A DNA stretch of 64,000 bases from Escherichia phage SP27. The number at the start of each line of letters is the position of its first letter. Positions within the stretch are counted from its first letter, which is position 1. Both the position numbers and the translations under genes were made by a program. Below, piece by piece: positions 1 to 64,000 of the stretch. The notes beneath the pieces are model-generated. The model was not told the DNA's origin and did not search any database. It saw only the letters and a list, made by a program, of their open reading frames with translations. Location: sequence record LC494302.1; one strand, written 5' to 3'.

Positions 1-66
1 CTCTATAGTATTAAATACTTCTGTACATATATATAGTACAGAAGTATTTCTCGTTAGAGGTTTGTT

Positions 67-426
67 ATGAAGAGTTATATAAAATTAATAGCACTTGTGT
101 GTGCATTATTTTCATGTTTTAGTTATGGTGCAGCAGCAGAAACATATTGTCGTAGTACTAAGGGAACGTGGCATGTATTGACTAACGACCCTAGAAATGG
201 TAAAAATATAGTTGTTGATGGTGTGATTTATCGTTTTAAAGTAGAAAGTATTATCGGTAATAAAAAAATCTCGACTTATAGAGATGATTCTGGTACATTA
301 GCAAACGTAATATTAATTGTAGACCCAAGAACTGGTAATGGTGATATCTATATAGTAATTTACTTGGACTCATCGGTACGCCGTGACCTAGATATAGATA
401 AATTGAACTTACACTGTGAAATATAG
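67..426 (+). CDS. hypothetical secreted/periplasmic protein
   Basis: ATG with GAGG about 8 nt upstream; signal-peptide-like N-terminus MKSYIKLIALVCALFSCFSYGAAA; 119 aa. Confidence 0.6.
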   Translation: MKSYIKLIALVCALFSCFSYGAAAETYCRSTKGTWHVLTNDPRNGKNIVVDGVIYRFKVESIIGNKKISTYRDDSGTLANVILIVDPRTGNGDIYIVIYLDSSVRRDLDIDKLNLHCEI

Positions 427-437
427 GACTTAAAAAA

Positions 438-815
438 ATGGTAAACACTATTTTACTTTTGTTGTTGAATATTCCAATTATTCTGTCTTTTTTAATTTCT
501 ATTTTTATGGCAGGATATTGTTTAGTTGCAGTAATTCATTTCATTTTAACAAACAAATATGTCCTAATTTCTAAGCTTGATTCTATTTTTGCTTGCGATT
601 CGATTGCTTATAACTTGTGGTTAATTTGTTCTTGCATTATGGGAGTAACTTTCCTTCTGTATGTATTTGATGTCCTTGACCAAAAGTTCGTATACATCAG
701 TACTGGATTGGCTCTTTATCCTGCTACGTGGTACTTGATTTACGTTGGTGATATATGGTATAGTACTTATAAAGAATATCAGTACAAGAAATCACTTAAC
801 GTTGGAGGAAAATAA
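438..815 (+). CDS. hypothetical membrane protein
   Basis: 125 aa ORF packed between neighbours; several hydrophobic segments; weak RBS. Confidence 0.5.
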   Translation: MVNTILLLLLNIPIILSFLISIFMAGYCLVAVIHFILTNKYVLISKLDSIFACDSIAYNLWLICSCIMGVTFLLYVFDVLDQKFVYISTGLALYPATWYLIYVGDIWYSTYKEYQYKKSLNVGGK

Positions 816-817
816 TC

Positions 818-1192
818 ATGAAAATTATTTTATTTTTTGTATGTATGTTAATGTGTGGATTGTCATATGCTGAACCATTGGAAGGTTTAGTTTGTACAGA
901 TGGTAATATTAAACATATCTATCAAGGTGATAGTGACGATCGAGATATTGTATATATTGATGGACAATCATATACGTTTGTTAAAGAGCATACAGTAGGC
1001 GACATTAGCTTCACTGAGTTTTCTAACGACACAGACCCTAACTTCTTAGCGTTTATTGAAGTAGATGTATATGAAGATAGTAATGGCACACAATATGCTA
1101 AATTAGTTATGATGCGTCGTGGTGCTAAAGAAACTAGTTTTGGTGGCTTGTGTAAATATAAGGATTGGTATTATGTTGATTTATCAAAGTGA
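818..1192 (+). CDS. hypothetical secreted protein
   Basis: GGAGG RBS before ATG; signal-peptide-like N-terminus MKIILFFVCMLMCGLSYA. Confidence 0.6.
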   Translation: MKIILFFVCMLMCGLSYAEPLEGLVCTDGNIKHIYQGDSDDRDIVYIDGQSYTFVKEHTVGDISFTEFSNDTDPNFLAFIEVDVYEDSNGTQYAKLVMMRRGAKETSFGGLCKYKDWYYVDLSK

Positions 1193-1205
1193 TAATATTC
1201 GTGTT

Positions 1206-1364
1206 ATGCAGCATCCCTACTTACAAATCTTTGATGTGCAGCAGTATATGGAAGGTGATGACCCAAGAACCTATGGTCGTAAGTATGATTACTTCACTGT
1301 AAAGCAGTGTAAAAATATTAACGAAGTACGACAATTAGTTCAAGAACTTCAAAACAAAGGTTGA
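1206..1364 (+). CDS. hypothetical small protein (start uncertain)
   Basis: internal ATG of track ORF 1119..1364 that avoids overlap with the upstream gene; stop codon sits inside the terminator stem; weak RBS. Confidence 0.3.
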   Translation: MQHPYLQIFDVQQYMEGDDPRTYGRKYDYFTVKQCKNINEVRQLVQELQNKG

Positions 1365-1384
1365 CTTCGGTCAGCCTTTTTTGT
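1356..1384 (+). terminator. rho-independent terminator doubling as promoter (TTGACT in stem, TATAAT downstream)
   Basis: AAAGGTTGACTTCGGTCAGCCTTTTTT hairpin + T-run; approx coordinates. Confidence 0.65.
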
Positions 1385-1418
1385 TATAATTCTCTTAATA
1401 AATTAGAGGATTTTAATT

Positions 1419-1859
1419 ATGTATGTATATCGTTTTGAACTTAAATTTAGTTACATTGAACCTAACTTAGATCCTGCACGAACTGTAGGTCCGTTTGCAC
1501 GGTATTCAACCAGATACAGTACTAAAAATGGATTTGACCGTTTGCTTATGACTACACCTTCTCAATTCCAACCTGAACCAACTGAGGATGGGATCTATTC
1601 AATCAAAAGTGGATGGGTATTTGGCTGTCAAAGTTTGAAAGATTTGTTCAGATTCTTCACTATGGACTTGGGTAAATTGCATCGTGCTGGGTTTGCTATA
1701 TCTGTATATGAAGTTCCAGACCACCATGTAGACATTGGTCGTAATCAGGTTCAGTACTATTGCGGTAGTGCTAAATTAGTTCGTATCATGTCAGTTAAGG
1801 AAGCAAAGGATGAGTTCCGACAAAGTAAAAGAGAAACACATGAGGTAATATATGGATAA
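1419..1859 (+). CDS. hypothetical protein
   Basis: AGAGGA RBS; 146 aa ORF downstream of a terminator/promoter module. Confidence 0.55.
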   Translation: MYVYRFELKFSYIEPNLDPARTVGPFARYSTRYSTKNGFDRLLMTTPSQFQPEPTEDGIYSIKSGWVFGCQSLKDLFRFFTMDLGKLHRAGFAISVYEVPDHHVDIGRNQVQYYCGSAKLVRIMSVKEAKDEFRQSKRETHEVIYG

Positions 1860-2196
1860 AACTCAAATAGAATTAAAGAAATTTGTTTCATTCTATCTTC
1901 CTGATGACCCACGTAATTCACAAAAAGATATTGAATATTATAATATCCTATCTAAACAGTTAATGAGAAAGTTTCAACAGTGTTTAACTATATTCAATAC
2001 AGATGGAAGACGTAGATACCGAATCGTTTCAATGAATGATGAAAACGCAAATTTCTTTGATTACGATGTAGTTTTTAGAGCATATAATGATGATCGTATA
2101 AAATTAAATTATGATCAAATTATACTTGACCTGAATGTTATATGTGTTATAATCACTCACGTAGCCGAACTTAATGGTTTTAAAGAATGGTATTGA
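1852..2196 (+). CDS. hypothetical protein
   Basis: 114 aa ORF, start overlaps upstream stop (operon-style). Confidence 0.5.
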   Translation: MDKTQIELKKFVSFYLPDDPRNSQKDIEYYNILSKQLMRKFQQCLTIFNTDGRRRYRIVSMNDENANFFDYDVVFRAYNDDRIKLNYDQIILDLNVICVIITHVAELNGFKEWY

Positions 2197-2210
2197 ATAG
2201 AGGATAACAT

Positions 2211-2477
2211 ATGAAGCTTAAATTACAATATAATGGATTTACTTTACGTAATGATACTGAATTTATTAATCGTTCTCCTGGTGCTGAACTGTTTTTACGA
2301 GAGATGAACATTCCTTTCATCATTACTACAGTGGGCGACCGTGAAGTTCTACAATATGCAGAGCATCCGATTATTGATGTTCCTTGGTACTCTGAGCATA
2401 TGTACATGGATATGGCACGTCGCTACAACTGTAAGTTCGTAGTTGAAGGTGATAAAATTACAGTCGAATTTAAATAA
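2211..2477 (+). CDS. hypothetical protein
   Basis: AGAGGA RBS; 88 aa. Confidence 0.55.
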   Translation: MKLKLQYNGFTLRNDTEFINRSPGAELFLREMNIPFIITTVGDREVLQYAEHPIIDVPWYSEHMYMDMARRYNCKFVVEGDKITVEFK

Positions 2478-2489
2478 GGTAAATTAAAA

Positions 2490-2783
2490 ATGATCAGTAC
2501 TTCAGTTAATGAAAGCATCGTCGCTGACGTAGAAATGGTTAAAGAATGTGCAGATGAAACTCTTCGTGATATGTACATTAATGATTTAATTACTGAATAC
2601 GGTAGTCGTGGTGTACACGAATTTATTCGTTTAAGTGGAGAGTTGATGAAAAATCGAATTCGTATGAAGCTTAACGTACATCCAAAAGCATGGGCATTTA
2701 CATTAAAATACGCAGAAGATATTGTTAATTTGCGTCGAACTGAAGTATATGAACGTTTGCACAATGGTATGTTAGATAAATGA
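2490..2783 (+). CDS. hypothetical protein
   Basis: AAGG RBS; 97 aa; followed by hairpin terminator. Confidence 0.55.
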   Translation: MISTSVNESIVADVEMVKECADETLRDMYINDLITEYGSRGVHEFIRLSGELMKNRIRMKLNVHPKAWAFTLKYAEDIVNLRRTEVYERLHNGMLDK

Positions 2784-2792
2784 TTGTAAAAT

Positions 2793-2822
2793 AGGAATTC
2801 TTAAATGAATTCCTTTTTGTTT
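2793..2822 (+). terminator. rho-independent terminator
   Basis: AGGAATTC..GAATTCCT hairpin followed by TTTTTGTTT. Confidence 0.6.
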
Positions 2823-2835
2823 ATAAGGTATAGTA

Positions 2836-3057
2836 ATGAAATATATAGTACTTGTACTGATATTATTCAGTACTGTTGTAAGTGCTAAACAAAAAGAATA
2901 TGTTAAATGTATAAATTATGAAGAGAAATATGTTGAAACATATAAAAAAAGTATAATTAAAAACGTTTCGATTACTAACAGAGCAACAATCATTGTACTT
3001 AAAAATGGGTTAATTATGCTATATAAACCACACGTTAAATGTGAAATTATTAATTGA
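2836..3057 (+). CDS. hypothetical small secreted protein
   Basis: signal-peptide-like N-terminus MKYIVLVLILFSTVVSA; 73 aa. Confidence 0.5.
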   Translation: MKYIVLVLILFSTVVSAKQKEYVKCINYEEKYVETYKKSIIKNVSITNRATIIVLKNGLIMLYKPHVKCEIIN

Positions 3058-3064
3058 GGAAATT

Positions 3065-3637
3065 ATGAATCGTAAAGGTCGTTTTAAAGTATCAAAAAAG
3101 AACAAAAGTTCTAGGTTTAAACCTATTGTTTTAACAGTTAAATCTAACAAAGATTTAACTGCACTTAGTAAAAAGATAATTTCATCTAAGATTGAAGTAT
3201 CATACGTAAATTCATTAAAATATATGAATGTCAAACCACTGGACCAACTCATTTCACTTATATTTGAACGTAATGATTTTGAGATATCAGTAGATGATTA
3301 TAGAGCCTATAATGCTGGTTTCATTAATGTTACTTGTAATAAAAAACTAACTGAGTTGGAAAATTTGTCATGTATAATAAATCTAGATAAAGGTGTTGTG
3401 AAGTACCATTTTGTACATTTCACTAATATCAATAATGGAATGGGTGTACAATCCAGACCTATAGTGCCTACGTGTGATGTTACTAAATTAGCAAAGCTCA
3501 ATGATGAAGAATATTTTCAAGAAAGCATTGTAACTGAGCATTTAGATGATATAATAGCTACTTACAAAGAATGCATATGGGTGTTGAATGCTATAAAACC
3601 TAAATTGTGTTTAATGAATATTGTTCGTGATTTATGA
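3065..3637 (+). CDS. hypothetical protein (C-terminal EEYFQES motif shared with 63607..63951)
   Basis: GAGGA RBS 6 nt before ATG 3065 (track ORF starts 3041); 190 aa. Confidence 0.5.
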   Translation: MNRKGRFKVSKKNKSSRFKPIVLTVKSNKDLTALSKKIISSKIEVSYVNSLKYMNVKPLDQLISLIFERNDFEISVDDYRAYNAGFINVTCNKKLTELENLSCIINLDKGVVKYHFVHFTNINNGMGVQSRPIVPTCDVTKLAKLNDEEYFQESIVTEHLDDIIATYKECIWVLNAIKPKLCLMNIVRDL

Positions 3638-3650
3638 ATGGGGAATCGTA

Positions 3651-4094
3651 ATGAGTTGGGTAAATGTTAATAGTATTGAACTTAACGAACAAGATATTTT
3701 TGCATTTGTAAATTTAACTAATAACACAGTACTAAAAGGGCGTTTGTTCAGTGCTAGTGATGGGTACAAATGGATCTCTTTGATGGATGATAGTGGTGTG
3801 ATTTATAATGTAATGCAATTACCCCAATGGGTATATAGTAACACTGCTGACGATGTTCTTACCGCAGTTATGCGTGAGTTTGAAAAACTCCCAGGTGGTG
3901 ATATCAAAAACAAAGTTTTTAATGCAGAACGTAAAAATTATACAGCACAGCAGTTGGAATCCGTTGCCATTGCTGCTTATCAAGCTGCTATTAAGAAGCC
4001 AGAGTGCGTTATTCTTAAGTATGTACCAGACTTAAAACTTACGTTGGAAGACATGGATGCATTCATTTTTACATCTGAACTTGATCAGTACTAA
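3651..4094 (+). CDS. hypothetical protein
   Basis: GGGGA before internal ATG 3651 of track ORF 3621..4094. Confidence 0.5.
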   Translation: MSWVNVNSIELNEQDIFAFVNLTNNTVLKGRLFSASDGYKWISLMDDSGVIYNVMQLPQWVYSNTADDVLTAVMREFEKLPGGDIKNKVFNAERKNYTAQQLESVAIAAYQAAIKKPECVILKYVPDLKLTLEDMDAFIFTSELDQY

Positions 4095-4166
4095 TTTAAC
4101 TTTGGGACAACCATTCTTATTATGATATAATGTTTTATGTCATTCGATATAAATGACAAACGGAAC

Positions 4167-4174
4167 TATAAATA
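4167..4174 (+). promoter_or_regulatory. T4-type late promoter core TATAAATA
   Basis: exact TATAAATA about 35 nt upstream of ATG 4211. Confidence 0.5.
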
Positions 4175-4210
4175 TTATAGTAAAATTTATCTCTTATAGG
4201 AGTTATAAAA

Positions 4211-4594
4211 ATGGTTGATAAATGGAATAAGAAAGATCCATCACATGATGTTGATATTTCTGGTCTAGACAATGCACATAAGCACAAGTATCTAGATTCA
4301 CTAGGTCTTCTAAAACCAGACCAAAGTCTTGCACATGATCGTCCATCCCGTGAAAAAGCATTTAGCCTAGAATCACTAGGTCATGAGCTTAATCGTGTGT
4401 TTGAGGATCACCCAATCTATGTACGTGATATTATCGAGAAACTTAAAGTAACTCCTAAAGAGCACTTTAAAGCAACTGTACACTCTGCATTCCGTGCATT
4501 ACATGAATCTCTAAAGAAAACTCACAATCTTCGTAAAATTCATGATGAAATCGTGAATGCAATCGAAAGTGAAAAACATAAGTTCAAGAAGTAA
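4211..4594 (+). CDS. hypothetical charged protein, late-promoter driven; paralog of 4840..6117
   Basis: TATAAATA about 40 nt upstream; AGGAG RBS; shares SLGLL and PKE motifs with next gene. Confidence 0.6.
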   Translation: MVDKWNKKDPSHDVDISGLDNAHKHKYLDSLGLLKPDQSLAHDRPSREKAFSLESLGHELNRVFEDHPIYVRDIIEKLKVTPKEHFKATVHSAFRALHESLKKTHNLRKIHDEIVNAIESEKHKFKK

Positions 4595-4596
4595 TA

Positions 4597-4626
4597 AAAA
4601 GGGTTGACTAAGGTCAGCCCTTTGTT
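4597..4626 (+). terminator. terminator/promoter module
   Basis: AAAAAGGGTTGACTAAGGTCAGCCCTTTGTT. Confidence 0.65.
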
Positions 4627-4662
4627 GTATCATAACTTCTCAATATAACTGAGGTATCATAT

Positions 4663-4776
4663 ATGCAAGGTTTAAAATTTGTAGTTGCTGCACTCATCGC
4701 CGCAGTACTGGTTGGTGGTGTATTCTATGTAGTGGATCAAAAAGTAAATCCACCTGCACAAGAACAATCTAAGTAA
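4663..4776 (+). CDS. hypothetical small membrane-anchored peptide (37 aa)
   Basis: GAGGT RBS; ORF MQGLKFVVAALIAAVLVGGVFYVV... lies between two terminators; below track size cutoff. Confidence 0.4.
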   Translation: MQGLKFVVAALIAAVLVGGVFYVVDQKVNPPAQEQSK

Positions 4777-4782
4777 CAAAAT

Positions 4783-4810
4783 AAGGTTGACTTCGGTCAG
4801 CCTTTTCTTT
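4783..4810 (+). terminator. terminator/promoter module
   Basis: AAGGTTGACTTCGGTCAGCCTTTTCTTT; late TATAAATA box just downstream. Confidence 0.65.
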
Positions 4811-4815
4811 ATACT

Positions 4816-4823
4816 ATAAATAT
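4816..4823 (+). promoter_or_regulatory. T4-type late promoter core TATAAATA
   Basis: exact TATAAATA about 17 nt upstream of ATG 4840. Confidence 0.5.
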
Positions 4824-4839
4824 AGACATAGAGAAAAAA

Positions 4840-6117
4840 ATGAAATCTATGGAGAGAAATCAAATGCCAAGTAATTTTACTGATAAAAATGGTGGTAACA
4901 TGGCTGGTCACTCTGATAAATGGAGTGAACGCAACCGCCGTCCAAATAGTTATCAAGCAGGTCAAGGTTCACGTGGATCACGTAACCAAGGAACTGGTCT
5001 AGCTGGTAAAGCAAACGCAGAAGCAGGTGAAGTTAAGAGTACTGAGAACATGACTGAGCTAGAAAAGCTACGTTATGTTAATTCATTGGGACTTCTTAAT
5101 GCTACACAAAAACAACGCCTAGCTGATATGGAACGTGAAGAAAAAGAAAAGTCTGCTCCTGCGAAAGAAGAACCAAAACAAGAAGCACCAAAGGCGGTTA
5201 ACCCTGTCAAAGAACTGTCTGATAAGTTAGGTAAGATTTTTGCTAATAAACCACAACTTATCCAAGGTATTGTGAAAGAATTGCAATCTGTACCTAAAGA
5301 AGAATTAAAAGTCAAAGCACAAGCTGTGCTTGATGCAATGAGTGGAAATACCAGTACTGAACCAACTGAAGTATTCAGTACTATAATGCGTGCACTTGAA
5401 GGTACGCAACAAGGTGATGTGCCTGCACAAGAGGAAGTAAGTCTTGAAAGCGTACTTAAAACATTTGATAGTATTGGTAAAGAAGACCGTGCTAATGCTC
5501 AACAAGTTAAGAATGTACTAGCTAAGTTAGAAAACCGTCTGGAAGGTAAAGACGATAAGATTAAATTAGTATCTGATGCAGTTAACGATGCACTTAAATC
5601 TTATGTACAAGGTGAAAAGAGTCGTTTTGTAACTGCAATGGATGCTGCATTCAATACTATGAAAAAGTATGAAGCTGATCATGGTGAGAAGGTTACACGA
5701 GATGGTTATCTGATGCGTGATGATGAAGAAGGTGCAGTAGAACAGAACGATGTTCATTCAGACGAAGAAATTGATGACATGGAAGCTGAACTGTCACAAG
5801 ACCGCCAAATGACTGAAAAATCCCATAACGAACTACAGAAATTAATGCAATGGGTTGCAGATGTTGGTGAAAAAGCTGGTGCTGATAAGAAGAGTATAAA
5901 TCGAAATCTTAGTTGGATTAAAGATAAAGTTGGTAACAACGCTCGTAAACTACAAAAAGCGTGGACTGATGTAGTGAATGGTGCTGTTGATATTGATGTT
6001 GAATCCGGTGAGGCATATGATTATGCATTGACTACACTTGATGACTCTTTCCGTGATTACGAAAATGGAAATGTAACTCCTTGGGAAAAGGACATCATGA
6101 GCAAATACGGTAAATGA
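4840..6117 (+). CDS. hypothetical acidic 425 aa protein, late-promoter driven
   Basis: TATAAATA about 20 nt upstream; long ORF, Lys/Glu rich; motifs shared with 4211..4594. Confidence 0.6.
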   Translation: MKSMERNQMPSNFTDKNGGNMAGHSDKWSERNRRPNSYQAGQGSRGSRNQGTGLAGKANAEAGEVKSTENMTELEKLRYVNSLGLLNATQKQRLADMEREEKEKSAPAKEEPKQEAPKAVNPVKELSDKLGKIFANKPQLIQGIVKELQSVPKEELKVKAQAVLDAMSGNTSTEPTEVFSTIMRALEGTQQGDVPAQEEVSLESVLKTFDSIGKEDRANAQQVKNVLAKLENRLEGKDDKIKLVSDAVNDALKSYVQGEKSRFVTAMDAAFNTMKKYEADHGEKVTRDGYLMRDDEEGAVEQNDVHSDEEIDDMEAELSQDRQMTEKSHNELQKLMQWVADVGEKAGADKKSINRNLSWIKDKVGNNARKLQKAWTDVVNGAVDIDVESGEAYDYALTTLDDSFRDYENGNVTPWEKDIMSKYGK

Positions 6118-6125
6118 TAAAACAA

Positions 6126-6152
6126 AAGGTTGACTTCGGTCAGCCTTTTTTT
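6126..6152 (+). terminator. terminator/promoter module
   Basis: AAGGTTGACTTCGGTCAGCCTTTTTTTG. Confidence 0.65.
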
Positions 6153-6188
6153 GTAAATACAAAAGAGGAATTAAGAAGAGGGATTACA

Positions 6189-6440
6189 ATGAAAAAATAT
6201 ATTATATTTGGAATTGTATTATTTTCCAGTACTGCTTATGGTGCAGATTATCATTGCTCCGTAGCAAGGCAGGATTTCAGAAATGGGGAGTTCTATACTA
6301 CCTCATACACAAAAGGAATAATACACGACACCGACAGAACTATTGGATTTAATGCGTTTGACAACAAAGATTCATATACTTCAGGTATACTATCTGAGCG
6401 TAAGACTGATGTAATGGGAATAGAAAAAGAGTTTCGGTGA
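6189..6440 (+). CDS. hypothetical secreted protein
   Basis: AGAGG RBS before internal ATG 6189; signal-peptide-like MKKYIIFGIVLFSSTAYG. Confidence 0.5.
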   Translation: MKKYIIFGIVLFSSTAYGADYHCSVARQDFRNGEFYTTSYTKGIIHDTDRTIGFNAFDNKDSYTSGILSERKTDVMGIEKEFR

Positions 6441-6444
6441 TTCC

Positions 6445-6774
6445 GTGGCAATGTGTAATGACATTGAAAGTACTAAAACAATTTATTATAATAATGAACG
6501 TAACTATCGTTTTCATAATTTAACCACAAATAAAAGTTTACTATTTTACAATTGTAAAGAAGTAATACTCCCATCAGACAATAGCTGTACTCCAACTAAT
6601 CAACCCCCAGCACAATGTAATACTCCCTCTGAACCTGATAAAAATAAAAAAGACAAAGATAAAGATAAAAAAGAAGACAAAAAACCTTTAAAAGATAAAA
6701 AGAAAGATAAAAAACCTAATCCGTTTAAAAATAATAAACCAGCACAACCCGATATGACGTGTAAAATAAAATAA
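6445..6774 (+). CDS. hypothetical Lys/Asp-rich low-complexity protein
   Basis: track ORF (probable GTG start, or ATG 6451); KDKDKDKKEDKK repeats; no clear RBS. Confidence 0.35.
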   Translation: MAMCNDIESTKTIYYNNERNYRFHNLTTNKSLLFYNCKEVILPSDNSCTPTNQPPAQCNTPSEPDKNKKDKDKDKKEDKKPLKDKKKDKKPNPFKNNKPAQPDMTCKIK

Positions 6775-6783
6775 GGATATATA

Positions 6784-7203
6784 ATGAAAAAGATTTTTTT
6801 AAGTATTATTTTAGTACTTTTTAGTTTTAATGTATATGCAGCAGATGCTAAACAGGTTGCTAATACAGTAAAAGATGTTATAGTAGACAATGCTCCTACC
6901 TTAGAGGAAATTGGGGTAAAAACTTGTGATATAGTAATATATAATTTAGTTAATGATGAACGAGTTATGTTGAATACGTATGAACAAGTAGTCCCATTGG
7001 TTGAATCTGGTGATGCTTTTAGCTTTACATATAAAGTTAAATTAACAGGAGGGGTTGAAGTTAATCTTGACATTGATACCGCTTCAGTACTAAAAGATAA
7101 ACTAGGATATGTGTTCAATCGTATTCGTGAAGAAGGTCATCTTAAGTATGTTTATGAAAGTAAAATACTAAAACGTGCAATAGTTATAGAAAACTGTAAA
7201 TGA
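6784..7203 (+). CDS. hypothetical secreted protein
   Basis: AAGGA RBS; signal peptide MKKIFLSIILVLFSFNVYA; 139 aa. Confidence 0.6.
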   Translation: MKKIFLSIILVLFSFNVYAADAKQVANTVKDVIVDNAPTLEEIGVKTCDIVIYNLVNDERVMLNTYEQVVPLVESGDAFSFTYKVKLTGGVEVNLDIDTASVLKDKLGYVFNRIREEGHLKYVYESKILKRAIVIENCK

Positions 7204-7209
7204 TAATAA

Positions 7210-7236
7210 AAGGGTTGACTTCGGTCAGCCTTTTTT
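7210..7236 (+). terminator. terminator/promoter module
   Basis: AAGGGTTGACTTCGGTCAGCCTTTTTTG. Confidence 0.65.
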
Positions 7237-7272
7237 GTTATGATGTTGATATTAACTACAGAGGATAAAGTA

Positions 7273-7914
7273 ATGACTAAGCAAGAAATATTCAAAACTT
7301 TAATTGACATTTTGCGTCCATCAAAAACTCGTTGTGCGATGGAGTTTGATATTCCTTATGCTGAACGCGTAATCTTTCCACAAGTTAAAGCTGCTGGACT
7401 TACTTTGCTTGGAATGGGGATGTACTCTGTAGTAGTTGAACATAAAAACTATCCTGGACGAGCATTTAAAGTAACCACTTCACGCTGGGATGGTTTTCGT
7501 GCTTATGCAAAGTACTGCATTGAAAACGCAGGAACCAAGTTTCTTCCAGTGATCTACAGTGCCAACGAACAAGGAAACTTTGGATGGTATGAGATGGACA
7601 AGTACTATCCTATAATTAAACAAAAAAATAATTATGATGACTTTGTTAGTACTAAAATTGGAGATTTATATTCTTATGCACATGCTGGTCAGTACGCTAC
7701 TTCAGTGAATGATATGCGTGGAAATTCTGAAGAGATTGCTATTGCGACGGTCGCTGCTAACATCATGAAAGAGTTTCACGGGCGTTTTGTACCAGACATT
7801 CATTCAAGTAATGTAATGATGGATAAAGATGGGAATGTATTCATTACTGATCCTCTTTCGTGTGATGTGCGTAGAGAAATACCAATTACTGAAGAAGATC
7901 CAGTTTTTTATTGA
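7273..7914 (+). CDS. putative protein-kinase-like protein
   Basis: GAGGA RBS before ATG 7273; glycine-loop-like GMGMYSVVV, AFKV lysine, catalytic-loop-like DIHSSNVMMDKDGNVFITD. Confidence 0.45.
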   Translation: MTKQEIFKTLIDILRPSKTRCAMEFDIPYAERVIFPQVKAAGLTLLGMGMYSVVVEHKNYPGRAFKVTTSRWDGFRAYAKYCIENAGTKFLPVIYSANEQGNFGWYEMDKYYPIIKQKNNYDDFVSTKIGDLYSYAHAGQYATSVNDMRGNSEEIAIATVAANIMKEFHGRFVPDIHSSNVMMDKDGNVFITDPLSCDVRREIPITEEDPVFY

Positions 7915-7975
7915 CAGAACTGATGTTCTGATGTATTCTTAATAAACCATAAAAATTGCGGTAAAGGATAAAATC

Positions 7976-8257
7976 ATGCGTTCATTTGAAAACTTAATAG
8001 GTAAGCATCTTTTATCTGAAATTGATGCAGACGTTAAAGAATTATCCAAATCAAAAAGTTACATTCATTTGGATGAACTATTTGTTAAGTACGGTGAGAT
8101 TGGTTTTAAGTCATTATTTGTTTTTACTATGAAAGTACATAGTTTAAAGTACTTCGATTTGAGTGCTAAAGATGGTGAACCGAATCTATATTACATGTAT
8201 TACCTTAAGAACAAAGATGAAGCTAATACATTACTCTCTGAATATATATTGGGGTAA
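7976..8257 (+). CDS. hypothetical protein
   Basis: AAGGA RBS; 93 aa. Confidence 0.55.
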   Translation: MRSFENLIGKHLLSEIDADVKELSKSKSYIHLDELFVKYGEIGFKSLFVFTMKVHSLKYFDLSAKDGEPNLYYMYYLKNKDEANTLLSEYILG

Positions 8258-8259
8258 AA

Positions 8260-8598
8260 ATGGAACAATATTTTGAATTAATAAACAAAGTATCATTTTA
8301 TGTAGTATCTTTGGTTTGGGTGTATTATATGTTTTGCTACATTATTGCATTCTTCCGATACACTACTTTATATGAACGTATCTACTATGATGCCCCAATT
8401 TCATTCTTGATGTTTTGTGCATGTACGTGGGGAATATTAGAAGTACTGATATGTGGGTATAGTACTGATGAATTAAATCTGGTATCGGTCTTGACTGGGT
8501 TTTCATTTGTTGTTATGATAGCTGCCGTTCCAGTATGGTTGTTCTTTGGACTAGTTCATCGCATTGATATATGGCGTTCTAATATCCCTGAAAAGTAA
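8260..8598 (+). CDS. small multi-TM membrane protein (family M)
   Basis: hydrophobic segments; C-terminal RSNIPEK motif shared with neighbours. Confidence 0.6.
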   Translation: MEQYFELINKVSFYVVSLVWVYYMFCYIIAFFRYTTLYERIYYDAPISFLMFCACTWGILEVLICGYSTDELNLVSVLTGFSFVVMIAAVPVWLFFGLVHRIDIWRSNIPEK

Positions 8599-8607
8599 GG
8601 ATTGGTA

Positions 8608-8949
8608 ATGATTTATTACACTAACATGTTTGCCTATGCTGTTGCTTGCATTTACATTGTTTACTTCTTATTTGGTGGAGTACTGTGCTTCTTTAAGTAC
8701 AAAACGTTGTTCAACCGAATGTACCCAAATCATCCAATTGTAGTTGTACTTTTGATTCTTTCAGTTTCTCAAATAATCGTTGAAACTACAATGGGTATCA
8801 GTAGTGTACATTATAGTTTTGGTACTATAGTAATTATTACTATGCTTATTGCATACATTTTAGTACTTGGATATGGTATCTTTGGTAATATTGGTATGAA
8901 AATGTATCATCGAATTAAAACATTACGTGATAATCTACCGGAGCGTTGA
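8608..8949 (+). CDS. small multi-TM membrane protein (family M)
   Basis: TAAGGA RBS before ATG 8608; C-terminal RDNLPER. Confidence 0.6.
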   Translation: MIYYTNMFAYAVACIYIVYFLFGGVLCFFKYKTLFNRMYPNHPIVVVLLILSVSQIIVETTMGISSVHYSFGTIVIITMLIAYILVLGYGIFGNIGMKMYHRIKTLRDNLPER

Positions 8950-8950
8950 T

Positions 8951-9295
8951 ATGTATAATTTGAACCTAATCTCATATATTATAACAACACTGTTTACATT
9001 CTATGCCTTTGTTGGTATAATCCTACTGTACTTTAAATTTTATAAAGTGTTTAACCGTTTCTATCCTTCAATGGAGAATGAGTTTTTCTTTGTGTTGTAC
9101 GTATGTTACACATTCATGGCTACATGTTTCACTGTAGTCGATGGTGTCATCGGCATTAAAACTGCTGCACCAAATGGTAGTACGCTGGTTGCATTTATTC
9201 TTACCGGATTCCTTGCAACTTATATTGCCTTCATTGCAACATGGTCAGTGGTTGAATTTCTCTTGCGACTACGAAAGAATATGCCGAATCGATAG
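8951..9295 (+). CDS. small multi-TM membrane protein (family M)
   Basis: GGAG before ATG 8951; C-terminal RKNMPNR. Confidence 0.6.
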   Translation: MYNLNLISYIITTLFTFYAFVGIILLYFKFYKVFNRFYPSMENEFFFVLYVCYTFMATCFTVVDGVIGIKTAAPNGSTLVAFILTGFLATYIAFIATWSVVEFLLRLRKNMPNR

Positions 9296-9304
9296 GAGAC
9301 ATAT

Positions 9305-9559
9305 ATGTTTGCATTGCGTAACAAAAACACTAAAGAAATATTATGTTTAGATACCGTATGGGATTGTGCGGGATCAACTACAGTTCTTGAAGAAGGAACT
9401 GGATATTGCGTGTTTGTTGTACATGATAGGAATGAACTCGAATTATTACTTGCTGAGTTCAATGCTGGTGGTAATCCTAACAGTACTGAATACCCTGAGA
9501 TTATCAATCCAGCACCACCAGGCTCTTATGAAATTCTACAACTGTGGGAGTTGAAGTAA
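9305..9559 (+). CDS. hypothetical protein
   Basis: AGGAG RBS; 84 aa. Confidence 0.55.
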   Translation: MFALRNKNTKEILCLDTVWDCAGSTTVLEEGTGYCVFVVHDRNELELLLAEFNAGGNPNSTEYPEIINPAPPGSYEILQLWELK

Positions 9560-9939
9560 TGCGTCAAATGCACAAAGTAACCGAGCTAAACAAGCGTCTG
9601 GTTAAACAATCAATGTTCGAGGATAAAGAGTCTTATTATAACTTTAAACGTGCAGTAGAGGCTGCTATCCACATTCAGAAGCTTAAAGAACGTGGTTGTA
9701 TTATTCTGGAAAATGGTTCGGAAGTTGTAACGGATGACTTTAGTGTAGCGTTTGATGTTTCACCTGACGGGACGCTATCAATGCCCCGCTTAGGAACTGG
9801 AAACATGACTGTTTGGGTTGGCTTCACTATGGGGAATGTACCTGGTACTGTGTACGTAGATGATGCGGAATTGAAAGACAGTTTCAAAAACTTATCGTAC
9901 CTTGAACCACAATACGCACATGAAATGAATTTATTTTGA
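9559..9939 (+). CDS. hypothetical protein
   Basis: GGGAG before ATG 9559, start overlaps upstream stop. Confidence 0.5.
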   Translation: MRQMHKVTELNKRLVKQSMFEDKESYYNFKRAVEAAIHIQKLKERGCIILENGSEVVTDDFSVAFDVSPDGTLSMPRLGTGNMTVWVGFTMGNVPGTVYVDDAELKDSFKNLSYLEPQYAHEMNLF

Positions 9940-9940
9940 G

Positions 9941-9998
9941 TTGACAAACACATTCAGTACTGTATAATGTTTATCAAGGGGATGAACTTCTCATCCCC
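9941..9998 (+). promoter_or_regulatory. PeSL-type cassette (sigma70-like promoter + leader stem-loop)
   Basis: TTGACA-17-TATAAT then hairpin AGGGGATGAACTTCTCATCCCC before gene 10016. Confidence 0.6.
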
Positions 9999-10015
9999 AC
10001 AATCGAGGAATTGTC

Positions 10016-10570
10016 ATGATTACTTTTAAGAAAACTGCTAACCACATCCATGAAATCTACATTAACGGTCACAAAGCTGGCCTTCTTCGTTTACTCGCCC
10101 ATCACCCTGATGCTACCGTATCTGATAATGAACCTAAAGATTGGCGTGTCTTTTTCTTTGGAAAGTACAGTGATTTTCAAGTATCAAACCTGAAGAACAT
10201 TCGTTCAGTATGCACGTTAACTGAAATTAAAGAAAAGTTAGCACAAGCATTGAAAACTAATCCAGATGGTGTTCTTCCACCTGATAACTTTGTAGAGAAA
10301 GGTTATGCCTTAGCTCATTTCAAAGATGGTACTATTCAATCTATCAGTACTGAATATGAATATCATTGGACTGAGTACTTCACTTATGGTTCGAGTAATA
10401 CATTGATGGATTCACGTAGTAAATTGGAAGAAGTACTGACTCGTATGAATGAACGCGAGCGTCAGTTATATGACAAACCAGAAATGTGGAGTTCAACTTA
10501 CATTGACCGTATTGACTATGTTATTATGACTCCAATCTTTGACACTGCTTACTATGATTCTTTGAAATAA
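10016..10570 (+). CDS. hypothetical protein
   Basis: preceded by PeSL-like promoter+hairpin and GAGGA RBS; 184 aa. Confidence 0.6.
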   Translation: MITFKKTANHIHEIYINGHKAGLLRLLAHHPDATVSDNEPKDWRVFFFGKYSDFQVSNLKNIRSVCTLTEIKEKLAQALKTNPDGVLPPDNFVEKGYALAHFKDGTIQSISTEYEYHWTEYFTYGSSNTLMDSRSKLEEVLTRMNERERQLYDKPEMWSSTYIDRIDYVIMTPIFDTAYYDSLK

Positions 10571-10581
10571 GGATAACTTAT

Positions 10582-10758
10582 ATGAAACTACGTACTCGTA
10601 ATCGACTGATGGATGCACTGTACCATGAACAGCTTTCACTGAATGAAGTGAAGCGTCAGTTAATGTACACATATCAGTTTCCCGCTCGCATTGCAAAACA
10701 ACGTGCTAAAGAATTGCTGAAAGAAGCAATAGAGTACTGGGAATCTGATTCGTACTAA
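10582..10758 (+). CDS. hypothetical small protein (59 aa)
   Basis: AAGGA RBS; ORF MKLRTRNRLMDALYHEQ... fills an otherwise empty gap; below track cutoff. Confidence 0.4.
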   Translation: MKLRTRNRLMDALYHEQLSLNEVKRQLMYTYQFPARIAKQRAKELLKEAIEYWESDSY

Positions 10759-10797
10759 TATTACGTGATATGTCACGTTAATTAAGTGAGGCGATAA

Positions 10798-11049
10798 ATG
10801 AAAATATTATTAGTTCTAATACTACTAATAGTTTTACCATTTACTTTAGTATCCCCTGGACTTGCATGGAATGTATTTGTGTACTTAGTATGTACTATTG
10901 TAGTAAATGGTATCTTGTTCTTAGTTCTATTCATAAATGGAATAGGACACGGTGGAGGATGGACCAGTACTGCTGATATCGTACATAAAACCACTATGTC
11001 TTTATTTGTAATGTGGAATTTGTTCTGGACTTGGTTTGTGTTCTTCTAA
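10798..11049 (+). CDS. hypothetical membrane protein
   Basis: GAGG RBS; strongly hydrophobic 83 aa. Confidence 0.55.
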   Translation: MKILLVLILLIVLPFTLVSPGLAWNVFVYLVCTIVVNGILFLVLFINGIGHGGGWTSTADIVHKTTMSLFVMWNLFWTWFVFF

Positions 11050-11057
11050 TTAAAAAT

Positions 11058-11429
11058 ATGAATATAGATTTGAAAGGTGCAACCCGAACTGTTATCCTCA
11101 TTGGGGAATACGCTATCAAGATTCCAACCTTCAAAAGCTGGAAGTTATTCCTAACTGGAATGATAGCTAACCTCAATGAACGTTCATGGATGCAGTACTC
11201 CAATCGTAGTGATAGTGGTATCTGCCCTACTTTGTGGTCATCATGTACAGGACTAGTAACTGTACAGAAACGTTGTAAGCCAGTTCAACATAGGGGTTTA
11301 TTTTGGGTGGAGTTGTGTGCTTTAGCATTGAATTCAGAGTTAAGTACTGACTTCTTTTATTCAGATGCGAAGCCAGAAAACTTTGGTTATCTGAATGGTA
11401 AGTTAGTTAAACTTGATTATGGAGATTAA
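11058..11429 (+). CDS. minimal protein-kinase-like protein
   Basis: internal ATG 11058 of track ORF; YAIKIP lysine motif, catalytic-loop-like DAKPENFGY, KLVKLDYG (DFG-like). Confidence 0.4.
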   Translation: MNIDLKGATRTVILIGEYAIKIPTFKSWKLFLTGMIANLNERSWMQYSNRSDSGICPTLWSSCTGLVTVQKRCKPVQHRGLFWVELCALALNSELSTDFFYSDAKPENFGYLNGKLVKLDYGD

Positions 11430-11430
11430 G

Positions 11431-11700
11431 ATGTACGCACTGTATAATAAAGAAAAGAAACGATTTGCTAAGGTTGAAATTTCGATTGATACCTTTGATA
11501 TGTTGGAGTACTGTATTGTGACGGACCTATATGCTAACTTGTATTACGTTCTTGATGACGTATCAGTACTGCAACGATTGCTTGAGAATTCCAAAAGTCA
11601 ATGCCAGGGCATCCATGATGGTTCATCTTATGAAACACCTGAGTGTTCCTACGGCTATCTGGACGGGTATGAGATTGTGAAGTTGGGGATTGTTGAATAA
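11431..11700 (+). CDS. hypothetical protein
   Basis: GGAG RBS before ATG 11431. Confidence 0.5.
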   Translation: MYALYNKEKKRFAKVEISIDTFDMLEYCIVTDLYANLYYVLDDVSVLQRLLENSKSQCQGIHDGSSYETPECSYGYLDGYEIVKLGIVE

Positions 11701-11702
11701 AG

Positions 11703-11731
11703 AAAAGGGTTGACTACGGTCAGCCCTTTTT
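11703..11731 (+). terminator. terminator/promoter module upstream of denV
   Basis: AAAGGGTTGACTACGGTCAGCCCTTTTTGCTATAAT. Confidence 0.65.
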
Positions 11732-11767
11732 GCTATAATCATTTCATCGAAACGAGAGGATGAATAC

Positions 11768-12283
11768 ATGACACGCATTAACTTAGTACACGTTAAAGAA
11801 CTTGCTGACCAACATCTGATGGCTGAATATCGTGAACTCCCACGTGTATTTGGTGCTGTACAAAAACACGTTCAAGCACGTAAGCGTGTACGTGATTTCA
11901 AAATTAACAGTACTTATCTGTTAGGTTCAGGTCATGTGACATTCTTTTACGACAAGTTGCTGTACTTACAGAAGCGTCATATCGATATTGTTAACGAATG
12001 TTTGCGTCGTGGTATGAAGATTCAAAACACTGAAGTAAACGACATTAGCGGCTTCCCTGCTGAGTTTTGTAATGACTACGTACCAACGGAGTCAGAGATT
12101 AAAATGTCTCGTGATCGTTTGATTGAGAAGCTCCAGATGAAGCCTACGTGGTATAAGTTTACTGATGTTGAATGTCCACAGTACGTTAAAGATATGCAGA
12201 ACGTAAGTAGTAAGAACGAATCTAGTACTGATATGTTCGACGAAATTGAAGAACAAATCAAAGATGAAATGAATAATTATTAA
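11768..12283 (+). CDS. denV: pyrimidine dimer DNA glycosylase / endonuclease V
   Basis: N-terminal 130 aa closely match T4 DenV as recalled ([45 protein letters not shown]); GAGG RBS; about 40 aa C-terminal extension. Confidence 0.9.
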
Positions 12284-12321
12284 AGGAAAGGGTTGACTTC
12301 GGTTACACAAAGGAACATAAC

Positions 12322-12516
12322 ATGTTATTAGTATATTCAACGCGTTTCTGGATTTCTTTTATTGTACTATCGCTAATCGGCTTCGGTTTGAGTATACTCT
12401 TTTCGTGGGATGAATTGGGTACATGGTATTATGAAGTCCCGTGGTACATGAAGATAGCTCCTTGTTATGCGGCATTGTTCGTGTCATTCCTTATTGTTGT
12501 CTTCAGCGAGGATTAG
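12322..12516 (+). CDS. hypothetical small membrane protein
   Basis: AAGGAA RBS; two hydrophobic segments. Confidence 0.5.
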   Translation: MLLVYSTRFWISFIVLSLIGFGLSILFSWDELGTWYYEVPWYMKIAPCYAALFVSFLIVVFSED

Positions 12517-12567
12517 TTGATGTAGTATGTGCTACACCAAAGTATTTGGATATTTTAGATATAAACA

Positions 12568-12596
12568 TTGACACCTGTTATATCTTTCTGTATTAT
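12568..12596 (+). promoter_or_regulatory. sigma70-like promoter
   Basis: TTGACA-17-TATTAT upstream of 12623. Confidence 0.5.
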
Positions 12597-12622
12597 GTAC
12601 ATCACCAAATGAGGAATACAAC

Positions 12623-12982
12623 ATGGCATCTTTAAGTGAAATCGCAGAATACAACCCACTAACAATCTCAACAATTCAACGTACAAAAACTTTTTATTTC
12701 CGTCCTGCTGATGGATGGAAACGTGGAATGAATGGTGACTATCGAGTACTGGAAGATTCACTAATCGAGCGTATCAACTCTGAACTACAGAAGTATGAAG
12801 GTGTTAAAGTTGTGCGTTCAACTTCTCGTTATTTTGAGTACTACATTGAGTCTTCAACTGTAAATGAAAACTCATCATTATCGGTGGACAACACTGATAT
12901 TCTTCGTAATGCAGTTGGTATGTTATGCAACATTGCAGAAGAAATGGGATTAACTATTAGTACTATGAGTGAGTTGGAATAA
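12623..12982 (+). CDS. hypothetical protein
   Basis: TTGACA/TATTAT promoter upstream; GAGGA RBS; 119 aa. Confidence 0.55.
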   Translation: MASLSEIAEYNPLTISTIQRTKTFYFRPADGWKRGMNGDYRVLEDSLIERINSELQKYEGVKVVRSTSRYFEYYIESSTVNENSSLSVDNTDILRNAVGMLCNIAEEMGLTISTMSELE

Positions 12983-12985
12983 CAT

Positions 12986-13013
12986 AAAGGGTTGACTTCG
13001 GTCAGCCCTTTTT
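12986..13013 (+). terminator. terminator/promoter module
   Basis: AAGGGTTGACTTCGGTCAGCCCTTTTTGCTATAAT. Confidence 0.65.
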
Positions 13014-13049
13014 GCTATAATTATTTCATCAACTGAAGAGGGTAAAGAA

Positions 13050-13820
13050 ATGACCAGAGAAGCACGCAGCATTCAAATTCAGAAAAACTTCAACTCCATG
13101 ATGGTTGCTCTTGAGTGTTTGCTCGATGATAGCAGTACTGTAAAAAGTATGGTTGTCAGTGGTGCTCCTGGTGTTGGTAAGACTTACACCTTGTCCCAAC
13201 GTCTCCAGAAGGCTCATGACGCAGCAGAATGGAACGTAGCTACTATCAGTGGTAAGATGACTACACTGGCTCTGTACGAAGTTCTGTACAAGAATCGTCA
13301 CAGCACCAACGTGTTAGTACTGGATGATATGGACAGCATCTTTGATTCTGAAGACGGTATGAACCTGCTCAAAGCTGTTTTGGATAGTGGTAAGCGTACT
13401 GTATCTTATATGACTAGCTCTAAGTACTTGAGCACTAACGGCATTCCTAATAGCTTTGATTTTAATGGTCGCATCGTATTCATTACTAACAAAGATTTAG
13501 CGTTAGATGCTAAAGCTAAAACTAAAATGTCTGCTCATTATGCTGCTCTTATGTCTCGTTCTGTGTACGTGGATTTACAGATTCAGACTAAAAGTGATAT
13601 CATGATTCATATTGAAAATGTAATGACTAAGACTAATATCCTTGCATCTAAAGGTGTTAACAGTAACGGTAGTAAAGCAATTCTGAACTGGATGTTAAAA
13701 CATGAAGATAATCTTCGTGCACCATCCCTGCGTATGCCTTTGTTGATTTCAGCAGTATATAACAACAATCCGTATGATTGGGAAGAACAATGTGAAAACT
13801 TGTTCCTTGAGAAAATCTAA
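13050..13820 (+). CDS. P-loop NTPase (AAA-like ATPase)
   Basis: Walker A GAPGVGKT and Walker B-like VLVLDDMD; AGAGGG RBS. Confidence 0.6.
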   Translation: MTREARSIQIQKNFNSMMVALECLLDDSSTVKSMVVSGAPGVGKTYTLSQRLQKAHDAAEWNVATISGKMTTLALYEVLYKNRHSTNVLVLDDMDSIFDSEDGMNLLKAVLDSGKRTVSYMTSSKYLSTNGIPNSFDFNGRIVFITNKDLALDAKAKTKMSAHYAALMSRSVYVDLQIQTKSDIMIHIENVMTKTNILASKGVNSNGSKAILNWMLKHEDNLRAPSLRMPLLISAVYNNNPYDWEEQCENLFLEKI

Positions 13821-13829
13821 TTACATATG

Positions 13830-13858
13830 TTGACAGTACTACCATAGTGTAGTACTAT
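13830..13858 (+). promoter_or_regulatory. sigma70-like promoter with AGTACT palindrome in spacer
   Basis: TTGACA-17-TACTAT; AGTACTACCATAGTGTAGTACT inverted repeat; upstream of membrane array. Confidence 0.5.
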
Positions 13859-13887
13859 AACTTAATATTCACCACCGGAGATACGAT

Positions 13888-14229
13888 ATGCTTGAGTTTT
13901 TTAATTCAGATACAATGCTTGGTATCACGCTAATTTACATGTTTGTATTCTTGTTTTATCATTCAATTGTAATTAGTCTTTGGTATTTTAAAAGGAAAGT
14001 TGTTTTTAAATTGTATTCGTATGATAATGTACTCTTAGTAGTATATAGCATTATACAAGGTGGGTTTATTTTATTTGGTGTGATGACATATGTGATTTAC
14101 ATGTTACAAATTGATAATACACCACACATTACACAATATGTTGTGTTTTCAGGACTAATCGTCTGGTTATTGGTGTGTACTCTGTATTTTATTATTAAAG
14201 CTCGTGATAACTTTAAATGGGGATTCTAA
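13888..14229 (+). CDS. small multi-TM membrane protein (family M array)
   Basis: GGAG RBS; WYFKRK motif; first of 8 tandem small membrane genes. Confidence 0.6.
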   Translation: MLEFFNSDTMLGITLIYMFVFLFYHSIVISLWYFKRKVVFKLYSYDNVLLVVYSIIQGGFILFGVMTYVIYMLQIDNTPHITQYVVFSGLIVWLLVCTLYFIIKARDNFKWGF

Positions 14230-14567
14230 TGTTAGAATTTTTTAAATCAGATACAATGATTAGTATTACTTTGATTTATCTGTTTGGTTTTTTCTTTTAT
14301 CATGCACTAGTTGTAGTACTATGGTATTTTAAAAAGAAAATTGTTTTTAAACTGTATCCAGTGAGGAATTCATCACTAGTTCTTTACACACTTGTTCAAG
14401 GTTTGTTTGCAATTGTTGGTCTTATGGCACACTTAATTTATTGTGCCAATCCTCACTTGAACTCAATCTCACAATATATTGTATTCTTTGGGTTGTTCAT
14501 TTGGTTAGTTGTATACTTAATCCATCTCATTATTCATGGTAGAGATAAAATTCGCGGAGACTTCTAA
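14229..14567 (+). CDS. small multi-TM membrane protein (family M)
   Basis: ATG overlaps upstream TAA; near-duplicate N-terminus MLEFFKSDTM. Confidence 0.6.
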   Translation: MLEFFKSDTMISITLIYLFGFFFYHALVVVLWYFKKKIVFKLYPVRNSSLVLYTLVQGLFAIVGLMAHLIYCANPHLNSISQYIVFFGLFIWLVVYLIHLIIHGRDKIRGDF

Positions 14568-14914
14568 TGTTTGAAGCTTATCTTGAGTTTTTAAGGAGTA
14601 GTCCAGTTGCACATTCACTTGCAGGGATTATTCTAACAACTTATGTATCATTTTGGGTAGTTATGTTTCTAGGATGGTATTTTAAACGACAATTCTATAA
14701 ACGTAATGGTGAAGATTTTATGAATTCTGTCATTAATCAATCGTTGTTTGCATCAACATTGATTGCATGTATTGTAGCAACACTCACAGGAAAGGTACTA
14801 CCAGCTTTTTCCGCAGTTTACGGCACACTTGGGATGATATGTTTAACTTTTATATTGACCATTAAAATTTGTTGTGTTATGATTGAACTTCGAAATAAGA
14901 TACCGGAGGAATGA
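14567..14914 (+). CDS. small multi-TM membrane protein (family M)
   Basis: ATG overlaps upstream stop; WYFKRQ motif; C-terminal RNKIPEE. Confidence 0.6.
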   Translation: MFEAYLEFLRSSPVAHSLAGIILTTYVSFWVVMFLGWYFKRQFYKRNGEDFMNSVINQSLFASTLIACIVATLTGKVLPAFSAVYGTLGMICLTFILTIKICCVMIELRNKIPEE

Positions 14915-15249
14915 TGGAGTACTTTATTGATTTACTGCCGTGGTATATGAAAGTTAGTACCATGTACTATATTATTAGTGCTGGATTCTACTTTCTGATG
15001 TGGTTCTTTAAACGACCAATTTCAGTATTCATCGCTGATAACATGTTGCAATTAAAATTACACGCATGGTTTGGTATGGCGATGATTATGCCTATTATTC
15101 ACTACTCAATGATTAGTAGAGGTTTCCGTTCTAATGGTGAACCAATTGTATTAGTATTCTATTGGGGTTCAACTATTGCATATGTAAGTTTGTTGTTGTT
15201 CCCAGTCGTTCATAAGTTACGTGCTAAAGTTCCTGATGCGAGGTACTAA
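14911..15249 (+). CDS. small multi-TM membrane protein (family M)
   Basis: GGAGG RBS; ATGA overlap; C-terminal RAKVPDARY. Confidence 0.6.
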   Translation: MMEYFIDLLPWYMKVSTMYYIISAGFYFLMWFFKRPISVFIADNMLQLKLHAWFGMAMIMPIIHYSMISRGFRSNGEPIVLVFYWGSTIAYVSLLLFPVVHKLRAKVPDARY

Positions 15250-15563
15250 TGGATATAGTAACATTGATTTACACGTTGTATTCATTCTATTTCATTATGT
15301 GTTGGGTTGGATTTTTATTTGTACTCAAGATGTTTGATTATGTTGAAAAACAGATAAAAGAATTTTGTATTCCTTTTATCGGTTCAACCATTATTAGTGT
15401 TTCTTGTGTGTATTTTTTGGTTTTTGATCCACCAGATAACACTGCAATGATTGACTTGATGTTACTACCAACAACTGTTACTTTTTTATGTAGTCTGATG
15501 CCGCCGATTAGCCGTGGACTAACAGAATTTAGACGCAATCAAAAGCGTAAACGAGGGATGTAA
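15249..15563 (+). CDS. small membrane protein
   Basis: overlapping start/stop; hydrophobic; basic C-terminus. Confidence 0.55.
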   Translation: MDIVTLIYTLYSFYFIMCWVGFLFVLKMFDYVEKQIKEFCIPFIGSTIISVSCVYFLVFDPPDNTAMIDLMLLPTTVTFLCSLMPPISRGLTEFRRNQKRKRGM

Positions 15564-15931
15564 TGGAAATTGCTCTTATTATCTTAACTGCTATGCTGTT
15601 TATTAGTACTGTGGTTATAATTGGTAAATTCTTTTGTGTATCATTTTTAGAAACGGTATACGATGAAATTGCTGATGATTATGAATTACAAGCCGGATTT
15701 TTCATTACGTATTGGCTTAGTTTATTTTGTCTAGTCATTGCTTGGATTTTACATATCTTTAAATGGGGTATGGTAGACGGTGATCCTATTATGGCAATTA
15801 TTGTTCTAGTGTTTGGTATCCTTGGTGGTGCAGTGCATAATCTAATGGTTATCTGGCAAACTGTTCAATATGTTTTGGTTCCCTATTTCGAAAAGATGCA
15901 CAGTACAATTAAAAAACGTAAACGAGGTTAG
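15563..15931 (+). CDS. small membrane protein
   Basis: overlapping start/stop; hydrophobic; basic C-terminus KKRKRG. Confidence 0.55.
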   Translation: MEIALIILTAMLFISTVVIIGKFFCVSFLETVYDEIADDYELQAGFFITYWLSLFCLVIAWILHIFKWGMVDGDPIMAIIVLVFGILGGAVHNLMVIWQTVQYVLVPYFEKMHSTIKKRKRG

Positions 15932-15932
15932 T

Positions 15933-16295
15933 ATGAACGGGATAGAATTATCTTTCGTTGGTCAATTACTAGTAATGGCGTATACATTTATCTTCTCACT
16001 GAATGCATTCGTGTGCATTGGGAAGTACTTCCATAAGCGACCATTATCAAATATATATGATGTAATCCAAAAGAGATATAGTCCAGCATATACTGTGTTG
16101 GGTACAGTATTCAATTTTGGTTTTATTGTATTAATAATTGGACTGTTCACATCCTCTTTGAATACAATAACCTTCGGTCTTATGATATGTTCATTGGTAT
16201 TAGCCGTAATTATATGTTGTTTAGTACTGCACCTTGTGGTACTATTGTATATAAAGATCTCTGAAATCCACCAACGTTTGGGTATGAGGAAATAA
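15933..16295 (+). CDS. small membrane protein
   Basis: GAGG RBS before internal ATG 15933 of track ORF. Confidence 0.55.
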   Translation: MNGIELSFVGQLLVMAYTFIFSLNAFVCIGKYFHKRPLSNIYDVIQKRYSPAYTVLGTVFNFGFIVLIIGLFTSSLNTITFGLMICSLVLAVIICCLVLHLVVLLYIKISEIHQRLGMRK

Positions 16296-16296
16296 T

Positions 16297-16668
16297 ATGA
16301 GTTACCGTGAGATATTTTCCATTATTTCAATTATTATGTTCAGTACTGGAACACTGGTATGGTTATTATACTTCTTCTGTATTAATCCAGTGTATAATAT
16401 GTTATGTAATATTAAATCAAGTGCCGGATATATCACTTTTATGGTCTTTATGGGATATTATTGTCTAAGCATTTTAGGTGTTGTTTTGGTTGTTATATTT
16501 GATGTGGGACCAAATAGTGATGGTATGGAAATACATGAATTAATAACCATGTTTGGATGTATGATACCAACAGCACTACTGTTTGTAGCTACTGGTAGTG
16601 GATTGATAAAATTATATAATTATTTAAAATCCATTCATAATTCCATTCATAATAAGCGTATGTCATAA
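16297..16668 (+). CDS. small membrane protein
   Basis: AGGA RBS; hydrophobic 123 aa. Confidence 0.55.
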   Translation: MSYREIFSIISIIMFSTGTLVWLLYFFCINPVYNMLCNIKSSAGYITFMVFMGYYCLSILGVVLVVIFDVGPNSDGMEIHELITMFGCMIPTALLFVATGSGLIKLYNYLKSIHNSIHNKRMS

Positions 16669-16676
16669 TAAAAAAT

Positions 16677-16700
16677 CCAGTACTATTAAGTACTGGATGT
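16677..16700 (+). terminator. rho-independent terminator
   Basis: CCAGTACTATTAAGTACTGG hairpin. Confidence 0.5.
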
Positions 16701-16713
16701 ATAAGGAGTTATG

Positions 16714-17373
16714 ATGAAATCAAAATTAGGTTTGTTTTATAAAAACTATTTTGTTAAACAACGTAAATTTATAAAAAAATATTTCTCTGGCGAGAAGTCT
16801 AGTCCTATAATCTTTAAAAGACCAAGTTATAATACTTACTTAGCTGGTGCTAAACAGTCTAAGAAATTTATTACTCTTTTACATAAAAACAAAATTAAAG
16901 CTTCTTATGTTGAAACGAGAAGAAACTCATCAATAACTCCTGGTGATTTTATTGAGTACGGATGTTTCAATATTAAGTACAATGATAATACATACTTTAT
17001 GGATATTGATTGTAATACATCCAATCTTTTTAACATTGTAGTAAATCCATTAAAACAATATAATGTTTATGGTGATTCTATTATCAAATTAATCAAAAAC
17101 AAAGATAGCTTTGATTTTGAAATAAATGTTTTAGATGATAATTTTGACGAAGTACCAGTAAACCCTGAAATCTGTGATATTTTAAACAGTTTAAAAGGTA
17201 GTACCTACACTATATCATCTGATTTAATGTTTCAGTACTCATTAATCCATAAAGATATTGAAAAGTATATTGAATGCTCCAGAATTTTGAATTTTCTCTA
17301 TGATGAATTTAAAAAGAGTTCTAAAATAACTGCATACACTTTGTACAATATTCCTAAAATGGTGAATCTTTAA
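16714..17373 (+). CDS. hypothetical protein
   Basis: AAGGAG RBS; last + strand gene, 3' end overlaps the convergent - strand gene by about 20 nt. Confidence 0.55.
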   Translation: MKSKLGLFYKNYFVKQRKFIKKYFSGEKSSPIIFKRPSYNTYLAGAKQSKKFITLLHKNKIKASYVETRRNSSITPGDFIEYGCFNIKYNDNTYFMDIDCNTSNLFNIVVNPLKQYNVYGDSIIKLIKNKDSFDFEINVLDDNFDEVPVNPEICDILNSLKGSTYTISSDLMFQYSLIHKDIEKYIECSRILNFLYDEFKKSSKITAYTLYNIPKMVNL

Positions 17374-17777
17374 CAAATACAGTACTGGCAACTCCACCGT
17401 CTGTAATATATTGTCCAGTACTGTAAATTTGTATACCATCGGTTAAGTAAGTTCTGTATAAAGTTGCTGTAACATATACGTTATTCATATTCATCTCTAT
17501 TGGTAGTACACATTTGGTATAGGCCGACACATCTGTTTGTGTACCTATACCCAATTGACCTGCGTTATCGCCTGTGTTATTACCAGTTGCGTAAACACCC
17601 AATGAAGTTATAATATGATTAGAAAAATATGAATAACCCAAACTCTTGAGATTCTCTACTGTACAACGTACCATCTGACATAAGGGCAAAAACTGTTGTA
17701 TCAGATGAAGCTATTTTTGTTACAGAAGGTTGTATGTTCTGTTTTGATGATGTGATAATTCTTCGAAAGGGTAGCAT
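17354..17777 (-). pseudogene. truncated, frameshifted RCC1-family paralog
   Basis: MLPFRR start with GGAGG RBS at 17777 runs about 50 codons to a stop; RCC1-like C-terminal part (GQLGIGT) continues in another frame as track ORF 17354..17689. Confidence 0.35.
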
Positions 17778-17823
17778 TGTATCCTCCAAATGTAAATCGT
17801 TATTATATTTAGGACAAAAAAAT
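17778..17823 (-). promoter_or_regulatory. degenerate copy of array leader cassette
   Basis: partial match to conserved cassette upstream of truncated paralog. Confidence 0.35.
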
Positions 17824-17842
17824 GCCAGTACAAGGCACTGGC
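17824..17842 (-). terminator. array hairpin terminator (GCCAGTAC..GCACTGGC)
   Basis: hairpin followed on - strand by U-rich tract; approx coordinates. Confidence 0.55.
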
Positions 17843-17849
17843 ATAAAAT

Positions 17850-19019
17850 CTAAGCAGAAGGCATATCCTTCATCTTAATAAATGAAAATTGTGTACCAGT
17901 ATTTGTGGTTTGATCAGTAAAATATGAATTACTACCAGCCCAGTACAATTCATTATTAACTATACAATATATAACAGAACTCGAACTCTGTGAATACACA
18001 CGACTTATATTTGATGGTTCTACTCCAGTACTGAACTGAACCGAACCCAACTGTGAACTTGGTATCACATCAGTTGGTCTACCTAAACCATTAACACCAG
18101 CCCCACCACCACATGTATATACCCCAGTACTATCAGTTGATATATTAACATAACCATTTCCAGCATTTTCAAATAGTATTTCACTGGGAACAACACCAAA
18201 TCCTGTAAGATCTATTTTCCTGAATGTAGTATAAACCGTAGAACCGCCAACACCTCTTCCACCATAATCATTAGAACCAGCCATATAGATACTATATCCA
18301 GAACTTCCTAAACATAATAACTGTACGTTGTCATATAATATTTGCATAGATATAACGTTATCAGGAATACTCAATACCGTAAAAGTAGTTAAAGAAGAAC
18401 TTCCAATATTACTACCAACCGATGTTCCACATCTGTAGTACTTACCGCCCTTTATATAATGGAATGATGAACCACCTAATTTATGTGCTCCTATTGCACT
18501 TACCTCAGTATCTATGAGAATGGGAGATACAACTTTGTTATTAACACCTAACTCAGATCTACTGTTCATACCGAACCCATATAAACGACCATCTAACATC
18601 AATATTAGTGTACTACCTGATGTACCCGCTGATGTAAATTCTATATTCTTTATCTGTGACACGTCAATACCTACAAATAATGAAGTTACTTCAGTCCAGT
18701 TAACATATGAACCACTAGCCCCAAAATATCCACCCATGTATAGTCCGGCACAATATAACTTATTATCAACCGTCTTTATTAATGTACCGGATACACACGC
18801 CCAAAAATCATCAACTTCATAGGGTACATGTACCCAACCACCTAATACATCACTATCATTCCCTGTTCCTAATTTGTAGTTCGATCCAGAACCACGCATA
18901 TACATATTCCCTGTACTATAAAGTAATCCGACATGTAATTGACTACCATCCAATTTCTTTATTTCGGGAAGAGTTGGTTTAATATTTCCGTACTTTAACA
19001 TTCTTCCAAAAGGTAACAT
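17850..19019 (-). CDS. RCC1-repeat (beta-propeller-like) protein, family R
   Basis: true start MLPFGRM at 19019 with GGAGG RBS (track ORF extends into leader); RCC1-like motifs e.g. GSNDYGGRGVGG. Confidence 0.8.
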   Translation of the reverse strand: MLPFGRMLKYGNIKPTLPEIKKLDGSQLHVGLLYSTGNMYMRGSGSNYKLGTGNDSDVLGGWVHVPYEVDDFWACVSGTLIKTVDNKLYCAGLYMGGYFGASGSYVNWTEVTSLFVGIDVSQIKNIEFTSAGTSGSTLILMLDGRLYGFGMNSRSELGVNNKVVSPILIDTEVSAIGAHKLGGSSFHYIKGGKYYRCGTSVGSNIGSSSLTTFTVLSIPDNVISMQILYDNVQLLCLGSSGYSIYMAGSNDYGGRGVGGSTVYTTFRKIDLTGFGVVPSEILFENAGNGYVNISTDSTGVYTCGGGAGVNGLGRPTDVIPSSQLGSVQFSTGVEPSNISRVYSQSSSSVIYCIVNNELYWAGSNSYFTDQTTNTGTQFSFIKMKDMPSA

Positions 19020-28475: not shown

Positions 28476-29585
28476 TTATTTTGGTAAATCAATTTTAGTA
28501 AAGACTGCAACATCCTCGATTGCACCTGGAATGGCGTAATACGATCCAGTACTATACACATCTCCATTTTTGGTTAATATCGATGTCAAACCATCACTAA
28601 AAAGAACATCCCTAATCTCACTAACTTCAACGGGTAATTGTAAATTGGTAGCACTATATATAGCACCAGTTTGAGAATTGTTTAATCCCAAACCACGGTT
28701 CGCCCCAACACCCTTCTGATATGTACTAGTAATTACCATTTGTGTAGCAGTATTTAAGGCAGGTGAATTCGTCATAAACAACGGAGAACTATTAGGCAAA
28801 GTACTTAAAGGAACTGCACGGAATGTAGTCGTACCTGAACTAAGAAAGTTTGGAGTTTGACCACATACGAAATATGATGTACCATTATAGTAATTTAATG
28901 CATTACCACCAATGGCTGCATCGATTACACCAGAACTACGCAATCCCCAAGTGTTAATTTGTGTTTGGTTCCCCGTACCATGCTGCCCACTACTATTCCA
29001 TCCAGAACTATATAGCTTATTATCTAATGTAAGATACATACTATCATTCGCATTGGTCATTACTTTACGAACGTTCGTAGCACATTGAGTTAATGTGTAA
29101 ATTGATGATGAACCAATACCCAAAGAACCACGATATCCATTATCTCCTGCACCATAGAGTACTGAATTAGTGCTAAGTACAAATATTAAACCATTTGTAC
29201 ATACAATATTAGCAATTTCACTTACTGGTATAGCATTGGTAAACCAATTAGTTCTTTCAACTAATACAGTACTGTAAGAAGTAGTTGTAGAAGATGAGAA
29301 CCAGTACGTTTGACCTGATGTCCATATCGTATTATCATTTTTAATAATAACAAGTGTACGATCACCCACGAAAAAATTAGAAACATCTGCACTTACTAAT
29401 GTCCACGAAGACACCGTGTTGGTATTACCATTTCCAGATTCACCACCTTGATTTCTACCTATGTAATATAAATCATGTGAATCAGTCAATAAGAATTGGC
29501 CTTGGGTAGAAGCACCAACTTTAATTATTTTTTTAGGACCAGGGACAATATTTCCATACATAATCATTCTTCCAAAAGGTAACAT
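28476..29585 (-). CDS. RCC1-repeat protein, family R
   Basis: true start MLPFGRM at 29585; RBS overlaps stop of upstream paralog (no cassette between them). Confidence 0.8.
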   Translation of the reverse strand: MLPFGRMIMYGNIVPGPKKIIKVGASTQGQFLLTDSHDLYYIGRNQGGESGNGNTNTVSSWTLVSADVSNFFVGDRTLVIIKNDNTIWTSGQTYWFSSSTTTSYSTVLVERTNWFTNAIPVSEIANIVCTNGLIFVLSTNSVLYGAGDNGYRGSLGIGSSSIYTLTQCATNVRKVMTNANDSMYLTLDNKLYSSGWNSSGQHGTGNQTQINTWGLRSSGVIDAAIGGNALNYYNGTSYFVCGQTPNFLSSGTTTFRAVPLSTLPNSSPLFMTNSPALNTATQMVITSTYQKGVGANRGLGLNNSQTGAIYSATNLQLPVEVSEIRDVLFSDGLTSILTKNGDVYSTGSYYAIPGAIEDVAVFTKIDLPK

Positions 29586-29593
29586 ATTCCCTC

Positions 29594-30796
29594 CTATTGT
29601 TGCCATAACTGCGATGGCATTAATGTTAGTGTAGTAATACTATAAGTGCCATCTGGCAATCTACCACCATTTCCATTCCAGCCACCACATGCATATAATT
29701 TATAATCTTTAGTAATTATTATGGTTCTGCTCCAATCTTTAGATGCCATAAGAACATTGTCATAACCACTACTTATTGCACTAAGATTAAAAATATTCCA
29801 AGTTCTAACTAATGTATTAGTTCCATTACCTTCTTGACCATATGAGTTAGCACCACTACTTCTAACATATGGTGCGTATTGTGCCATAGGTGCACCAATT
29901 GATGCATTTCCCATATTACTTGGACAAATAAAAGTACTGTACTTACTTACATCAACCGTGACCGATGTGTTCCTAATTGGTGTTAGCTGATTTACCGATG
30001 TAGTCGTACCATTACCAGCTTGTCCAGAACTGTTAGCCCCGCTATAATATACAGACCCACCAGTAGTAAACCACCAAGTAACATCGTATGTAGTACTAAT
30101 ATGTTCTACATTACTAATCACGAATTTGTTCAAATATACAACAGAACTACCACCACATCCACTTTCACCAAAGTTATCCTTACCACAAAACCATGCATCT
30201 TTATTTGATTTGATATAGTGCGTTCCTTGTAATGAACATGCCATATGTGTAACTTCACCCATATTAGTCATAACTGTGAGTGTAGGGATGGAATTTTTAT
30301 TCCCAGAGCCACATTCACCATTAGTATTTCTTCCACACGCAATTACTCTACCATCGGTTAATAATATTCTAGTACTTTCACCTATATATACACTCTTGAT
30401 CATATTAGCCATAACACCTATTTTATTAAATGCAACAGTAACATCAGTCCATGTTGTCAAATAACCATTAACAGGTGTTGCATCTCCATAATCAGAAAAT
30501 GCACCAACCGACCCAGTGTAGTATATTTTATTATCCAAATCAATCATCAATGAACCTTGAACACCAAGCCAAAAGGCTGCACAGTTCCTTGCAAGTACTG
30601 TAAATGACGAAACTGCTGCTGAATTCCCAAGACCAAATTGATAAAAGTTATTACTACCATAACCATATAAAGTATTAGTTGGGTTATGGAGATACATACA
30701 GTTTGTATAATGTTGTTGTAAAACATCTGAGAACTCTACAGGTTCTGGACCTGGTGCAATATTTGCGTACTTAACCATTCTTCCAAAAGGTAACAT
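29594..30796 (-). CDS. RCC1-repeat protein, family R
   Basis: MLPFGRMVKYANIAP start; motifs GSNNFYQFGLGN, GRNTNGECGSGN, GANSSGQAGNG. Confidence 0.8.
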   Translation of the reverse strand: MLPFGRMVKYANIAPGPEPVEFSDVLQQHYTNCMYLHNPTNTLYGYGSNNFYQFGLGNSAAVSSFTVLARNCAAFWLGVQGSLMIDLDNKIYYTGSVGAFSDYGDATPVNGYLTTWTDVTVAFNKIGVMANMIKSVYIGESTRILLTDGRVIACGRNTNGECGSGNKNSIPTLTVMTNMGEVTHMACSLQGTHYIKSNKDAWFCGKDNFGESGCGGSSVVYLNKFVISNVEHISTTYDVTWWFTTGGSVYYSGANSSGQAGNGTTTSVNQLTPIRNTSVTVDVSKYSTFICPSNMGNASIGAPMAQYAPYVRSSGANSYGQEGNGTNTLVRTWNIFNLSAISSGYDNVLMASKDWSRTIIITKDYKLYACGGWNGNGGRLPDGTYSITTLTLMPSQLWQQ

Positions 30797-30842
30797 ATTT
30801 CCCTCCTTTATTCATTATACTATATTTAATACAAAAAGAAAT
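30797..30842 (-). promoter_or_regulatory. conserved array promoter/leader cassette
   Basis: near-identical copy. Confidence 0.5.
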
Positions 30843-30861
30843 GCCAGTATCAAGTACTGGC
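30843..30861 (-). terminator. array hairpin terminator
   Basis: GCCAGTACTTGATACTGGC + U-tract. Confidence 0.6.
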
Positions 30862-30867
30862 ATAATA

Positions 30868-32046
30868 TTATCGGTTAAATTTAAAATCTGTTATGTGTGT
30901 CCATGTATGATTTAATGGGGTACTCATTGGTGTAAAGCCAGCAGGGTCTGACAAAGCTGTACCACGTGCGTACATAAATTGATTGCCAGTACAATCCATT
31001 ATAGCATAAGAACGTGTTGCTGTGCCACATTTGAACCCAACTGCACTACTTGGGGTCGGTAATACTTCAAATGTAGGTGCATTTGAACTACCACCCCCAT
31101 CTTTTGTTCCAGCTATGTACAGAACTCCATTAGTATCAATGATTAAGTTAGTCCAATATGCTTGTTCTCGACCAGCATAAAAATATGTTAAATCACCGGG
31201 TACAAATGGTAACGTTCCTTTATATATTGTGGTATTAACATTCACTGGTGCACCAGCTACACCCCATGAACTCATATAGTTTCTCCCACTTGCGTAGAAT
31301 GTAGTTCCTTTACCGTAAAGTATTAATGTTGCTTGACTTGTTCGCATTGCATTATATTCAAACTCAGGATCATCAGTAGCGTCCTTAAAAATCTGTGTCC
31401 ATGTTGTTATATTGCCAGTAGTTGTAACACCCATTTGATAATAATAATTATCACCAGTAGCATAGAATTCTTTAGGGCCAGTTTGTACAATTGCATTCCC
31501 ATTAGTTAACCAAAAATCTAATGTATTAGTCTTGATCTTGGTTGGTGTGTAATTCGCCACGGTATTTCCTTTTCCGAAATAACCATTAGCGTTATTTCCA
31601 TGACCCCATAAATCACCATTAGTTGTGCGTAGGAATAATGTACCAGTATTGAATCCAACTTTTTCTATAGTACTTATGTCAATACCAACAGTCGTGTACT
31701 TCGTTGTAAAATCTTGAAAAGTACTCCAATAATTAGATGAACCATTAAACATGGTTTGTCTACCAGTGTACTTCACTTTATTATCGTTAGTGATAAGTAA
31801 TGTCCCCCACACTGACGCGAACATTAACTTAACATTTTCCATAACAAAGTATGGCTTACCGTATGCTGACGCGGTAGTGTTTAAACCTAATAGTTGTCCA
31901 TCATTACTACAACCCCATACTTCGCCGTTATCCAAAAGCATCAACATAGTAGGTTTGCCGGATGATACATCCAAAAAGAAATCTTTTGGTGTTGGTACAC
32001 CAGGTACAATATTTCCGTACTTAACCATTCTTGTAAAAGGTAACAT
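30868..32046 (-). CDS. RCC1-repeat protein, family R (first gene of the array)
   Basis: true start MLPFTRM at 32046 with GGAGGG RBS; motifs GHGNNANGYFGKGN. Confidence 0.8.
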   Translation of the reverse strand: MLPFTRMVKYGNIVPGVPTPKDFFLDVSSGKPTMLMLLDNGEVWGCSNDGQLLGLNTTASAYGKPYFVMENVKLMFASVWGTLLITNDNKVKYTGRQTMFNGSSNYWSTFQDFTTKYTTVGIDISTIEKVGFNTGTLFLRTTNGDLWGHGNNANGYFGKGNTVANYTPTKIKTNTLDFWLTNGNAIVQTGPKEFYATGDNYYYQMGVTTTGNITTWTQIFKDATDDPEFEYNAMRTSQATLILYGKGTTFYASGRNYMSSWGVAGAPVNVNTTIYKGTLPFVPGDLTYFYAGREQAYWTNLIIDTNGVLYIAGTKDGGGSSNAPTFEVLPTPSSAVGFKCGTATRSYAIMDCTGNQFMYARGTALSDPAGFTPMSTPLNHTWTHITDFKFNR

Positions 32047-32094
32047 AAATCCCTCCTTATTCATTATATCATATTTACCCCATAAAGAAAACCC

Positions 32095-32123
32095 TTGACA
32101 TCCTTTCAGTACTGGTGTACTAT
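32095..32123 (+). promoter_or_regulatory. sigma70-like promoter for S1 array (divergent junction)
   Basis: TTGACA-17-TACTAT about 25 nt upstream of ATG 32149. Confidence 0.5.
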
Positions 32124-32148
32124 AGAAGGAATATAAGGAGAACTACAC

Positions 32149-32376
32149 ATGACAAATACTCTTAAGTACTACCTCAATACTCTAAATGAACTAGAGTACG
32201 GGGAATTTCTCGCGGATAGTTCGTGGCTAATTGAGCTAAAAAATTATAATAGTCCAGGATGCACCCTTATGATGAACAATGCAATTGATACCCTCATTGT
32301 GAGTATTTTACACAGCAACATCTGCGGGGATAGCAATAAACAATTATCAAAAATCTTAGTACTGCTATCTATATGA
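32149..32376 (+). CDS. small protein, S1 tandem family
   Basis: AAGGAG RBS, TTGACA-17-TACTAT promoter upstream; 75 aa. Confidence 0.55.
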   Translation: MTNTLKYYLNTLNELEYGEFLADSSWLIELKNYNSPGCTLMMNNAIDTLIVSILHSNICGDSNKQLSKILVLLSI

Positions 32377-32576
32377 ATATCGAACAGTACTACATCGATG
32401 CACTACCAACAAAAGGTCTACGTGAAAGCCTACTGCATACACAAACTAATTTCAAACACCTCAAACGTAGCCCTAAACTCCTGAACTCGTACAGGAATAA
32501 TAACATAAGAAATGCTTTACAAGGGGTAGAATGTATGCAATACTATTACATCCTTACCCTATTAATTGAGTACTAA
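32373..32576 (+). CDS. small protein, S1 tandem family
   Basis: ATGA overlap with upstream stop; ends ..YYILTLLIEY. Confidence 0.55.
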   Translation: MNIEQYYIDALPTKGLRESLLHTQTNFKHLKRSPKLLNSYRNNNIRNALQGVECMQYYYILTLLIEY

Positions 32577-32577
32577 T

Positions 32578-32787
32578 ATGAATACTGAACATAAAGAATT
32601 CTACACCAAATACCTTAGCAACGAAGAACAATTGTTTCTAAGGAGTGTATCACCTGTAAGTACCAATACTCAATTCGGTAGAGATTGCTTTAATAATTGT
32701 ATACGTAGTACTCTAGAAGCAATCGAATGCAATAACAAAAATATTATGTACTCAGGTTTAATAGGACTAATATATTTCTATGAATAA
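32578..32787 (+). CDS. small protein, S1 tandem family
   Basis: MNTEHKEFY start right after upstream TAA; ends ..LIYFYE. Confidence 0.55.
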   Translation: MNTEHKEFYTKYLSNEEQLFLRSVSPVSTNTQFGRDCFNNCIRSTLEAIECNNKNIMYSGLIGLIYFYE

Positions 32788-32974
32788 TCATAAAGATTTC
32801 TATTGTAGTAAACTACCCAAACAAGAACAGCTATCATTCTCTTTAGCACCACCTATGAGAAAGGATAATCTGTATTATAATTACGATTTCAGGATGGTGA
32901 CACGTTATGCAATAGAACATCAGTTCCCTGAAACTAAGTACCGCTCTATCCTGAACCTCATCTTTAAGTTCTAA
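32780..32974 (+). CDS. small protein, S1 tandem family
   Basis: MNNHKDFY start; ends ..LNLIFKF. Confidence 0.55.
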   Translation: MNNHKDFYCSKLPKQEQLSFSLAPPMRKDNLYYNYDFRMVTRYAIEHQFPETKYRSILNLIFKF

Positions 32975-33026
32975 AAGGTACACCAGGGACCGAGTACTTT
33001 AATATAGTAAGGCTAATTACATTATA

Positions 33027-33212
33027 ATGAATCATATAAGCTACTACTACCAACAACTATCCGACAGAGACAAGTACAGTCACAACTCCCATGTGTGGTA
33101 CTACAAACGCGGCAGTATAAGAGACAAACAACATTACTTCTGTATTTCTATTAAAGAAGCACTGACAACTAAGTACACGTACCGAGCAGTACTTAAACTT
33201 ATTGAAATGTAA
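33027..33212 (+). CDS. small protein, S1 family (LKLI subfamily)
   Basis: 61 aa; ends ..YTYRAVLKLIEM. Confidence 0.55.
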   Translation: MNHISYYYQQLSDRDKYSHNSHVWYYKRGSIRDKQHYFCISIKEALTTKYTYRAVLKLIEM

Positions 33213-33222
33213 AGAGAATACT

Positions 33223-33405
33223 ATGAACATTGAATTGTACTTAAGTAAATTACAGCCTGGCGATAGATTCATCTACAATAAGTTCGAATTCAACTACAAG
33301 AACGGGAGCAACAAATATCGTCGAGGATACCTATATACAAGCACAAGAGATGCACAAAACGAAAAGTACACATACAGAGAAGTACTTAAACTAATCTCTA
33401 TTTGA
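33223..33405 (+). CDS. small protein, S1 family (LKLI subfamily)
   Basis: internal ATG 33223 (MNIELYL); ends ..YTYREVLKLISI. Confidence 0.55.
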   Translation: MNIELYLSKLQPGDRFIYNKFEFNYKNGSNKYRRGYLYTSTRDAQNEKYTYREVLKLISI

Positions 33406-33413
33406 GGTAATAT

Positions 33414-33599
33414 ATGAATACATTTGAGTACTATACCAATAAACTATCTATGCCTGAAAGATCTCATCTCTATGTGTGGAGAAATGCGTATAAAAGCGGC
33501 AATAAACTTATACAAAGAAATTCCCTTACAGTGTGTACAAATTTAATTAAAGCAGAGTACCGCACATATATTGAAGTACTCAAACTGATAGCAATATAA
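33414..33599 (+). CDS. small protein, S1 family (LKLI subfamily)
   Basis: MNTFEYY start; ends ..YIEVLKLIAI. Confidence 0.55.
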   Translation: MNTFEYYTNKLSMPERSHLYVWRNAYKSGNKLIQRNSLTVCTNLIKAEYRTYIEVLKLIAI

Positions 33600-33607
33600 G
33601 GTACTCT

Positions 33608-33787
33608 ATGCAAGAATTCTATATCTATAACCTCCAGCACAAAGATAGATACAACTATAATAAATTCCAAAGGTACTACACAGTCGGGAACAAAAGAGAT
33701 AAAAAACGTTATCTACTCTCGTGTACAGTAGAAGCACAAAACGAAAAGTACACGTACAGAGAAGTACTTAAACTAATCTCAATCTAA
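33608..33787 (+). CDS. small protein, S1 family (LKLI subfamily), 59 aa
   Basis: ORF MQEFYIYNL...YTYREVLKLISI fills the gap; below track cutoff. Confidence 0.5.
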   Translation: MQEFYIYNLQHKDRYNYNKFQRYYTVGNKRDKKRYLLSCTVEAQNEKYTYREVLKLISI

Positions 33788-33794
33788 GGTAGAC

Positions 33795-33983
33795 ATGAAC
33801 ACTTTTGAGTACTACTTCAATAAACTAAACCACATAGAACAAAGTATGCACAACTCATTTATTCAGCACCATCAATCATCTGCACATGGAATTAAAAATA
33901 TATCGATTGAGATTATCACTACCCGTGTACAGTCATCTGAACGTTATATGTATATTGATGTACTGAAACTCATCTCTATGTAA
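33795..33983 (+). CDS. small protein, S1 family (LKLI subfamily)
   Basis: MNTFEYYFNKL start; ends ..YIDVLKLISM. Confidence 0.55.
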   Translation: MNTFEYYFNKLNHIEQSMHNSFIQHHQSSAHGIKNISIEIITTRVQSSERYMYIDVLKLISM

Positions 33984-33991
33984 GGAATAAT

Positions 33992-34171
33992 ATGCAAGAA
34001 TACTATATAGAACACATAAGCATTAAAGACCGTTTCATGTACGACACCTTCGTGAAGTACTACAACCTGGCAACTAACAGTACTAAAAATATTAATCTCA
34101 ATAGCTGCATTCATCACGCACTAACAAAAGATAATCCCTTCAGGGAAATCCTCGCACTAGCATCTGTATAA
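33992..34171 (+). CDS. small protein, S1 family, 59 aa
   Basis: ORF MQEYYIEHISIKDRF... fills the gap; below track cutoff. Confidence 0.45.
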   Translation: MQEYYIEHISIKDRFMYDTFVKYYNLATNSTKNINLNSCIHHALTKDNPFREILALASV

Positions 34172-34181
34172 AGGAAACCAA

Positions 34182-34841
34182 ATGAAACTTAATGCACACA
34201 GCAAACAATACCTTAAGCACTTTAAGTACCTCAACAGTATTCAAGCAGAATCTATTACATCTGCATATACGTATCACCCAAATGTACTAAAGAAACGAAA
34301 TAAAAAGAAAAAATCCAGAAATGTTCTCGTATCTAAGAACCTCAAATCGTACTTGAAGAAAAATAATATAGCTCTTGCTTTTATTAATATCTATAATACT
34401 GATTTAAAAGTATTGAGTACTAATACCAGCACAAAAGCACTAAAGAATGCATCTATCTATATACACATGGATAATATCCCGTGCACTATAATTCTATCTT
34501 TCGGGAATGTATACTTCTTCGGGAATTGTAATAGCACCCATGATATCAGTACTGCACAATTCCAAATCGGCGATATGTACTGCATGGGTTCAGAAAAAAT
34601 ACACGATAACATGCACTTCTTCCAAAAGCAACGTACTAACGAAACTGATACAGTACTGCAATTCCTCAAAGAATTACAAGGCAAAGAATTATCAGAAGAA
34701 GATCTATTCATGTACAGTACTGTAATCGATAATCCAGAACTCTATAAAAACGCGTACAATCTAACAAAACATGTACAGGAACTTATCAGTACTGATAAGA
34801 AATTTCATCACCTCATTACGTATATTTCAAACTATGTATAA
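34182..34841 (+). CDS. hypothetical protein (219 aa) embedded in S1 array
   Basis: AAGGAAA RBS; Lys-rich N-terminal region. Confidence 0.55.
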   Translation: MKLNAHSKQYLKHFKYLNSIQAESITSAYTYHPNVLKKRNKKKKSRNVLVSKNLKSYLKKNNIALAFINIYNTDLKVLSTNTSTKALKNASIYIHMDNIPCTIILSFGNVYFFGNCNSTHDISTAQFQIGDMYCMGSEKIHDNMHFFQKQRTNETDTVLQFLKELQGKELSEEDLFMYSTVIDNPELYKNAYNLTKHVQELISTDKKFHHLITYISNYV

Positions 34842-35016
34842 AGAATACTACAAAGATAAAATCCCAATGCATCTACAACACCATATACCAAACGTTGCAT
34901 TGGGTATCAAAGATCACGCAAAGATAATGTTCCAACAATGTACTAAGTACACGCTCATATACGATGATAATCCATATATGCTGTACTACGTAGTAATGCT
35001 AACATTCAGGTACTAA
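34834..35016 (+). CDS. small protein, S1 tandem family
   Basis: internal ATG 34834 (MYKEYYKDKIPMHL); ends ..MLTFRY. Confidence 0.55.
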   Translation: MYKEYYKDKIPMHLQHHIPNVALGIKDHAKIMFQQCTKYTLIYDDNPYMLYYVVMLTFRY

Positions 35017-35017
35017 T

Positions 35018-35197
35018 ATGAATACTTATAAAGAATTCTACCTCTCGTACCTTAATTCCGATATAGTAACATCCAATACATTCAGTACTAAAATTATCTA
35101 TAATGAATTAATGAAAGAATGTATTAAAGGTGCTATTAACCCTAAAGATACGTATGACTTGTACTATGCAGTACTAACCCTTGTTTTCACGAAATAA
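35018..35197 (+). CDS. small protein, S1 tandem family, 59 aa
   Basis: ORF MNTYKEFYLSYL...LTLVFTK; below track cutoff. Confidence 0.5.
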   Translation: MNTYKEFYLSYLNSDIVTSNTFSTKIIYNELMKECIKGAINPKDTYDLYYAVLTLVFTK

Positions 35198-35205
35198 CAC
35201 ATAAT

Positions 35206-35397
35206 ATGAATAACCACAAAGAATACTACATAGAGAAACTCCCAATGTATCTCCAACACCTTGTACCAACAGAACCATTGGGTATAGAAAAAAACTACGA
35301 AAAAGACTACTTCATTCAGTGCACTAAATCCTCGATATATATTGAAGACTATAATCGAGTACTGTATCACATCCTTTTACTAATATATAGGTACTAA
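35206..35397 (+). CDS. small protein, S1 tandem family
   Basis: MNNHKEYYIEKLPMYLQH; ends ..LLLIYRY. Confidence 0.55.
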   Translation: MNNHKEYYIEKLPMYLQHLVPTEPLGIEKNYEKDYFIQCTKSSIYIEDYNRVLYHILLLIYRY

Positions 35398-35398
35398 T

Positions 35399-35581
35399 AT
35401 GCACAAAGAATACTACACACAATTTCTCCCCAGCATTTTTGAACACTACGCCAGATACAAAGTCCCTATGGATAACGATTTGGCAGTACTGGGATTCAAT
35501 AACTGCATAGAACGAAGTATAGAAAATAGTAGTAGTTATGACCAGCTATATAACACTATCCTACTTATATTCAGGTACTAA
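35399..35581 (+). CDS. small protein, S1 tandem family
   Basis: MHKEYYTQFLP; ends ..ILLIFRY; TAATATG junction. Confidence 0.55.
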   Translation: MHKEYYTQFLPSIFEHYARYKVPMDNDLAVLGFNNCIERSIENSSSYDQLYNTILLIFRY

Positions 35582-35582
35582 C

Positions 35583-35771
35583 ATGCATAAAGAATACTAC
35601 ACAAAATATTTCCCAATGTACCTCAGAACTAATCTATTAGATAAACCTCGCGGTATCAATGCACAAAATGATAAAGTGTATTTTACTATGTGCACTAAAG
35701 CATGTATACTAGATTTTGACAGCTACCATCGAGTACTGTATCATACCCTGTACCTAGCTTTCGTATTCTAA
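35583..35771 (+). CDS. small protein, S1 tandem family
   Basis: internal ATG 35583 (MHKEYYTKYFP); ends ..LYLAFVF. Confidence 0.55.
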   Translation: MHKEYYTKYFPMYLRTNLLDKPRGINAQNDKVYFTMCTKACILDFDSYHRVLYHTLYLAFVF

Positions 35772-35780
35772 GAGAACAAT

Positions 35781-35966
35781 ATGCATAAAGAATTCTACTT
35801 AAGCCATCTGGATCTAAACTCCCAAATGCTTATACCACTAATCCCAATAGATATCAAGGATAAGAAAAATACCGAACAATTCATTTACCATACACAGTGT
35901 GCGATCACCCCAAATTACATTCCATATGAATTGTACTACATTATCGCCCTAATATATAGGTACTAA
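35781..35966 (+). CDS. small protein, S1 tandem family
   Basis: MHKEFYLSHL; ends ..IALIYRY. Confidence 0.55.
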   Translation: MHKEFYLSHLDLNSQMLIPLIPIDIKDKKNTEQFIYHTQCAITPNYIPYELYYIIALIYRY

Positions 35967-35967
35967 T

Positions 35968-36153
35968 ATGCATAGAGAATACTACACACAATTTGTTAAA
36001 GGGAACTACAAACATGCCGTACCCAGAACCCCTTTAAATTCTCATGACCCAAGTACTATATTCTTGTTTAATGACGCAATACGTACAGTACTCAATACTA
36101 AAGATGAAGATGTGCAGTACGTATTCTTACTATTACTTATATACAGACACTAA
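35968..36153 (+). CDS. small protein, S1 tandem family
   Basis: MHREYYTQFV; ends ..LLLIYRH. Confidence 0.55.
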   Translation: MHREYYTQFVKGNYKHAVPRTPLNSHDPSTIFLFNDAIRTVLNTKDEDVQYVFLLLLIYRH

Positions 36154-36158
36154 CTAAT

Positions 36159-36341
36159 ATGAATAAAGAACATAAAGAATTCTATATACGAAAACTAACA
36201 TTCGTCCCCGTAAGAATATATAAAGAATGCGACCCAAGATTATACCTATGGCACTTCAATGAGTGCATAAAAGATTCTATATACCATAAGAACTATAAAG
36301 AACAATTGTGCTCAGTACTAACACTAGTACTATCATATTAA
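36159..36341 (+). CDS. small protein, S1 tandem family
   Basis: MNKEHKEFYIRKL; ends ..LTLVLSY. Confidence 0.55.
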   Translation: MNKEHKEFYIRKLTFVPVRIYKECDPRLYLWHFNECIKDSIYHKNYKEQLCSVLTLVLSY

Positions 36342-36356
36342 TTAATAGAGAATACT

Positions 36357-36548
36357 ATGTATAAAAACTTCTATATAAGTAAACTAAAAGAAAATGAACA
36401 AGTATGGATTAGATCTATAATTCCACTGGCATTTAATAGATATGCATTTAACAGATGTACCGAGATTGCTATAGACCCTTATAATATTAAAGAGAATGTA
36501 CAGTATAATCAGTACTACTATATCTTAATGCTTATATATAGAAAGTAA
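36357..36548 (+). CDS. small protein, S1 tandem family (last member)
   Basis: MYKNFYISKL; ends ..LMLIYRK. Confidence 0.55.
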   Translation: MYKNFYISKLKENEQVWIRSIIPLAFNRYAFNRCTEIAIDPYNIKENVQYNQYYYILMLIYRK

Positions 36549-37184
36549 TTAAACACATAGAGACAGGGGAAGCTCCTAGTGAACAACCTTTATGTACAGG
36601 CGAATTGTTAAAATTCAGCCTGGACAAATGCGATCACTAGGATTCTCCCCAGGCTAAACCCCGTAATCATAGGTAGTCATAAGTAATCATATATAAACAT
36701 TTATATGAGCACCGTAGAATCACAGAATGATTATATATGATTCAGTACTGATTAGTATAGACAAGAATGCTCAAGAATGCACGGGAAGGATTCAGAATGA
36801 TTCAGTACTGATATGCCACTAAGTAGGCAGAGGAAGTCTGCCGTACTTTGTAGTTTCCAAGCTCCTTTTCCATTTTGCAAATTACATCAAATGTAATCAA
36901 AAGTAATCACGCAATGATTAGTACTGAATTATTACTTTCACCTTAATTTCAATTACCCCTTTACCCTTCGGGGTAAAATTCAATTACCCCTTGAGGCTCC
37001 AGCAAAAAGTTGGTTAGTACTCCATCCTAAATCTGGATCGTAAAAAATTTGGAGTACCTATGAAATAAAAGTTGGATCTTCGAAAGTTGAAATTTACGTT
37101 GGGACATATAGGATTTGTGGGATATAATGAGTTTTGTAGCGATACAGATTATACGATTTCAGTACTGAATAATGAAAGAAAGCT

Positions 37185-37212
37185 ATTGACATTATGATTC
37201 AGTACTGTATAA
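37185..37212 (+). promoter_or_regulatory. orphan sigma70-like promoter in ORF-free region
   Basis: TTGACA-16-TATAAT with no ORF downstream. Confidence 0.4.
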
Positions 37213-37599
37213 TGTTCTACATAGGGTGATGAGTTGCTGCGAACAATTCATTTACTCTACCTCCTGTCGTGAGACAGTACAGAAAAGATAGTTCCTCCTG
37301 TGGTGGTACATCTTTTTGAACCTCATATGAAAATCGTAATAACAGTACTGATATTAACAGAATGGTGTCAGTACTGATTTTAATCTAAAGCATTATGCCA
37401 CCAGCACAAGTTGGTGGATTCCCTCTAACAGTATTCAGTACTACATGATAGTCTTCATCCTCCTAGGGTAACATAGTGAGGGCTATGATGGCAGTACTGA
37501 ATACTCCCTTTCAAAAGATAGATCTATGGTATAGTACTGACGGATTTTGGGTGTAGTTACCCTGGATGGATTTTGGACGTAGATATGTCTAGCCCTCCA

Positions 37600-37735
37600 G
37601 AAGTCTGGAAGTAAAGATGGCTATCCATCTAGACGGCTAAACGGATAGATTTCTGGATGGCTGGATGGCTAGACGTTTGGACGGCTAAACGGCTAGATGG
37701 TTACACGTCTGGAAGTATAGACGGCTAAATCAAAA
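37600..37735. repeat. cluster of short direct repeats (GACGGCTAAACGG / GGATGGCT / CTAGACG)
   Basis: GACGGCTAAACGG x3-4 and GGATGGCT x3 within about 130 bp. Confidence 0.55.
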
Positions 37736-38074
37736 TTTTATTTTGTTTTTTCCAATAGTTCCCCTACCGCGTGGGGATAGTTTCCCCGCAGTATCTGGAG
37801 TTAGATTTTTCTGAATCTGGAATCATTATCTTATAAACTGGGGGCAATGTCAACGGCCTGGACGGATATTTTTAAAAATTTTTTCAGTACTGAATTTTGG
37901 GCGTAACTATGCACCCGGTGGGCTTGAGTCTTTCTCGACTTGATGGAACTATTATACAGTACTGAAAAAATAAAGCAATACCCTGGAAGCAAAAAAGTTT
38001 TAATTAATTTGCTTGCTATCCTGGGCCGGACTATGGTACTATATTTCAGTACTGAGAAAGTGCGTTTACCTGCT

Positions 38075-38145
38075 AGGGTGCGGGAGTGTATCCTTTTTTT
38101 ATATCTTGAATTTTGGGCGTAATTCCGCACCCTCTGGGGTTTCCG
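38075..38145 (+). repeat. leader-box-like element with long-range stem
   Basis: AGGGTGCGGGAGTGTATC ... CCGCACCCT: 9-bp inverted repeat enclosing about 40 nt. Confidence 0.35.
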
Positions 38146-38233
38146 CTTTCTCGCGTCTATGTAGTAATTATACGCTTTTTCAGGATCAAGTCAATACCTA
38201 AAAACAAAATAATTGAAAATAATTTAACGCGTT

Positions 38234-38322
38234 TAAACGGCCCGTAACGCCCTGGAATGATTAGAATGGTGCAAATGTATAGCTTAGGTGTATTAATGCG
38301 TTAGAATGCGTCTGAGGCCGTT
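38234..38322. repeat. inverted-repeat-bounded element containing GTTAGAATGCG motif
   Basis: AAACGGCC ... GGCCGTTT arms; GTTAGAATGCG also recurs near 44328 (rc), 44397, 48431. Confidence 0.35.
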
Positions 38323-38469
38323 TTATGGGGTGTAGTAGTGATTTGGTTGATTCAGTACTGAATAATAGTACTCCTATATAGAAAGATAGTTCCCCTGGAT
38401 GGTTGCAGTACTGAATAATAGTACTCCTATATAGAAAGAAAACTATTTTAAAAGTATTTGTAGAAAGTA

Positions 38470-38530
38470 CTTGCACCGTACTGATAAAAGCGTATAATGT
38501 TTTACATCGAGAGCGGGAACACTTCCCGCT
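38470..38530 (+). promoter_or_regulatory. PeSL cassette
   Basis: ACTTGCAC..GCGTATAATGTTTTACATC + hairpin AGCGGGAACACTTCCCGCT. Confidence 0.65.
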
Positions 38531-38553
38531 ACACATTAAGAGAGATTAAAACG

Positions 38554-38916
38554 ATGGCGACTCAAATCAATAAAATCATGCTTAACCTGGTAAACTTCCG
38601 CGATGAGATGAAAGGTCTTCCGGCTGAAACTGTAAAAATTCACATTGCAGCTTATCGGGAACTTATTGCAATGTTGCCGCTTAAGCGTGAACAATACGCC
38701 GCTACTTTGATGCTGGATTCAATGATCCATATAATGATCTCAAATGATTTAACGATGGTTTATCAGTACATGGGCGAAAATTTCGCGGTGTGTAGTAAGC
38801 CAGTACCAGGGATGGCAACAACTGAGGAATTGCACGGCTTAAACTTAAAACAAGATGCATGGGATAATATGCCTCGTTTCCTGGTATGGGCTGACAGTGG
38901 CAAAATTTACAAATAA
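38554..38916 (+). CDS. hypothetical protein
   Basis: PeSL cassette then AAGAGAG RBS before ATG 38554 (track ORF start lies in promoter). Confidence 0.6.
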   Translation: MATQINKIMLNLVNFRDEMKGLPAETVKIHIAAYRELIAMLPLKREQYAATLMLDSMIHIMISNDLTMVYQYMGENFAVCSKPVPGMATTEELHGLNLKQDAWDNMPRFLVWADSGKIYK

Positions 38917-38930
38917 GTTTAATAAAGTAC

Positions 38931-38990
38931 TTGCAAACTATGTTTAATGGCGTATAATGTTTTACATCAGGTGGGGAATAGTTCCCCACT
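38931..38990 (+). promoter_or_regulatory. PeSL cassette
   Basis: TTGCAA-16-TATAAT + hairpin GTGGGGAATAGTTCCCCAC. Confidence 0.65.
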
Positions 38991-39008
38991 ATATAAGAGG
39001 ATTAAAAA

Positions 39009-39248
39009 ATGGCTAAATCAAAAATGTTCTTAGGTCACAAAAACAAAACTCATTGGAATGTAAGCCTGTGGATTAATAACGATGAGGGATTGTATCGGTT
39101 GGCCCTGGACTTTATTGCCGCCAATACTAATCGCAATGATGCGGCCCGTCATATGATGTTATTTTTAGAACAGACTGGACAAGATAAAACACCGGACGGA
39201 TTCAAATATAGCACTACTGCGATCCGTGCGGCGATGGTTGGAATGTAA
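39009..39248 (+). CDS. hypothetical protein, family C (paralog of 41050..41289)
   Basis: PeSL + AAGAGG RBS; shared GHKNKTHWNVSLWINN and PDGFKYSTTAIRAAMVGM. Confidence 0.65.
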   Translation: MAKSKMFLGHKNKTHWNVSLWINNDEGLYRLALDFIAANTNRNDAARHMMLFLEQTGQDKTPDGFKYSTTAIRAAMVGM

Positions 39249-39261
39249 TAGAATTTATTTA

Positions 39262-39297
39262 AAGTACTATCATTTTTTTGCGATAGTACTTTATAAT
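39262..39297 (+). promoter_or_regulatory. promoter with AGTACTAT..ATAGTACT palindrome (operator-like)
   Basis: AGTACTATC..GATAGTACT inverted repeat + TATAAT; weak -35. Confidence 0.4.
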
Positions 39298-39334
39298 AGT
39301 GTTTTATTCATACACCAACGATAAGGGCAACAGC

Positions 39335-39601
39335 ATGAATATTAAGTATTTTGCGACGCGTGAACAAGCTCGGATCGCCGCACGCCAGGACGGGGCAACG
39401 TTTAAAGATATGGGAGCGGGATCGGCAAGTGGTGAACGTTGGGCCATTGTAAAGCGTAGTACGGCCAGATCTTTACAGTACTGGTTAGCGGCCTTAAAAA
39501 GTCCCGATAGTGTATCGCGTCGAGTGGTAGAAATAAAGCTCGACCGAAAGGGCAACCGCGTGACCGTGTACCGTACTAAAAAGATTGCAGTACTTGAATA
39601 A
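39335..39601 (+). CDS. hypothetical protein, family A (paralog of 52376..52771)
   Basis: AAGGG before ATG 39335; shared FYATREQARI..TFKDMG and DRKGNRVTVY. Confidence 0.6.
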   Translation: MNIKYFATREQARIAARQDGATFKDMGAGSASGERWAIVKRSTARSLQYWLAALKSPDSVSRRVVEIKLDRKGNRVTVYRTKKIAVLE

Positions 39602-39608
39602 AAAGTAC

Positions 39609-39668
39609 TTGCAAACTATGTTTAATGGCGTATAATGTTTTACATCGAGAGCGGGAACACTTCCCGCC
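39609..39668 (+). promoter_or_regulatory. PeSL cassette
   Basis: near-identical to 38931 copy; hairpin AGCGGGAACACTTCCCGC. Confidence 0.65.
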
Positions 39669-39688
39669 TATAACCTGGAGTAATAAAA

Positions 39689-39919
39689 ATGACTAATATG
39701 TATATGACTGAAGTTAAAACCGTAAAAGATACTACCACGAATAAAACTACTTACTTACAGCGGATCTGTGGTGTATGGCAACGTATCAGCAAATCAAAGT
39801 ACTTTAAATTAACATCATATGCAAATCGTTCGGATTCATTCAGTACTGAAATAAAAGGTAATAAAGTACACCAATACGGCACTTATTATTATTATAGCCT
39901 GGACGCGATTGCAGTATAA
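39689..39919 (+). CDS. hypothetical protein
   Basis: PeSL + GGAG RBS; 76 aa. Confidence 0.55.
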   Translation: MTNMYMTEVKTVKDTTTNKTTYLQRICGVWQRISKSKYFKLTSYANRSDSFSTEIKGNKVHQYGTYYYYSLDAIAV

Positions 39920-39949
39920 GCAGTTTACAAATCTTTACAATTGCCGGTA

Positions 39950-39978
39950 TTGACTTATTTTGTCAGTACTGGCATAAT
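39950..39978 (+). promoter_or_regulatory. sigma70-like promoter
   Basis: TTGACT-17-CATAAT, leader box follows about 25 nt downstream. Confidence 0.45.
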
Positions 39979-40002
39979 GTATTCATTGGCAGATAAGCCG
40001 TA

Positions 40003-40030
40003 GCCCATAGGGTGCGGGAGTGTATCTATA
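40003..40030 (+). promoter_or_regulatory. conserved leader box AGCCCAYAGGGTGC..GTGTATCTA
   Basis: one of 7 copies, each about 20-25 nt after a promoter -10. Confidence 0.4.
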
Positions 40031-40169
40031 GAAAAAGTAGTTTAGTATAGTTACAATTGTGCACCCGGTGGGTTAGCTGTTGTCATGGGGTATATTATGC
40101 CAGTACTTGATAATGCTGTCAATACTTTTTTTTTAATATTCAGTACTGAAAACTATTTTTAAAAAGTAC

Positions 40170-40320
40170 TTGCAAACTATGTTTAAAGGCGTATAATGTT
40201 TTACATCAGGACGGGGAACGAAATAAGTAACTTCCCGTTAAGTAGCCCAGGAGTAAGGCACACGAAAAACTCCCCTGATAAAATAGTTTGACAATTGTTT
40301 TTAAAAGCGTATAATACTTA
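40170..40320 (+). promoter_or_regulatory. dual-promoter cassette with structured leader (copy 1)
   Basis: TTGCAA/TATAAT, then about 70-nt element ATCAGGACGGGGAACG..ACTCCCCTGAT, then TTGACA-16-TATAAT; about 90% identical to 51146..51292. Confidence 0.55.
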
Positions 40321-40347
40321 CATCAACTACTGAATGAGGGTTACAAA

Positions 40348-40959
40348 ATGAAAACTATCACTACTACTACTTATGTTATGGCTTTTTCTGAATTGAACGC
40401 AGAACAACAAACGTCAGCTATCGAACTGGTTCGGGAACGTGAAAAAAACTTAAACGATGATTATTTTTCTGAAAGTGAAATTGAATACTATAAAGAAACA
40501 GTACTACCGGAATATGGCATTAATGACGCTGAAATACAATTCAGTGGCTTTTGGTCCCAGGGTGACGGTGCATCAATCAGTACTGACCACGTTGACGCAG
40601 TGAAGTTTTTACGCAAGGTAAGAGCATTAACTAAGTATCGCTCAATCCGTCACTTGCTGAATGAAGATGATTTGGCGATGAGTGTAAAGCGTTCGCACTC
40701 CCACTACTCGCATGAGAATACTGTAAGCGGGTACATTGAATCGGCTTACACTGATTTAACCGCAAAACAAGAAACGTTAGTTAATGAGCTTGAGGAACTA
40801 CTCACTGAAACTATTCGTGAATTATCCCGCAAGTTGTACCGTGATTTAGAGAATGCATATGAGGATCAATTCACTACTGAAAACATTACGGCACTGATTG
40901 AGGGTAACGAATATCAATTCAATGTTATTGATGGAGTAGTAGAATCAATCGAATATTAA
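40348..40959 (+). CDS. hypothetical acidic protein (203 aa)
   Basis: TTGACA/TATAAT promoter and GAGGG RBS upstream. Confidence 0.6.
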   Translation: MKTITTTTYVMAFSELNAEQQTSAIELVREREKNLNDDYFSESEIEYYKETVLPEYGINDAEIQFSGFWSQGDGASISTDHVDAVKFLRKVRALTKYRSIRHLLNEDDLAMSVKRSHSHYSHENTVSGYIESAYTDLTAKQETLVNELEELLTETIRELSRKLYRDLENAYEDQFTTENITALIEGNEYQFNVIDGVVESIEY

Positions 40960-40971
40960 TTTAAAAAGTAC

Positions 40972-41034
40972 TTGCAAACTAAGTTTAAAAGCGTATAATA
41001 CTTTATATCGAGGCGGGGAGTGGTTCCCCGCTCA
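40972..41034 (+). promoter_or_regulatory. PeSL cassette
   Basis: TTGCAA-16-TATAAT + hairpin GGCGGGGAGTGGTTCCCCGCTC. Confidence 0.65.
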
Positions 41035-41049
41035 AACGAGGATTTAAAA

Positions 41050-41289
41050 ATGGCTAGTACTAAAACTTACAACGGACACAAAAACAAAACTCATTGGAAT
41101 GTAAGCCTTTGGATTAATAACGGTGAGTCATTGTATCGGCTTGCTCAAAGTTGCATCGCACAAAGTAGAACTAAAGATATTGCTGCGGAATGTATGTACC
41201 GCAGATTAAAAGCCAACGGTACTACTACAACGCCGGACGGCTTTAAGTATAGCACTACTGCGATCCGTGCTGCAATGGTTGGAATGTAA
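41050..41289 (+). CDS. hypothetical protein, family C (paralog of 39009..39248)
   Basis: PeSL + GAGGA RBS before ATG 41050. Confidence 0.65.
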   Translation: MASTKTYNGHKNKTHWNVSLWINNGESLYRLAQSCIAQSRTKDIAAECMYRRLKANGTTTTPDGFKYSTTAIRAAMVGM

Positions 41290-41346
41290 TATTCAGTACT
41301 GAGATAATGGCGGGAACTATTACCCGCCTTTACTGAGGGTTATCTA

Positions 41347-41634
41347 ATGAGTAAAGTAATAAAGTACAATGTGTTAAGCAAATCATTGTCTATCAGTGAA
41401 TGCACCGATGGTTTTTGGATGTACGATGAAACGCGTGGCATGAATTTAGCTATGCGTGCAAAAACTGCTGAGGCGGCGTATATTCAAGCACTGGAATACT
41501 ACCAGGAACGTTTGAAGGAAGTAGAAGAAGATTATAAAAGCCTCAAAGCGAAAGTAGATCATTTCGTCGGTCAATTCGTGGAAGACAACGACGAGGACGG
41601 GCACTACTGCGACCGTTGCGGATCTTACAGTTAA
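41347..41634 (+). CDS. hypothetical protein
   Basis: hairpin then GAGGG RBS; 95 aa, C-terminal CDRC. Confidence 0.55.
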   Translation: MSKVIKYNVLSKSLSISECTDGFWMYDETRGMNLAMRAKTAEAAYIQALEYYQERLKEVEEDYKSLKAKVDHFVGQFVEDNDEDGHYCDRCGSYS

Positions 41635-41651
41635 GTACTAAGGATTATATA

Positions 41652-41864
41652 ATGAGTGATTTAATTGAACGTATCAAAGAGCTTGAAGAAAAAGAATTGC
41701 AGTTGATCGGGTTACGGAATAAAGTATTCCATGATTTAGGTGGCTTTATTAATGCCTGGGATAGTGGCGATCCTGATGCGTTACCTGCTAACCGCCAGGC
41801 GATGATCAATGATGTGCGTGGTGTCTTTGATTATGTTTTAAAAGTACTAGACACTAAGCAATAA
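41652..41864 (+). CDS. hypothetical protein
   Basis: AAGGA RBS before ATG 41652. Confidence 0.5.
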   Translation: MSDLIERIKELEEKELQLIGLRNKVFHDLGGFINAWDSGDPDALPANRQAMINDVRGVFDYVLKVLDTKQ

Positions 41865-41925
41865 AGGCGTATAATACTTTATATTGGTACTGACAAACAT
41901 TATAAGCGATGCAGGAGCTTTAATC

Positions 41926-42111
41926 ATGACAACATTATCTGAGGTTATCCGCGATCAAGCTGCAAAGGCTGGAATGACTGTTATCAATGTAGGGATCAAG
42001 ATTGAGATCTCCCCTAACGAGTTGCAAGGGATTCCCGATCCTACTAGCTGGGATCGTGCTGGGCGAATGATGAGTAATGCTTCATTACTGGACGGTACAA
42101 AATTTAATTAA
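41926..42111 (+). CDS. hypothetical protein
   Basis: AGGAG RBS before ATG 41926. Confidence 0.5.
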   Translation: MTTLSEVIRDQAAKAGMTVINVGIKIEISPNELQGIPDPTSWDRAGRMMSNASLLDGTKFN

Positions 42112-42118
42112 AAAGTAC

Positions 42119-42180
42119 TTGCAATTAGTTTTCAGTACTGTATAATGGTTTACATCAAAGGGAGAAATGGTTCTCCCTGG
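42119..42180 (+). promoter_or_regulatory. PeSL cassette
   Basis: TTGCAA-16-TATAAT + hairpin GGGAGAAATGGTTCTCCC. Confidence 0.65.
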
Positions 42181-42196
42181 TAATGAGGAAAATACA

Positions 42197-42418
42197 ATGG
42201 CTAATATCACTACTCTTTCCCAACTGGAAGCACTGGTTAAATCTATGCGGGAACATGCCGACAAAATCGGCGTACAAGATCCAGCCGTTTGCTTCTGCGA
42301 CGAATTGAATGATGATACACTGGTAATAGCAGAAGTCCAGGACGTTTCTAACTATTCCTCGCGTTACACTGGCGGCGTAGCAAATAAAGGTGACTTCTGT
42401 TTATACCTTACAAAATAA
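42197..42418 (+). CDS. hypothetical protein
   Basis: PeSL + GAGGA RBS before ATG 42197; followed by hairpin terminator. Confidence 0.6.
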   Translation: MANITTLSQLEALVKSMREHADKIGVQDPAVCFCDELNDDTLVIAEVQDVSNYSSRYTGGVANKGDFCLYLTK

Positions 42419-42421
42419 CAA

Positions 42422-42452
42422 CGCGGGGAGATAATAACTCCCCGTTACTTTT
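42422..42452 (+). terminator. rho-independent terminator
   Basis: CGGGGAGATAATAACTCCCCG + TTACTTTTT. Confidence 0.6.
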
Positions 42453-42586
42453 TCAGTACTGAATCATTTAATAGACGGATCTCGGCACCCGGTGGGTTAG
42501 TGACTGTTTCGTCTTGATGTAGTAATTATGCCAGTACTGGATGCACTTGTCAACAACTATTTTTCAAATACTTTTTATTAAAATAC

Positions 42587-42645
42587 TTGCAATTAGTTTT
42601 TAAACGCGTATAATGTTTTGCATAGGGGGAGCGGTTCCCCTGGTA
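42587..42645 (+). promoter_or_regulatory. PeSL cassette
   Basis: TTGCAA-16-TATAAT + hairpin GGGGGAGCGGTTCCCC. Confidence 0.65.
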
Positions 42646-42661
42646 ACTAAGGAATAATAAA

Positions 42662-42898
42662 ATGCTTGAACAAATCAAATCAACGTCTGCGAATGTAACG
42701 GGAACGGTTGTACACTTTACTAGTGATGAATCGCGGGGCGTTCCCTATTGTGCTGTACATGTAAACACTGATGGCAACTACTGGTTTACGGTTTACGGAT
42801 CATATTCATTTGGACGGCCAGGGCATCAAAAAATTCTGGATAAAGTACAACCAACGGGTAAAAATATCACTGCCGAAATGTTTTATAAAAAATCATAA
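42662..42898 (+). CDS. hypothetical protein
   Basis: PeSL + AAGGA RBS; 78 aa. Confidence 0.6.
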   Translation: MLEQIKSTSANVTGTVVHFTSDESRGVPYCAVHVNTDGNYWFTVYGSYSFGRPGHQKILDKVQPTGKNITAEMFYKKS

Positions 42899-42903
42899 AG
42901 TAC

Positions 42904-42965
42904 TTGCAATTAGTTTTTAGTACTGTATAATATTTTACATCGCAAGGGGAAACGGTTTCCCCTGG
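42904..42965 (+). promoter_or_regulatory. PeSL cassette
   Basis: TTGCAA-16-TATAAT + hairpin GGGGAAACGGTTTCCCC. Confidence 0.65.
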
Positions 42966-42982
42966 TAACTAAGGATAATCAA

Positions 42983-43282
42983 ATGAAAATTGCAATCATC
43001 GCCCTGGCTTTATCTGTTTCCTCTTTCGCTGTTAATGCGTCGTTAGATGTAAGTAGTGAAAAATTCATTCAGTGCACTGTTGCAATGACCGATGAAAGAA
43101 CTGGCGAGATTGTATTAAAGGATTTAGAGATCCAGCCGGAAGCATTTAAAAACGGCCCGTTCCATGAAGAAGACGAAAACGGTAGCACGACAATTTATTA
43201 TGATGCCAGTTCCAAGCGTGGATCGGTCACTGTAATGGATACTGAGAAAGTAACACACACAGGCGTTATTAATTGCCGTTGA
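42983..43282 (+). CDS. hypothetical secreted protein
   Basis: PeSL + AAGGA RBS; signal peptide MKIAIIALALSVSSFAVNA. Confidence 0.6.
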   Translation: MKIAIIALALSVSSFAVNASLDVSSEKFIQCTVAMTDERTGEIVLKDLEIQPEAFKNGPFHEEDENGSTTIYYDASSKRGSVTVMDTEKVTHTGVINCR

Positions 43283-43303
43283 TAGATACTACGGGGTAAC
43301 ATC

Positions 43304-43534
43304 ATGACTAAGCGAATTGTTTTACTTAACGAAAGCAGTACTACACAACTACTTAACGCCGTGCATTATGATATTGAAACGAGCGTTAATCTTATCAGTA
43401 CTGTAGTACTGTTGGACACTGGAAAGGTCGCCAATGATAAAGCGATTGCAGGTATATTAACGGATCTTGAGCCTGGTAGCAGTGCACCCATAACGTTAAA
43501 TGGTAAAGTGTTTAATATTTTACTCACTGATTAA
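43304..43534 (+). CDS. hypothetical protein
   Basis: GGGG RBS; 76 aa; followed by hairpin terminator. Confidence 0.55.
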   Translation: MTKRIVLLNESSTTQLLNAVHYDIETSVNLISTVVLLDTGKVANDKAIAGILTDLEPGSSAPITLNGKVFNILLTD

Positions 43535-43540
43535 GTACAT

Positions 43541-43568
43541 AGCCCACCAGGTGGGCTTTTTTGTTTTT
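43541..43568 (+). terminator. rho-independent terminator
   Basis: AGCCCACCAGGTGGGCT + TTTTTGTTTTT. Confidence 0.7.
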
Positions 43569-43616
43569 ATAGTATCGTAGTACTGAGATACTTTGAAAAT
43601 AGTTTTAAGAAAGTAG

Positions 43617-43700
43617 TTGACATTACCACAGAAAAGCGTAGAATGTATTACATCAAGACGGGGAGCACTAAGTAGACCGCCAGTAAGTCGAACGAAAAAC
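43617..43700 (+). promoter_or_regulatory. promoter + divergent structured leader
   Basis: TTGACA-16-TAGAAT then ACATCAAGACGGGGAGC.. element partly similar to the 40200/51180 leader. Confidence 0.4.
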
Positions 43701-43767
43701 TGGACACGTCGAGAAAACTTTGATACACTAATAAACGTAAACTAAACTTTAATTGAGGATTTATAAA

Positions 43768-44250
43768 ATGGCTAATGTAAAATCATTCATCAAAGCACTG
43801 GTAGCAAATGAAACTAACGTCGCGGCTGAGATCCTGGCTGAACTGGATAACGATACCATGAAAGCGGTACGCAATAATTTTAACATCGCGTACAGTACTG
43901 CGAAAGAACTACAAGCAAATAAAGCGGCAGAAATTGAAGCGGCAAAGGCGGCCCGTGAAGCAGAACTACAAGCAACAATCGAAAGTATCCAGGCGGCGGT
44001 GTCTGGATTGGATCTGGAAGTGGTTGTGGAAATGGCACATAAAGCCCTGGCGGTTAAGTATGGTGAAGATAAGCCAGAATCTAAACCTAAAAAATGGATT
44101 CAAGAACGTGTTACTGTAGTACTTGATAACGGGGAAGAACATATGATTCCTGTACGCGGTAACTGCATTGCGGTAGTACTGGACGCTATCAAAGAAAGCG
44201 GTATGACTCGCGAGGAATGGATCGAAGCTCATCGCAAAGTTGAAGCATAA
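43768..44250 (+). CDS. hypothetical protein with Ala/Glu-rich helical segment
   Basis: GAGGA RBS before ATG 43768; followed by hairpin terminator. Confidence 0.6.
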   Translation: MANVKSFIKALVANETNVAAEILAELDNDTMKAVRNNFNIAYSTAKELQANKAAEIEAAKAAREAELQATIESIQAAVSGLDLEVVVEMAHKALAVKYGEDKPESKPKKWIQERVTVVLDNGEEHMIPVRGNCIAVVLDAIKESGMTREEWIEAHRKVEA

Positions 44251-44271
44251 CAATTAAAGTACTGAATCACT

Positions 44272-44300
44272 AGCCCACCTTAAACAGTGGGCTTTTTTGT
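44272..44300 (+). terminator. rho-independent terminator
   Basis: AGCCCACC..AGTGGGCT + TTTTTGTG. Confidence 0.65.
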
Positions 44301-44309
44301 GTCTGTAGT

Positions 44310-44410
44310 ATTCCAGTCCACCAGCACCGCCTAGAATCGATTCTAACGCATTAAACTGATTATCTGATGCATTGCCCTAGCTGGTGGCGTGAAGGTCGTT
44401 AGAATGCGAT
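44310..44410. repeat. nested imperfect inverted repeats
   Basis: CCACCAGC..GCTGGTGG and AGAATCGATTCTAACGC / CGTTAGAATGCGATT arms. Confidence 0.4.
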
Positions 44411-44452
44411 TGAGAGCGTTTAAAGTATTTTGCAAAAAGTAATAAAAAGTAC

Positions 44453-44515
44453 TTGCACGATTAAGAGATTAGCGTATAATGTTTTACATCGAGAGGGGGA
44501 AACGGTTCTCCTTCC
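44453..44515 (+). promoter_or_regulatory. PeSL cassette
   Basis: TTGCAC..TATAAT + hairpin GAGGGGGAAACGGTTCTCCTTC. Confidence 0.6.
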
Positions 44516-44535
44516 AAATCAAAGGAATCAAAACA

Positions 44536-44763
44536 ATGGCTATTATCATTACTCGCGTATCTGGTACTACTGGCAACGAACAAGTAGTTGCAGTCATTAC
44601 CAACAAGGAAGGTGCGGAATTGCAAAATGCAATGAATACCTGGGCCGTTAATGAGTTCGGTCAGTGGGCAAGTGTAGCATACATTGAAACCTATCAAGTG
44701 CCGTCGATTAGTTTAACTGATTTGGGCGTTGAGCGTATCCTTTGCCTGGATGAATTAAATTAA
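44536..44763 (+). CDS. hypothetical protein
   Basis: PeSL + AAGGAA RBS before ATG 44536. Confidence 0.6.
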   Translation: MAIIITRVSGTTGNEQVVAVITNKEGAELQNAMNTWAVNEFGQWASVAYIETYQVPSISLTDLGVERILCLDELN

Positions 44764-44771
44764 AAAAGTAC

Positions 44772-44831
44772 TTGCAAAGTAAATCGAATAAAGTATAATA
44801 CATTACATCAAGGGGAGAAATGGTTCTCCCC
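44772..44831 (+). promoter_or_regulatory. PeSL cassette
   Basis: TTGCAA-16-TATAAT + hairpin GGGGAGAAATGGTTCTCCCC. Confidence 0.65.
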
Positions 44832-44848
44832 ACTACAAGGAAACTAAA

Positions 44849-44992
44849 ATGAAAACTTGTCAATGTGGTCAGAAATCTATTACGGGTTTAAAGCGGGGCG
44901 TTGCTCTTTGCCAGTACCATTATAATTTACAAGTATGGGGTAAAGAATGGGCCGACCAGGTGGAAGCAGCAAAGAAAGCAAAAAGTAAGTAA
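44849..44992 (+). CDS. hypothetical small Cys-containing protein (47 aa)
   Basis: PeSL + AAGGAAA RBS; ORF MKTCQCGQKSITGLKRGVALCQYHYN...; below track cutoff. Confidence 0.45.
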   Translation: MKTCQCGQKSITGLKRGVALCQYHYNLQVWGKEWADQVEAAKKAKSK

Positions 44993-45002
44993 AAATATTA
45001 TC

Positions 45003-45040
45003 ACAGTACTATTGACATAGTTTGATAGTACTGGCATAAT
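45003..45040 (+). promoter_or_regulatory. palindromic-operator promoter
   Basis: AGTACTATTGACATAGTTTGATAGTACT: TTGACA-17-CATAAT flanked by AGTACTAT/ATAGTACT inverted repeat. Confidence 0.55.
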
Positions 45041-45073
45041 AGATTTTATCAAGACAACTAAGAGGAAATTAAA

Positions 45074-45418
45074 ATGGCTAACATCAATACTATAGCAGCA
45101 CAAAATATCAACCTGTCTTCTGTTGAAGTTGTACACATTGCCGCCCGGCGTTGGTTCCAGGCGTCTTATGGTAATACTTATTTCTCTTTAACGGTAGATG
45201 TTGAAATCAATGGCGAATTTATTGAAGTAGTAAACGTGCCGTTCCAATATGGCTACGGGGATCATTTTGACACTGTAGCAATGGAAGAATTTAGCAAGGT
45301 TATTAATATGGAAGGTAAAGAGTTTTTACGCGGTTCTTATCTTTCCCGTTTTTGCCGTGATAATAATATCACTGTTTATAGTTCGGTAACTGATGTTAAA
45401 CGCAAAAAAGATCTTTAA
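45074..45418 (+). CDS. hypothetical protein, family B (paralog of 51957..52280)
   Basis: palindromic promoter + AGAGGAA RBS; shared GNTY..YGYG..DVKRKKD. Confidence 0.6.
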   Translation: MANINTIAAQNINLSSVEVVHIAARRWFQASYGNTYFSLTVDVEINGEFIEVVNVPFQYGYGDHFDTVAMEEFSKVINMEGKEFLRGSYLSRFCRDNNITVYSSVTDVKRKKDL

Positions 45419-45498
45419 TTAGCTTTACTTTATGCAGATACTTTGATATAGTGTCTGCATAGGGGAAAGAAATTAAATTAACTTAAGAGGATAGTATA

Positions 45499-45768
45499 AT
45501 GAAAAATATCAGTACTTTAATCGATGCAGGTACACATGTTCGGCGGTCTATGGTTGCAACCAGTACTACAAAACAAGTAGCGAGCGGTTATCTTGTATTT
45601 GTGCACGATGGAAAACTCCTGGAACGTTCAATCAATTTTGATGTTAAAAACAATTGCCGTTTTATTATCTTTAAGCGTGAGCAATATAAAATTGATTTAC
45701 CAGCAAAGCCCATTAGTGGGGCGTACAACGTGCAATCAATGTTTGAACGTCAACCATACACCTATTAA
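45499..45768 (+). CDS. hypothetical protein
   Basis: AGAGGA RBS; 89 aa. Confidence 0.55.
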   Translation: MKNISTLIDAGTHVRRSMVATSTTKQVASGYLVFVHDGKLLERSINFDVKNNCRFIIFKREQYKIDLPAKPISGAYNVQSMFERQPYTY

Positions 45769-45819
45769 TCAAAACATCGTTAGCGGTCGATTCAGGCCGC
45801 TTATATTGGGGATTATACC

Positions 45820-46092
45820 ATGAACGTTAATCAAGTACTGAATGAGATCGAAAGCATCATTAAACCGATGAAGCGTACTGATGCTATGTTAACACCGGAA
45901 GAATGCCGCCTTTATGAGCGTTACAGCGTCGAACAAGTCCAGGCAATGGCTATGGCTACCCCAGCCGTTAAACCGCCTGAGAATGCGTTACAGGACGTTA
46001 CAGGGGATTATATCATCAATCCAGTACTAGGGAAGATGGCTGCAATCACCGAAGATCAACAAGACTACTTAAGCCAGTACTTAAAAGGTTAA
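45820..46092 (+). CDS. hypothetical protein
   Basis: GGGGA RBS; 90 aa; contains 20-nt stretch also found in intergenic DNA near 48430. Confidence 0.55.
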   Translation: MNVNQVLNEIESIIKPMKRTDAMLTPEECRLYERYSVEQVQAMAMATPAVKPPENALQDVTGDYIINPVLGKMAAITEDQQDYLSQYLKG

Positions 46093-46097
46093 TTAAT

Positions 46098-46307
46098 ATG
46101 CTTACTGTACAGGATAAGATCGACATCTTAAAGGTTAATATGTATGTGATTGATGCAGTACCTGGTAAAGTATTTGCATACGATGATAGTACTGTAAGCG
46201 ATTTCTACTATAGCCAGGCCGTGGGGGATCTTTCTGTACAGTCGGTTATTGAAAACGTAGTTAATGCAGCGTATGAGCATTTACTTTCAAATAGTACTTG
46301 CAATTAG
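46098..46307 (+). CDS. hypothetical protein
   Basis: AAAGG RBS; 3' end overlaps next PeSL promoter. Confidence 0.5.
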   Translation: MLTVQDKIDILKVNMYVIDAVPGKVFAYDDSTVSDFYYSQAVGDLSVQSVIENVVNAAYEHLLSNSTCN

Positions 46308-46357
46308 TTTTTAAACGCGTATAATGTTTTACATGAAGGGGAGAAATGATTCTCCCC
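46298..46357 (+). promoter_or_regulatory. PeSL cassette
   Basis: TTGCAA-16-TATAAT + hairpin GGGGAGAAATGATTCTCCCC. Confidence 0.65.
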
Positions 46358-46376
46358 ACTAATTAAGGAATATGAA

Positions 46377-46523
46377 ATGAAAGCATCAAAAAAGAGTACT
46401 AACAAGAAAGCACGTTCAACCTTAGATGGGGTATTCCCTTTACGTTTCGTTGATGAAGTGGTTTCCTACCCGCCTGGCCTTACTCCTGAGATGGTAGAAA
46501 GTTTGCGTAAATCTAAAAAATAG
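46377..46523 (+). CDS. hypothetical small basic protein (48 aa)
   Basis: PeSL + AAGGAA RBS 6 nt before ATG 46377; below track cutoff. Confidence 0.45.
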   Translation: MKASKKSTNKKARSTLDGVFPLRFVDEVVSYPPGLTPEMVESLRKSKK

Positions 46524-46526
46524 TAC

Positions 46527-46587
46527 TTGCAATTAGTTTTTAGTACTGTATAATGTTTTACATAGAGGGGGGAAATGGTTCTCCCCA
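46527..46587 (+). promoter_or_regulatory. PeSL cassette
   Basis: TTGCAA-16-TATAAT + hairpin GGGGGGAAATGGTTCTCCCC. Confidence 0.65.
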
Positions 46588-46604
46588 ATAACAGGAGAAA
46601 CAAA

Positions 46605-46757
46605 ATGAAACAATACAACGCTCGGTTTGATGTTACTATCGGCAACGGTAAAGGTCAATTCTCTTTCAGTACTCGACGCAGTTATACAGAAAACTTCCTG
46701 CGTAATTGTGCACTGACCGCCGCACAAATTAAACATTACTTTCAGGCTAAAAAATGA
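46605..46757 (+). CDS. hypothetical small protein (50 aa)
   Basis: PeSL + AGGAGAAA RBS before ATG 46605. Confidence 0.5.
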   Translation: MKQYNARFDVTIGNGKGQFSFSTRRSYTENFLRNCALTAAQIKHYFQAKK

Positions 46758-46843
46758 GATCATTAGCTTATTACAGTTCGGCCCTGGTCGGTGCATTGAT
46801 CGCGGCGTTGTTAGTAACCTATCTATTCTTTATGGTGATTTAA
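46754..46843 (+). CDS. possible tiny hydrophobic peptide (29 aa)
   Basis: ATGA overlap with upstream stop; MRSLAYYSSALVGALIAALLVTYLFFMVI. Confidence 0.3.
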   Translation: MRSLAYYSSALVGALIAALLVTYLFFMVI

Positions 46844-46981
46844 ATGAATCCTAACGGTATAATTTACAGTACTCCTAAAACGAAAGCAGACAAGGTAAAC
46901 GCTAAAAAAGCGAAAGTAAAGGAGTACATCAAGCAAGGCATGACGCGAAAGGCGGCGATTCTAAAAGCTAAAAATAAATGA
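46844..46981 (+). CDS. possible small basic protein (45 aa)
   Basis: TAAATG junction; Lys-rich; followed by terminator. Confidence 0.35.
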   Translation: MNPNGIIYSTPKTKADKVNAKKAKVKEYIKQGMTRKAAILKAKNK

Positions 46982-46984
46982 AAA

Positions 46985-47012
46985 AAGTGGTTGACTTCGG
47001 TCAGCCATTTTG
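46985..47012 (+). terminator. terminator/promoter module
   Basis: GTGGTTGACTTCGGTCAGCCATTTTGCTATTATAT. Confidence 0.6.
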
Positions 47013-47045
47013 CTATTATATATTCATTGAGAGATAGCTCACTAG

Positions 47046-47076
47046 CCCACAGGGTGCAGGAGTGTATCTATTGTAT
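47046..47076 (+). promoter_or_regulatory. conserved leader box
   Basis: AGCCCACAGGGTGCAGGAGTGTATCTATTG followed by TATAAT. Confidence 0.4.
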
Positions 47077-47113
47077 AATGTTTGAGTACTTAAAACTATT
47101 TTTAAAAAAGTAC

Positions 47114-47172
47114 TTGCAAACTATCTCAATAAGCGTATAATGTTTTACATCGCAAGGGGAAACGGTTTCCCC
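47114..47172 (+). promoter_or_regulatory. PeSL cassette
   Basis: TTGCAA-16-TATAAT + hairpin GGGGAAACGGTTTCCCC. Confidence 0.65.
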
Positions 47173-47192
47173 TAGTAATAAGGAAACAAATC

Positions 47193-47534
47193 ATGACTAT
47201 CTCAATTGCTCAATCTAACTTTGAAAACGAAATCATCGCCCAGGCACTGCGTTTAAATGATGGTCGGGCCGAAATCAATTACGGTTTCAATTCAGGCGGT
47301 TGTGAAAAATATCAGTACTTTATAACTGCTGATGGCTGTGTCCTGGGCATCAATACAGTTATTGTAAACATCCAAAAAATTAATTTCAATGATCCAGACG
47401 ATAGCCAGTTTTACATCACTGGCGTAGACGTGAACTATGAGGATGACTCACTAACTGATGATCACACTGGCGAGCGGTTAGAAAGTGCATACGGTGAAGA
47501 TGATTATCAGTCCGGTCCAGAAGATTTCGAATAA
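47193..47534 (+). CDS. hypothetical acidic protein
   Basis: terminator/promoter, leader box and PeSL upstream; AAGGAAA RBS. Confidence 0.6.
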   Translation: MTISIAQSNFENEIIAQALRLNDGRAEINYGFNSGGCEKYQYFITADGCVLGINTVIVNIQKINFNDPDDSQFYITGVDVNYEDDSLTDDHTGERLESAYGEDDYQSGPEDFE

Positions 47535-47548
47535 TATAAAAAAATAGT

Positions 47549-47608
47549 TTGACAATAGATTATAGTACTGTATAATGTTTTACATGAAGGGGAGAATAGT
47601 TCTCCCCA
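47549..47608 (+). promoter_or_regulatory. PeSL cassette
   Basis: TTGACA-16-TATAAT + hairpin GGGGAGAATAGTTCTCCCC. Confidence 0.65.
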
Positions 47609-47627
47609 CTAACAGAGAGAAAACAAA

Positions 47628-47840
47628 ATGGCTAATATCCGGTCGAAATTAAAAAATGCAAAACAAGTTTTATTTTCAGATCATGAATACTTTAATAAAG
47701 ATATTACAGGAGTTACAAGTATCAAGGAAGTAAAAGAAAAAACCGGCGTTTTGTGTGATGTGCGATTAGTTGGAACATTTGGGAATAACGTGCTATATCG
47801 CTGCGGTGATTACAATTTTACACTGACTATCATTAACTAA
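47628..47840 (+). CDS. hypothetical protein
   Basis: PeSL + GAGAGAAA RBS; 70 aa. Confidence 0.6.
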   Translation: MANIRSKLKNAKQVLFSDHEYFNKDITGVTSIKEVKEKTGVLCDVRLVGTFGNNVLYRCGDYNFTLTIIN

Positions 47841-47861
47841 AAATATTATCACAGTACTATC

Positions 47862-47897
47862 AAAGCTATTGACAATGATTGATAGTACTGGCATAAT
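47862..47897 (+). promoter_or_regulatory. palindromic-operator promoter
   Basis: AGTACTATCAAAGCTATTGACAATGATTGATAGTACT + CATAAT. Confidence 0.55.
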
Positions 47898-47932
47898 AAC
47901 TTTTATCAACTACACTACTAAGGAATTAAAAA

Positions 47933-48112
47933 ATGGCTATCATCGCAAAAACTGAAATCGTTGGTCTGGATTCTATCATCATGACGTTTGAAGATCAAAA
48001 AGGTATGTATGTAGTTTCCTATGGTGATTATGTTCGGGAGTATGAAACGGTAGACGAAGCCTTTGAAAGTTATATTCGCCAGGTGAATAAAGCATACGAC
48101 GACTACCGCTAA
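47933..48112 (+). CDS. hypothetical small protein (59 aa)
   Basis: palindromic promoter + AAGGAA RBS; below track cutoff. Confidence 0.45.
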   Translation: MAIIAKTEIVGLDSIIMTFEDQKGMYVVSYGDYVREYETVDEAFESYIRQVNKAYDDYR

Positions 48113-48130
48113 AATATATTACCAGTACTA

Positions 48131-48167
48131 TTAAATCTATTGACAATGTTTGATAGTACTGTATAAT
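48131..48167 (+). promoter_or_regulatory. palindromic-operator promoter
   Basis: AGTACTATTAAATCTATTGACAATGTTTGATAGTACT + TATAAT. Confidence 0.55.
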
Positions 48168-48211
48168 AAGTTTTATAAACAGTAGTTAACTTAACCTAAG
48201 AGAGAAATAAA

Positions 48212-48355
48212 ATGATCGCACTGGATTCATTCATCGACGCAGTACTGGCAAAAACTGGCGAGGATCTGACCGCAGAACAATACGCGATGATCGAACAATG
48301 TCAACAGGACGGTAAATCGGTGAAAGATACTGTTAAGATTATCCGCAAGATGTAA
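48212..48355 (+). CDS. hypothetical small protein (47 aa)
   Basis: palindromic promoter + AGAGAGAAA RBS; followed by hairpin terminator. Confidence 0.45.
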   Translation: MIALDSFIDAVLAKTGEDLTAEQYAMIEQCQQDGKSVKDTVKIIRKM

Positions 48356-48360
48356 GATTA

Positions 48361-48392
48361 TAGCCCACTGGTTAACGCTGGTGGGCTTTAAT
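48361..48392 (+). terminator. rho-independent terminator
   Basis: AGCCCACTGG..GCTGGTGGGCT + TTT. Confidence 0.55.
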
Positions 48393-48460
48393 TCATCACC
48401 CTATACAATGCCAGTACTCAACCGTTTATCTCGTTAGAATGCGTTACAGGACGTTTAACA

Positions 48461-48658
48461 ATGATTAGCATGAAATCAGTACAAAAACAAATAGAAACAT
48501 TATCAAAAATTAAACGTAAACAGTACTCCTTAGAATATACAATCAATGGTAACTATCATCTAATGAAAGAGAATAATTTTATAGTCATTGATGAATCATT
48601 GCAAATCATTAGTATAGTACTGAAAGCATTAATCAATGACAGAAAAAAATTAAAATAA
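48461..48658 (+). CDS. hypothetical protein
   Basis: track ORF 65 aa; no convincing RBS. Confidence 0.35.
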   Translation: MISMKSVQKQIETLSKIKRKQYSLEYTINGNYHLMKENNFIVIDESLQIISIVLKALINDRKKLK

Positions 48659-48662
48659 TCTA

Positions 48663-48691
48663 TTGACAATATCATCCAGTACTGGCATAAT
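48663..48691 (+). promoter_or_regulatory. sigma70-like promoter
   Basis: TTGACA-17-CATAAT, leader box downstream. Confidence 0.45.
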
Positions 48692-48717
48692 ACTTACACC
48701 AAGACGAGAACGTCACT

Positions 48718-48746
48718 AACCCATAGGGTGCACAAATGTAACTGTA
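48718..48746 (+). promoter_or_regulatory. conserved leader box
   Basis: AACCCATAGGGTGCACAAATGTAACTG + TATAAT. Confidence 0.4.
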
Positions 48747-48749
48747 TAA

Positions 48750-48800
48750 TATTGATCAAAAAATGATCTGATCAATACTTGATCAATTTGCGTAAAGTAG
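48750..48800. other. GATC/TGATCA cluster in 330-bp ORF-free spacer
   Basis: TTGATCAAAAAATGATCTGATCAATACTTGATCAA: 4 GATC within about 40 bp. Confidence 0.4.
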
Positions 48801-48989
48801 TATAATTCTATGCAGTTGGTTAGACGAAAGGTTATGATTAGTAGTGCAAGTGTATAAAAATTTTCATGGTGTATCGTTCCGCACATATGGGGATGAATAT
48901 GTGGTATCATGTGGATTGGAAAAAGTAAGAACAAGTAATATTATTGTCGCATTACAGTACTATAGTATTTTTATAATGAGGTTAAAATA

Positions 48990-49247
48990 ATGGCTGTAGG
49001 ATTCGCGAAAGATGGGGCCGAACAAGACGAGATTAACGCAGTGATTCAGGCTGCCGTTAACCACGCTAGAAAGCAAATTAACGCACAAATAGAATCACTG
49101 ATACATTGCCTCGACTGCGGCGATATAATCCCTGAGAAACGACGCCAGGCCGTTAAGGGATGTAAGTACTGCATAACTTGCCAGGAGGATCATGATAGTA
49201 CTTTTAAACGTCCCCCGCGTAATTGTTGGCATAGATCTATGAGATAA
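48990..49247 (+). CDS. TraR/DksA-family C4 zinc-finger protein
   Basis: CLDCGDIIPEKRRQAV..CKYCITCQ matches the C4 finger pattern of TraR/DksA; GAGG RBS. Confidence 0.65.
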   Translation: MAVGFAKDGAEQDEINAVIQAAVNHARKQINAQIESLIHCLDCGDIIPEKRRQAVKGCKYCITCQEDHDSTFKRPPRNCWHRSMR

Positions 49248-49252
49248 AAAGT

Positions 49253-49281
49253 ATTGACAGTACTGAAAGATAGTTTATAAT
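49253..49281 (+). promoter_or_regulatory. sigma70-like promoter
   Basis: TTGACA-17-TATAAT upstream of GNAT-like gene. Confidence 0.55.
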
Positions 49282-49310
49282 ATTTTATATCTTAACTGAG
49301 GATTGAAATC

Positions 49311-49667
49311 ATGGGAATACAACATATCACGCGTACTACTGACAATGGCGAGATCACTGGCTATCAAGTACAGGGCAAAGTAGCACAATTGCAGTACTGG
49401 TTTGTTAAACGTGGAATCATTGCACCGGATCTTGATTATGACCGTGTAGCGTTTATTGATTCTCTTTATGTTGATCCTGATAGTCGGGGCAATGGTGAAG
49501 GTAACGAATTAATGAATGCCTTTATTGATGCCGCCGATGATTCAGATTGTATCATCTTAGAATGCGATACGGGAGAAGATAACGCCTTTAATCTTAAAGA
49601 ATGGTACGAAGGTTTCGGATTCGAGGTATTGATAGATAGTGAATATCCTATCATGATTTTATCATAG
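49311..49667 (+). CDS. GNAT-family acetyltransferase-like protein
   Basis: TTGACA/TATAAT promoter, GAGGA RBS; motif A-like RGNGEGNELM and motif B-like WYEGFGF. Confidence 0.55.
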   Translation: MGIQHITRTTDNGEITGYQVQGKVAQLQYWFVKRGIIAPDLDYDRVAFIDSLYVDPDSRGNGEGNELMNAFIDAADDSDCIILECDTGEDNAFNLKEWYEGFGFEVLIDSEYPIMILS

Positions 49668-49668
49668 T

Positions 49669-49728
49669 ACTTGCATTTAGTTTTCAGTACTGTTATAGTA
49701 CTTACATCAAGGGGAAACATCTTCCCCT
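49669..49728 (+). promoter_or_regulatory. PeSL-like cassette (degenerate -10)
   Basis: TTGCAT.. + hairpin AGGGGAAACATCTTCCCCT. Confidence 0.45.
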
Positions 49729-49745
49729 ACTAAGAGGAAATGAAA

Positions 49746-49934
49746 ATGGAAAACTTATCAAGTATTTTAGTACAAGATGATTTCGGTAATCCTGGAAGTG
49801 CTATCATTGTTCGGGGCAATAAAGCAACGTTTGTTATTGCTGGTGGACCCGTACAGCGTAGCATTAAAAATAATGCTGTTACCATTAATAATGTACGCTA
49901 TCGCTTAGATAAAGAATTAATTCATAAACTGTAA
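49746..49934 (+). CDS. hypothetical protein
   Basis: PeSL-like hairpin + GAGGA RBS 7 nt before ATG 49746. Confidence 0.5.
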   Translation: MENLSSILVQDDFGNPGSAIIVRGNKATFVIAGGPVQRSIKNNAVTINNVRYRLDKELIHKL

Positions 49935-49961
49935 TATTAATTTAATAGAGGATAACAATAA

Positions 49962-50285
49962 ATGTACATTCATACTACTATCACAAAGGAAGTCCGTTGC
50001 CAGTTCGAAAGTATTCCGGGCGTATGTTTCATCACTGGTACGTTTTCCCCTGGTGATCGTGATAATCCAGTACTGTTACAATTACGCCATCCATCATGGG
50101 ATAAAGCATTTGATCTACCGTTGAATGAATTCGCAACTACTGCTGAAAAGTACATTAAAAATATTCGCGAGAATGATCGACTATTCATTAATGCTTTTAG
50201 TGATTCCGCGTTAAGCGAGATCCACGGCGTATTGGTTGCAATCATGGAATCAATGCAGAAAACTAAATTCAAACAAGGTGAATAA
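49962..50285 (+). CDS. hypothetical protein
   Basis: AGAGGA RBS; 107 aa. Confidence 0.55.
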   Translation: MYIHTTITKEVRCQFESIPGVCFITGTFSPGDRDNPVLLQLRHPSWDKAFDLPLNEFATTAEKYIKNIRENDRLFINAFSDSALSEIHGVLVAIMESMQKTKFKQGE

Positions 50286-50291
50286 AAACTA

Positions 50292-50352
50292 TTGACAATA
50301 GATTATAGTACTGTATAATAAGTTACATGAAGGGGAGAAATGATTCTCCCCA
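50292..50352 (+). promoter_or_regulatory. PeSL cassette
   Basis: TTGACA-17-TATAAT + hairpin GGGGAGAAATGATTCTCCCC. Confidence 0.65.
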
Positions 50353-50368
50353 CTGAGAGGAAAGAAAA

Positions 50369-50581
50369 ATGCAAGGTCAACTAATCGTTCGTAAATGGTC
50401 TGATACTAACGAAAAACCGTGGGATGTACAATACATCGGACCGGATGGGGTATCACGTTATCAGCCTGGCGTAACGCATAGTACTGAGCAATATGCCGCC
50501 GCTCACCGCGAACGCCTGTTAGAATCCATGAAACAGGGATTCTGTGAAAAATTCATTCAAGATCATTGGCTGAAAGATTAA
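50369..50581 (+). CDS. hypothetical protein
   Basis: PeSL + GAGAGGAAA RBS; 70 aa. Confidence 0.6.
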   Translation: MQGQLIVRKWSDTNEKPWDVQYIGPDGVSRYQPGVTHSTEQYAAAHRERLLESMKQGFCEKFIQDHWLKD

Positions 50582-50598
50582 TAGAAGGAGTACAGCTT

Positions 50599-50691
50599 AT
50601 GCAAATGAATCCGATGATTATTGTTTTAGCTGTACTTATGATCATTCATGCAATTGTAGAAGTATTAACGCAATCAGGAGTAATAAAATGA
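50599..50691 (+). CDS. possible tiny hydrophobic peptide (30 aa)
   Basis: AAGGAG RBS; MQMNPMIIVLAVLMIIHAIVEVL... Confidence 0.35.
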   Translation: MQMNPMIIVLAVLMIIHAIVEVLTQSGVIK

Positions 50692-50861
50692 TTCAAGTAG
50701 AATTATCAGTACTGAAAGATCTGTTTTATCGGTTAGGTACTACTGGAGAGTATCCTAAAAGTGATACCGCAAAACTTTTTGTATCACTCGATTTATGGCA
50801 ACGCGAACAATTAGTAATGTCCTGGCGTAAAGGTAAAGCAGATAGCGAGGTGAAAGCATGA
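50688..50861 (+). CDS. hypothetical small protein (57 aa)
   Basis: ATGA overlap with upstream stop; GGAG nearby. Confidence 0.4.
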   Translation: MIQVELSVLKDLFYRLGTTGEYPKSDTAKLFVSLDLWQREQLVMSWRKGKADSEVKA

Positions 50862-51007
50862 AAGAATTCTTATTCGAAGTAGTGTTTCAAGGTGTCGGTA
50901 GTAATCAATTGATTCGCTCAAGTGGTTACAATGTTAACCAGGCATGGAATAACATTAAACAAATGTACCCGAACGCTATCACATATCGCAACCCAAAAGA
51001 AGTTTAA
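50858..51007 (+). CDS. hypothetical small protein (49 aa)
   Basis: ATGA overlap; followed by terminator. Confidence 0.4.
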   Translation: MKEFLFEVVFQGVGSNQLIRSSGYNVNQAWNNIKQMYPNAITYRNPKEV

Positions 51008-51016
51008 AAATAATTG

Positions 51017-51048
51017 AAAAAGGGATTGACTCCGGTCAGTCCCTTTGC
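51017..51048 (+). terminator. terminator/promoter module (GGGATTGACTCCGGTCAGTCCC type)
   Basis: AAAAAGGGATTGACTCCGGTCAGTCCCTTTGCTATTATAT. Confidence 0.65.
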
Positions 51049-51061
51049 TATTATATACGCA

Positions 51062-51092
51062 TAGAAACAAATCAGCCCACCGGGTGCATAAA
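51062..51092 (+). promoter_or_regulatory. conserved leader box
   Basis: AGCCCACCGGGTGCATAAATGTATCTATTG. Confidence 0.4.
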
Positions 51093-51145
51093 TGTATCTA
51101 TTGTTTGCTGGTGGCTAGTACTGAAAACTATTTTTAAAAAAGTAC

Positions 51146-51292
51146 TTGCATTGTACTTAGAATCAAGTATAATGTTTTACATCAGGACGGGGAACGAAAC
51201 AAGTAACCCCGTTAAGTAGTCCAGGAGTAAGACATACGAAAAACTCCCCTGATAAAATAGTTTGACAATAGAAAGTAAACGAGTATAATACT
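51146..51292 (+). promoter_or_regulatory. dual-promoter cassette with structured leader (copy 2)
   Basis: about 90% identical to 40170..40320 with compensatory changes in the hairpin (CGGGG..CCCCG). Confidence 0.55.
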
Positions 51293-51322
51293 TACATCAA
51301 CCACTGATAAGGAAACATAAAA

Positions 51323-51598
51323 ATGCGGATTCTACTGACAGCTAACGAAATCGAACAAGTACTGACTACTAACCTGGAAGACTGGAAACGTGAAGCAGAT
51401 ATCCAGGCGGTTCAATGGTTAAATGATAAGTTAACGCCGGATGACTTAAGCAAGATTGTAGATCCTCAATTCTACGAAGATATCCACGACACCGCGTTAA
51501 GCGTCGAGGATGTACTAGATAAGCACTTTATTGATACTGATTTGCAGGTTTACGGTCGTAAAAACTTTATCACTATTCACGACATTTACAATAATTAA
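51323..51598 (+). CDS. hypothetical acidic protein
   Basis: duplicated dual-promoter cassette upstream; AAGGAAA RBS. Confidence 0.6.
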   Translation: MRILLTANEIEQVLTTNLEDWKREADIQAVQWLNDKLTPDDLSKIVDPQFYEDIHDTALSVEDVLDKHFIDTDLQVYGRKNFITIHDIYNN

Positions 51599-51601
51599 GT
51601 A

Positions 51602-51665
51602 TTGACAAAGTATCTTAGTACTGTATAATAGTTTACATCGAGTGAGGGGAAACGGTTCCCCTCCT
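51602..51665 (+). promoter_or_regulatory. PeSL cassette
   Basis: TTGACA-16-TATAAT + hairpin GAGGGGAAACGGTTCCCCTC. Confidence 0.65.
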
Positions 51666-51686
51666 AACAAAGAGAGAGAAATAAAA

Positions 51687-51869
51687 ATGGCTAAGTGCAC
51701 TATCTGCAAGAAAGAAATAGTATTAGTTCCAAGTGCCCGTGAACGTGCCGCTCGGTTCGGTGGCAAAGCGTCAGACTATACAAAAATGTTTACTGCCCAT
51801 ACAGCTTGCCAGGTAGCAAAACGTTCACAAGAAAGCGTAGAATTAATGCGTAAACTTTCCAAAAAATAA
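51687..51869 (+). CDS. hypothetical small Cys-containing protein
   Basis: PeSL + AGAGAGA RBS before ATG 51687; CTICKK...HTAC. Confidence 0.55.
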   Translation: MAKCTICKKEIVLVPSARERAARFGGKASDYTKMFTAHTACQVAKRSQESVELMRKLSKK

Positions 51870-51872
51870 GTA

Positions 51873-51937
51873 TTGACAAAGTATCTTAGTACTGTATAAT
51901 AGTTTACATCAAGTGAGGGGAATGGTTCCCCTCCTAA
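51873..51937 (+). promoter_or_regulatory. PeSL cassette (near-duplicate of 51602)
   Basis: same promoter, hairpin GAGGGGAATGGTTCCCCTC. Confidence 0.65.
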
Positions 51938-51956
51938 CTAAAAGAGAGAAATAAAA

Positions 51957-52280
51957 ATGGCTATGATCCTTGCCCAGAAAGTAGAATTGAAAATTGTAAC
52001 CTCCTTTGACATTAACGTTAATCGGTGGACTGATTCACACGGCAATACTTACCACTCTTGCTACGTGTCTGCGTTAATTGGCGACCGCTGGGAAGACCTG
52101 GGACACGAAACCTTTACATACGGTTACGGTACACAAGGCGAATACACGGGCTTGGAGATCATTAAAGAAACCGTTATAGGTTTCAACCCGAAAGAAAAAG
52201 TTATTCACCGCATCGAGGAAGAGATCAACAAAGAAATAACAGTTCGCTACCACGATGTAAAACGTAAGAAAGACATGTAA
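51957..52280 (+). CDS. hypothetical protein, family B (paralog of 45074..45418)
   Basis: PeSL + AGAGAGA RBS. Confidence 0.6.
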   Translation: MAMILAQKVELKIVTSFDINVNRWTDSHGNTYHSCYVSALIGDRWEDLGHETFTYGYGTQGEYTGLEIIKETVIGFNPKEKVIHRIEEEINKEITVRYHDVKRKKDM

Positions 52281-52292
52281 TAGAATCCATTT

Positions 52293-52331
52293 AAAGTACT
52301 ATTTGACATTGCCCAGATAGTACTTTATAAT
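52293..52331 (+). promoter_or_regulatory. palindromic-operator promoter
   Basis: AGTACTATTTGACATTGCCCAGATAGTACT + TATAAT. Confidence 0.55.
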
Positions 52332-52375
52332 AGACTCTAACTTGTAGTACTAACTCAACTAATAGGATGTATACC

Positions 52376-52771
52376 ATGATTACTAAATTCTACGCTACCC
52401 GTGAAGCTGCCCGTATTGTTGCACGCGAGGAAGGCGAAACATTTAAAGACATGGGCAAAGATGCACCGAAAGGTCAACGCTGGGCCGTACAGTTCAAAGA
52501 GATCTCTGATATTGTGAATTCACCGGAGCCAGTACTAACAGCAGCAGAACTAAAACGAGCGGATTTACTGGCGTCAATACTTGATGCACAAGATGAGTTT
52601 ATCGCTGATTCTGATATCAAAGTACAGACAAACCACACCGCTTGGACTCACGCGGATCACCTGGCAAACCTTAAGCGTCCAAGTGAACTGATTCGCAACC
52701 AGAAAGAGATCCGACACGACCGTAAGGGTAATCGTGTAACAGTATACAGTAAACGCCGCCAGGTTATCTAA
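52376..52771 (+). CDS. hypothetical protein, family A (paralog of 39335..39601)
   Basis: palindromic promoter; AGGA 8 nt before ATG 52376. Confidence 0.6.
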   Translation: MITKFYATREAARIVAREEGETFKDMGKDAPKGQRWAVQFKEISDIVNSPEPVLTAAELKRADLLASILDAQDEFIADSDIKVQTNHTAWTHADHLANLKRPSELIRNQKEIRHDRKGNRVTVYSKRRQVI

Positions 52772-52792
52772 TAACTTGCAGTACTAACAACA

Positions 52793-52820
52793 CGGCGGGA
52801 TCAGTTCCCGCCTTTTTTAT
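52793..52820 (+). terminator. rho-independent terminator
   Basis: GGCGGGATCAGTTCCCGCC + TTTTTTAT. Confidence 0.65.
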
Positions 52821-52832
52821 AGGACAAACAAA

Positions 52833-53087
52833 ATGATTAAGGTTCAACTATATAAAGATAACATCTTACGGGTACACTATAAAGCACCTCAGAGAATCAT
52901 CACAAAGGCCGTACAGCTTGCAAATGAGTTTATTAATGGTAACCTATTACCTAGGAAGTTAAGCAACGGGAAACTGCGTGTAATCGACGTGGACACTAAC
53001 AACAGGATAGTAATCGAGAACACAGGAAAGATAAACCTTTATGAGCATCAACAATACAATAAGAAAATAAAACTAATATCACGTTGA
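52833..53087 (+). CDS. hypothetical protein
   Basis: terminator hairpin then AGGA RBS; 84 aa. Confidence 0.55.
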   Translation: MIKVQLYKDNILRVHYKAPQRIITKAVQLANEFINGNLLPRKLSNGKLRVIDVDTNNRIVIENTGKINLYEHQQYNKKIKLISR

Positions 53088-53140
53088 CAGTACTCAAATG
53101 TTTTAGTACTATATGTACATACCAACACGGGGGAAACAAA

Positions 53141-53383
53141 ATGATTACTTTAGAAAAACGTATCAAAGAAACTACATCGCTGGTGGAACTGTTAACAGTA
53201 CTCAAATGTAAAACAACACCATTCAGCACGCCGGACTTTATTAATATGGTTGATGTTAATGGTCGCTATCGTATCACGGTCGAACAAGGAGCGGCGAAAG
53301 TATTCAGTACTAAAAACACGAAGGAAGTGATCCACGCCGTTAATGTTAAAAAAGTAGTTGCCATTGATAGTAAAGTACTGTAA
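53141..53383 (+). CDS. hypothetical protein
   Basis: GGGGGA RBS before ATG 53141. Confidence 0.5.
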   Translation: MITLEKRIKETTSLVELLTVLKCKTTPFSTPDFINMVDVNGRYRITVEQGAAKVFSTKNTKEVIHAVNVKKVVAIDSKVL

Positions 53384-53414
53384 GATAGTTACATTAACTC
53401 AAGGAGAACATGCA

Positions 53415-53999
53415 ATGCGTAATTATACTAAATTCATCCGTACACTGTCAGAAATGGAAACCAACAAAGAGATCCTTTCAGCTTGTCGGTTAGCTGGCCT
53501 GGAGATCATCGGTGCTGGTTCTTCCCGTATAGTTTTCGCTTTAAATGATCGGTTAGTGATTAAGGTCGCGAATTGTGATGCGGGTGTAGAACAAAATGAA
53601 ACTGAATGTAAGGTATGGAATTTTTTAGACTATGACCGCCCTCAGTTGAAACAGTACTTTGCAAAGGTGCATATGCATTTATGCGATCCTGATAATATGT
53701 TTATCGTTATGGATCGGTTGAGTACTGCAAGTAAAGGCAGTGTGAAGCACGTAAACGCGTGCAATGAATTAAAGTACAATATTAAACGTAATGCAATCGA
53801 CCGCCAGCACCGCTTTGCTGATGCACTACAACACGTTGATGATACATTATCAACACTAACGATAAGAGATATCAGAAAACAGAATATCGGCCAGGATCGT
53901 AATGGACTTATTAAAGTACTTGATTACGGTTTAACCAGCAATATCTGGAATCAGTACTATAAAAAGCGTGATGTGGCAGCAAGTAAGGTAACACGATAA
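53415..53999 (+). CDS. putative protein-kinase-like protein
   Basis: AAGGAG RBS before ATG 53415; glycine-loop IGAGSSRIVF, VIKVA lysine, catalytic-loop-like IRDIRKQNIG, VLDYG (DFG-like). Confidence 0.5.
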   Translation: MRNYTKFIRTLSEMETNKEILSACRLAGLEIIGAGSSRIVFALNDRLVIKVANCDAGVEQNETECKVWNFLDYDRPQLKQYFAKVHMHLCDPDNMFIVMDRLSTASKGSVKHVNACNELKYNIKRNAIDRQHRFADALQHVDDTLSTLTIRDIRKQNIGQDRNGLIKVLDYGLTSNIWNQYYKKRDVAASKVTR

Positions 54000-54009
54000 A
54001 AAAGATTAA

Positions 54010-54040
54010 AAAAGGGATTGACTCCGGTCAGTCCCTTTGC
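54010..54040 (+). terminator. terminator/promoter module
   Basis: AAAAAAGGGATTGACTCCGGTCAGTCCCTTTGCTATTATAT. Confidence 0.65.
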
Positions 54041-54069
54041 TATTATATATCCATTGAGAGATAACTCAC

Positions 54070-54100
54070 TGACCCATAGGGTGCGGAAGTGTATCTATTA
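54070..54100 (+). promoter_or_regulatory. conserved leader box
   Basis: GACCCATAGGGTGCGGAAGTGTATCTATTATATA. Confidence 0.4.
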
Positions 54101-54140
54101 TATAAGTATTCAGTACTGAAAACTATTTTTAAAAAAGTAC

Positions 54141-54200
54141 TTGCATTGTACTTAGAATCAAGTATAATGTTTTATATCGAGAGGGGAAATGGTTCTCCCT
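54141..54200 (+). promoter_or_regulatory. PeSL cassette
   Basis: TTGCAT..TATAAT + hairpin GGGGAAATGGTTCTCCC. Confidence 0.6.
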
Positions 54201-54219
54201 GGCAATAAGGAATAAAATC

Positions 54220-54441
54220 ATGACTACAATGACTTGCATTTACGCTTCCAATCTACTGAATGATGCGGCCTTTAATGTTGATTCAGAATATCAATGTTAT
54301 CGGGATGAAAATAAAAAAGTTTTTGTAGTTGATAATAATGGTTTCCATATTGAATTACAATCCGGCTTCACTGGTGTTGATGGTAAATCAGTATGGGGCG
54401 TACAGGATGATAAAGGCACATATCATTTTAAACGTAATTAA
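54220..54441 (+). CDS. hypothetical protein
   Basis: terminator, leader box and PeSL upstream; AAGGAA RBS. Confidence 0.6.
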   Translation: MTTMTCIYASNLLNDAAFNVDSEYQCYRDENKKVFVVDNNGFHIELQSGFTGVDGKSVWGVQDDKGTYHFKRN

Positions 54442-54444
54442 GTA

Positions 54445-54505
54445 TTGACAAAGTATACCAGTACTGTATAATAGTTTACATCAAGGGGAGAATAGTTCTC
54501 CCCGA
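54445..54505 (+). promoter_or_regulatory. PeSL cassette
   Basis: TTGACA-16-TATAAT + hairpin GGGGAGAATAGTTCTCCCC. Confidence 0.65.
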
Positions 54506-54525
54506 TACTAAAAGGAAACAAAATT

Positions 54526-54798
54526 ATGTCCAGCTACTCCGCTACTATGATCATTAAAGATATGAACGGTAATCCTACTTCTGCTGGTGGATCATTTGGA
54601 AACATTAATTTAGATGGTCGGTTATCCATGCAATCAGCAATCGATGCAGCGAAAGAAGTTTTTAAGAATGAATGTACTGTTAGTAAGCTGGATTATATGG
54701 GATTTGCTATCGAAAAAACTAATCGTTTTGTGGACTACAAAAAACCACTGATGATTGATACTAACCTGAAAGCAAACGAAGTGGAGTACTTATTATGA
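54526..54798 (+). CDS. hypothetical protein
   Basis: PeSL + AAGGAAA RBS; 90 aa. Confidence 0.6.
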   Translation: MSSYSATMIIKDMNGNPTSAGGSFGNINLDGRLSMQSAIDAAKEVFKNECTVSKLDYMGFAIEKTNRFVDYKKPLMIDTNLKANEVEYLL

Positions 54799-54986
54799 CA
54801 GTTGAAGAAGTTAAAAAAGTACTGGCAGTACTACGCTATCATAATCATTGTAAGGTGAAGAATGATCCTGATTATCTTGATTCATCCCTGGAAGAGGATA
54901 CACTACAAGCAATAAGCCATATGCAAACATTAGCAAAGCGTATGACCGAAAAGAATAGACCGGACTATATCGGAAATAAAATTTAA
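54795..54986 (+). CDS. hypothetical protein
   Basis: ATGA overlap with upstream stop; 63 aa. Confidence 0.5.
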   Translation: MTVEEVKKVLAVLRYHNHCKVKNDPDYLDSSLEEDTLQAISHMQTLAKRMTEKNRPDYIGNKI

Positions 54987-54994
54987 AAAGTACT

Positions 54995-55055
54995 TGCATT
55001 GTAGTTAGATTAACGTATAATGTTTTACATAGAGCGGGGGAATAGTTCTCCCGCC
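54995..55055 (+). promoter_or_regulatory. PeSL cassette
   Basis: TTGCAT..TATAAT + hairpin GCGGGGGAATAGTTCTCCCGC. Confidence 0.65.
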
Positions 55056-55072
55056 AGTCCAGGAGATACACC

Positions 55073-55336
55073 ATGAACACTATCGAAATCACTATCAATG
55101 CACACGTATACGACAACGTAATCATGCAAACTACTATGACCGCTAATGATACCAGTACTTTGCGGAATACTGTTATTAGTGCCGTATGTGCCGCTATCGG
55201 TGATGTCGCCCTGGAAAATGCAGAACATATCAACAACGGTTTCACTATGTGCAAGCGTGATAACGCAAAACATATCATCGTAGAAGGTTACGGCGGTGTA
55301 GAATTTAATGTTTATATGAAAAAAGTACTTGCATAA
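55073..55336 (+). CDS. hypothetical protein
   Basis: PeSL + AGGAGA RBS; 3' end overlaps next PeSL. Confidence 0.6.
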   Translation: MNTIEITINAHVYDNVIMQTTMTANDTSTLRNTVISAVCAAIGDVALENAEHINNGFTMCKRDNAKHIIVEGYGGVEFNVYMKKVLA

Positions 55337-55387
55337 TAACTAAAACAAAGTATAATGTTTTGCATAGGGGGAGATATCCTCCCCCAC
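55329..55387 (+). promoter_or_regulatory. PeSL cassette
   Basis: TTGCAT..TATAAT + hairpin GGGGGAGATATCCTCCCCC. Confidence 0.65.
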
Positions 55388-55403
55388 TAAAAGGAGTAAT
55401 AAA

Positions 55404-55628
55404 ATGGCTAACTTTGATGAACTGATGCGGGAAGTAGCTAACCTGGCAGAAGAGAAGAAATCATTCGATTCTATCTATAACACCGCTCATCGTGATTCAG
55501 TACTGGCATGTACTCAGGATCAAAAAGATGAACTAATCGCCACCTATCATGAAGCATGGAAGTACTACCGACAATGGGAGAAAGAAGAAAGAGAGTCTAC
55601 CATTGACGGCCTCAACAATCTAATCTAA
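55404..55628 (+). CDS. hypothetical protein
   Basis: PeSL + AAGGAG RBS; 74 aa. Confidence 0.6.
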   Translation: MANFDELMREVANLAEEKKSFDSIYNTAHRDSVLACTQDQKDELIATYHEAWKYYRQWEKEERESTIDGLNNLI

Positions 55629-55639
55629 AAGTTTTATTT

Positions 55640-55676
55640 CAGTACTATTGACATAGCTTGATAGTACTGATGTAAT
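55640..55676 (+). promoter_or_regulatory. palindromic-operator promoter
   Basis: AGTACTATTGACATAGCTTGATAGTACT + TGTAAT. Confidence 0.5.
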
Positions 55677-55704
55677 AACTTTACTAACTACAAGGGGAAA
55701 CATA

Positions 55705-55962
55705 ATGGAACAGTTCACACAATATCGGGTAAATCCTCAAGCTATGGCCTACGTAGAAGACCATAAAACATTACCAGTACTAACACCAATTAAAGGCCAT
55801 ATCTATCGTGCAATGTCATGGAATACCGCCCAGGATGGATATACTACCGCTGGCGTGGGTATGTATTGCGGGAATGGTGAATGGTTTGATCCAAATAATC
55901 CGGTAGCCATTGACAGTACTGAAAAAATGAAATGGGCCGACTACATCGAAGATATTTCATAA
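55705..55962 (+). CDS. hypothetical protein
   Basis: palindromic promoter + GGGGAAA RBS; 85 aa. Confidence 0.55.
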   Translation: MEQFTQYRVNPQAMAYVEDHKTLPVLTPIKGHIYRAMSWNTAQDGYTTAGVGMYCGNGEWFDPNNPVAIDSTEKMKWADYIEDIS

Positions 55963-55968
55963 AACTAT

Positions 55969-56031
55969 TTGACAGTACTAACCAGTAATGTATAATGTTT
56001 TACATAGAGCGGGGGAATAGTTCTCCCGCCA
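55969..56031 (+). promoter_or_regulatory. PeSL cassette
   Basis: TTGACA-16-TATAAT + hairpin GCGGGGGAATAGTTCTCCCGC. Confidence 0.65.
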
Positions 56032-56051
56032 ATAGTTTGGAGTAAAACATT

Positions 56052-56252
56052 ATGTCTATCGCTATCGCCCTGGTTGAAGTACTGAAAGAAGCTAAAGCCA
56101 ACCAGATCGACGTAAAGATCCAGGAACTACAAAACGGCGTAATCGGCTGTACTTGTACCGCTGGTGGAGCGGCAGACTATCGAGAACACGAATCACTCGA
56201 ATCACTGGTTCGGTATCTTACCATGATCGTTGATGATTGGAGAATCATCTAA
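56052..56252 (+). CDS. hypothetical protein
   Basis: PeSL + GGAG RBS; followed by terminator. Confidence 0.6.
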   Translation: MSIAIALVEVLKEAKANQIDVKIQELQNGVIGCTCTAGGAADYREHESLESLVRYLTMIVDDWRII

Positions 56253-56267
56253 CAAAAAAGAATAAAA

Positions 56268-56298
56268 AAGGGATTGACTCCGGTCAGTCCCTTTGCTA
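56268..56298 (+). terminator. terminator/promoter module
   Basis: AAAAAAGGGATTGACTCCGGTCAGTCCCTTTGCTATTATAT. Confidence 0.65.
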
Positions 56299-56324
56299 TT
56301 ATATACGCATAGACAAAAACTAGC

Positions 56325-56352
56325 CCACAGGGTGCATAGGTGTATCTAAAAT
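56325..56352 (+). promoter_or_regulatory. conserved leader box
   Basis: AGCCCACAGGGTGCATAGGTGTATCTAAAATATA. Confidence 0.4.
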
Positions 56353-56413
56353 ATATGGTTAATAACGGTGAGTAACTATCTGCTGGTGGAGTGAAAACTA
56401 TTAATAAAAAAGT

Positions 56414-56442
56414 ATTGACAAAGTATATCAGTACTGCGATAA
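56414..56442 (+). promoter_or_regulatory. sigma70-like promoter
   Basis: TTGACA-17-GATAAT upstream of 56497. Confidence 0.5.
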
Positions 56443-56496
56443 TGTATCTCGTAGGGCGGCAATGGTGCGACGGCCCACAAAGTTAGGAGATTCAAA

Positions 56497-56829
56497 ATGA
56501 GTACTTCAATCGCTATCGTTAAAGCTTTCATCCGTACCAATGTTTCATCTGTATTCATCGACGGTATGGATCGGGAAGTAGAATACTCAATCATTATCGC
56601 ACAGACTGCAAACGGTGCTCGGTATATCCTCAATGATAGTGAAGCAAATCACTACTACTTCACTAAAGCTACTGGCTTTAAACGCATCGATGCCGATGTA
56701 GTATACGCTAAGATGAATAAGCTGGTAGACAAGATTAACGCTAAAGGCACTATTGATTTACAGTACTGGACCGAAACCGATCCAGAATATGGATCTCACC
56801 GCTACCTGAATCCAGGTATTAAAATGTAA
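56497..56829 (+). CDS. hypothetical protein
   Basis: TTGACA promoter, AGGAGA RBS; 110 aa. Confidence 0.6.
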   Translation: MSTSIAIVKAFIRTNVSSVFIDGMDREVEYSIIIAQTANGARYILNDSEANHYYFTKATGFKRIDADVVYAKMNKLVDKINAKGTIDLQYWTETDPEYGSHRYLNPGIKM

Positions 56830-56836
56830 AAAGTAC

Positions 56837-56900
56837 TTGCATAGTACTTAGATTCATGTATAATGTTTTACATAGAGAGGGGGAAATGGTTCTCCCTCCT
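56837..56900 (+). promoter_or_regulatory. PeSL cassette
   Basis: TTGCAT..TATAAT + hairpin GAGGGGGAAATGGTTCTCCCTC. Confidence 0.65.
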
Positions 56901-56918
56901 AAATTAAGGAGTTTTATC

Positions 56919-57320
56919 ATGACCTTCTCAATCACTTCCTTCGCTGACGTTTTAGTACTGGCTCGGACTTTTGGTAAAGATGCACTGGAGTACGCTGTAA
57001 GTAATGGCACTATCCAACCGGAACAGTGCCGCATCATTGGAAACTGCAAACGTTGGGCGGTATCCAATACTATTGCACTGGAAAACTTCCACGATGGCAA
57101 CAATGAATATTCTGTTGATGTAGTATTCGAAGCCGTTGATCTCGGCGGTATCTATAATACTAACCTGAATGATGTGCGTATCGTTCGCACGGGGTTCGGT
57201 GCTTATGATGTATCTATCCGTGAAGCTATGAACACCGGATACATTAGCAAGGACTTACTTGCTCACATCATGCAGCTGTGTACGGAACGTAACGAAGCAC
57301 GTACTATCTTAGGGCTGTAA
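56919..57320 (+). CDS. hypothetical protein
   Basis: PeSL + AAGGAG RBS before ATG 56919. Confidence 0.6.
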   Translation: MTFSITSFADVLVLARTFGKDALEYAVSNGTIQPEQCRIIGNCKRWAVSNTIALENFHDGNNEYSVDVVFEAVDLGGIYNTNLNDVRIVRTGFGAYDVSIREAMNTGYISKDLLAHIMQLCTERNEARTILGL

Positions 57321-57388
57321 GCAATACACATCACCAAACATCATAGGCCGCTCTCTAGCGGCCTTAACTATATCAGGAGTACATACAC

Positions 57389-57598
57389 ATGATCTATACA
57401 GTATACAGCGTCCTAGGCACTATTGCAGGCGTACATGATAACGTCGATAGTGCTATGCGTACAGTACTGCAACAGGTTCCACTAAAGCCTAAGACCATTA
57501 AGCAGATGACAGCACGACTAACCAGGGCGACCGATGGCGTGGAAGTATGGCAGGACTACGGGGATACACAGATAATCGTTAGCGTAACGAAGGATTAA
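57389..57598 (+). CDS. hypothetical protein
   Basis: hairpin then AGGAG RBS; 69 aa. Confidence 0.55.
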   Translation: MIYTVYSVLGTIAGVHDNVDSAMRTVLQQVPLKPKTIKQMTARLTRATDGVEVWQDYGDTQIIVSVTKD

Positions 57599-57629
57599 TG
57601 CGTAAAGGGATCTAGTACTGATTCAGAAA

Positions 57630-57692
57630 AAAGTCAAGGCGTTTTTAAAATTATGCGTTAAAAAAATGCATAGGTAATCCCTTGACTTTTTT
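57630..57692. repeat. long inverted repeat (11-bp arms, about 40-nt loop)
   Basis: AAAAGTCAAGG ... CCTTGACTTTT at boundary before S2 array. Confidence 0.5.
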
Positions 57693-57847
57693 GAAATAAA
57701 AGGGATTGGACTATGGCAAAATGCGTAGGGGGCTAAAGGGCGGGTAACCTTAGCGACTTCGATAAAGGGGTATTACGAATAAAATGTTATTGATTTTTTA
57801 TACGAATCGTATATTATAGGATTGATATTATTTTTAATGGAGTCCCT

Positions 57848-58045
57848 ATGCGTATTTTAACTAAAGAACAGCACCACGAAAGACTTATCAATAACATGGC
57901 TATGATAATGTATAAGTCCCATGACCGTGGTATTGCCTATAAGCGTGAATTAATTATGGCACTATTCATTGGAACTAACTTTCAGGAAAGGTATGTCAAC
58001 GATTGGATTTGGTATTTAATTGAAGATATAACGAGTAAACTATGA
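57848..58045 (+). CDS. small protein, S2 tandem family (first member)
   Basis: GGAG RBS; motif IGTNFQERYV. Confidence 0.6.
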   Translation: MRILTKEQHHERLINNMAMIMYKSHDRGIAYKRELIMALFIGTNFQERYVNDWIWYLIEDITSKL

Positions 58046-58242
58046 AAATGCGTATTTTAAATAAAGAAGAATATCAATCACTGTTACGTAAAAACTTCAC
58101 AAAGATTTATAATACAGACACACACGTAGAACGAATGGAGTTATACCTTTTGATTACTTTGGGAACTAACTATCAGGAAAGATGGGTGATTCAATATATG
58201 GATACATTGAAAAATAAAATATTGTCCACGAGGAAACAATGA
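58042..58242 (+). CDS. small protein, S2 tandem family
   Basis: ATGA overlap; motif LGTNYQERWV. Confidence 0.6.
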   Translation: MKMRILNKEEYQSLLRKNFTKIYNTDTHVERMELYLLITLGTNYQERWVIQYMDTLKNKILSTRKQ

Positions 58243-58448
58243 AAACTATAACACGAACCCAATCATACGGTCTTATCTTGAAATACATGGACTTAATGGT
58301 GGATATCAGCAAAGACCTTCCTAAAACTGAAATTGAAGTTGCAAGAGCAGAGATCCGCATGTTGGCTGTACTGAACACAAACCATCAGGAAGATTATGTT
58401 GAAGAATGGATTCGATTTTTAATTCAAGATATAAAGAGTAAATTATGA
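58239..58448 (+). CDS. small protein, S2 tandem family
   Basis: ATGA overlap; motif LNTNHQEDYV. Confidence 0.6.
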   Translation: MKTITRTQSYGLILKYMDLMVDISKDLPKTEIEVARAEIRMLAVLNTNHQEDYVEEWIRFLIQDIKSKL

Positions 58449-58657
58449 TTTTTTTAACACCAGAAGAATATAAGAAACGTTTCAATTCCGCACAGGGTGA
58501 AATCTTACTTATATACCTTTCAAATGCAGACCTTAACTTATCAAGGGTATTAGAAAAAGATTTACTTATGGGTGCATTCCTTGATACAGACTTTCAGGTG
58601 TATTATGTAGGGGAATACTTAATTGCACTCCAGAATTACATTAAGAGTAAACTATGA
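58445..58657 (+). CDS. small protein, S2 tandem family
   Basis: ATGA overlap; motif LDTDFQVYYV. Confidence 0.6.
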   Translation: MIFLTPEEYKKRFNSAQGEILLIYLSNADLNLSRVLEKDLLMGAFLDTDFQVYYVGEYLIALQNYIKSKL

Positions 58658-58866
58658 ATAGCATTAACTCAAATCTATATACCGAACGCGTCGCGGCCAG
58701 ACAACTTGAAATTCTCATAGTATATGAAGAGACTGATGATTTAAACTTAGCATTAGTATTGGAAAATGATATACTATTGGGTGCATTCCTCGGCACAGAC
58801 TATCAGGAGCACTTCTTGAATGAGTATATAATTGCACTCCAGAAATACATTAAGAGCAAACTATGA
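58654..58866 (+). CDS. small protein, S2 tandem family
   Basis: ATGA overlap; motif LGTDYQEHFL; C-terminus near-identical to previous member. Confidence 0.6.
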   Translation: MNSINSNLYTERVAARQLEILIVYEETDDLNLALVLENDILLGAFLGTDYQEHFLNEYIIALQKYIKSKL

Positions 58867-59081
58867 AACATTTAAGTAATTACGAGAAGAATAAAATTAT
58901 CGTTGCTGCAATAAACAAATATTTTACACTTCCTCACACAGAAGGTTTATGTGTAAGGGAACACAGGATAAACACCACCGATATACGCATGATGGCTGTA
59001 CTGGGGACGAACTTTCAGGAAGAGTATGTTGTTGCACACATAGTTGCCCTCACTGATCTAATAAGGGACAAATGTAAATGA
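58863..59081 (+). CDS. small protein, S2 tandem family
   Basis: ATGA overlap; motif LGTNFQEEYV. Confidence 0.6.
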   Translation: MKHLSNYEKNKIIVAAINKYFTLPHTEGLCVREHRINTTDIRMMAVLGTNFQEEYVVAHIVALTDLIRDKCK

Positions 59082-59335
59082 AACACTTAACTGATGATGA
59101 ATTTGAAACTATAATTCGTAAACTAACCCCCATCACAAGGATAGTCTACGGTGACCCCAGCCTTACATGGAACCAAATGCGAGCTAAAGTTAATGAGCTA
59201 TGGTTGCTGTACTTTATGGGGACTCAATATCAAGATAAGTTTTGCACAGAATATATCGAACAATTAACGAATGTTATACAGGATAAACTAGATGATTATT
59301 TGCTCACAAAACATGAAGACTTTATCAGGAGTTGA
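59078..59335 (+). CDS. small protein, S2 tandem family (C-terminal read-through)
   Basis: ATGA overlap; motif MGTQYQDKF; usual stop at junction missing, ORF runs 20 codons further. Confidence 0.55.
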   Translation: MKHLTDDEFETIIRKLTPITRIVYGDPSLTWNQMRAKVNELWLLYFMGTQYQDKFCTEYIEQLTNVIQDKLDDYLLTKHEDFIRS

Positions 59336-59564
59336 GTATCAAACTGCCCTATTCTCTTTAATCCATGCCCTTAGAAAAAACAATGCCTTATATGGTGCAC
59401 CTGAAGTGGATGTTATCAACGGTGAACTTTATCTTATGAAATTCATTGGAACAAACTATCAAGATCTGTTCATTCAACGATACTTATCAGCATTAAGAAA
59501 CCAAATCCAATATAAAACCATCAAGGCCAAAAAAGAATGGAATAAACAATGCGACACAGACTAA
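59313..59564 (+). CDS. small protein, S2 tandem family (start uncertain, 59292 or 59313)
   Basis: motif IGTNYQDLFI; overlaps extended upstream ORF. Confidence 0.5.
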   Translation: MKTLSGVEYQTALFSLIHALRKNNALYGAPEVDVINGELYLMKFIGTNYQDLFIQRYLSALRNQIQYKTIKAKKEWNKQCDTD

Positions 59565-59797
59565 ATCACAAAATGTATTGTAAACTATTGCAGACATTGG
59601 CACAGAAACACTATGACACGGTATCTGGAATATTACCCTATGATATCATGCGTTTACTTCACTGTGAGGCCGAGATGCTTGTACTGATGACAGGCACTGA
59701 TAAAAACGCAATTGCCAAATCAATAGATATGTTCATCGAAGCACACTGCCAACACATGAGAACCGAAATCTGGAGGAAAGAGAATGATAATCCTTAA
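59549..59797 (+). CDS. small protein, S2 tandem family (divergent)
   Basis: motif MTGTDKNAIA; overlaps neighbours. Confidence 0.5.
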   Translation: MRHRLNHKMYCKLLQTLAQKHYDTVSGILPYDIMRLLHCEAEMLVLMTGTDKNAIAKSIDMFIEAHCQHMRTEIWRKENDNP

Positions 59798-59999
59798 TGA
59801 GTATCAGTATCATTGGAGGTTACAAACTATCAAATCAAAAGTGTATAGTATTGTGTTAAACAAATCTATTGCACAAGAGGACAAATGTGTTATAATAGCT
59901 GAAATGAAGTTGGGTGTATTCGTAGGGACAAACTATCAAAACATCTACACTGACGTATTGTTAAGTGCCTTACGTAACAAGGTGGTATCCAAAATATGA
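59784..59999 (+). CDS. small protein, S2 tandem family
   Basis: motif VGTNYQNIY. Confidence 0.6.
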   Translation: MIILNEYQYHWRLQTIKSKVYSIVLNKSIAQEDKCVIIAEMKLGVFVGTNYQNIYTDVLLSALRNKVVSKI

Positions 60000-60214
60000 G
60001 AAATTTACAAGGCTTTGAATACATCAGACTCCTGAAAACATGTGGAAGCAGAAGGAGAATGATATCAAGCGATAAGAGCATCCAAGCTAACCTTAAGCAC
60101 GCACTAGTAACTGAACTCTATGTAGGTGCACTCTTAGGCACAAACTATCAACAAATGTATGTAGATCTATGGATTGACGCTCTACAGAAAGAGGTTAAAA
60201 GTAAATGCAAATGA
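59996..60214 (+). CDS. small protein, S2 tandem family
   Basis: ATGA overlap; motif LGTNYQQMYV. Confidence 0.6.
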   Translation: MRNLQGFEYIRLLKTCGSRRRMISSDKSIQANLKHALVTELYVGALLGTNYQQMYVDLWIDALQKEVKSKCK

Positions 60215-60423
60215 TTAATTTAAGTAAAGACGAATTTTATGTTATACTGGCGAAAACTTATCCAGCACGTAAGGCCGTTTATGATAGTCACATTATTGAA
60301 CCCTCAAAGAAGTTGATTTTAGTAAATGAGATAAAGATGCTTTCAGTCTTAGGAACAAACTATCAAGAGAATGCTGTACTGATGTTAATTGATGCCCTCC
60401 AGAGAGAGGTTAAACGTAAATGA
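60205..60423 (+). CDS. small protein, S2 tandem family
   Basis: motif LGTNYQENAV. Confidence 0.6.
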   Translation: MQMINLSKDEFYVILAKTYPARKAVYDSHIIEPSKKLILVNEIKMLSVLGTNYQENAVLMLIDALQREVKRK

Positions 60424-60650
60424 AAATGATTAATTTAACTTACCATGAATATCAAAAACGTTTAAATGCATCCAGAGATATAAGGATTCAAATATTCAAT
60501 AACAAAAAATTGAAACCTGATACCAGAAGAATCAAAATCATAGAAGCCGTGTTGTGTAACTTCCTAGGGACTAACTATCAGGAAGGTAAGGTAGAAAACT
60601 ATCTTATAGAACTCATGAATAGTATTGAAAATAAATGTAAGGGTAATTAA
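60420..60650 (+). CDS. small protein, S2 tandem family
   Basis: ATGA overlap; motif LGTNYQEGKV. Confidence 0.6.
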   Translation: MKMINLTYHEYQKRLNASRDIRIQIFNNKKLKPDTRRIKIIEAVLCNFLGTNYQEGKVENYLIELMNSIENKCKGN

Positions 60651-60654
60651 CATG
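60611..60654 (+). repeat. direct repeat copy 1 (junction of S2 genes)
   Basis: AGTATTGAAAATAAATGTAAGGGTAATTAACATG, repeated at 60885..60920. Confidence 0.55.
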
Positions 60655-60891
60655 AAAATGATTAAATTATCTCAAGCAAAATATAAAGAACGCCTGGTAA
60701 AAATTGCACCTGGACTTAATGAAATCCATCACGGAGAAGTCATTAAACACGGAAATAAGATGATTATGAAACTTGAGTTAAAGGTGGGTGCATTCATAGG
60801 AACAAACTATCAGGAGTATTATGTAGATGAATACATAATCGCACTTAAGAGATACATTGGAAGAAAACTATATCTACAAACTAAAGAATAG
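60652..60891 (+). CDS. small protein, S2 tandem family
   Basis: internal ATG 60652 (MKMIKLS); motif IGTNYQEYYV. Confidence 0.6.
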   Translation: MKMIKLSQAKYKERLVKIAPGLNEIHHGEVIKHGNKMIMKLELKVGAFIGTNYQEYYVDEYIIALKRYIGRKLYLQTKE

Positions 60892-60920
60892 TATTGAAAA
60901 TAAATGTAAGGGTAATTAAC
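60885..60920 (+). repeat. direct repeat copy 2
   Basis: identical about 35-nt junction sequence. Confidence 0.55.
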
Positions 60921-61184
60921 ATGCAAATGATCAATTTAAGTAAAGATGAATATACCGAGCGTATGACAAAAATTACGCACAAACGTAATACAATCTATCA
61001 CAACCCAGAAATTCAACACAGTAAGAAAATGATTATGATGCGTGAGTTAAAGATGGGTGTATTCTTAGGAACAAACTATCAAGATACAGAAGTAAATCGC
61101 TTAATCGCGGAGTTACTACTGGAAATCAGAGGTAAGCTGTACTTTCATCAAATGACCCAACCACTGAGGTGTACTGATCGATGA
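60921..61184 (+). CDS. small protein, S2 tandem family
   Basis: internal ATG 60921 (MQMINLSK); 35-bp junction repeat upstream; motif LGTNYQDTEV. Confidence 0.6.
   Translation: MQMINLSKDEYTERMTKITHKRNTIYHNPEIQHSKKMIMMRELKMGVFLGTNYQDTEVNRLIAELLLEIRGKLYFHQMTQPLRCTDR

Positions 61185-64000: not shown

Follow-up and report, generated by a model that had tools for sequence, protein, structure and literature searches.

Small genes of Escherichia phage SP27 (LC494302.1) stand in series behind a recurrent unit of promoter and hairpin, which raises the question of what kind of region this is and what role the hairpin plays in it. A preliminary description of the window, i.e. the whole stretch of 64,000 nucleotides analysed here, had regarded the locus as a hyperplastic region of the T4 type. 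This assignment is not supported: the best genome matches of the window are Asteriusvirus (jumbo coliphages of the PBECO4/121Q/phAPEC6 group), and the locus corresponds to their direct terminal repeat (DTR) of about 21 kb, not to an inter-core region. The DTR of vB_Ec-M-J is annotated at 1-21525, and blastn places its position 1 at 36822 of the window and its position 21525 at about 57750. Judged by this homology, the single DTR copy in the window would span 36822-57750 (+ strand; 36822 being genome position 1), and the cassette region is its gene-bearing part. DTRs of 20.7-21.5 kb have been reported for Sharanji and fEgEco12 on the basis of PhageTerm and restriction digests (PMC11895373, PMC13070987). 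In the DTR region there are about 54 genes, which are short (median 77 aa) and without exception directed inward from the left genome end, and 23 of them stand behind a promoter-hairpin cassette of about 80 nt. In the complete genome of EC22.5-2 (352 kb), 30 of the 31 matches to the cassette model are located inside the 19 kb corresponding to the DTR, on one strand only.

A hexamer/hairpin scan and a covariance model, the latter built from the cassette copies themselves, agree on 23 cassettes on the + strand from 38456 to 56912, and neither search found a copy on the - strand of the window. The 25 model matches in the region, namely these 23 and two long-leader variants, correspond well to the about 25 units of the preliminary description. 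The sole cassette-like copy outside the DTR is located at 9926-10012 (+; TTGACA-16-TATAAT, hairpin GGGGATGA-acttc-TCATCCCC; 49.5 bits). The 5' part of the cassette is an A-rich tract with AAAGTAC, which is followed by the -35 element (TTGCAA, TTGCAC or TTGCAT in 15 copies, TTGACA in 8), a spacer of 16 nt (in a single copy 17 nt), TATAAT, GTTTTACAT or a sequence close to it, the hairpin, an SD and the ATG, thereby bearing out the originally proposed layout of a -35, a spacer, TATAAT, GTTTTACAT and a GC-rich hairpin of 6-9 bp before a small gene. The stem (mostly 7-9 bp) has a G-rich 5' arm, encloses a loop of 3-5 nt and begins 9-15 nt after the -10, and the distance from the start of the -35 to the ATG is 75-85 nt in all 23 cassettes. 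The hairpin with an AAnGGTT-type loop was thus correctly recognised as a hairpin but not in its loop, as much of the motif consists of two closing A-U pairs and a loop such as UGG, UAG or AUGG. Cassettes score 10-12 of 12 against the sigma-70 consensus, of which the region holds 11 perfect matches (12/12). Folding yields the hairpin for all 24 window copies, at free energies between -10.6 and -15.9 kcal/mol. SD and ATG are unpaired beside a single hairpin in seven of eight folded 5' UTRs; the MFE structure of the eighth (38505-38559) contains, in addition, pairing between the 5' end and the start-codon region.

From left to right on the + strand, the first cassette (38456-38545) shows TTGCAC-16-TATAAT and the hairpin AGCGGGAA-cac-TTCCCGCT before the gene 38554-38916 (72.5 bits). 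It is followed by 38916-39004 (GGTGGGGAA-tag-TTCCCCACT; gene 39009-39248; 87.1 bits), 39594-39683 (GCGGGAA-cac-TTCCCGC; gene 39689-39919; 80.8 bits), 40957-41046 (GGCGGGGAG-tgg-TTCCCCGCT; gene 41050-41289; 79.2 bits), 42104-42193 (AGGGAGAA-atgg-TTCTCCCT; gene 42197-42418; 96.2 bits), 42572-42657 (TAGGGGGA-gcgg-TTCCCCTG; gene 42662-42898; 67.2 bits) and 42889-42978 (AGGGGAAA-cgg-TTTCCCCT; gene 42983-43282; 87.4 bits). Two G-U pairs are present in the stem of 44438-44528 (GAGGGGGAA-acgg-TTCTCCTTC; gene 44536-44763; 80.0 bits), after which come 44757-44846 (GGGGAGAA-atgg-TTCTCCCC; gene 44849-44992; 91.5 bits), 46283-46372 (GGGGAGAA-atga-TTCTCCCC; gene 46377-46523; 92.4 bits), 46512-46601 (GGGGGGAA-atgg-TTCTCCCC; gene 46605-46757; 96.9 bits) and 47099-47188 (AGGGGAAA-cgg-TTTCCCCT; gene 47193-47534; 88.0 bits). 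The cassette at 47534-47622 is of the TTGACA type (GGGGAGAA-tag-TTCTCCCC; gene 47628-47840; 82.9 bits), the one at 49656-49743 has TTGCAT-17-TATAGT (AGGGGAA-acatc-TTCCCCT; gene 49746-49934; 59.6 bits), and the TTGACA type recurs at 50278-50366 (GGGGAGAA-atga-TTCTCCCC; gene 50369-50581; 72.3 bits), 51588-51678 (GAGGGGAA-acgg-TTCCCCTC; gene 51687-51869; 68.9 bits) and 51859-51948 (GAGGGGAA-tgg-TTCCCCTC; gene 51957-52280; 69.2 bits). The right part of the series comprises 54126-54215 (GGGGAA-atgg-TTCTCC; gene 54220-54441; 88.0 bits), 54431-54518 (TTGACA type; GGGGAGAA-tag-TTCTCCCC; gene 54526-54798; 73.5 bits), 54979-55068 (GCGGGGGAA-tag-TTCTCCCGC; gene 55073-55336; 84.1 bits), 55314-55400 (GGGGGAG-atatc-CTCCCCC; gene 55404-55628; 70.2 bits), 55954-56043 (TTGACA type; GCGGGGGAA-tag-TTCTCCCGC; gene 56052-56252; 69.5 bits) and 56822-56912 (GAGGGGGAA-atgg-TTCTCCCTC; gene 56919-57320; 83.3 bits). 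In the long-leader variants a structured leader of about 85 nt replaces the hairpin behind the cassette promoter. The first (40155-40290, +; model match 40155-40254, 62.4 bits; leader MFE -19.4 kcal/mol, z = -1.9) is followed by a second promoter (40288-40315) and the gene 40348-40959, the second copy (51131-51264, +; model match 51131-51229, 53.7 bits; leader MFE -21.0 kcal/mol, z = -2.5) by a promoter at 51262-51289 and the gene 51323-51598.

The 24 window copies exhibit 17 distinct stems, and the fourth pair from the loop is G-C in 11, A-U in seven and G-U in six of them. In a set of 131 distinct copies, drawn from the window together with five relatives, paired cells make up 89.8% compared with 81.7% after shuffling, and double changes occupy 97 cells compared with 37.7; none of 500 shuffles attained either observed value, and the covariation score is 0.342 versus 0.05-0.13 in slid registers, although these statistics are inflated by an alignment fitted to the model and by the interrelatedness of the copies. 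The compensatory changes noticed at the outset are hence recovered by a covariance analysis. Almost every orthologous position retains the hairpin, the differences being compensatory. TH47 has the stem TGGGGAA/TTCCCCA at the position of 39594-39683, and copies orthologous to 54979-55068 have GAGGGGGAA/TTTCCCCTC. The stem of 54126-54215, which is shorter in the window, reads AGGGGGAA/TTCTCCCT in relatives. Internal non-Watson-Crick positions of 72 distinct hairpins are G-T in 13 cases, A-C in three and other in six (binomial, two-sided p about 0.02). Selection acts on the hairpin as a folded structure of the sense strand. Purines make up 92% of its 5' arm, and some of the hairpins recur unchanged in different genera, indicating a constraint on the sequence beyond pairing that a purely structural role leaves unexplained.

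The more GC-rich composition and codons claimed for the region were confirmed by windowed statistics. GC is 0.38-0.41 across most of 37-58 kb versus 0.30-0.36 in the flanks, with an uneven course that falls to 0.34-0.37 in the stretches 46-50 kb and 53-56 kb, and GC3 is 0.381 versus 0.288 (p = 1e-7), 0.270 (p = 1e-5) and 0.327 (p = 1e-3) in three sets of flanking genes (Mann-Whitney). A foreign origin of the genes, as initially proposed, is only one reading of this shift. Some region genes have clearly been exchanged with unrelated coliphages, but the increase of CTG, CCG, GCG, CGC, GGC and ATC and the decrease of AGA, AGG and ATA represent a shift toward codons preferred by E. coli, and it is equal whether or not a region gene has a cassette (GC3 with cassette 0.374, without 0.383, p = 0.73). 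Moreover, GC in the DTR of a Klebsiella relative is likewise above that of the adjoining sequence (GC3 difference non-significant, p = 0.085), which is compatible with a feature of the early-gene region as such. Host-like codon usage explains the GC shift no less well than a foreign origin.

The cassettes had also been matched to the PeSLs described for T4-like phages (PMC2839356). This parallel holds for the coupling of strong sigma-70-type promoters with G-run/C-run stem-loops before small ORFan genes, for the covarying stems and for gene-module indels with junctions in cassettes. It fails for the position of the stem-loop, which occupies the -35/-10 spacer in the three phi1 PeSLs examined, whereas the SP27 hairpin has a fixed location about 11-15 nt downstream of the -10 in the gene's own predicted 5' UTR, without a U-tract; a search of the 50-kb phi1 segment holding ORF185-212 with the cassette model gave no match. 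Four terminator/promoter composites of SP27 (all +) do resemble PeSLs: 46984-47019, where a 12-bp stem-loop enclosing the -35 (TTGACT) is followed by a T-tract and TATTAT, 51019-51054 (AAAGGGATTGACTCCGGTCAGTCCCTTT, then GCTATTAT), and 54011-54046 and 56267-56302, which share the sequence class of the latter. Almost identical cassettes are found in the DTR of the Klebsiella jumbo phage fENko-Kae01, with 78-88% DNA identity to those of the window, while a window homologue exists for only 20 of the 50 proteins encoded in this DTR (mean identity 44%). The Klebsiella phage orthologue of gene 56919-57320 has an identical hairpin in front and a protein identity of 43.5%, and Phapecoctavirus harbors cassettes of the same architecture. 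The cassettes are common to unrelated phages and far better conserved than the genes.

Classical termination by the cassette hairpin can be rejected, as a T-tract follows none of the 23 stems (0/23) and canonical terminators stand apart from the cassettes at 42423-42445 (hairpin and T-tract, bidirectional), 43541-43557 (+; AGCCCACCAGGTGGGCT, then TTTTTT), 44272-44293 (+) and 52794-52812 (bidirectional; GGCGGGATCAGTTCCCGCC, then TTTTTT).

A stem beginning 9-15 nt beyond the -10 places the hairpin downstream of any plausible start site. Transcription would start at the CA of the A/T-rich discriminator (GTTTTACAT), so that the hairpin would occupy mRNA positions from about +5 to +27, and the DTR would be the immediate-early region, whose transcription would rely on the unmodified host sigma-70 RNA polymerase; we infer this start site and the early timing, since the literature search yielded no transcript data for the Asteriusvirus group. 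As the hairpin is part of the gene's own predicted transcript and lacks a U-tract, it is most likely a 5'-proximal stabiliser and insulator. It would give all early mRNAs one folded 5' end and slow down 5'-end-dependent decay, would keep the ribosome-binding site free whatever the upstream sequence, and would shield the 3' end of the preceding cistron in read-through transcripts. With moderate confidence, we favor the view that the cassettes are self-contained immediate-early modules of the DTR for the host sigma-70 polymerase, which combine such a hairpin with a function as recombination patches. If transcription starts at the A of CAT, as predicted, about 4-7 nt 5' of the stem are left unpaired; from the work on ompA, a 5'-terminal stem-loop is usually quoted as fully protective with 0-4 such nt, and this excess counts against the stabiliser.

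The far better conservation of the approximately 80-nt cassettes in comparison with the genes suggests that they also serve as homology patches. Recombination between them would add, delete, swap and reorder modules of promoter and gene, both among phages of the genus and with enterobacterial myoviruses beyond it. The homology comparison supports the proposed shuffling in part: the region is mosaic with indel junctions in cassettes, yet it is no more mosaic than its neighbors within the window. Cassettes contain 15 of the 45 distinct breakpoints relative to five relatives (10.9% expected, p = 5e-5). Junctions of cassette-flanked indels are the cassettes 38916-39004 and 54431-54518, both in comparison with vB_Ec-M-J and EC22.5-2, and 47099-47188 in comparison with EC22.5-2 and TH47. 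The overlap signature of an indel between two copies of one promoter unit is present at five junctions; hairpin cassettes account for four of them, and the fifth lies at a promoter without a hairpin near 53084. Among intergenic breakpoints, 8 of 18 fall in hairpin cassettes versus 35% expected (p = 0.27), and this lack of enrichment indicates that promoter units generally, not the hairpin, may be the junctions. UE-S1 and TH47 lack the gene 51687-51869 and have one cassette only at that place, the vB_Ec-M-J orthologue of gene 49746-49934 stands behind a different cassette, the gene order in the DTR differs between the window and fENko-Kae01, and the region contains three pairs of paralogues.

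The best megablast matches to positions 38460-46460, among 204 phage-genome records matched, are Asteriusvirus jumbo coliphages (CMSTMSU, BAU.Micro_ELP-22, A4, UE-S1, vB_Ec-M-J, phAPEC6, G17, Sharanji and PBECO4), which align at 90-96% identity with a coverage of only 45-86% and in two to eight pieces. In vB_Ec-M-J the matching stretch falls within the feature annotated as 'Direct Terminal Repeats' (1-21525), and blastn places position 1 of that genome at 36822 and position 21525 at about 57750 of the window. The interval 38460-57600 is therefore the gene-bearing part of a direct terminal repeat (DTR) of ~21 kb, whose boundary in SP27, as placed via homologous genomes, is a probable one. DTRs of 20,668 and 20,993 bp have been determined with PhageTerm for Sharanji and fEgEco12 (PMC11895373; PMC13070987), and restriction digests also confirm the repeat of fEgEco12 (PMC13070987). 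The assignment to a T4-type hyperplastic region, made in the preliminary description, has to be abandoned: the genome is that of an Asteriusvirus jumbo phage, and the units are confined to the DTR instead of lying between T4-type core modules. The region is mosaic, yet not uniquely so within the window: relatives cover 81-93% of the DTR gene region with 0.7-1.25 breaks per kb, conservation is lower in the left flank (22-36.8 kb; 24-80%), and the right flank resembles the DTR.

The terminal repeat has a modular anatomy, with one type of cassette recurring before many of its genes. A scan for a TTG-type −35, a spacer of 16-18 nt, a TATAAT-like −10 and a GC-rich hairpin downstream retrieved 23 units on the plus strand (38471-56864), all pointing inward from the left end, and none on the minus strand; a single further cassette lies outside the repeat at 9926 (scan position 9941), again on the plus strand. 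The covariance model R1, built from the alignment (A1) of these 24 window copies, recovers the same 23 cassettes at 59.6-96.9 bits and also matches the outlier at 9926 and two copies in which a longer leader replaces the hairpin (40155 and 51131). The scan and the model thus agree with the initial estimate of about 25 copies, namely 23 cassettes and two long-leader variants in the repeat.

Each cassette starts with an A-tract, present before the promoter in 23 of 23 copies, followed by AAAGTAC, a −35 box (TTGCAA, TTGCAC or TTGCAT in 15 copies, TTGACA in 8), a spacer of 16 nt (17 nt in one copy) and TATAAT, 3' of which stands GTTTTACAT or a close variant. The stem comprises 6-9 bp (mostly 7-9) with a G/A-rich 5' arm and a loop of 3-5 nt; it begins 9-15 nt 3' of the −10 in all 24 window copies and is followed by ~10 nt, the Shine-Dalgarno (SD) sequence and ATG. 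The distance from the start of the −35 to ATG amounts to 75-85 nt in all 23 cassettes. Transcription would begin at the A of the conserved CAT (...TTTTACAT), 6-8 nt after the −10, so that the stem would occupy about +5 to +27 with ~4-7 unpaired nt on its 5' side. Of eight 5' UTRs that were folded, seven leave the SD and the start codon unpaired; the MFE fold of the remaining one additionally pairs its 5' end with the region of the start codon. The ribosome-binding site is thus accessible in nearly all of them. An extended −10 (TGn) in ACTGTATAAT was discarded since the TG is out of register, and processing of the hairpins by RNase III was discarded since the stems are too short. Rfam yielded no match at gathering thresholds in the whole window and only two chance-level matches at E ≤ 1 over the repeat; tRNA genes were not found in the window.

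The repeat contains ~54 genes (median 77 aa), and coding sequence accounts for 72% of the region. Only three of 20 proteins searched (the 10 longest and 10 further ones) pass Pfam thresholds, i.e. a DksA/TraR zinc finger (48990-49247, E = 1.6e-10), a GNAT acetyltransferase (49311-49667, E = 4e-9) and DUF7247 (49962-50285); a weak protein-kinase match is located at 53415-53999. The DksA/TraR-type and GNAT genes adjoin each other behind promoters without hairpin. A TraR-like protein could reprogram the host polymerase, and the A/T-rich discriminators of the cassettes would be expected to resist it. Two ORFs of ~30 aa lie inside operons of the repeat (46754-46843 and 50599-50691), the former encoding a hydrophobic peptide as judged from its sequence.

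Windowed GC, GC3 and codon counts corroborate the GC-richer composition and codon usage that had been noted for the region. The GC content is 0.38-0.41 over most of 37-58 kb versus 0.30-0.36 in the flanks, and it is uneven within the repeat, with lower values of 0.34-0.37 in the stretches 46-50 and 53-56 kb. The DTR genes have a mean GC3 of 0.381, as compared with 0.288, 0.270 and 0.327 for three sets of genes from the flanks (p = 1e-7 to 1e-3), with a synonymous shift toward CTG, CCG, GCG, CGC, GGC and ATC. AGA and AGG together make up 0.11 of the Arg codons in the DTR versus 0.64-0.65 in two flanking sets and 0.17 in the third (1-17000), and ATA makes up 0.10 of the Ile codons versus 0.23-0.47 in the flanks. 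The preliminary description had suggested that these codons mark small genes taken from GC-richer donors. Compatible with this origin, the spread of GC3 per gene exceeds the sampling expectation (sd 0.071 versus 0.056; range 0.23-0.52), and several DTR genes have DNA matches of 75-92% in ~150-kb Phapecoctavirus and rV5-like coliphages. These matches include the stretches 38918-41291 and 45123-45418, for which some of the matching records are labelled Campylobacter phages, and they point to recent gene exchange between unrelated coliphage lineages. However, the shift is region-wide and equal with and without a cassette (GC3 0.374 directly behind a cassette versus 0.383 in the other DTR genes, p = 0.73), and it leads toward host-preferred codons and away from AGA, AGG and ATA, as is expected of genes that are translated before phage tRNAs and host takeover. 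The DTR of the Klebsiella jumbo phage fENko-Kae01 deviates in the same direction (GC 0.373 versus 0.333, rare codons 1.8% versus 4.7%), although its difference in GC3 (0.326 versus 0.290) is not significant (p = 0.085) with only seven genes outside the repeat. Donor origin is accordingly a possible but rather doubtful cause of the shift; a host-like codon regime of the first-translated genes, acting region-wide, explains it at least as well, and some gene exchange with foreign phages is real nonetheless.

The variation of the hairpins is indicative of selection on their pairing. The 24 window copies represent 17 distinct stems, in which the fourth pair from the loop is G-C in 11, A-U in 7 and G-U in 6 copies and pairs 7 and 8 likewise vary on both sides; the two closing A-U pairs of the hairpin are nearly invariant. 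The window and five relatives together provide 131 distinct copies. In their alignment, which was fitted to the model and contains some register errors, notably in the 9-bp stems, the share of paired cells is 89.8% versus 81.7 ± 0.6% after shuffling, double-change cells number 97 versus 37.7, and the covariation score reaches 0.342 versus 0.205 after shuffling and 0.05-0.13 in slid registers. None of 500 shuffles attained the observed values. Because the model alignment misregisters 9-bp stems and the MAFFT cassette alignment misregisters 3-nt versus 4-nt loops, the pair counts were redone on each copy's own fold. In the resulting set of 72 distinct hairpins the 5' arm carries a purine at 464 of 503 pairs (92%), and the internal non-Watson-Crick pairs comprise 13 G-T, 3 A-C and 6 others. 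The split of 13:3 (two-sided binomial p ~0.02) indicates that wobble is tolerated on the sense strand only, as for RNA or a one-strand structure, and it is thus pairing of the sense strand that is selected. With CMSTMSU set aside, almost all relatives retain the hairpin at orthologous positions, taken as those that precede the same gene, and the differences represent compensatory changes (GCGGGAA/TTCCCGC versus TGGGGAA/TTCCCCA; GCGGGGGAA/TTCTCCCGC versus GAGGGGGAA/TTTCCCCTC) or swaps of whole cassettes. The stems of CMSTMSU (MH494197, L002) are typically one base shorter per arm at G/C runs; the record is flagged UNVERIFIED and its annotation consists of scattered short ORFs only. We suspect homopolymer sequencing errors and therefore ignore the seeming loss of hairpins in this phage. 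The compensatory stem changes claimed at the outset are hence borne out by the own-fold pairs, the statistics of the 131 copies and the orthologous stems.

The distribution of the cassettes extends beyond the genus. In the complete genome of EC22.5-2 (351,992 bp, assembled from eight loci) 30 of the 31 model matches at E ≤ 1e-3 are located on one strand of the DTR-equivalent 19 kb. The phage fENko-Kae01, which belongs to a different genus-level cluster and shows 28.6% ANI to fEgEco12 (PMC13070987, Table 2), harbors 10 strong and ~10 promoter-only matches, all on the plus strand and all within its annotated DTR of 19,736 bp. Its cassettes are 78-88% identical to those of the window at the DNA level, and of its 50 DTR proteins only 20 are homologous to one of the 54 window proteins (mean identity 44%, order partly different). 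Conservation of the cassettes thus exceeds that of the genes, as exemplified by the orthologous pair k18919/g56919 with proteins of 43.5% identity and the identical hairpin GAGGGGGAAATGGTTCTCCCTC. In the Phapecoctavirus 536P1 the homologues of 39009-39248 and 45074-45418 reside within an array where 16 model matches on a single strand reach E ≤ 0.1, and 13 of these reach E ≤ 0.01. Five of six units read there share the layout TTGACA, 17 nt, TAAGAT or TAAACT, ..ACATAG, stem, SD and ATG, with GGCGGGAAG-tgg-TTTCCCGCC as an example of the stem. An exact-pattern scan of IMG/VR with TATAATGTTTTACAT gave, among the matches listed, mostly single AT-rich chance matches and at least three multi-hit contigs that held cassettes (two of 349-360 kb and one of 109 kb). 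Our searches of the Asteriusvirus, CBB, RaK2-like and rV5 literature retrieved no description of these cassettes, and those of the Asteriusvirus literature none of promoters.

The nearest published concept is the promoter-early stem-loop (PeSL) cassette, to which the preliminary description had likened the units. PeSLs consist of a strong sigma-70 promoter, an AT-rich upstream tract and a stem-loop that often reads GGGG...CCCC (Arbiol et al. 2010, PMC2839356), and they occur in the T4-type phages RB49/phi1, PST/T4 and nt-1/KVP40 (PMC2839356; Comeau et al. 2014, PMC4122927). The likeness comprises repeated intergenic units of ~60-100 bp with an AT-rich tract, a near-consensus sigma-70 promoter (present with its AT-rich tract in all 23 cassettes) and an adjacent stable stem-loop of a G-run and a C-run (every copy folds, at −10.6 to −15.9 kcal/mol), as well as the placement before small ORFan genes and the indels or replacements of modules with junctions in the units. 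Even the flanks are alike (AAAAAGTTGTTGACA...TATAATACACACATC in phi1 versus AAAAAGTACTTGCAA...TATAATGTTTTACATC in the window). The position of the stem-loop is different. Five positions in or around the promoter are documented for PeSLs, i.e. in the upstream AT-rich tract, over the −35, in the spacer, over the −10 and, furthest downstream, just before the start site (PMC2839356), and the three phi1 PeSLs that we read have the form AAAAAGTTGTTGACA-GGGGATC..GATCCCC-TATAAT or TATACT, with the stem-loop filling the spacer upstream of the start. The PeSL stem-loop accordingly lies outside the unit's own transcript, whereas that of the cassettes is found at a constant position in the 5' UTR, past the predicted start, and lacks a U-tract. 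A further difference is that the cassettes reside in a jumbo Asteriusvirus genome, confined to its DTR. Run without filters on a 50-kb segment of phi1 that contains ORF185-212, R1 found no unit of promoter and downstream hairpin; the best score was 20.6 bits, with the hairpin deleted from the match. The comparison with PeSLs therefore holds for the promoter, the stem-loop and the indel junctions, and it fails for the stem position, the T4-type setting and homology to the phi1/RB49 units. The logic is the same, and what is new lies in the architecture, in the compartment (the terminal repeat of a jumbo phage) and in the reach across phage families.

The units might be true PeSL-type elements whose stem-loop mainly terminates or attenuates transcription arriving from upstream and thereby isolates each gene, as proposed for RB49/phi1. 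The G-run/C-run stems resemble the GGGG...CCCC stems of PeSLs, the modules are dense and each has its own strong promoter, and a PeSL stem-loop lowered lacZ reporter expression to an extent similar to that of the strong terminator rrnB T1 (PMC2839356). With the hairpin 9-15 nt downstream of the −10 in every copy, however, an efficient terminator would halt the module's own transcript too. None of the 23 cassette stems is followed by a T-tract on its 3' side, which would argue against intrinsic termination. Canonical terminators are present in the same region at 42423, 43541, 44272 and 52794, separate from the cassettes, and so are four terminator/promoter composites (46984, 51019, 54011 and 56267), in each of which the −35 TTGACT is part of a 12-bp stem-loop, with a T-tract and TATTAT 3' of it. 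By their sequence, these composites would be the true PeSL-like terminator/promoter units of the region and closer analogues than the cassettes. Given moreover the spacer position of the phi1 stem-loops and the missing R1 match in phi1, we consider termination an unlikely main role of the cassette hairpin.

The explanation that we favor is that the hairpin serves as a stabilizer and insulator of the 5' end of mRNAs that would be transcribed early by the host polymerase. The 5' UTR of ompA and the 5' hairpin of the T7 gene 10 leader are short, stable stem-loops near the mRNA 5' end that stabilize the transcript while the ribosome-binding site is unpaired. The cassettes would likewise place a short, stable hairpin near the 5' end, upstream of an unpaired ribosome-binding site, and a likeness of sequence exists between T7 (GGGAGACCACAACGGTTTCCC) and the cassettes (GGGGAAACGGTTTCCCC); a difference is the estimated 4-7 nt that would be single-stranded 5' of the stem. 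The pre-early (first-step-transfer) terminal repeat of T5 and the left end of T7 have genes that very strong, inward-pointing sigma-70 promoters drive and that are expressed first, which is reminiscent of the cassette-driven genes; to our knowledge, neither phage has a repeated unit of promoter and hairpin before each gene. A counterpart of the compartment, compared by its description, is that of the related Pseudomonas jumbo phage PA5oct, a DTR of 39 kb that is packed with small genes (105 genes and two ncRNAs) and has predicted promoters with TTGAC and TATAATA boxes, but for which no cassette of promoter and hairpin is described (PMC7318152). RNA-seq of PA5oct, a phage that relies on host RNA polymerase and many of whose DTR genes are highly transcribed early (PMC7318152), is in line with early transcription of the repeat by the host enzyme.

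Neither the bias of the 5' arm toward purines nor the occurrence of identical hairpins in different genera is accounted for by a purely structural role, and protein recognition or promoter escape may therefore contribute besides stabilization. The hairpin might be an RNA recognition site for a phage or host protein that marks immediate-early transcripts, e.g. an antiterminator in the manner of lambda boxB, a RegB-like nuclease or a repressor of translation by which early genes are shut off. In the nut site of lambda, boxB is a small hairpin just past the early promoters, comparable to the cassettes in this respect, and its conserved loop is recognized by N. The 92% purine content of the 5' arm, the nearly invariant pair of closing A-U pairs, GGAG in many 5' arms and a sequence that is almost unchanged between genera, up to the identical hairpin of one orthologous pair, would suit such a site. 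Unlike in boxB, the loops vary freely (cac, tag, tgg, atgg, acgg, atga, acatc, atatc) in 23 copies with one per gene, the stems change by compensatory substitution, several copies lack GGAG, and no candidate binding protein was found among the 20 searched, of which three reach a Pfam threshold. We thus attach little credence to recognition as the principal function. Still less probable is the view that the hairpin is a by-product of promoter design, with the purine-rich 5' arm as an initial transcribed sequence that aids escape from a strong promoter and the 3' arm merely masking the SD-like run. The purine tract is strongly polarized from about +5, and a purine-rich initial transcribed region matters for escape at the early promoter N25 of T5. 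But the two arms covary, with tolerance of G-U and none of A-C, which documents selection on pairing itself. A role in escape and the favored one in stabilization are compatible and not exclusive.

The junctions of module indels fall partly in the cassettes. Chaining of megablast alignments to five relatives revealed 45 distinct breakpoints within 38400-57650, 15 of which fall into cassette intervals versus 10.9% expected (p = 5e-5), and most of the others are located at gene ends or other promoters. There is no enrichment if only the 18 intergenic breakpoints are considered (8 of 18 in cassettes versus 35% expected, p = 0.27). Five junctions bear the overlap signature of an indel between two copies of one promoter unit, four at hairpin cassettes (38926/39005, 47105/47196, 51693/51867 and 54440/54538) and one at the hairpin-less promoter near 53084 (53060/53144), and three paralogue pairs exist within the DTR. 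A function of the inverted repeat in DNA, as a cruciform or hairpin signal for site-specific or replication-coupled recombination that moves modules, is highly improbable despite these junctions, the swapped cassettes of orthologous genes and a crossover mapped to the loop of a PeSL stem-loop (Arbiol et al., PMC2839356), since the excess of G-T over A-C (13:3) points to pairing on one strand only, the uniform orientation and the fixed distances to −10 and ATG in all copies tie the cassettes to expression, and breakpoints are equally common at hairpin-less promoters.

Jumbo phages of the PBECO4/121Q group, which continue to be isolated, have been proposed for therapeutic use, and the function of most of their genes is unassigned. 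The ~25 portable units in the terminal repeat most likely drive the first genes expressed after infection; they are conserved far beyond the genes that they serve and are present in other phage families that share some of these genes. The role of 5'-proximal hairpins in early phage mRNAs, the question which of the ~54 small proteins take over the host, and that of whether regulatory cassettes drive the exchange of modules between unrelated phages thereby become testable; if they do, the PeSL idea extends past T4-like phages. The units would also provide ready-made strong promoter and 5'-UTR parts for E. coli. A far-reaching and rather improbable extension is that the unit represents a mobile 'early expression adaptor' across Asteriusvirus, fENko-Kae01-like Klebsiella jumbo phages and Phapecoctavirus, whose hairpin (purine-rich 5' arm, conserved A-U closing pairs) would be the target of a conserved factor, from host or phage, marking immediate-early transcripts first for stabilization and then for timed shut-off, and which would form a common regulatory code together with AGTACT sites flanking the −35 and in the spacer. 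If this were true, any small gene behind the unit would be expressed correctly in many enterobacterial myoviruses.

The palindrome AGTACT (a ScaI site) is the commonest hexamer of the terminal repeat (135 copies versus 6.7 expected). The whole window contains 280 copies versus ~21 expected, most densely at 36822-57750 and none at 58000-62000, and AGTACT is also the most frequent hexamer of the complete 352-kb genome of EC22.5-2 (919 versus ~119 expected); 24 kb of the Klebsiella phage contain 129 copies. The hexamer is found in all three reading frames, and in many cassettes it is present both next to the −35 (AAAGTACTTGCA) and within the spacer (TAGTACTGTATAAT). Its context is poorly defined, with CAGTACTG in 22% of the sites and a slight preference for C/G. 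A reading as an SlmA-binding site (consensus GTGAGTACTCAC) was set aside, given only this weak C/G preference in the flanks. A literature search for AGTACT and jumbo phages retrieved no paper; a phage protein might bind or modify the motif.

Ten copies of the invariant 12-mer CCCANNGGGTGC are present versus 0.02 expected, all in the terminal repeat, on the minus strand at 37911, 38127, 40061 and 42485 and on the plus strand at 40004, 47046, 48720, 51076, 54073 and 56324. Nine of them are located ~25-35 nt downstream of a second-class sigma-70 promoter, and none was found for the copy at 37911. The DTR of the Klebsiella phage contains eight copies, and nine of the 10 copies of EC22.5-2 lie in its DTR. 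The units exhibit no convincing conserved fold, the best being a weak stem of seven pairs without covariation, and they may be short non-coding transcripts or DNA sites; the two ncRNAs in the DTR of PA5oct are highly expressed (PMC7318152). At 39950-40122 two second-class promoters face each other ~140 bp apart in a long imperfect inverted repeat and would yield fully complementary short transcripts. The unit at 42553 on the minus strand runs into the bidirectional terminator 42423-42445, which would result in an antisense RNA of ~100 nt.

An ORF-less element of ~85 nt is present at 40203-40290 and 51179-51264, with a variant at 43650-43760. It is situated downstream of a cassette-type promoter with a second promoter directly 3', and in its predicted fold the stem AUCAGG/CCUGAU encloses two hairpins, with an MFE of −19.4 and −21.0 kcal/mol for the two copies (z = −1.9 and −2.5). 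The element is conserved in relatives, has no Rfam match and may represent a small RNA or leader.

The first ~1.6 kb of the repeat (36822-38460) contain no convincing gene and are full of short repeats, i.e. GGATGG, GACGGCTAAACGG and CTAGACG around 37540-37720 and many copies of TTCAGTACTGA; packaging or terminus-recognition sequences may be located here. The motif TAGAATG(CG), which may be the −10 region of another promoter class, recurs in the non-coding stretches 36700-36810, 38260-38310, 44330-44410 and 48420-48450. To the right of the repeat, 57848-64000 is a tight array of ~25 genes (~70 aa each) in which stop codons overlap with start codons, with a GC content of 0.33, heavy use of AGA, AGG and ATA and no AGTACT at 58-62 kb, a regime unlike that of the repeat. 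The plus-strand genes of 1-17 kb have promoters of another flavor (TTGACT, 18 nt, TATAAT or the variant TATNAT, at 1361, 4604, 7215, 11710 and 12992) without a GC-rich hairpin downstream, and CGT dominates the Arg codons there.

Follow-up and report, generated by a model that had tools for sequence, protein, structure and literature searches.

Promoter cassettes and probable gene shuffling in the direct terminal repeat of an Asteriusvirus jumbo coliphage

The terminal repeat and its promoter cassettes

The window, a stretch of 64,000 nucleotides from Escherichia phage SP27, is DNA of an Asteriusvirus (121Q/PBECO4-type) jumbo coliphage. It includes the phage genome's direct terminal repeat (DTR) of ∼21 kb, which coincides with what a preliminary description had called the PeSL region (Table 1). 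Alignment places base 1 of the records of CRJP21, E9.1, fEgEco12 and vB_Ec-M-J at window position 36822, and positions 1..21525 of the vB_Ec-M-J record are annotated as 'Direct Terminal Repeats'. The DTR of fEgEco12 is 20,993 bp, as confirmed by restriction digests (PMC13070987), and its end aligns to window position ∼57750. The DTR carries an array of about 53 small early genes, all on the + strand, and about 44 sigma70-type promoters. The repeat is built as a hyperplastic row of tiny genes that the host RNA polymerase presumably transcribes early, and the genes are probably immediate-early. Nine relatives were compared, eight of them across the array and the ninth sharing its left 3 kb.

Ahead of most array genes stands a portable regulatory unit, about 90 nt long. 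From 5′ to 3′ an A-rich stretch leads into a sigma70 promoter of consensus or near-consensus sequence (TTGACA or TTGCAA, 16 nt, TATAAT); TTTACAT, nearly invariant, comes next, and then a G/C hairpin of 7-9 bp, a Shine-Dalgarno sequence and the ATG. Units have identical cores of 20-45 nt in common. On the + strand, 22 of 23 promoter+hairpin units lie inside the DTR, a spurious match at 37718 being left out of this count. The stem is a perfect 7-9 bp in 22/23 units and begins 8-15 nt past the -10 box; GC↔AT and GC↔CG double changes are present in the stems, and a T-run after the hairpin was found in none of the units examined. The hairpin is under selection, and is probably a stabiliser or insulator in the mRNA 5′ leader rather than an intrinsic terminator.

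Among cassettes, identity in the promoter half and identity in the hairpin half are weakly correlated (r = 0.20). Unit 39609 has its promoter as in 38931 (95%) and its hairpin as in 38471 (90%), and unit 46298 joins the promoter of 42587 to the hairpin of 50292. The cassettes are internally mosaic, with promoter halves and hairpin halves reassorted.

The longest shared DNA segment is absent from the list in the preliminary description. Its two copies are 86.5% identical over 193 nt, the genes downstream (40348 and 51323) are unrelated by blastp, and a third, diverged copy is found at 43597-43767. A composite terminator-promoter module consists of a terminator hairpin with a -35 box in its stem, a TATTAT -10 box, a CCCAYMGGGTGC box and then a promoter+hairpin unit. 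The terminator-like hairpins lie at 46984, 51019, 54011 and 56267, the last three being identical, and the window has 7 copies of the CCCAYMGGGTGC box vs 0 in shuffles.

Table 1. Positions of the DTR and of the cassettes, genes and repeats discussed in the text (window coordinates)
Position	Strand	Feature	Remark
about 36822..57750	+	DTR of phage genome
38916..39248	+	Pair 1, copy A: promoter+hairpin cassette 38916-39011 and DUF7249 gene 39009-39248
39262..39601	+	Pair 2, copy A: hairpin-less promoter and gene 39335-39601	phrog_8127
40142..40333	+	Longest shared segment, copy 1: promoter, ~95-nt non-coding, second promoter	ahead of gene 40348
40957..41289	+	Pair 1, copy B: cassette 40957-41052 and DUF7249 gene 41050-41289	variable slot
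41053..42098	+	Four-gene replacement block (41050, 41347, 41652, 41926)	from start codon after one cassette to start of next cassette
44997..45418	+	Pair 3, member 1: hairpin-less promoter and gene 45074-45418	phrog_6246; replaced allele
45980..45999	+	20-mer copy 1	inside CDS 45820-46092, within ~100-nt stretch missing from 121Q
46512..46609	+	Single cassette	two in ELP-22 and WPEC5 around extra 252-nt gene
46971..47199	+	Composite module, copy 1	81.7% with 53998-54226, 77% with 51005-51194
48436..48455	+	20-mer copy 2	leader/Shine-Dalgarno region of gene 48461-48658
51005..51194	+	Composite module, copy 3
51117..51307	+	Longest shared segment, copy 2	ahead of gene 51323
51247..51325	+	Single promoter; two in 121Q around extra gene 301	55-nt block overlap; alignment
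51587..51959	+	Gene 51687-51869 between near-identical promoter+hairpin units 51587-51689 and 51858-51959	excisable cassette
51858..52280	+	Pair 3, member 2: promoter+hairpin unit 51873 and gene 51957-52280	phrog_6246
52288..52771	+	Pair 2, copy B: TTGACA-17-TATAAT promoter and gene 52376-52771	phrog_8127; internal insertion
53069..53143	+	Single hairpin-less cassette; in CRJP21 two ~80-nt near-identical copies around extra 219-nt gene	three-way alignment
53998..54226	+	Composite module, copy 2
56254-56355		Composite module, copy 4

Ancestry of the three gene pairs

Three gene pairs had been proposed as paralogs, each copy with its own promoter cassette. In an all-vs-all blastp of the window ORFs the members of every pair are homologous, and family assignment agrees, with one PHROG family per pair. 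All six genes do have a cassette, but of differing classes (promoter+hairpin vs hairpin-less). Between 38.4 and 57.6 kb, no further + strand protein pair reaches E<0.01 except ORFs merely reading through cassettes.

The first pair (39009/41050; Pfam DUF7249, phrog_871) displays 64.6% amino acid identity over 79 residues (E 1e-33). Related promoter+hairpin units precede both genes, and the DNA duplication includes the cassette (38918-39250 and 40960-41291, 74.5% over 337 nt), with exact patches of 32 and 23 nt in common. Gene 41050 was found at ≥80% nucleotide identity in only two of the eight relatives, ELP-22 and WPEC5. In G17, 121Q and CRJP21 its position is occupied by three unrelated genes; this slot, which follows cassette 40972, has four unrelated genes across different phages.

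The second pair (39335/52376; phrog_8127) is 35% identical over 125 aligned columns (E 4e-17). Related hairpin-less promoters stand ahead of both genes, and the upstream regions align with GATAGTACTTTATAATAG in common. The family has two places per Asteriusvirus genome and one in RaK2, K64-1 and GAP32; by this distribution the pair looks like a lineage-specific duplication.

Members of the third pair (45074/51957; phrog_6246) are 32% identical over 109 aligned amino acids (E 6e-9). Gene 45074 has a hairpin-less TTGACA-17-CATAAT promoter and 51957 a full promoter+hairpin unit. The latter gene is kept in 8/8 relatives at 91-100% nucleotide identity; its lineage comprises 36 records, 35 of them Escherichia/Salmonella jumbo phages (≥90% identity) and one at 40%. 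Among the eight relatives the 45074 allele is common to E9.1 only (95% nucleotide identity), and in G17, CRJP21, 121Q and ELP-22 the locus carries a 107-amino-acid allele, with breakpoints at 45058 and 45341. The 45074 allele is 80-90% identical in amino acids to 115 records and ≥95% in only 8; the records listed are phi92/Phapecoctavirus/Justusliebigvirus-type phages of ∼145-154 kb. The 45074 gene is best read as a xenologous allele replacement, closest to phi92/phAPEC8-type phages.

A somewhat unlikely account is that all three pairs arose by plain duplication within the genome and later diverged, which would be silent on cassette exchange. The second pair fits it in distribution and promoter, the duplicated DNA of the first takes in the cassettes, and all pairs are old. 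However, the 45074 protein is 84% identical to gp125 of Phapecoctavirus nieznany vs 36-39% to the Asteriusvirus allele at the same locus and 34% to 51957; the 39009 protein is 94.9% identical to nieznany gp124 vs 65% to 41050; and 41050 has the restricted distribution given above. At least one member of the first and third pairs therefore looks acquired or exchanged rather than duplicated in place. The paralogs are old (32-65% amino acid identity) and of mixed origin, comprising what looks like a duplication, a xenologous replacement and a member of a widely circulating family, and as evidence of shuffling they are weaker than had been implied.

Repeat-rich DNA in a terminal repeat is often collapsed by assemblers, and repeats and paralogs might be collapsed or chimeric assembly artefacts. 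The chance of this is practically nil: the same genes, cassettes and 20-mers recur at matching positions in eight phages that were sequenced independently and come from different countries, the ninth relative matches over the left 3 kb, and the paralogs are diverged, not identical.

Chimeric junctions, breakpoints and exchange between cassettes

Besides its cassette architecture, the array displays chimeric junctions, a mosaic distribution of genes and alleles, and sharing across genera. At five junctions, one phage has a gene between two near-identical cassettes where another has just one cassette. The single copy is a chimera of left and right flanks, with exchange within the stretch common to both flanking copies; this is based on three-way alignments at four junctions and on overlapping blast blocks only at the fifth, in vB_Ec-M-J.

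One junction involves the PeSLs at 51602 and 51873, which had correctly been described as near-identical (51585-51693 and 51856-51963, 92.7% over 109 nt; 44 nt at the core are identical). Phage 121Q is without gene 51687-51869 and has one hybrid unit, with the 5′ flank of the left copy and the 3′ part of the right copy, the crossover lying inside the 44-nt core. At 46512-46609 the window blocks overlap by 59 nt, ELP-22 and WPEC5 have 281 nt extra, and the window cassette is chimeric around a 31-nt identical core (three-way alignment). The junction at 51247-51325 has a common 22-nt core, TGATAAAATAGTTTGACAATAG. The extra gene of CRJP21 at the hairpin-less junction has annotated counterparts in the gene tables of G17, 121Q and WPEC5. 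In vB_Ec-M-J an extra 234-nt gene lies between two copies of the 39009 cassette (overlap 38926-39005). One whole block is also replaced: in CRJP21, E9.1 and fEgEco12, 153 nt (one 165-nt gene) stand in place of the 1046 nt of the four-gene block, homology stopping at 41052 and restarting at 42099.

Gene content is mosaic. At ≥80% nucleotide identity 26/53 genes are not found in all eight relatives, a few absences arising where a compared locus stops short of the last genes; which relative is closest differs gene by gene along the array, and several loci have two alleles, e.g. g47628 (100% vs 72-74%) and g45074. Phapecoctavirus nieznany (145 kb), unrelated and different at the family level, has the same cassette design, with a TTGACA promoter, a GCGGGAA..TTCCCGC hairpin, a Shine-Dalgarno sequence and the ATG. 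Six families are shared, in the order g54526, g38554, g47933, g45074, g39009, g44536 in nieznany and 38554, 39009, 44536, 45074, 47933, 54526 in the window. Support for recombination between cassettes comes mainly from comparisons beyond the window sequence.

Against the eight relatives, 31 of 50 unique breakpoints lie ≤10 nt from a cassette (23% expected, p 6e-9). In a conservative set limited to blocks ≥200 nt, 24/35 are in cassettes vs 24% expected (p 4e-8). Left breakpoints fall at start codons (41052, 44851, 53144) and right breakpoints at the first bases of the next cassette (42099-42101, 54440, 50284). As all cassettes are alike, BLAST alignments run through any of them and push apparent breakpoints to cassette edges. 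When the null lets breakpoints fall at any position except gene interiors, the enrichment lacks significance (24/29, p = 0.06). Breakpoint location alone therefore does not tell cassette-templated recombination apart from recombination of any kind with later selection for intact genes. Six breakpoints are inside genes (45341, 45393, 45950, 41594 and others), so cassettes are not used in all exchange.

Recombination might instead be unspecific or illegitimate, only events with intergenic endpoints surviving selection and cassette likeness reflecting promoter, leader and ribosome-binding constraint. The marginal enrichment within non-coding DNA, 68% of which is cassette, would agree with this, as would the intragenic breakpoints and those at cassette-free gene ends (43275, 43551, 49934, 48979). 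It is nevertheless a very unlikely explanation: random end-joining would not remake an intact unit every time, as seen at the five junctions where exchange lies in the shared stretch; identity also covers the 16-nt spacer and the upstream flank, without known promoter function; and promoter and hairpin halves are reassorted.

Gene shuffling by recombination between the promoter cassettes of the DTR array is thus quite probable; the proposal of such recombination is borne out by the five chimeric junctions, breakpoint clustering, mosaic cassettes and the nieznany gene order. Given their identical cores, the units would act as dispersed sites for homologous recombination. A crossover between two units could lead to deletion or excision of the gene between them, to insertion of a unit-bearing gene or to a swap of one gene for another, whether within one genome, between co-infecting relatives or between phage genera whose cassettes are built alike. 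The gene families and shared segments first noticed would be products of this traffic. Recombination is probably homologous and templated by the cassettes, and not just filtered by selection. Modular shuffling at PeSLs is known in T4-type phages, and the Asteriusvirus shuffling would be of the same kind; no description of it for this phage group was found in the literature searched.

A shared 20-mer in the array

The 20-mer AGAATGCGTTACAGGACGTT was found twice in 0/100 shuffles. Its presence inside a gene and in intergenic DNA at about 48431 had been taken as a further sign of recombination between cassettes. Two exact copies do exist, with identity extending on neither side, but the second starts at 48436 and is not in anonymous intergenic DNA; it lies in the leader of gene 48461, directly upstream of the ATG, and holds the AGGA Shine-Dalgarno sequence. 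The 20-mer does not count as a sign of cassette recombination: neither copy is at a cassette boundary, and the 20-mer is not more conserved than its flanks (the low-quality CMSTMSU sequence set aside). The 20-mer is old and is not accounted for by cassette shuffling.

It is unlikely, though conceivable, that the 20-mer is a functional site at both places, e.g. for protein binding or RNA-RNA pairing, rather than a recombination scar. Both copies are exact in every relative having the locus, and copy 2 spans a ribosome-binding site. The sequence has CGTTA/CGTT at 10-nt spacing, copy 1 runs on as a tandem CGTTACAGG(A/G) repeat, and a degenerate third copy lies near 38303. Against this, the about equal conservation of the flanks argues for no excess constraint, and the DTR has another isolated 20-mer pair, at 45500/47303. 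In IMG/VR the sole match to the 20-mer is 121Q itself.

Promoter-hairpin cassettes of the direct terminal repeat

By alignment, the PeSL region of the preliminary description (38.4-57.6 kb) is the genome's direct terminal repeat (DTR): position 36822 is matched by the first base of four linear records (CRJP21, E9.1, fEgEco12 and vB_Ec-M-J), and the DTRs of vB_Ec-M-J and fEgEco12 map here. The vB_Ec-M-J record is annotated with a direct terminal repeat at 1..21525 (21,525 bp). The fEgEco12 DTR of 20,993 bp is confirmed by restriction digests (PMC13070987), and its end falls at ~57750. The segment thus extends for ~21 kb from the mapped left end of the genome, as expected of a long Asteriusvirus DTR. 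As one copy is visible in the window, the presence of the repeat at both ends of the SP27 genome is presumed. The ends of UE-S1, an Asteriusvirus, were classed by PhageTerm as 'long-ended T5 type' (PMC12805682).

Most of the 223 phage records matched by 38-58 kb in a megablast belong to Escherichia jumbo phages of the genus Asteriusvirus (121Q, PBECO4, G17, CRJP21, E9.1); identity is 90-97%, and single-place query coverage is at most 69% in every record. The DTR carries ~53 plus-strand genes of 30-203 codons and ~44 promoter-like sites. These genes would be immediate-early and transcribed by the host RNA polymerase.

Eleven sites match TTGACA-N16/17-TATAAT perfectly (12/12) and more than 20 others at 10-11/12; all are on the plus strand within 20 kb, and AAAAAGTAC or AAATAGTAC is found ahead of the -35 box. 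The full design, found in 23 units, consists of an A-rich stretch with AGTAC, the -35 box, a 16-nt spacer, TATAAT, a nearly invariant TTTACAT, a stem, a Shine-Dalgarno sequence (SD) and ATG. All but one of these units (22/23) lie within the 21-kb DTR of the 64-kb window. A perfect G/C-rich stem of 7-9 bp, such as GGGGAGAA-atgg-TTCTCCCC, is present in 22/23 and starts 8-15 nt after the -10 box. The closest known system is that of the T4-type PeSLs (promoter-early stem-loops), ~100-nt intergenic units with an A/T-rich stretch, a consensus sigma70 promoter, a polyG/polyC stem-loop, an SD and a start codon (Arbiol et al., 2010, PMC2839356; Comeau et al., 2014, PMC4122927). In the window units, too, an A/T-rich stretch precedes the -35 box of a predicted sigma70-consensus promoter, and the main-class units (promoter plus hairpin lacking a T-run) have a stable stem-loop with polyG and polyC tracts.

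In hairpins aligned from the loop, stem pairing survives GC-to-AT and GC-to-CG double changes; the loop-anchored alignment was used for counting pairs as a MAFFT alignment of the 23 leaders lost the stem register, and the count is a limited test since the hairpins were pre-selected as perfect stems. Identity of the promoter half correlates poorly with that of the hairpin half across cassettes (r = 0.20) and clear reassortants are present; the cassettes are thus mosaic in their own right.

The main-class hairpin does not look like an intrinsic (rho-independent) terminator: no T-run directly follows the stems, where sequences such as ACTAA, GGTAA, CTAAC and CAAAC are found, and a terminator scan calls none of these hairpins. 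It is unlikely to be an effective terminator and probably lies inside the transcript, where as part of the mRNA leader it would be a stabiliser or an insulator. Emory, Bouvet and Belasco are said to have found in 1992 that the 5'-terminal stem-loop of the ompA leader stabilises mRNA. The window hairpin might be analogous, being stable and placed ahead of the ribosome-binding site, a few nucleotides from the predicted transcript 5' end; its unpaired 5' tail, predicted at 5-7 nt, is about as long as an ompA-type stabilising effect would allow.

The palindromic hexamer AGTACT, often as CAGTACTG, is strongly over-represented, with 135 copies in the DTR vs ~7 expected from base composition. Its density is 6.5 per kb in the DTR vs 3.4 per kb elsewhere in the window. 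Within 38.4-57.7 kb, 60 copies are coding and 61 intergenic, and many -35 and -10 boxes have one just upstream.

Positions of the features in the window
Feature	Position	Strand	Remark
Direct terminal repeat	36822-~57750		
Junction 1	51687-51869		gene, window vs 121Q; 44-nt core
Junction 2	46512-46609		extra 252-nt gene, ELP-22 and WPEC5
Junction 3	51247-51325		extra gene 301, 121Q
Junction 4	53069-53143		extra 219-nt gene, CRJP21
Junction 5	38926-39005		extra 234-nt gene, vB_Ec-M-J
Gene g47628	47628-47840		alleles at 100% vs 72-74% nt among close relatives
Gene g50369	50369-50581		alleles at 98-100% vs 88%
Gene g56052	56052-56252		alleles at 99-100% vs 90% vs 76%
Second exact 20-mer, TGAAAAATATCAGTACTTTA	45500-45519; 47303-47322		
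Pair 1 exact patch, 32 nt	39036-39067; 41077-41108		
Pair 1 exact patch, 23 nt	39207-39229; 41248-41270		
Double-promoter module, 193 nt	40142-40333; 51117-51307		
Stretch between tandem promoters, ~95 nt	40198-40290; 51174-51264; 43645-43735		
Composite module, ~230 nt	starts 46971, 51005, 53998, 56254		last two copies shorter
Box CCCAYMGGGTGCNNNNRTGTAWC	40004-40026, 47046, 48720, 51076, 54073, 56324	+	
Box CCCAYMGGGTGCNNNNRTGTAWC	40050-40072	-	
Facing unit	promoter 39950-39978, box 40004	+	
Facing unit	promoter 40122-40094, box 40072-40050	-	
Degenerate tandem repeats	37567-37727		periods of 8, 24 and 32 nt
Paralog array, ~25 genes	57848-63617	+	roughly 65-96 codons
Paralog array, ~11 genes	17850-32064	-	270-430 codons
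Paralog array	32566-36548	+	~60 codons

Chimeric junctions among related genomes

The homologous region was taken from eight relatives, together with the left end of a ninth (vB_Ec-M-J), and blastn blocks were chained. Five junctions were found where a gene lies between two near-identical cassettes in one phage and a single cassette is present in the other. The single cassette has the 5' flank of the left copy and the 3' part of the right copy, with the switch in the shared stretch; for junction 5 the basis is an 80-nt overlap of blast blocks rather than a three-way alignment. The promoter-hairpin units 51602 and 51873, which the preliminary description called near-identical, are 92.7% identical over 109 nt (51585-51693 vs 51856-51963), and this pair is exactly junction 1. 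They are 271 nt apart with an identical 44-nt core, and the 271-nt unit between them offers a concrete experimental handle. The recombination between cassettes that had been proposed is supported by these junctions and by mosaic genes and alleles. Its probable form is homologous recombination inside the shared cores, which would be the cause of the gene shuffling.

Insertions, deletions and replacements are bounded by the units. Replacement blocks begin at a start codon and end where the next cassette opens (153 nt stand in place of 41053-42098, for example), and four unrelated genes occupy the slot behind cassette 40972, differing by phage. Which relative is closest varies with the gene, and 26 of 53 genes are missing from at least one of the eight relatives at ≥80% nucleotide identity, a few of these absences being artefacts of loci that end early. 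Cassette shuffling would account for Asteriusvirus genomes that are 90-97% identical elsewhere yet differ here by whole small genes.

The location of breakpoints was also compared with that of cassettes, as had been suggested. Of 50 unique breakpoints, 31 are within 10 nt of a cassette vs 23% expected (p 6e-9), and a conservative set (blocks of at least 200 nt, complete cassette list) places 24 of 35 in cassettes vs 24% expected (p 4e-8). Against an intergenic-only null that leaves out gene interiors the excess is not significant (p = 0.06); cassettes make up 68% of the non-coding DNA and, all being alike, let blast alignments extend through any of them. Location statistics are therefore ranked below junction anatomy, which is the stronger evidence.

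Allele combinations of three genes, g47628, g50369 and g56052, fit no single tree.

A 20-nt string shared by gene 45820 and DNA near 48431 had also been taken as a sign of cassette recombination. Both copies are exact, at 45980 and 48436, but the second coincides with the leader of gene 48461, including its ribosome-binding site, and is no anonymous spacer. Gapped alignment around the string extends on neither side. Every relative having the locus keeps both copies exact, and, with the low-quality CMSTMSU sequence set aside, the relatives display no excess conservation over the flanks. Within gene 45820, the first copy falls in a stretch of ~100 nt missing from 121Q; an IMG/VR scan for the string returned 121Q only. 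By an estimate from base composition, chance would give ~0.002 such matches in the DTR and ~0.02 in the window, and is therefore unlikely. With equally conserved flanks and a position away from any cassette boundary, the string does not serve as a sign of cassette recombination. Another exact 20-mer, TGAAAAATATCAGTACTTTA, likewise isolated, is shared by the opening codons of gene 45499 and the interior of gene 47193, both outside cassettes; neither 20-mer pair is located at a cassette boundary.

Gene pairs, probable exchange with other phages and known systems

Three gene pairs had been described as paralogous, and all-vs-all blastp of the window open reading frames upholds each: 39009/41050 (pair 1; 64.6%, E 1e-33), 39335/52376 (pair 2; 35%, E 4e-17) and 45074/51957 (pair 3; 32%, E 6e-9). 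Each pair belongs to one family, DUF7249/phrog_871, phrog_8127 and phrog_6246, respectively. Of nine scanned genes, 45820 matches nothing and the others match DUF7249 or five PHROGs, all families of unknown function; the six paralogous genes have no matches beyond such families. The units are concentrated in a hyperplastic region, directly upstream of such small genes.

The three pairs differ in origin. The pair 2 family is confined to RaK2-like jumbo phages, with two copies in Asteriusvirus and one in RaK2, K64-1 and GAP32, and the two window copies have a related promoter in common; promoter and gene seem to have been duplicated together within this lineage. Pair 3 does not appear to be a local duplication. 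In most Asteriusvirus phages the 45074 locus is occupied by a 107-aa allele that is only 36-39% identical to that of the window. The window allele is matched at ≥95% identity in only 8 records and at 80-90% in 115, the matches listed being of phi92, Phapecoctavirus and Justusliebigvirus type. The replaced part lies between the cassette, at 45058, and the gene's conserved 3' end, at 45341. The pair 1 family is widely spread: gene 39009 is 95% identical to gp124 of Phapecoctavirus nieznany vs 65% to its partner 41050, which is found in only two of the eight relatives at ≥80% nucleotide identity. Two exact patches that include unchanged synonymous sites stand within DNA that is otherwise 74.5% identical, and are for this reason suggestive, but only suggestive, of gene conversion between the paralogs.

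Phapecoctavirus nieznany is a 145 kb phage of the subfamily Stephanstirmvirinae. Its small genes are preceded by a TTGACA promoter, a ACATAGGGCGGGAA..TTCCCGCC hairpin, an SD and ATG, which is the unit design of the window. It carries homologues of six window families in the order 54526, 38554, 47933, 45074, 39009, 44536, vs 38554, 39009, 44536, 45074, 47933, 54526 in the window, which points to shuffling at a wider scale than that proposed in the preliminary description. A tentative reading, somewhat short of an even chance, is that the Asteriusvirus terminal repeat represents an open exchange platform for immediate-early host-takeover or anti-defence genes, and that the cassette shared with phi92/phAPEC8-type Stephanstirmvirinae is both expression signal and portable recombination site. 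If so, small genes would cross phage families in co-infection and be expressed at once on arrival, and the 45074 allele, 84% identical to a Phapecoctavirus gene and 36-39% to the sister-phage allele, would be one such transfer.

Four defining features of T4-type PeSLs are found in the window units. In both systems the units cluster ahead of small ORFans in hyperplastic regions, and close relatives differ by insertions, deletions and replacements bounded by units; the arrangement in Fig. 3 of the T4-type PeSL paper, two units flanking a gene in one phage and one unit in another, occurs here in five cases. The composite modules 46984, 51019, 54011 and 56267, with a -35 box inside a terminator stem, correspond to one T4-type PeSL subclass. 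The phage, however, is an Asteriusvirus (RaK2-like jumbo phage) and not T4-like. The points of interest are that the array occupies the terminal repeat, that the hairpin is at one fixed place in 22/23 main units and lacks a T-run, and that design and gene families are common to an unrelated subfamily, Stephanstirmvirinae, with which exchange would have occurred. T4-type PeSLs have been shown to be effective terminators, which is doubtful for the main-class hairpins. Encapsidated mini-circles formed by exchange between neighbouring units are a further PeSL trait, for which the pair 51602/51873 would be the obvious candidate here.

Other systems offer partial likenesses. Lambdoid morons (Juhala, Hendrix and colleagues) are autonomous units between genes, variably present, with their own promoter and sometimes a terminator. 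They resemble the window units as self-contained promoter-gene insertions variable among relatives, but are isolated and have dissimilar regulatory flanks, whereas here dozens of units share one standard cassette that provides homology for exchange. The pre-early genes of phage T5 lie in its terminal repeats, on first-step-transfer DNA; they are small host-takeover genes with host-type promoters and are expressed first. Asteriusvirus similarly has a long direct terminal repeat carrying small genes, presumably the first expressed; two-step DNA entry is not known in Asteriusvirus, nor is the T5 repeat known to be an array of standardised recombining cassettes. Integrons use a site-specific (tyrosine-recombinase) integrase, attC/attI sites, of which the attC type consists of imperfect inverted repeats at cassette ends, and one common promoter. 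Here too small diverse genes are gained, lost and reordered as units between short conserved sites, but each gene has its own promoter and exchange looks like general homologous recombination. The junctions display plain sequence homology and not attC-like structure; the integron is a functional analogy only.

In the literature searched, no earlier account of such cassettes was found for Asteriusvirus, RaK2-like or Phapecoctavirus phages; the CBB paper describes RpoD-like promoters that carry UP elements and are grouped ahead of short early ORFs, and no stem-loops or shuffling. PeSL-type modular shuffling, documented so far for T4-like phages, would extend to RaK2-like jumbo phages, with the terminal repeat, where expression presumably begins, as its place. 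The differences by whole small genes in this region are relevant to the Asteriusvirus phage-therapy candidates PBECO4, phAPEC6, fEgEco12 and UE-S1. The variable early genes might form a mobile pool common to phi92/phAPEC8-type phages, and are a place to seek host-takeover and anti-defence functions.

Shared non-coding modules and other repeats

Two modules are longer than any segment of the preliminary description, where they were not listed. The double-promoter module has two copies that are 86.5% identical and are followed by unrelated genes. The composite terminator-promoter module has its -35 box within a 12-bp terminator stem, followed by a CCCAYMGGGTGC box, and resembles an intrinsic terminator overlapping the -35 box. 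Structured RNA in these two non-coding modules was considered and rejected; z-scores of -3.0 to +1.0 and two covarying pairs in three copies are not convincing. An Rfam search of 36-60 kb (E ≤ 1) returned nothing but a chance Trp-leader match.

A ~95-nt non-coding stretch between two tandem promoters is kept ahead of three unrelated genes. The third copy has GC-to-CG changes on both sides of one inner helix, and folding gives a z-score of -3.0 in one copy and weak values in the others; the stretch has no Rfam match.

The box CCCAYMGGGTGCNNNNRTGTAWC occurs in seven copies vs none in shuffles. Each copy is ~25-30 nt downstream of a promoter with no open reading frame behind it, and four of the seven come after a terminator hairpin with a -35 box in its stem. 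The box may belong to a short non-coding transcript or be a site for a protein or for antitermination; no significant structure came from folding of the box region. At 39950-40122 two promoter-plus-box units on opposite strands face each other, ~24 nt apart, in a 430-nt gene-free gap, and convergent short transcripts are possible.

The degenerate tandem repeats, with units like GGACGGCT, AAACGGCT and AGATGGCT, lie ahead of the first promoter cassette, ~750-900 nt in from the left end of the genome, and are a candidate terminus-, packaging- or replication-related element. Three paralog arrays are found outside the DTR. One, detected by all-vs-all blastp just past the DTR end, has its genes in tandem, head to tail, with no promoters in between. 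The minus-strand array has pairwise E values down to 6e-57, and the array of ~60-codon genes stops just short of the genome end.

Follow-up and report, generated by a model that had tools for sequence, protein, structure and literature searches.

This locus raised the question of what a short sequence box, recurring behind promoters in one part of a phage genome, is and does. The window, i.e. the whole 64,000-nucleotide stretch that was analysed (Escherichia phage SP27, LC494302.1), is DNA of an Asteriusvirus-type (Rak2-like) jumbo coliphage. The box occurs far beyond chance: 9 exact matches to the CCCAYNGGGTGC core were found in the window against 0.02 expected, and 10 matches to AGCCCAYAGGGTGC with up to 2 mismatches against 0.29 expected, thereby confirming the recurrent box given in a preliminary description of this DNA. 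A covariance model (R1) detected exactly 10 copies in the window, 6 on the + strand and 4 on the − strand, all at E <= 1.3e-5, with the next best match at E = 0.15. Seven copies had been claimed earlier. The six on the + strand are real and had been placed with an accuracy of ~14 nt (their cores begin at 40004, 47046, 48720, 51076, 54073 and 56324), but the seventh, at 38075, is a degenerate half which lacks both the CCCA half and a good promoter and is missed by the covariance model. The earlier list was also incomplete, as four full minus-strand copies (37922, 38138, 40072 and 42496) had been overlooked. The N5 spacer did not hold either: the literal consensus with N5 gave no match even at 3 mismatches, the spacer to GTGTATCTA being N4, and the GTGTATCTA part is itself variable (GTAACT, CCGTCT, ACGCCC). 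Each copy is the core of a module with the small hairpin HP2, in most cases preceded by a second one, HP1, and followed by a conserved single-stranded tail. The modules and the features around them are as follows.

36822..57750, no strand assigned: counterpart, by sequence match, of the fEgEco12 phage's direct terminal repeat (DTR); right boundary approximate.
37896..37978, − strand: module 10; promoter TTGCTT-16-TATAAT, predicted start ~37944, model score 62.7 bits; RNA with HP1 AGUC/GACU (loop GAGAAA), HP2 GCCCACCGGGU (37913-37923) and tail.
38066..38094, + strand: degenerate half copy, CTGCTAGGGTGCGGGAGTGTATCC then a T-run; the '38075' site.
38112..38194, − strand: module 9; promoter TTGACT-16-TATAAT, predicted start ~38160, 57.1 bits; RNA with HP1 CGC/GCG (loop GAGAAA), HP2 CCCCAGAGGGU (38129-38139) and tail.
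39950..40030, + strand: module 1; promoter TTGACT-17-TGgCATAAT, predicted start ~39985; RNA with HP1 GGC/GCC (loop AGAUAA), HP2 GCCCAUAGGGU (40003-40013) and tail GCGGGAGUGUAUCUAUA.
40046..40122, − strand: module 8; promoter TTGACA-17-TGgCATAAT, predicted start ~40087; RNA of the short type, without HP1; HP2 ACCCACCGGGU (40063-40073).
42424..42444, no strand assigned: bidirectional intrinsic terminator, CGGGGAG-loop-CUCCCCG.
42470..42553, − strand: module 7; promoter TTGACA-17-TGgCATAAT, predicted start ~42518, 62.6 bits; RNA with HP1 GAC/GUC and HP2 ACCCACCGGGU (42487-42497).
46984..47072, + strand: module 2; promoter TTGACT-17-TGcTATTAT with the -35 inside a terminator-like hairpin (46984-47011), predicted start ~47026; RNA with HP1 UGAG/CUCA (loop AGAUAG), HP2 GCCCACAGGGU (47045-47055) and tail; next promoter 47114, gene start 47193.
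48663..48746, + strand: module 3; promoter TTGACA-17-TGgCATAAT, predicted start ~48698, 62.6 bits; RNA with HP1 GACG/CGUC (loop AGAA), HP2 ACCCAUAGGGU (48719-48729) and GUAACU in the tail; next promoter 48779.
51019..51102, + strand: module 4; hairpin/promoter module 51019-51046, predicted start ~51061; RNA of the short type, HP2 GCCCACCGGGU (51075-51085) and tail; two more promoters downstream, then a gene at 51323.
54011..54099, + strand: module 5; hairpin/promoter module 54011-54038, predicted start ~54053; RNA with HP1 UGAG/CUCA (loop AGAUAA), HP2 ACCCAUAGGGU (54072-54082) and tail; one more promoter downstream, then a gene at 54220.
56267..56350, + strand: module 6; hairpin/promoter module 56267-56294, predicted start ~56309; RNA of the short type, HP2 GCCCACAGGGU (56323-56333) and tail; next promoter 56415, gene start 56497.

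Window position 36822 aligns with position 1 of fEgEco12, whose DTR of 20,993 bp has been confirmed experimentally (PMC13070987). All ten modules lie inside the ~21-kb DTR-equivalent stretch. The search for the box elsewhere, proposed earlier, was run and gave no model match in the window outside this stretch; the fEgEco12 DTR itself carries 10 syntenic matches and the 50 kb following it carry none. Module 10 is located in the ORF-free left end and is oriented toward the physical genome end. Modules 1 and 8 are convergent and together form a ~150-bp imperfect palindrome (z = -4.5), and the half copy is the decayed remnant of an inverted partner to module 9 (the 38138 minus-strand copy). The pairing of GGGTGCGG with a downstream CCGCACCC, reported earlier for two copies, is thus present but is not a feature of the element, since it results from the face-to-face arrangement of two modules (40004+/40072- and 38075+/38138-).

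We ran the model on 652 kb of viral DNA, chosen for carrying the literal core of 14 specified bases. At E <= 1e-4, matches came solely from Rak2-like contigs, with one borderline match (L048) at E = 8e-4. The model gave 79 matches in Rak2-like loci. About 75 distinct copies were compared across Rak2, GAP32, CBB, 121Q and Yersinia fHe-Yen9-04-type contigs, and the box was absent from an rV5-like phage and from bacterial genomes.

Every copy in the window begins 20-29 nt past a promoter -10. These promoters are of the sigma-70 type and close to consensus, and most have an extended -10; the ~20-25 nt given earlier agrees with the 21-28 nt measured for the six + strand copies. A sigma-70 promoter scoring at least 9/12 is present 20-29 nt upstream in 73 of 75 unique copies, as compared to 5.4% of random positions; the remaining two score 8/12 with TG present, and the extended -10 is found in 49. 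Orientation and distance to the -10 are invariant and the coupling to the upstream start site is strict, all 75 copies being 5'-proximal. The hairpin/promoter module GGGATTGACTCCGGTCAGTCCC occurs in three exact copies (51022, 54014, 56270) and one variant (46984-47011), so that the four boxes earlier placed behind a terminator/promoter module were correctly counted, and the second promoter after the box is indeed present before the next gene in all six + strand copies. Four window copies share a longer duplicated cassette; the copies are not, however, fragments of a duplication unrelated to promoters. About 25 other strong promoters in the DTR-equivalent stretch lie directly before genes and are box-less, whereas no box promoter in the window directly precedes a gene: either another promoter intervenes (the gene being 147-344 nt away), or a terminator, a convergent module or ORF-free DNA is faced. 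The module forms the direct 5' UTR of a gene in two relatives (L015:12602 and L027:2059), thereby indicating that the RNA can run into mRNA.

Comparison of the ~75 copies revealed constraint at the level of RNA. HP1 lies downstream of the start site and ahead of the box. It opens 2-5 nt from the predicted 5' end and has 3-5 bp of free stem sequence and a purine-rich loop (GCGAAA, GAGAAA, AGAUAA, AGAACAA); in about one third of copies it is replaced by an A/C-rich unpaired run. Its 28 distinct stems vary by compensatory substitutions, with 3-4 pair types at each of the three inner pairs (GC27/CG16/UA2/GU1, CG20/AU15/GC3/UA3 and AU19/CG13/GC7, with 0-2 unpaired cells). A linker, (A)CUA, leads to HP2, which is R-CCC-(3-4 nt loop)-GGG-U with CCU/AGG compensatory variants. 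Two of its C-G pairs are invariant, the third is CG68/UA3/UG2, with the C-G to U-A switch in three different phages, and the closing pair is AU40/GU30; the loop varies in sequence and length (ACA, AUA, UAUA, UCAA, UUUA). HP2 is followed by G-N, a purine-rich pentamer and the tail U-N-Y-R-U-C-Y-R-U, in which position 6 is U in 74 of 76 copies and position 11 is C in 71. Paired cells amounted to 90.5% as compared to 75% in shuffles (none of 500 reached 90.5%) and 17-60% with slid partners, the HP1 alignment having been fitted to the model, which favours pairing. RNAalifold predicted HP2 independently, and on the full gappy alignment it recovered HP2 but not HP1. The leaders fold at -2.47 kcal/mol as against -0.75 kcal/mol in shuffles (p = 2e-9). 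HP2 is near-invariant while shared DTR proteins are 30-55% identical, which argues for strong selection on the RNA. No Rfam family matches the module. It is best read as a new structured leader or non-coding RNA. The module is real, tied to promoters, structurally constrained, conserved across Rak2-like genera, outside known RNA families and found in the terminal repeat alone.

A binding site for a factor, one of two readings in the preliminary description, remains plausible, though in RNA rather than in duplex DNA. The other reading, an activator-dependent promoter with GGGTGC about 16 nt before TATAAT, fared poorly. In its general form, a duplex-DNA operator, or an activator site for another promoter that depends on a factor and has its -10 in the TATCTAT(A/T) region, with HP1 as an unrelated 5' hairpin, we consider it very unlikely. 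Conservation of the -10-like hexamer T-A-T-W-N-T (tail positions 12-17) is partial (T12 in 62 of 76, A13 in 57), and T17, which would serve as the key -7 base, occurs in just 40. The 11 nt between GGGTGC and the tail hexamer resemble the spacing of MotA box to -10 in T4 middle promoters, yet no MotA-box consensus was found; HP2 is a partial DNA palindrome, and a DksA/TraR-type zinc-finger protein is encoded in the DTR. Against such a site, HP2 tolerates 3-nt and 4-nt loops of unrelated sequence, and both its arms change while pairing is preserved; a rigid site in duplex DNA would hardly allow the spacing of the box halves to shift by one base. The invariant orientation and strict coupling to the upstream start site would go unexplained, and antisense and terminator-facing copies would drive nothing.

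The 5'-proximal position also suits a passive element without a dedicated partner, whose hairpins, forming as RNA exits the polymerase, help escape from tight extended -10 promoters, block backtracking or shield the triphosphate end from RppH/RNase E, conservation reflecting constraints on the initially transcribed region. The geometry of HP1 is that of E. coli 5' stabilisers, e.g. the ompA leader, and box-less promoters in the same stretch also bear 5' hairpins. Those box-less leaders, however, rely on GC hairpins of free sequence much stronger than HP1, which is weak (-2 to -5 kcal/mol) besides being dispensable in a third of copies, and a generic stabiliser does not need a near-invariant CCC...GGGUG and tail across diverged genera. 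Elements of the T5, T7 and ompA type are likewise strictly 5'-terminal, with a hairpin a few nt from the start, behind exceptionally strong host-polymerase promoters and in a terminal repeat with early genes, but they are not sequence-invariant across genera and have no second conserved hairpin or conserved tail. We therefore regard a passive role as improbable.

We tentatively favour, at somewhat less than even chances, that the module tags one class of early transcripts, in cis, for a putative trans-acting factor. From the predicted starts, the box would lie at the heart of a small RNA structure right at the 5' terminus of transcripts that begin at A (cAU...) and are probably made by E. coli sigma-70 RNA polymerase from dedicated, very strong promoters (17-bp spacer, mostly TGn extended -10) in the terminal repeat, the site of early genes. 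A phage or host factor reading this recognition tag on the nascent or early transcript would separate the tagged class from the many box-less early mRNAs. Its most likely action would be to modify the transcribing polymerase, the tag serving as a loading site as in nut or LoaP leaders; alternatively, the tag may determine RNA stability or processing. The tag may sit on a short non-coding or antisense RNA wherever a module is directed at a terminator or at a second module. Convergent pairs would yield complementary RNAs, which no cis model specifically predicts.

Among the closest precedents, lambda nut (boxA and boxB, N antitermination) is also a compact ~35-nt multi-copy signal read as RNA in early phage leaders, with a small hairpin whose purine-rich loop is GNRA-like, as are GCGAAA and GAGAAA in HP1, and an adjacent conserved sequence. 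It differs in that here the hairpin comes first, HP1 has hexa- or heptaloops, the invariant part is the second hairpin, and ten copies each have their own promoter, at +15 to +33. Neither boxA nor ops sequences were found alongside the module. We compared 40 of the ~53 + strand DTR ORFs with Pfam, and the ten most widely conserved of these also with PHROGs; no RNA-binding, N/Q-type or NusG-type domain was detected among them. Antitermination is not needed for expression, because window units after + strand terminators have their own promoters. HK022 put and LoaP leaders are structured RNAs just past early or operon promoters that act in cis on their own polymerase, put likewise having two stem-loops and the LoaP type being hairpins bound by a specialised NusG paralogue, but they share no sequence similarity with the module, and the DTR ORFs compared include nothing NusG-like. 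HK022 put is about twice as long with larger stems, and LoaP systems are bacterial operon leaders. PeSL cassettes of T4-type phages (PMC2839356, PMC4122927) resemble the four window modules in which a stem-loop, joined to a sigma-70 early promoter near consensus, comes first. Both are found at the borders of cassettes, with small ORFan genes around them, in an early region that is hyperplastic. Described PeSLs, however, end in the Shine-Dalgarno and start codon of the next gene, whereas here a conserved structured leader comes after the promoter, with a second promoter beyond it in the window; 6 of the 10 modules have no stem-loop at the -35, and no described PeSL includes the box.

In the RfaH loading site ops, a conserved 12-nt leader element, a GG-N8-YG pause occurs together with a small core that can form a hairpin. 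The spacing GG(HP2)-N8-U-G would similarly match the consensus elemental pause, and a pause at GG-N8-UG may aid loading of the proposed factor. The ops sequence is unrelated, and its hairpin is one of non-template DNA within the transcription bubble, whereas at the putative pause the CCC arm of the module would already be outside the bubble, and covariation reaches HP1, upstream in the RNA. A hairpin-stabilised pause ~40-45 nt after the start could also park polymerase without loading any factor, acting as a roadblock or insulator where cassettes meet and gene blocks end. HP2 ends 8-9 nt ahead of the U at tail position 6, and the modules follow directly on terminator hairpins, face terminators at gene ends or converge in pairs. 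Since the +1 G is present in only 43 of 76 copies, the HP2 stem has merely 3-4 bp, the best conserved tail bases (C11 and U14) lie beyond the putative pause, and HP1 and the linker are left unexplained, we give this possibility little chance.

Multi-copy trans-acting small RNAs, which would titrate a host nuclease or RNA-binding protein as decoys or sponges, or regulate by seed pairing, are unlikely but deserve more weight. The active part would be the conserved 5' domain HP1-HP2-tail, made in quantity from ~10 strong promoters (20 with both repeats) firing upon entry of the terminal repeat into the cell; such copy number and promoter strength suit a stoichiometric decoy. The lack of a box promoter directly before a gene in the window also speaks for small RNAs. 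PA5oct, a related jumbo phage, transcribes its terminal repeat into abundant non-coding RNAs (PMC7318152), but the box is absent from this Pseudomonas phage itself. The complement of the tail is at chance level in the window (38 sites vs 37.5 expected), and convergent pairs would give mutually neutralising RNAs. Most copies have no terminator and continue into the next promoter and gene, two being direct 5' UTRs, while ~14 of 73 copies in relatives stop at a bidirectional terminator 20-50 nt past the tail. In the window, module 7 is antisense between + strand genes and heads into the terminator at 42424..42444, where its transcript is predicted to end at a length of ~100-107 nt, making it a self-contained promoter-to-terminator unit of ~107 nt (42518 to ~42412, minus strand).

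The sequence CCCAYNGGGTGC has nine exact matches in the window (0.02 expected), and the 14-mer core of the box matched ten times at up to two mismatches (0.29 expected). A covariance model trained on eight copies and run without filters returned ten matches at E ≤ 1.3e-5, the next one having E = 0.15.

Leader modules in the window, located with the covariance model
40004, + strand: module, position of core of second hairpin (HP2)
47046, + strand: module, position of HP2 core
48720, + strand: module, position of HP2 core
51076, + strand: module, position of HP2 core
54073, + strand: module, position of HP2 core
56324, + strand: module, position of HP2 core
37922, − strand: module
38138, − strand: module
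40072, − strand: module
42496, − strand: module

Thus, six of the seven + strand copies in the preliminary description stood, while four − strand copies had been missed. The seventh, at 38075, lacks the CCCA half as well as a promoter and is a decayed inverted partner of the 38138 copy. The two halves had been drawn with an N5 spacer; that pattern gave no match in the window even with three mismatches, because the halves are in fact N4 apart and the second of them is variable. Pairing of GGGTGCGG with a downstream CCGCACCC, described for some copies, is not a feature of the element but arises from modules facing each other. Modules 40004 and 40072 do face each other, and there is a long imperfect palindrome (fold of 39985-40136, z = −4.5).

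In all ten window copies the box starts 21-28 nt past the −10 of a strong promoter, and eight of the ten promoters carry a TGn extended −10 with a 17-bp spacer. Among 75 unique copies of the clade, 73 had a promoter scoring at least 9/12 at 20-29 nt upstream, as compared to 5.4% of random positions; the remaining two scored 8/12, with TG. The distance from −10 to box is bimodal, 20-22 nt in 21 copies and 25-29 nt in 52. A terminator-like hairpin containing the −35 is fused to the promoter in four of the ten window modules; the GGGATTGACTCCGGTCAGTCCC hairpin/promoter module, with three occurrences and a variant at 46984, accounts for the four copies earlier reported after such a module.

The predicted transcript starts at the A of cAU, 7 nt past the −10, which for the ten modules gives starts at 39985, 47026, 48698, 51061, 54053 and 56309 (+ strand) and at 37944, 38160, 40087 and 42518 (− strand). 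Its first hairpin (HP1, 3-5 bp) begins at +3 to +6. HP2, R-CCC-(3-4 nt)-GGG-U, is joined to HP1 by a linker, (A)CUA, and is followed by a conserved tail of G-N, a purine-rich pentamer and U-N-Y-R-U-C-Y-R-U. HP1 was found as 28 different stems with purine-rich loops, commonly GCGAAA (13), GAGAAA (11), AGAUAA (9) or AGAACAA (6); about a third of the copies, of a short type, have an A/C-rich run in its place. In an alignment that was fitted to the covariance model and therefore leans toward it, 90.5% of paired cells were complementary, as compared to 75% in shuffles (none of 500 as high) and 17-60% in slid controls, and each of the three inner HP1 pairs showed 3-4 pair types with 0-2 unpaired cells. 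The pairs of highest mutual information all lay within HP1. The leaders folded at −2.47 kcal/mol against −0.75 kcal/mol for their own shuffles (p = 2e-9). RNAalifold independently recovered HP2, though not HP1, from the full, gappy alignment. Two C-G pairs of HP2 are invariant. At the third pair, 68 copies have C-G, two have U·G, and three, each in a different phage contig, have U-A; the stem is closed by A-U or G·U. Its loop was seen as ACA, AUA, ACC, AGA, UAUA, UAGA, UCAA or UUUA. Tail position 6 is occupied by U in 74 of 76 copies, and tail position 11 by C in 71 of 76.

Since the 5'-proximal position is fixed, both hairpins show compensatory changes and HP2 tolerates changes in loop length, the signal appears to be located in the transcript, and the data argue against a site in duplex DNA. 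The same three features count against the earlier proposal of an operator or a factor-dependent promoter acting at the DNA level, which we consider quite improbable. The T4 MotA box, (a/t)3TGCTT(t/c)A at about 12 bp before the −10, nowhere overlapped HP2 or the tail; the matches listed lay 27-94 nt downstream, in AT-rich sequence, and are ascribed to chance. An element that passively stabilises the 5' end or aids promoter escape would also act from a 5'-proximal structure, and is improbable as well, if slightly less so. Judging from conservation of the tail, GG-N8-UG past HP2 has the spacing of the consensus elemental pause. Polymerase pausing at this point could allow a factor to load; that the pause serves as an insulator is rated as low as the DNA-level reading.

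Other roles of the leader were tried and rejected. Pairing between leader and tail, as a pseudoknot or at long range, was no better in a copy's own duplexes (−3.88 kcal/mol) than in cross-pairings (−4.24 kcal/mol; permutation p = 0.97). A mini-ORF or start-stop arrangement is contradicted by NUG at tail positions 5-7 in only 43 of 76 copies, and on inspection of the sequences by an SD-like GGAG directly abutting NUG and by unconserved frames. A 5' AUG for a leaderless peptide is present in just one or two copies, and the complement of the tail showed no enrichment as would befit a seed-target pair.

Where a box promoter of the window lies ahead of a gene, the gene is 147-344 nt away and at least one further promoter intervenes. 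The second promoter noted in the preliminary description is present after all six + strand copies. Module 7 (HP2 core at 42496, − strand) is a self-contained unit of about 107 nt, from 42518 to about 42412, facing a bidirectional terminator at 42424-42444, and modules 37922 and 38138 are aimed at the genome terminus from an ORF-free left end. Among 73 copies in relatives, the majority have a promoter plus gene downstream, about 14 precede a terminator that also serves a convergent gene, convergent pairs account for about 15, and two run straight to an RBS and ATG (L015:12602 and L027:2059, in two other viral contigs). These contexts together define a portable promoter-plus-leader unit, whose product can be a short non-coding or antisense RNA as well as a long 5' UTR. 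The annotation is corrected as well: a box promoter does not belong to the gene that follows, and some ORFs called across the modules are spurious. Decoys or small RNAs acting in trans would suit the terminated copies, and we regard this alternative as unlikely. The layout of a classical sRNA gene, with its own promoter and terminator within 50-250 nt, is seen in module 7 and about 14 of the 73 relatives' copies, while the majority of copies run to the next promoter or gene.

By megablast against phage genomes, window 39000-57000 shared 92-97% identity with CRJP21, fEgEco12, E9.1, G17 and phAPEC6, Asteriusvirus-type jumbo coliphages of 350-380 kb in the Rak2-like group. PhageTerm gave fEgEco12 a direct terminal repeat (DTR) of 20,993 bp, which restriction mapping confirmed (PMC13070987). 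Position 1 of fEgEco12 aligns at window 36822, and thus window ~36822-57750 is the DTR-equivalent. Its first 1.7 kb (36822-38490, the leftmost genome end) is devoid of ORFs. Several promoters on both strands were noted there, as was an 8-bp-periodic array at 37567-37726 (GGATGGCT / AGACGGCT / AAACGGCT); this left end might serve as an origin or have a part in packaging or at the terminus. About 45 strong sigma-70 promoters lie in the DTR-equivalent. Three classes were distinguished at 38400-57000: TTGACA-16-TATAAT, TTGCAA-16-TATAAT and the extended −10 with a 17-bp spacer. The first (11 perfect copies) and the second (about 11 copies, with UP-like AAAACTATTTTTAAAAAAGTAC upstream) lack the box and have genes directly downstream; both specify a GC-rich 5' hairpin (GGGGAA..TTCCCC) and then an RBS. 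Inside the repeat each gene has its own promoter, whereas past the DTR of fEgEco12 (21501-71500) genes are tightly packed and overlapping and intergenic promoter cassettes are nearly absent.

The DTR of fEgEco12 has ten syntenic copies, while in the window the covariance model found none beyond the DTR-equivalent (43 kb searched) and none was present in the 50 kb directly past the fEgEco12 DTR; confinement genome-wide is judged from these regions and the whole-contig pattern scan. Scanning 2.9 million viral contigs with CCCAYNGGGTGCNNNNNTGTAWCT gave 15 loci, of which 12 were on contigs of 109-378 kb, mostly 345-378 kb, of Rak2, GAP32, CBB, 121Q and fHe-Yen9-04 types. There were one or two short loci per genome, and this held for all 121Q-, Rak2-, GAP32- and CBB-type matches in whole contigs. 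The other three loci were one coding-like sequence without a promoter and were dismissed as chance. The covariance model found 79 copies, 73 of them distinct, in these loci. A second viral scan with the literal core ACTAACCC-N3-4-GGGTGC collected 652 kb of loci, in which matches at E ≤ 1e-4 came from Rak2-like contigs only, with one borderline match besides (L048, E = 8e-4). The box was absent from the DTR of PA5oct, a related Pseudomonas jumbo phage, and from 20 kb of early region of an rV5-like phage, which has DTR genes in common. A 24-nt pattern run against bacterial and archaeal genomes (596 Gb) gave 31 scattered single matches with low model scores, none in Enterobacterales; this is about chance level (tens, a rough estimate from the pattern's ~34 bits), and a host origin was rejected.

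Comparison with Rfam 15 revealed no match at gathering score in the whole window; at E ≤ 5, four weak matches in 36500-57000 overlapped no module. ARAGORN found no tRNA or tmRNA genes in the window. In architecture the box comes closest to lambda nut sites, put RNAs and LoaP-type leader hairpins. boxA of the lambda-type nut site (YGCUCUUUA-like) was absent at up to one mismatch from −30 to +120 of all ten boxes. As to boxB, a short hairpin with a GNRA-like purine-rich loop, HP1 has stems of 3-5 bp and purine-rich loops, of 6-7 nt rather than 5, and is missing from about a third of copies. The ops/RfaH element GGCGGTAGnnTG had no match near any box at up to two mismatches. As for PeSL, the promoter-early stem-loop cassette, four of the ten modules share its stem-loop fused to a sigma-70-like early promoter and the other six do not.

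PeSL-like stem-loops of the modules
46984-47011, + strand: stem-loop at early promoter
51019-51046, + strand: stem-loop at early promoter
54011-54038, + strand: stem-loop at early promoter
56267-56294, + strand: stem-loop at early promoter

The PeSL cassette of T4-type phages extends 3' as far as the SD and start codon of the gene behind it (PMC4122927) and has no structured leader, whereas the box modules have a structured leader and then another promoter or no gene. Likeness to a CRISPR-repeat mimic, ToxI-like repeat, CsrA/Hfq site or TRAP site was not convincing, and the loops are too variable. Papers on CBB, PA5oct, fEgEco12 and Sharanji report RpoD-like promoters, UP elements and terminal repeats (fEgEco12: PMC13070987), and for PA5oct abundant non-coding RNAs from the DTR (PMC7318152); this leader is not described in them, nor in the other papers searched. 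From the Rfam and literature searches and the difference from PeSL, the element is classed with the structured leaders or non-coding RNAs found close to promoters in phage early regions, outside all described families.

Pfam searches of 40 DTR ORFs and PHROGs searches of the 10 most conserved revealed no antiterminator domain, within the limit that N-type proteins are small and poorly detectable by profiles. Apart from DUFs, the only matches were the following.

DTR ORFs with recognisable domains (Pfam/PHROG scans)
48990-49247: DksA/TraR C4 zinc finger (1.6e-10)
49311-49667: GNAT acetyltransferase
52833-53087: ParE-like toxin (6e-11)
53358-53999: weak protein-kinase match

The most widely conserved DTR protein is a function-unassigned one of 203 aa (40348-40959, phrog_5162) with 399 homologues. 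Since these include rV5-like coliphages of ~135-143 kb, whose early region has no box, it is not a specific partner. HP2 is nearly invariant while DTR proteins common to the box phages share 30-55% identity, which implies a constrained partner. A cis-acting tag recognised by a protein, which would set this promoter class apart from ordinary early mRNAs, is the class of mechanism we favour, at somewhat short of an even chance. Simple antitermination is disfavoured, as the downstream units have their own promoters, boxA and ops are absent and no antiterminator-like protein was detected.

To our knowledge, no regulatory RNA is known in Rak2-like phages. We tentatively suggest, as a reading less likely than not, that in these phages the module provides the RNA component of a system of early-transcription control not described so far, either a loading site or a pre-early decoy RNA. 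As a loading site, ten per terminal repeat would convert host polymerase from one promoter class into a termination- or collision-resistant complex; as a decoy, a multi-copy pre-early RNA would titrate a conserved enterobacterial factor in the first minutes after infection. In both cases the RNA-protein system would be a new one. Rak2-like jumbo phages are widely isolated for therapy, yet their early programme, with hundreds of ORFans, is almost wholly unannotated, and a conserved, covarying module on one class of host-polymerase transcripts offers a handle on how pre-early and early expression is organised. About 10-20 abundant non-coding 5' RNA domains are predicted per infecting genome, the module defines a bait sequence for the interacting factor, and the compact covariance model recognises terminal-repeat early regions in jumbo-phage contigs.

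Several other repeats were seen nearby. The palindrome CAGTACTG occurs 64 times in the window (~1 expected), most densely at 36740-38420, in coding and non-coding DNA, in promoter spacers (..CAGTACTGGCATAAT) and around UP elements; this suggests a genome-wide site for binding of a protein or one related to modification/restriction. In several relatives a Fur-box-like palindrome (GAGAATGATAATCATTTAC, GCGAATGAGAATCATT) lies between two convergent box modules; the window pair 40004/40072 has none.

Fur-box-like spacer palindromes in other viral contigs
L015:6037-6161
L002:1230-1356
L003:282-414
L020:8028-8159
L020:2778-2819

A second repeated leader element, long and non-coding (GGACGGGGAACGAAAYAAGTAAC...CCAGGAGTAAG...CTCCCCTGATAAAATAG), is present at 40205-40285 and 51190-51260, with a class A promoter on one side and a TTGACA-16-TATAAT promoter on the other. 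In the + strand terminators at 43541-43557 and 44272-44293 the stems read AGCCCACC...GGTGGGCT, so that the 5' arm is identical to the initial eight bases of the box, AGCCCACC; this may be coincidence or a hint at the origin of HP2. Past module 3 (HP2 core at 48720), at 48750-48800, a cluster of TGATCA palindromes (TTGATCAAAAAATGATCTGATCAATACTTGATCAA) overlaps the next promoter.
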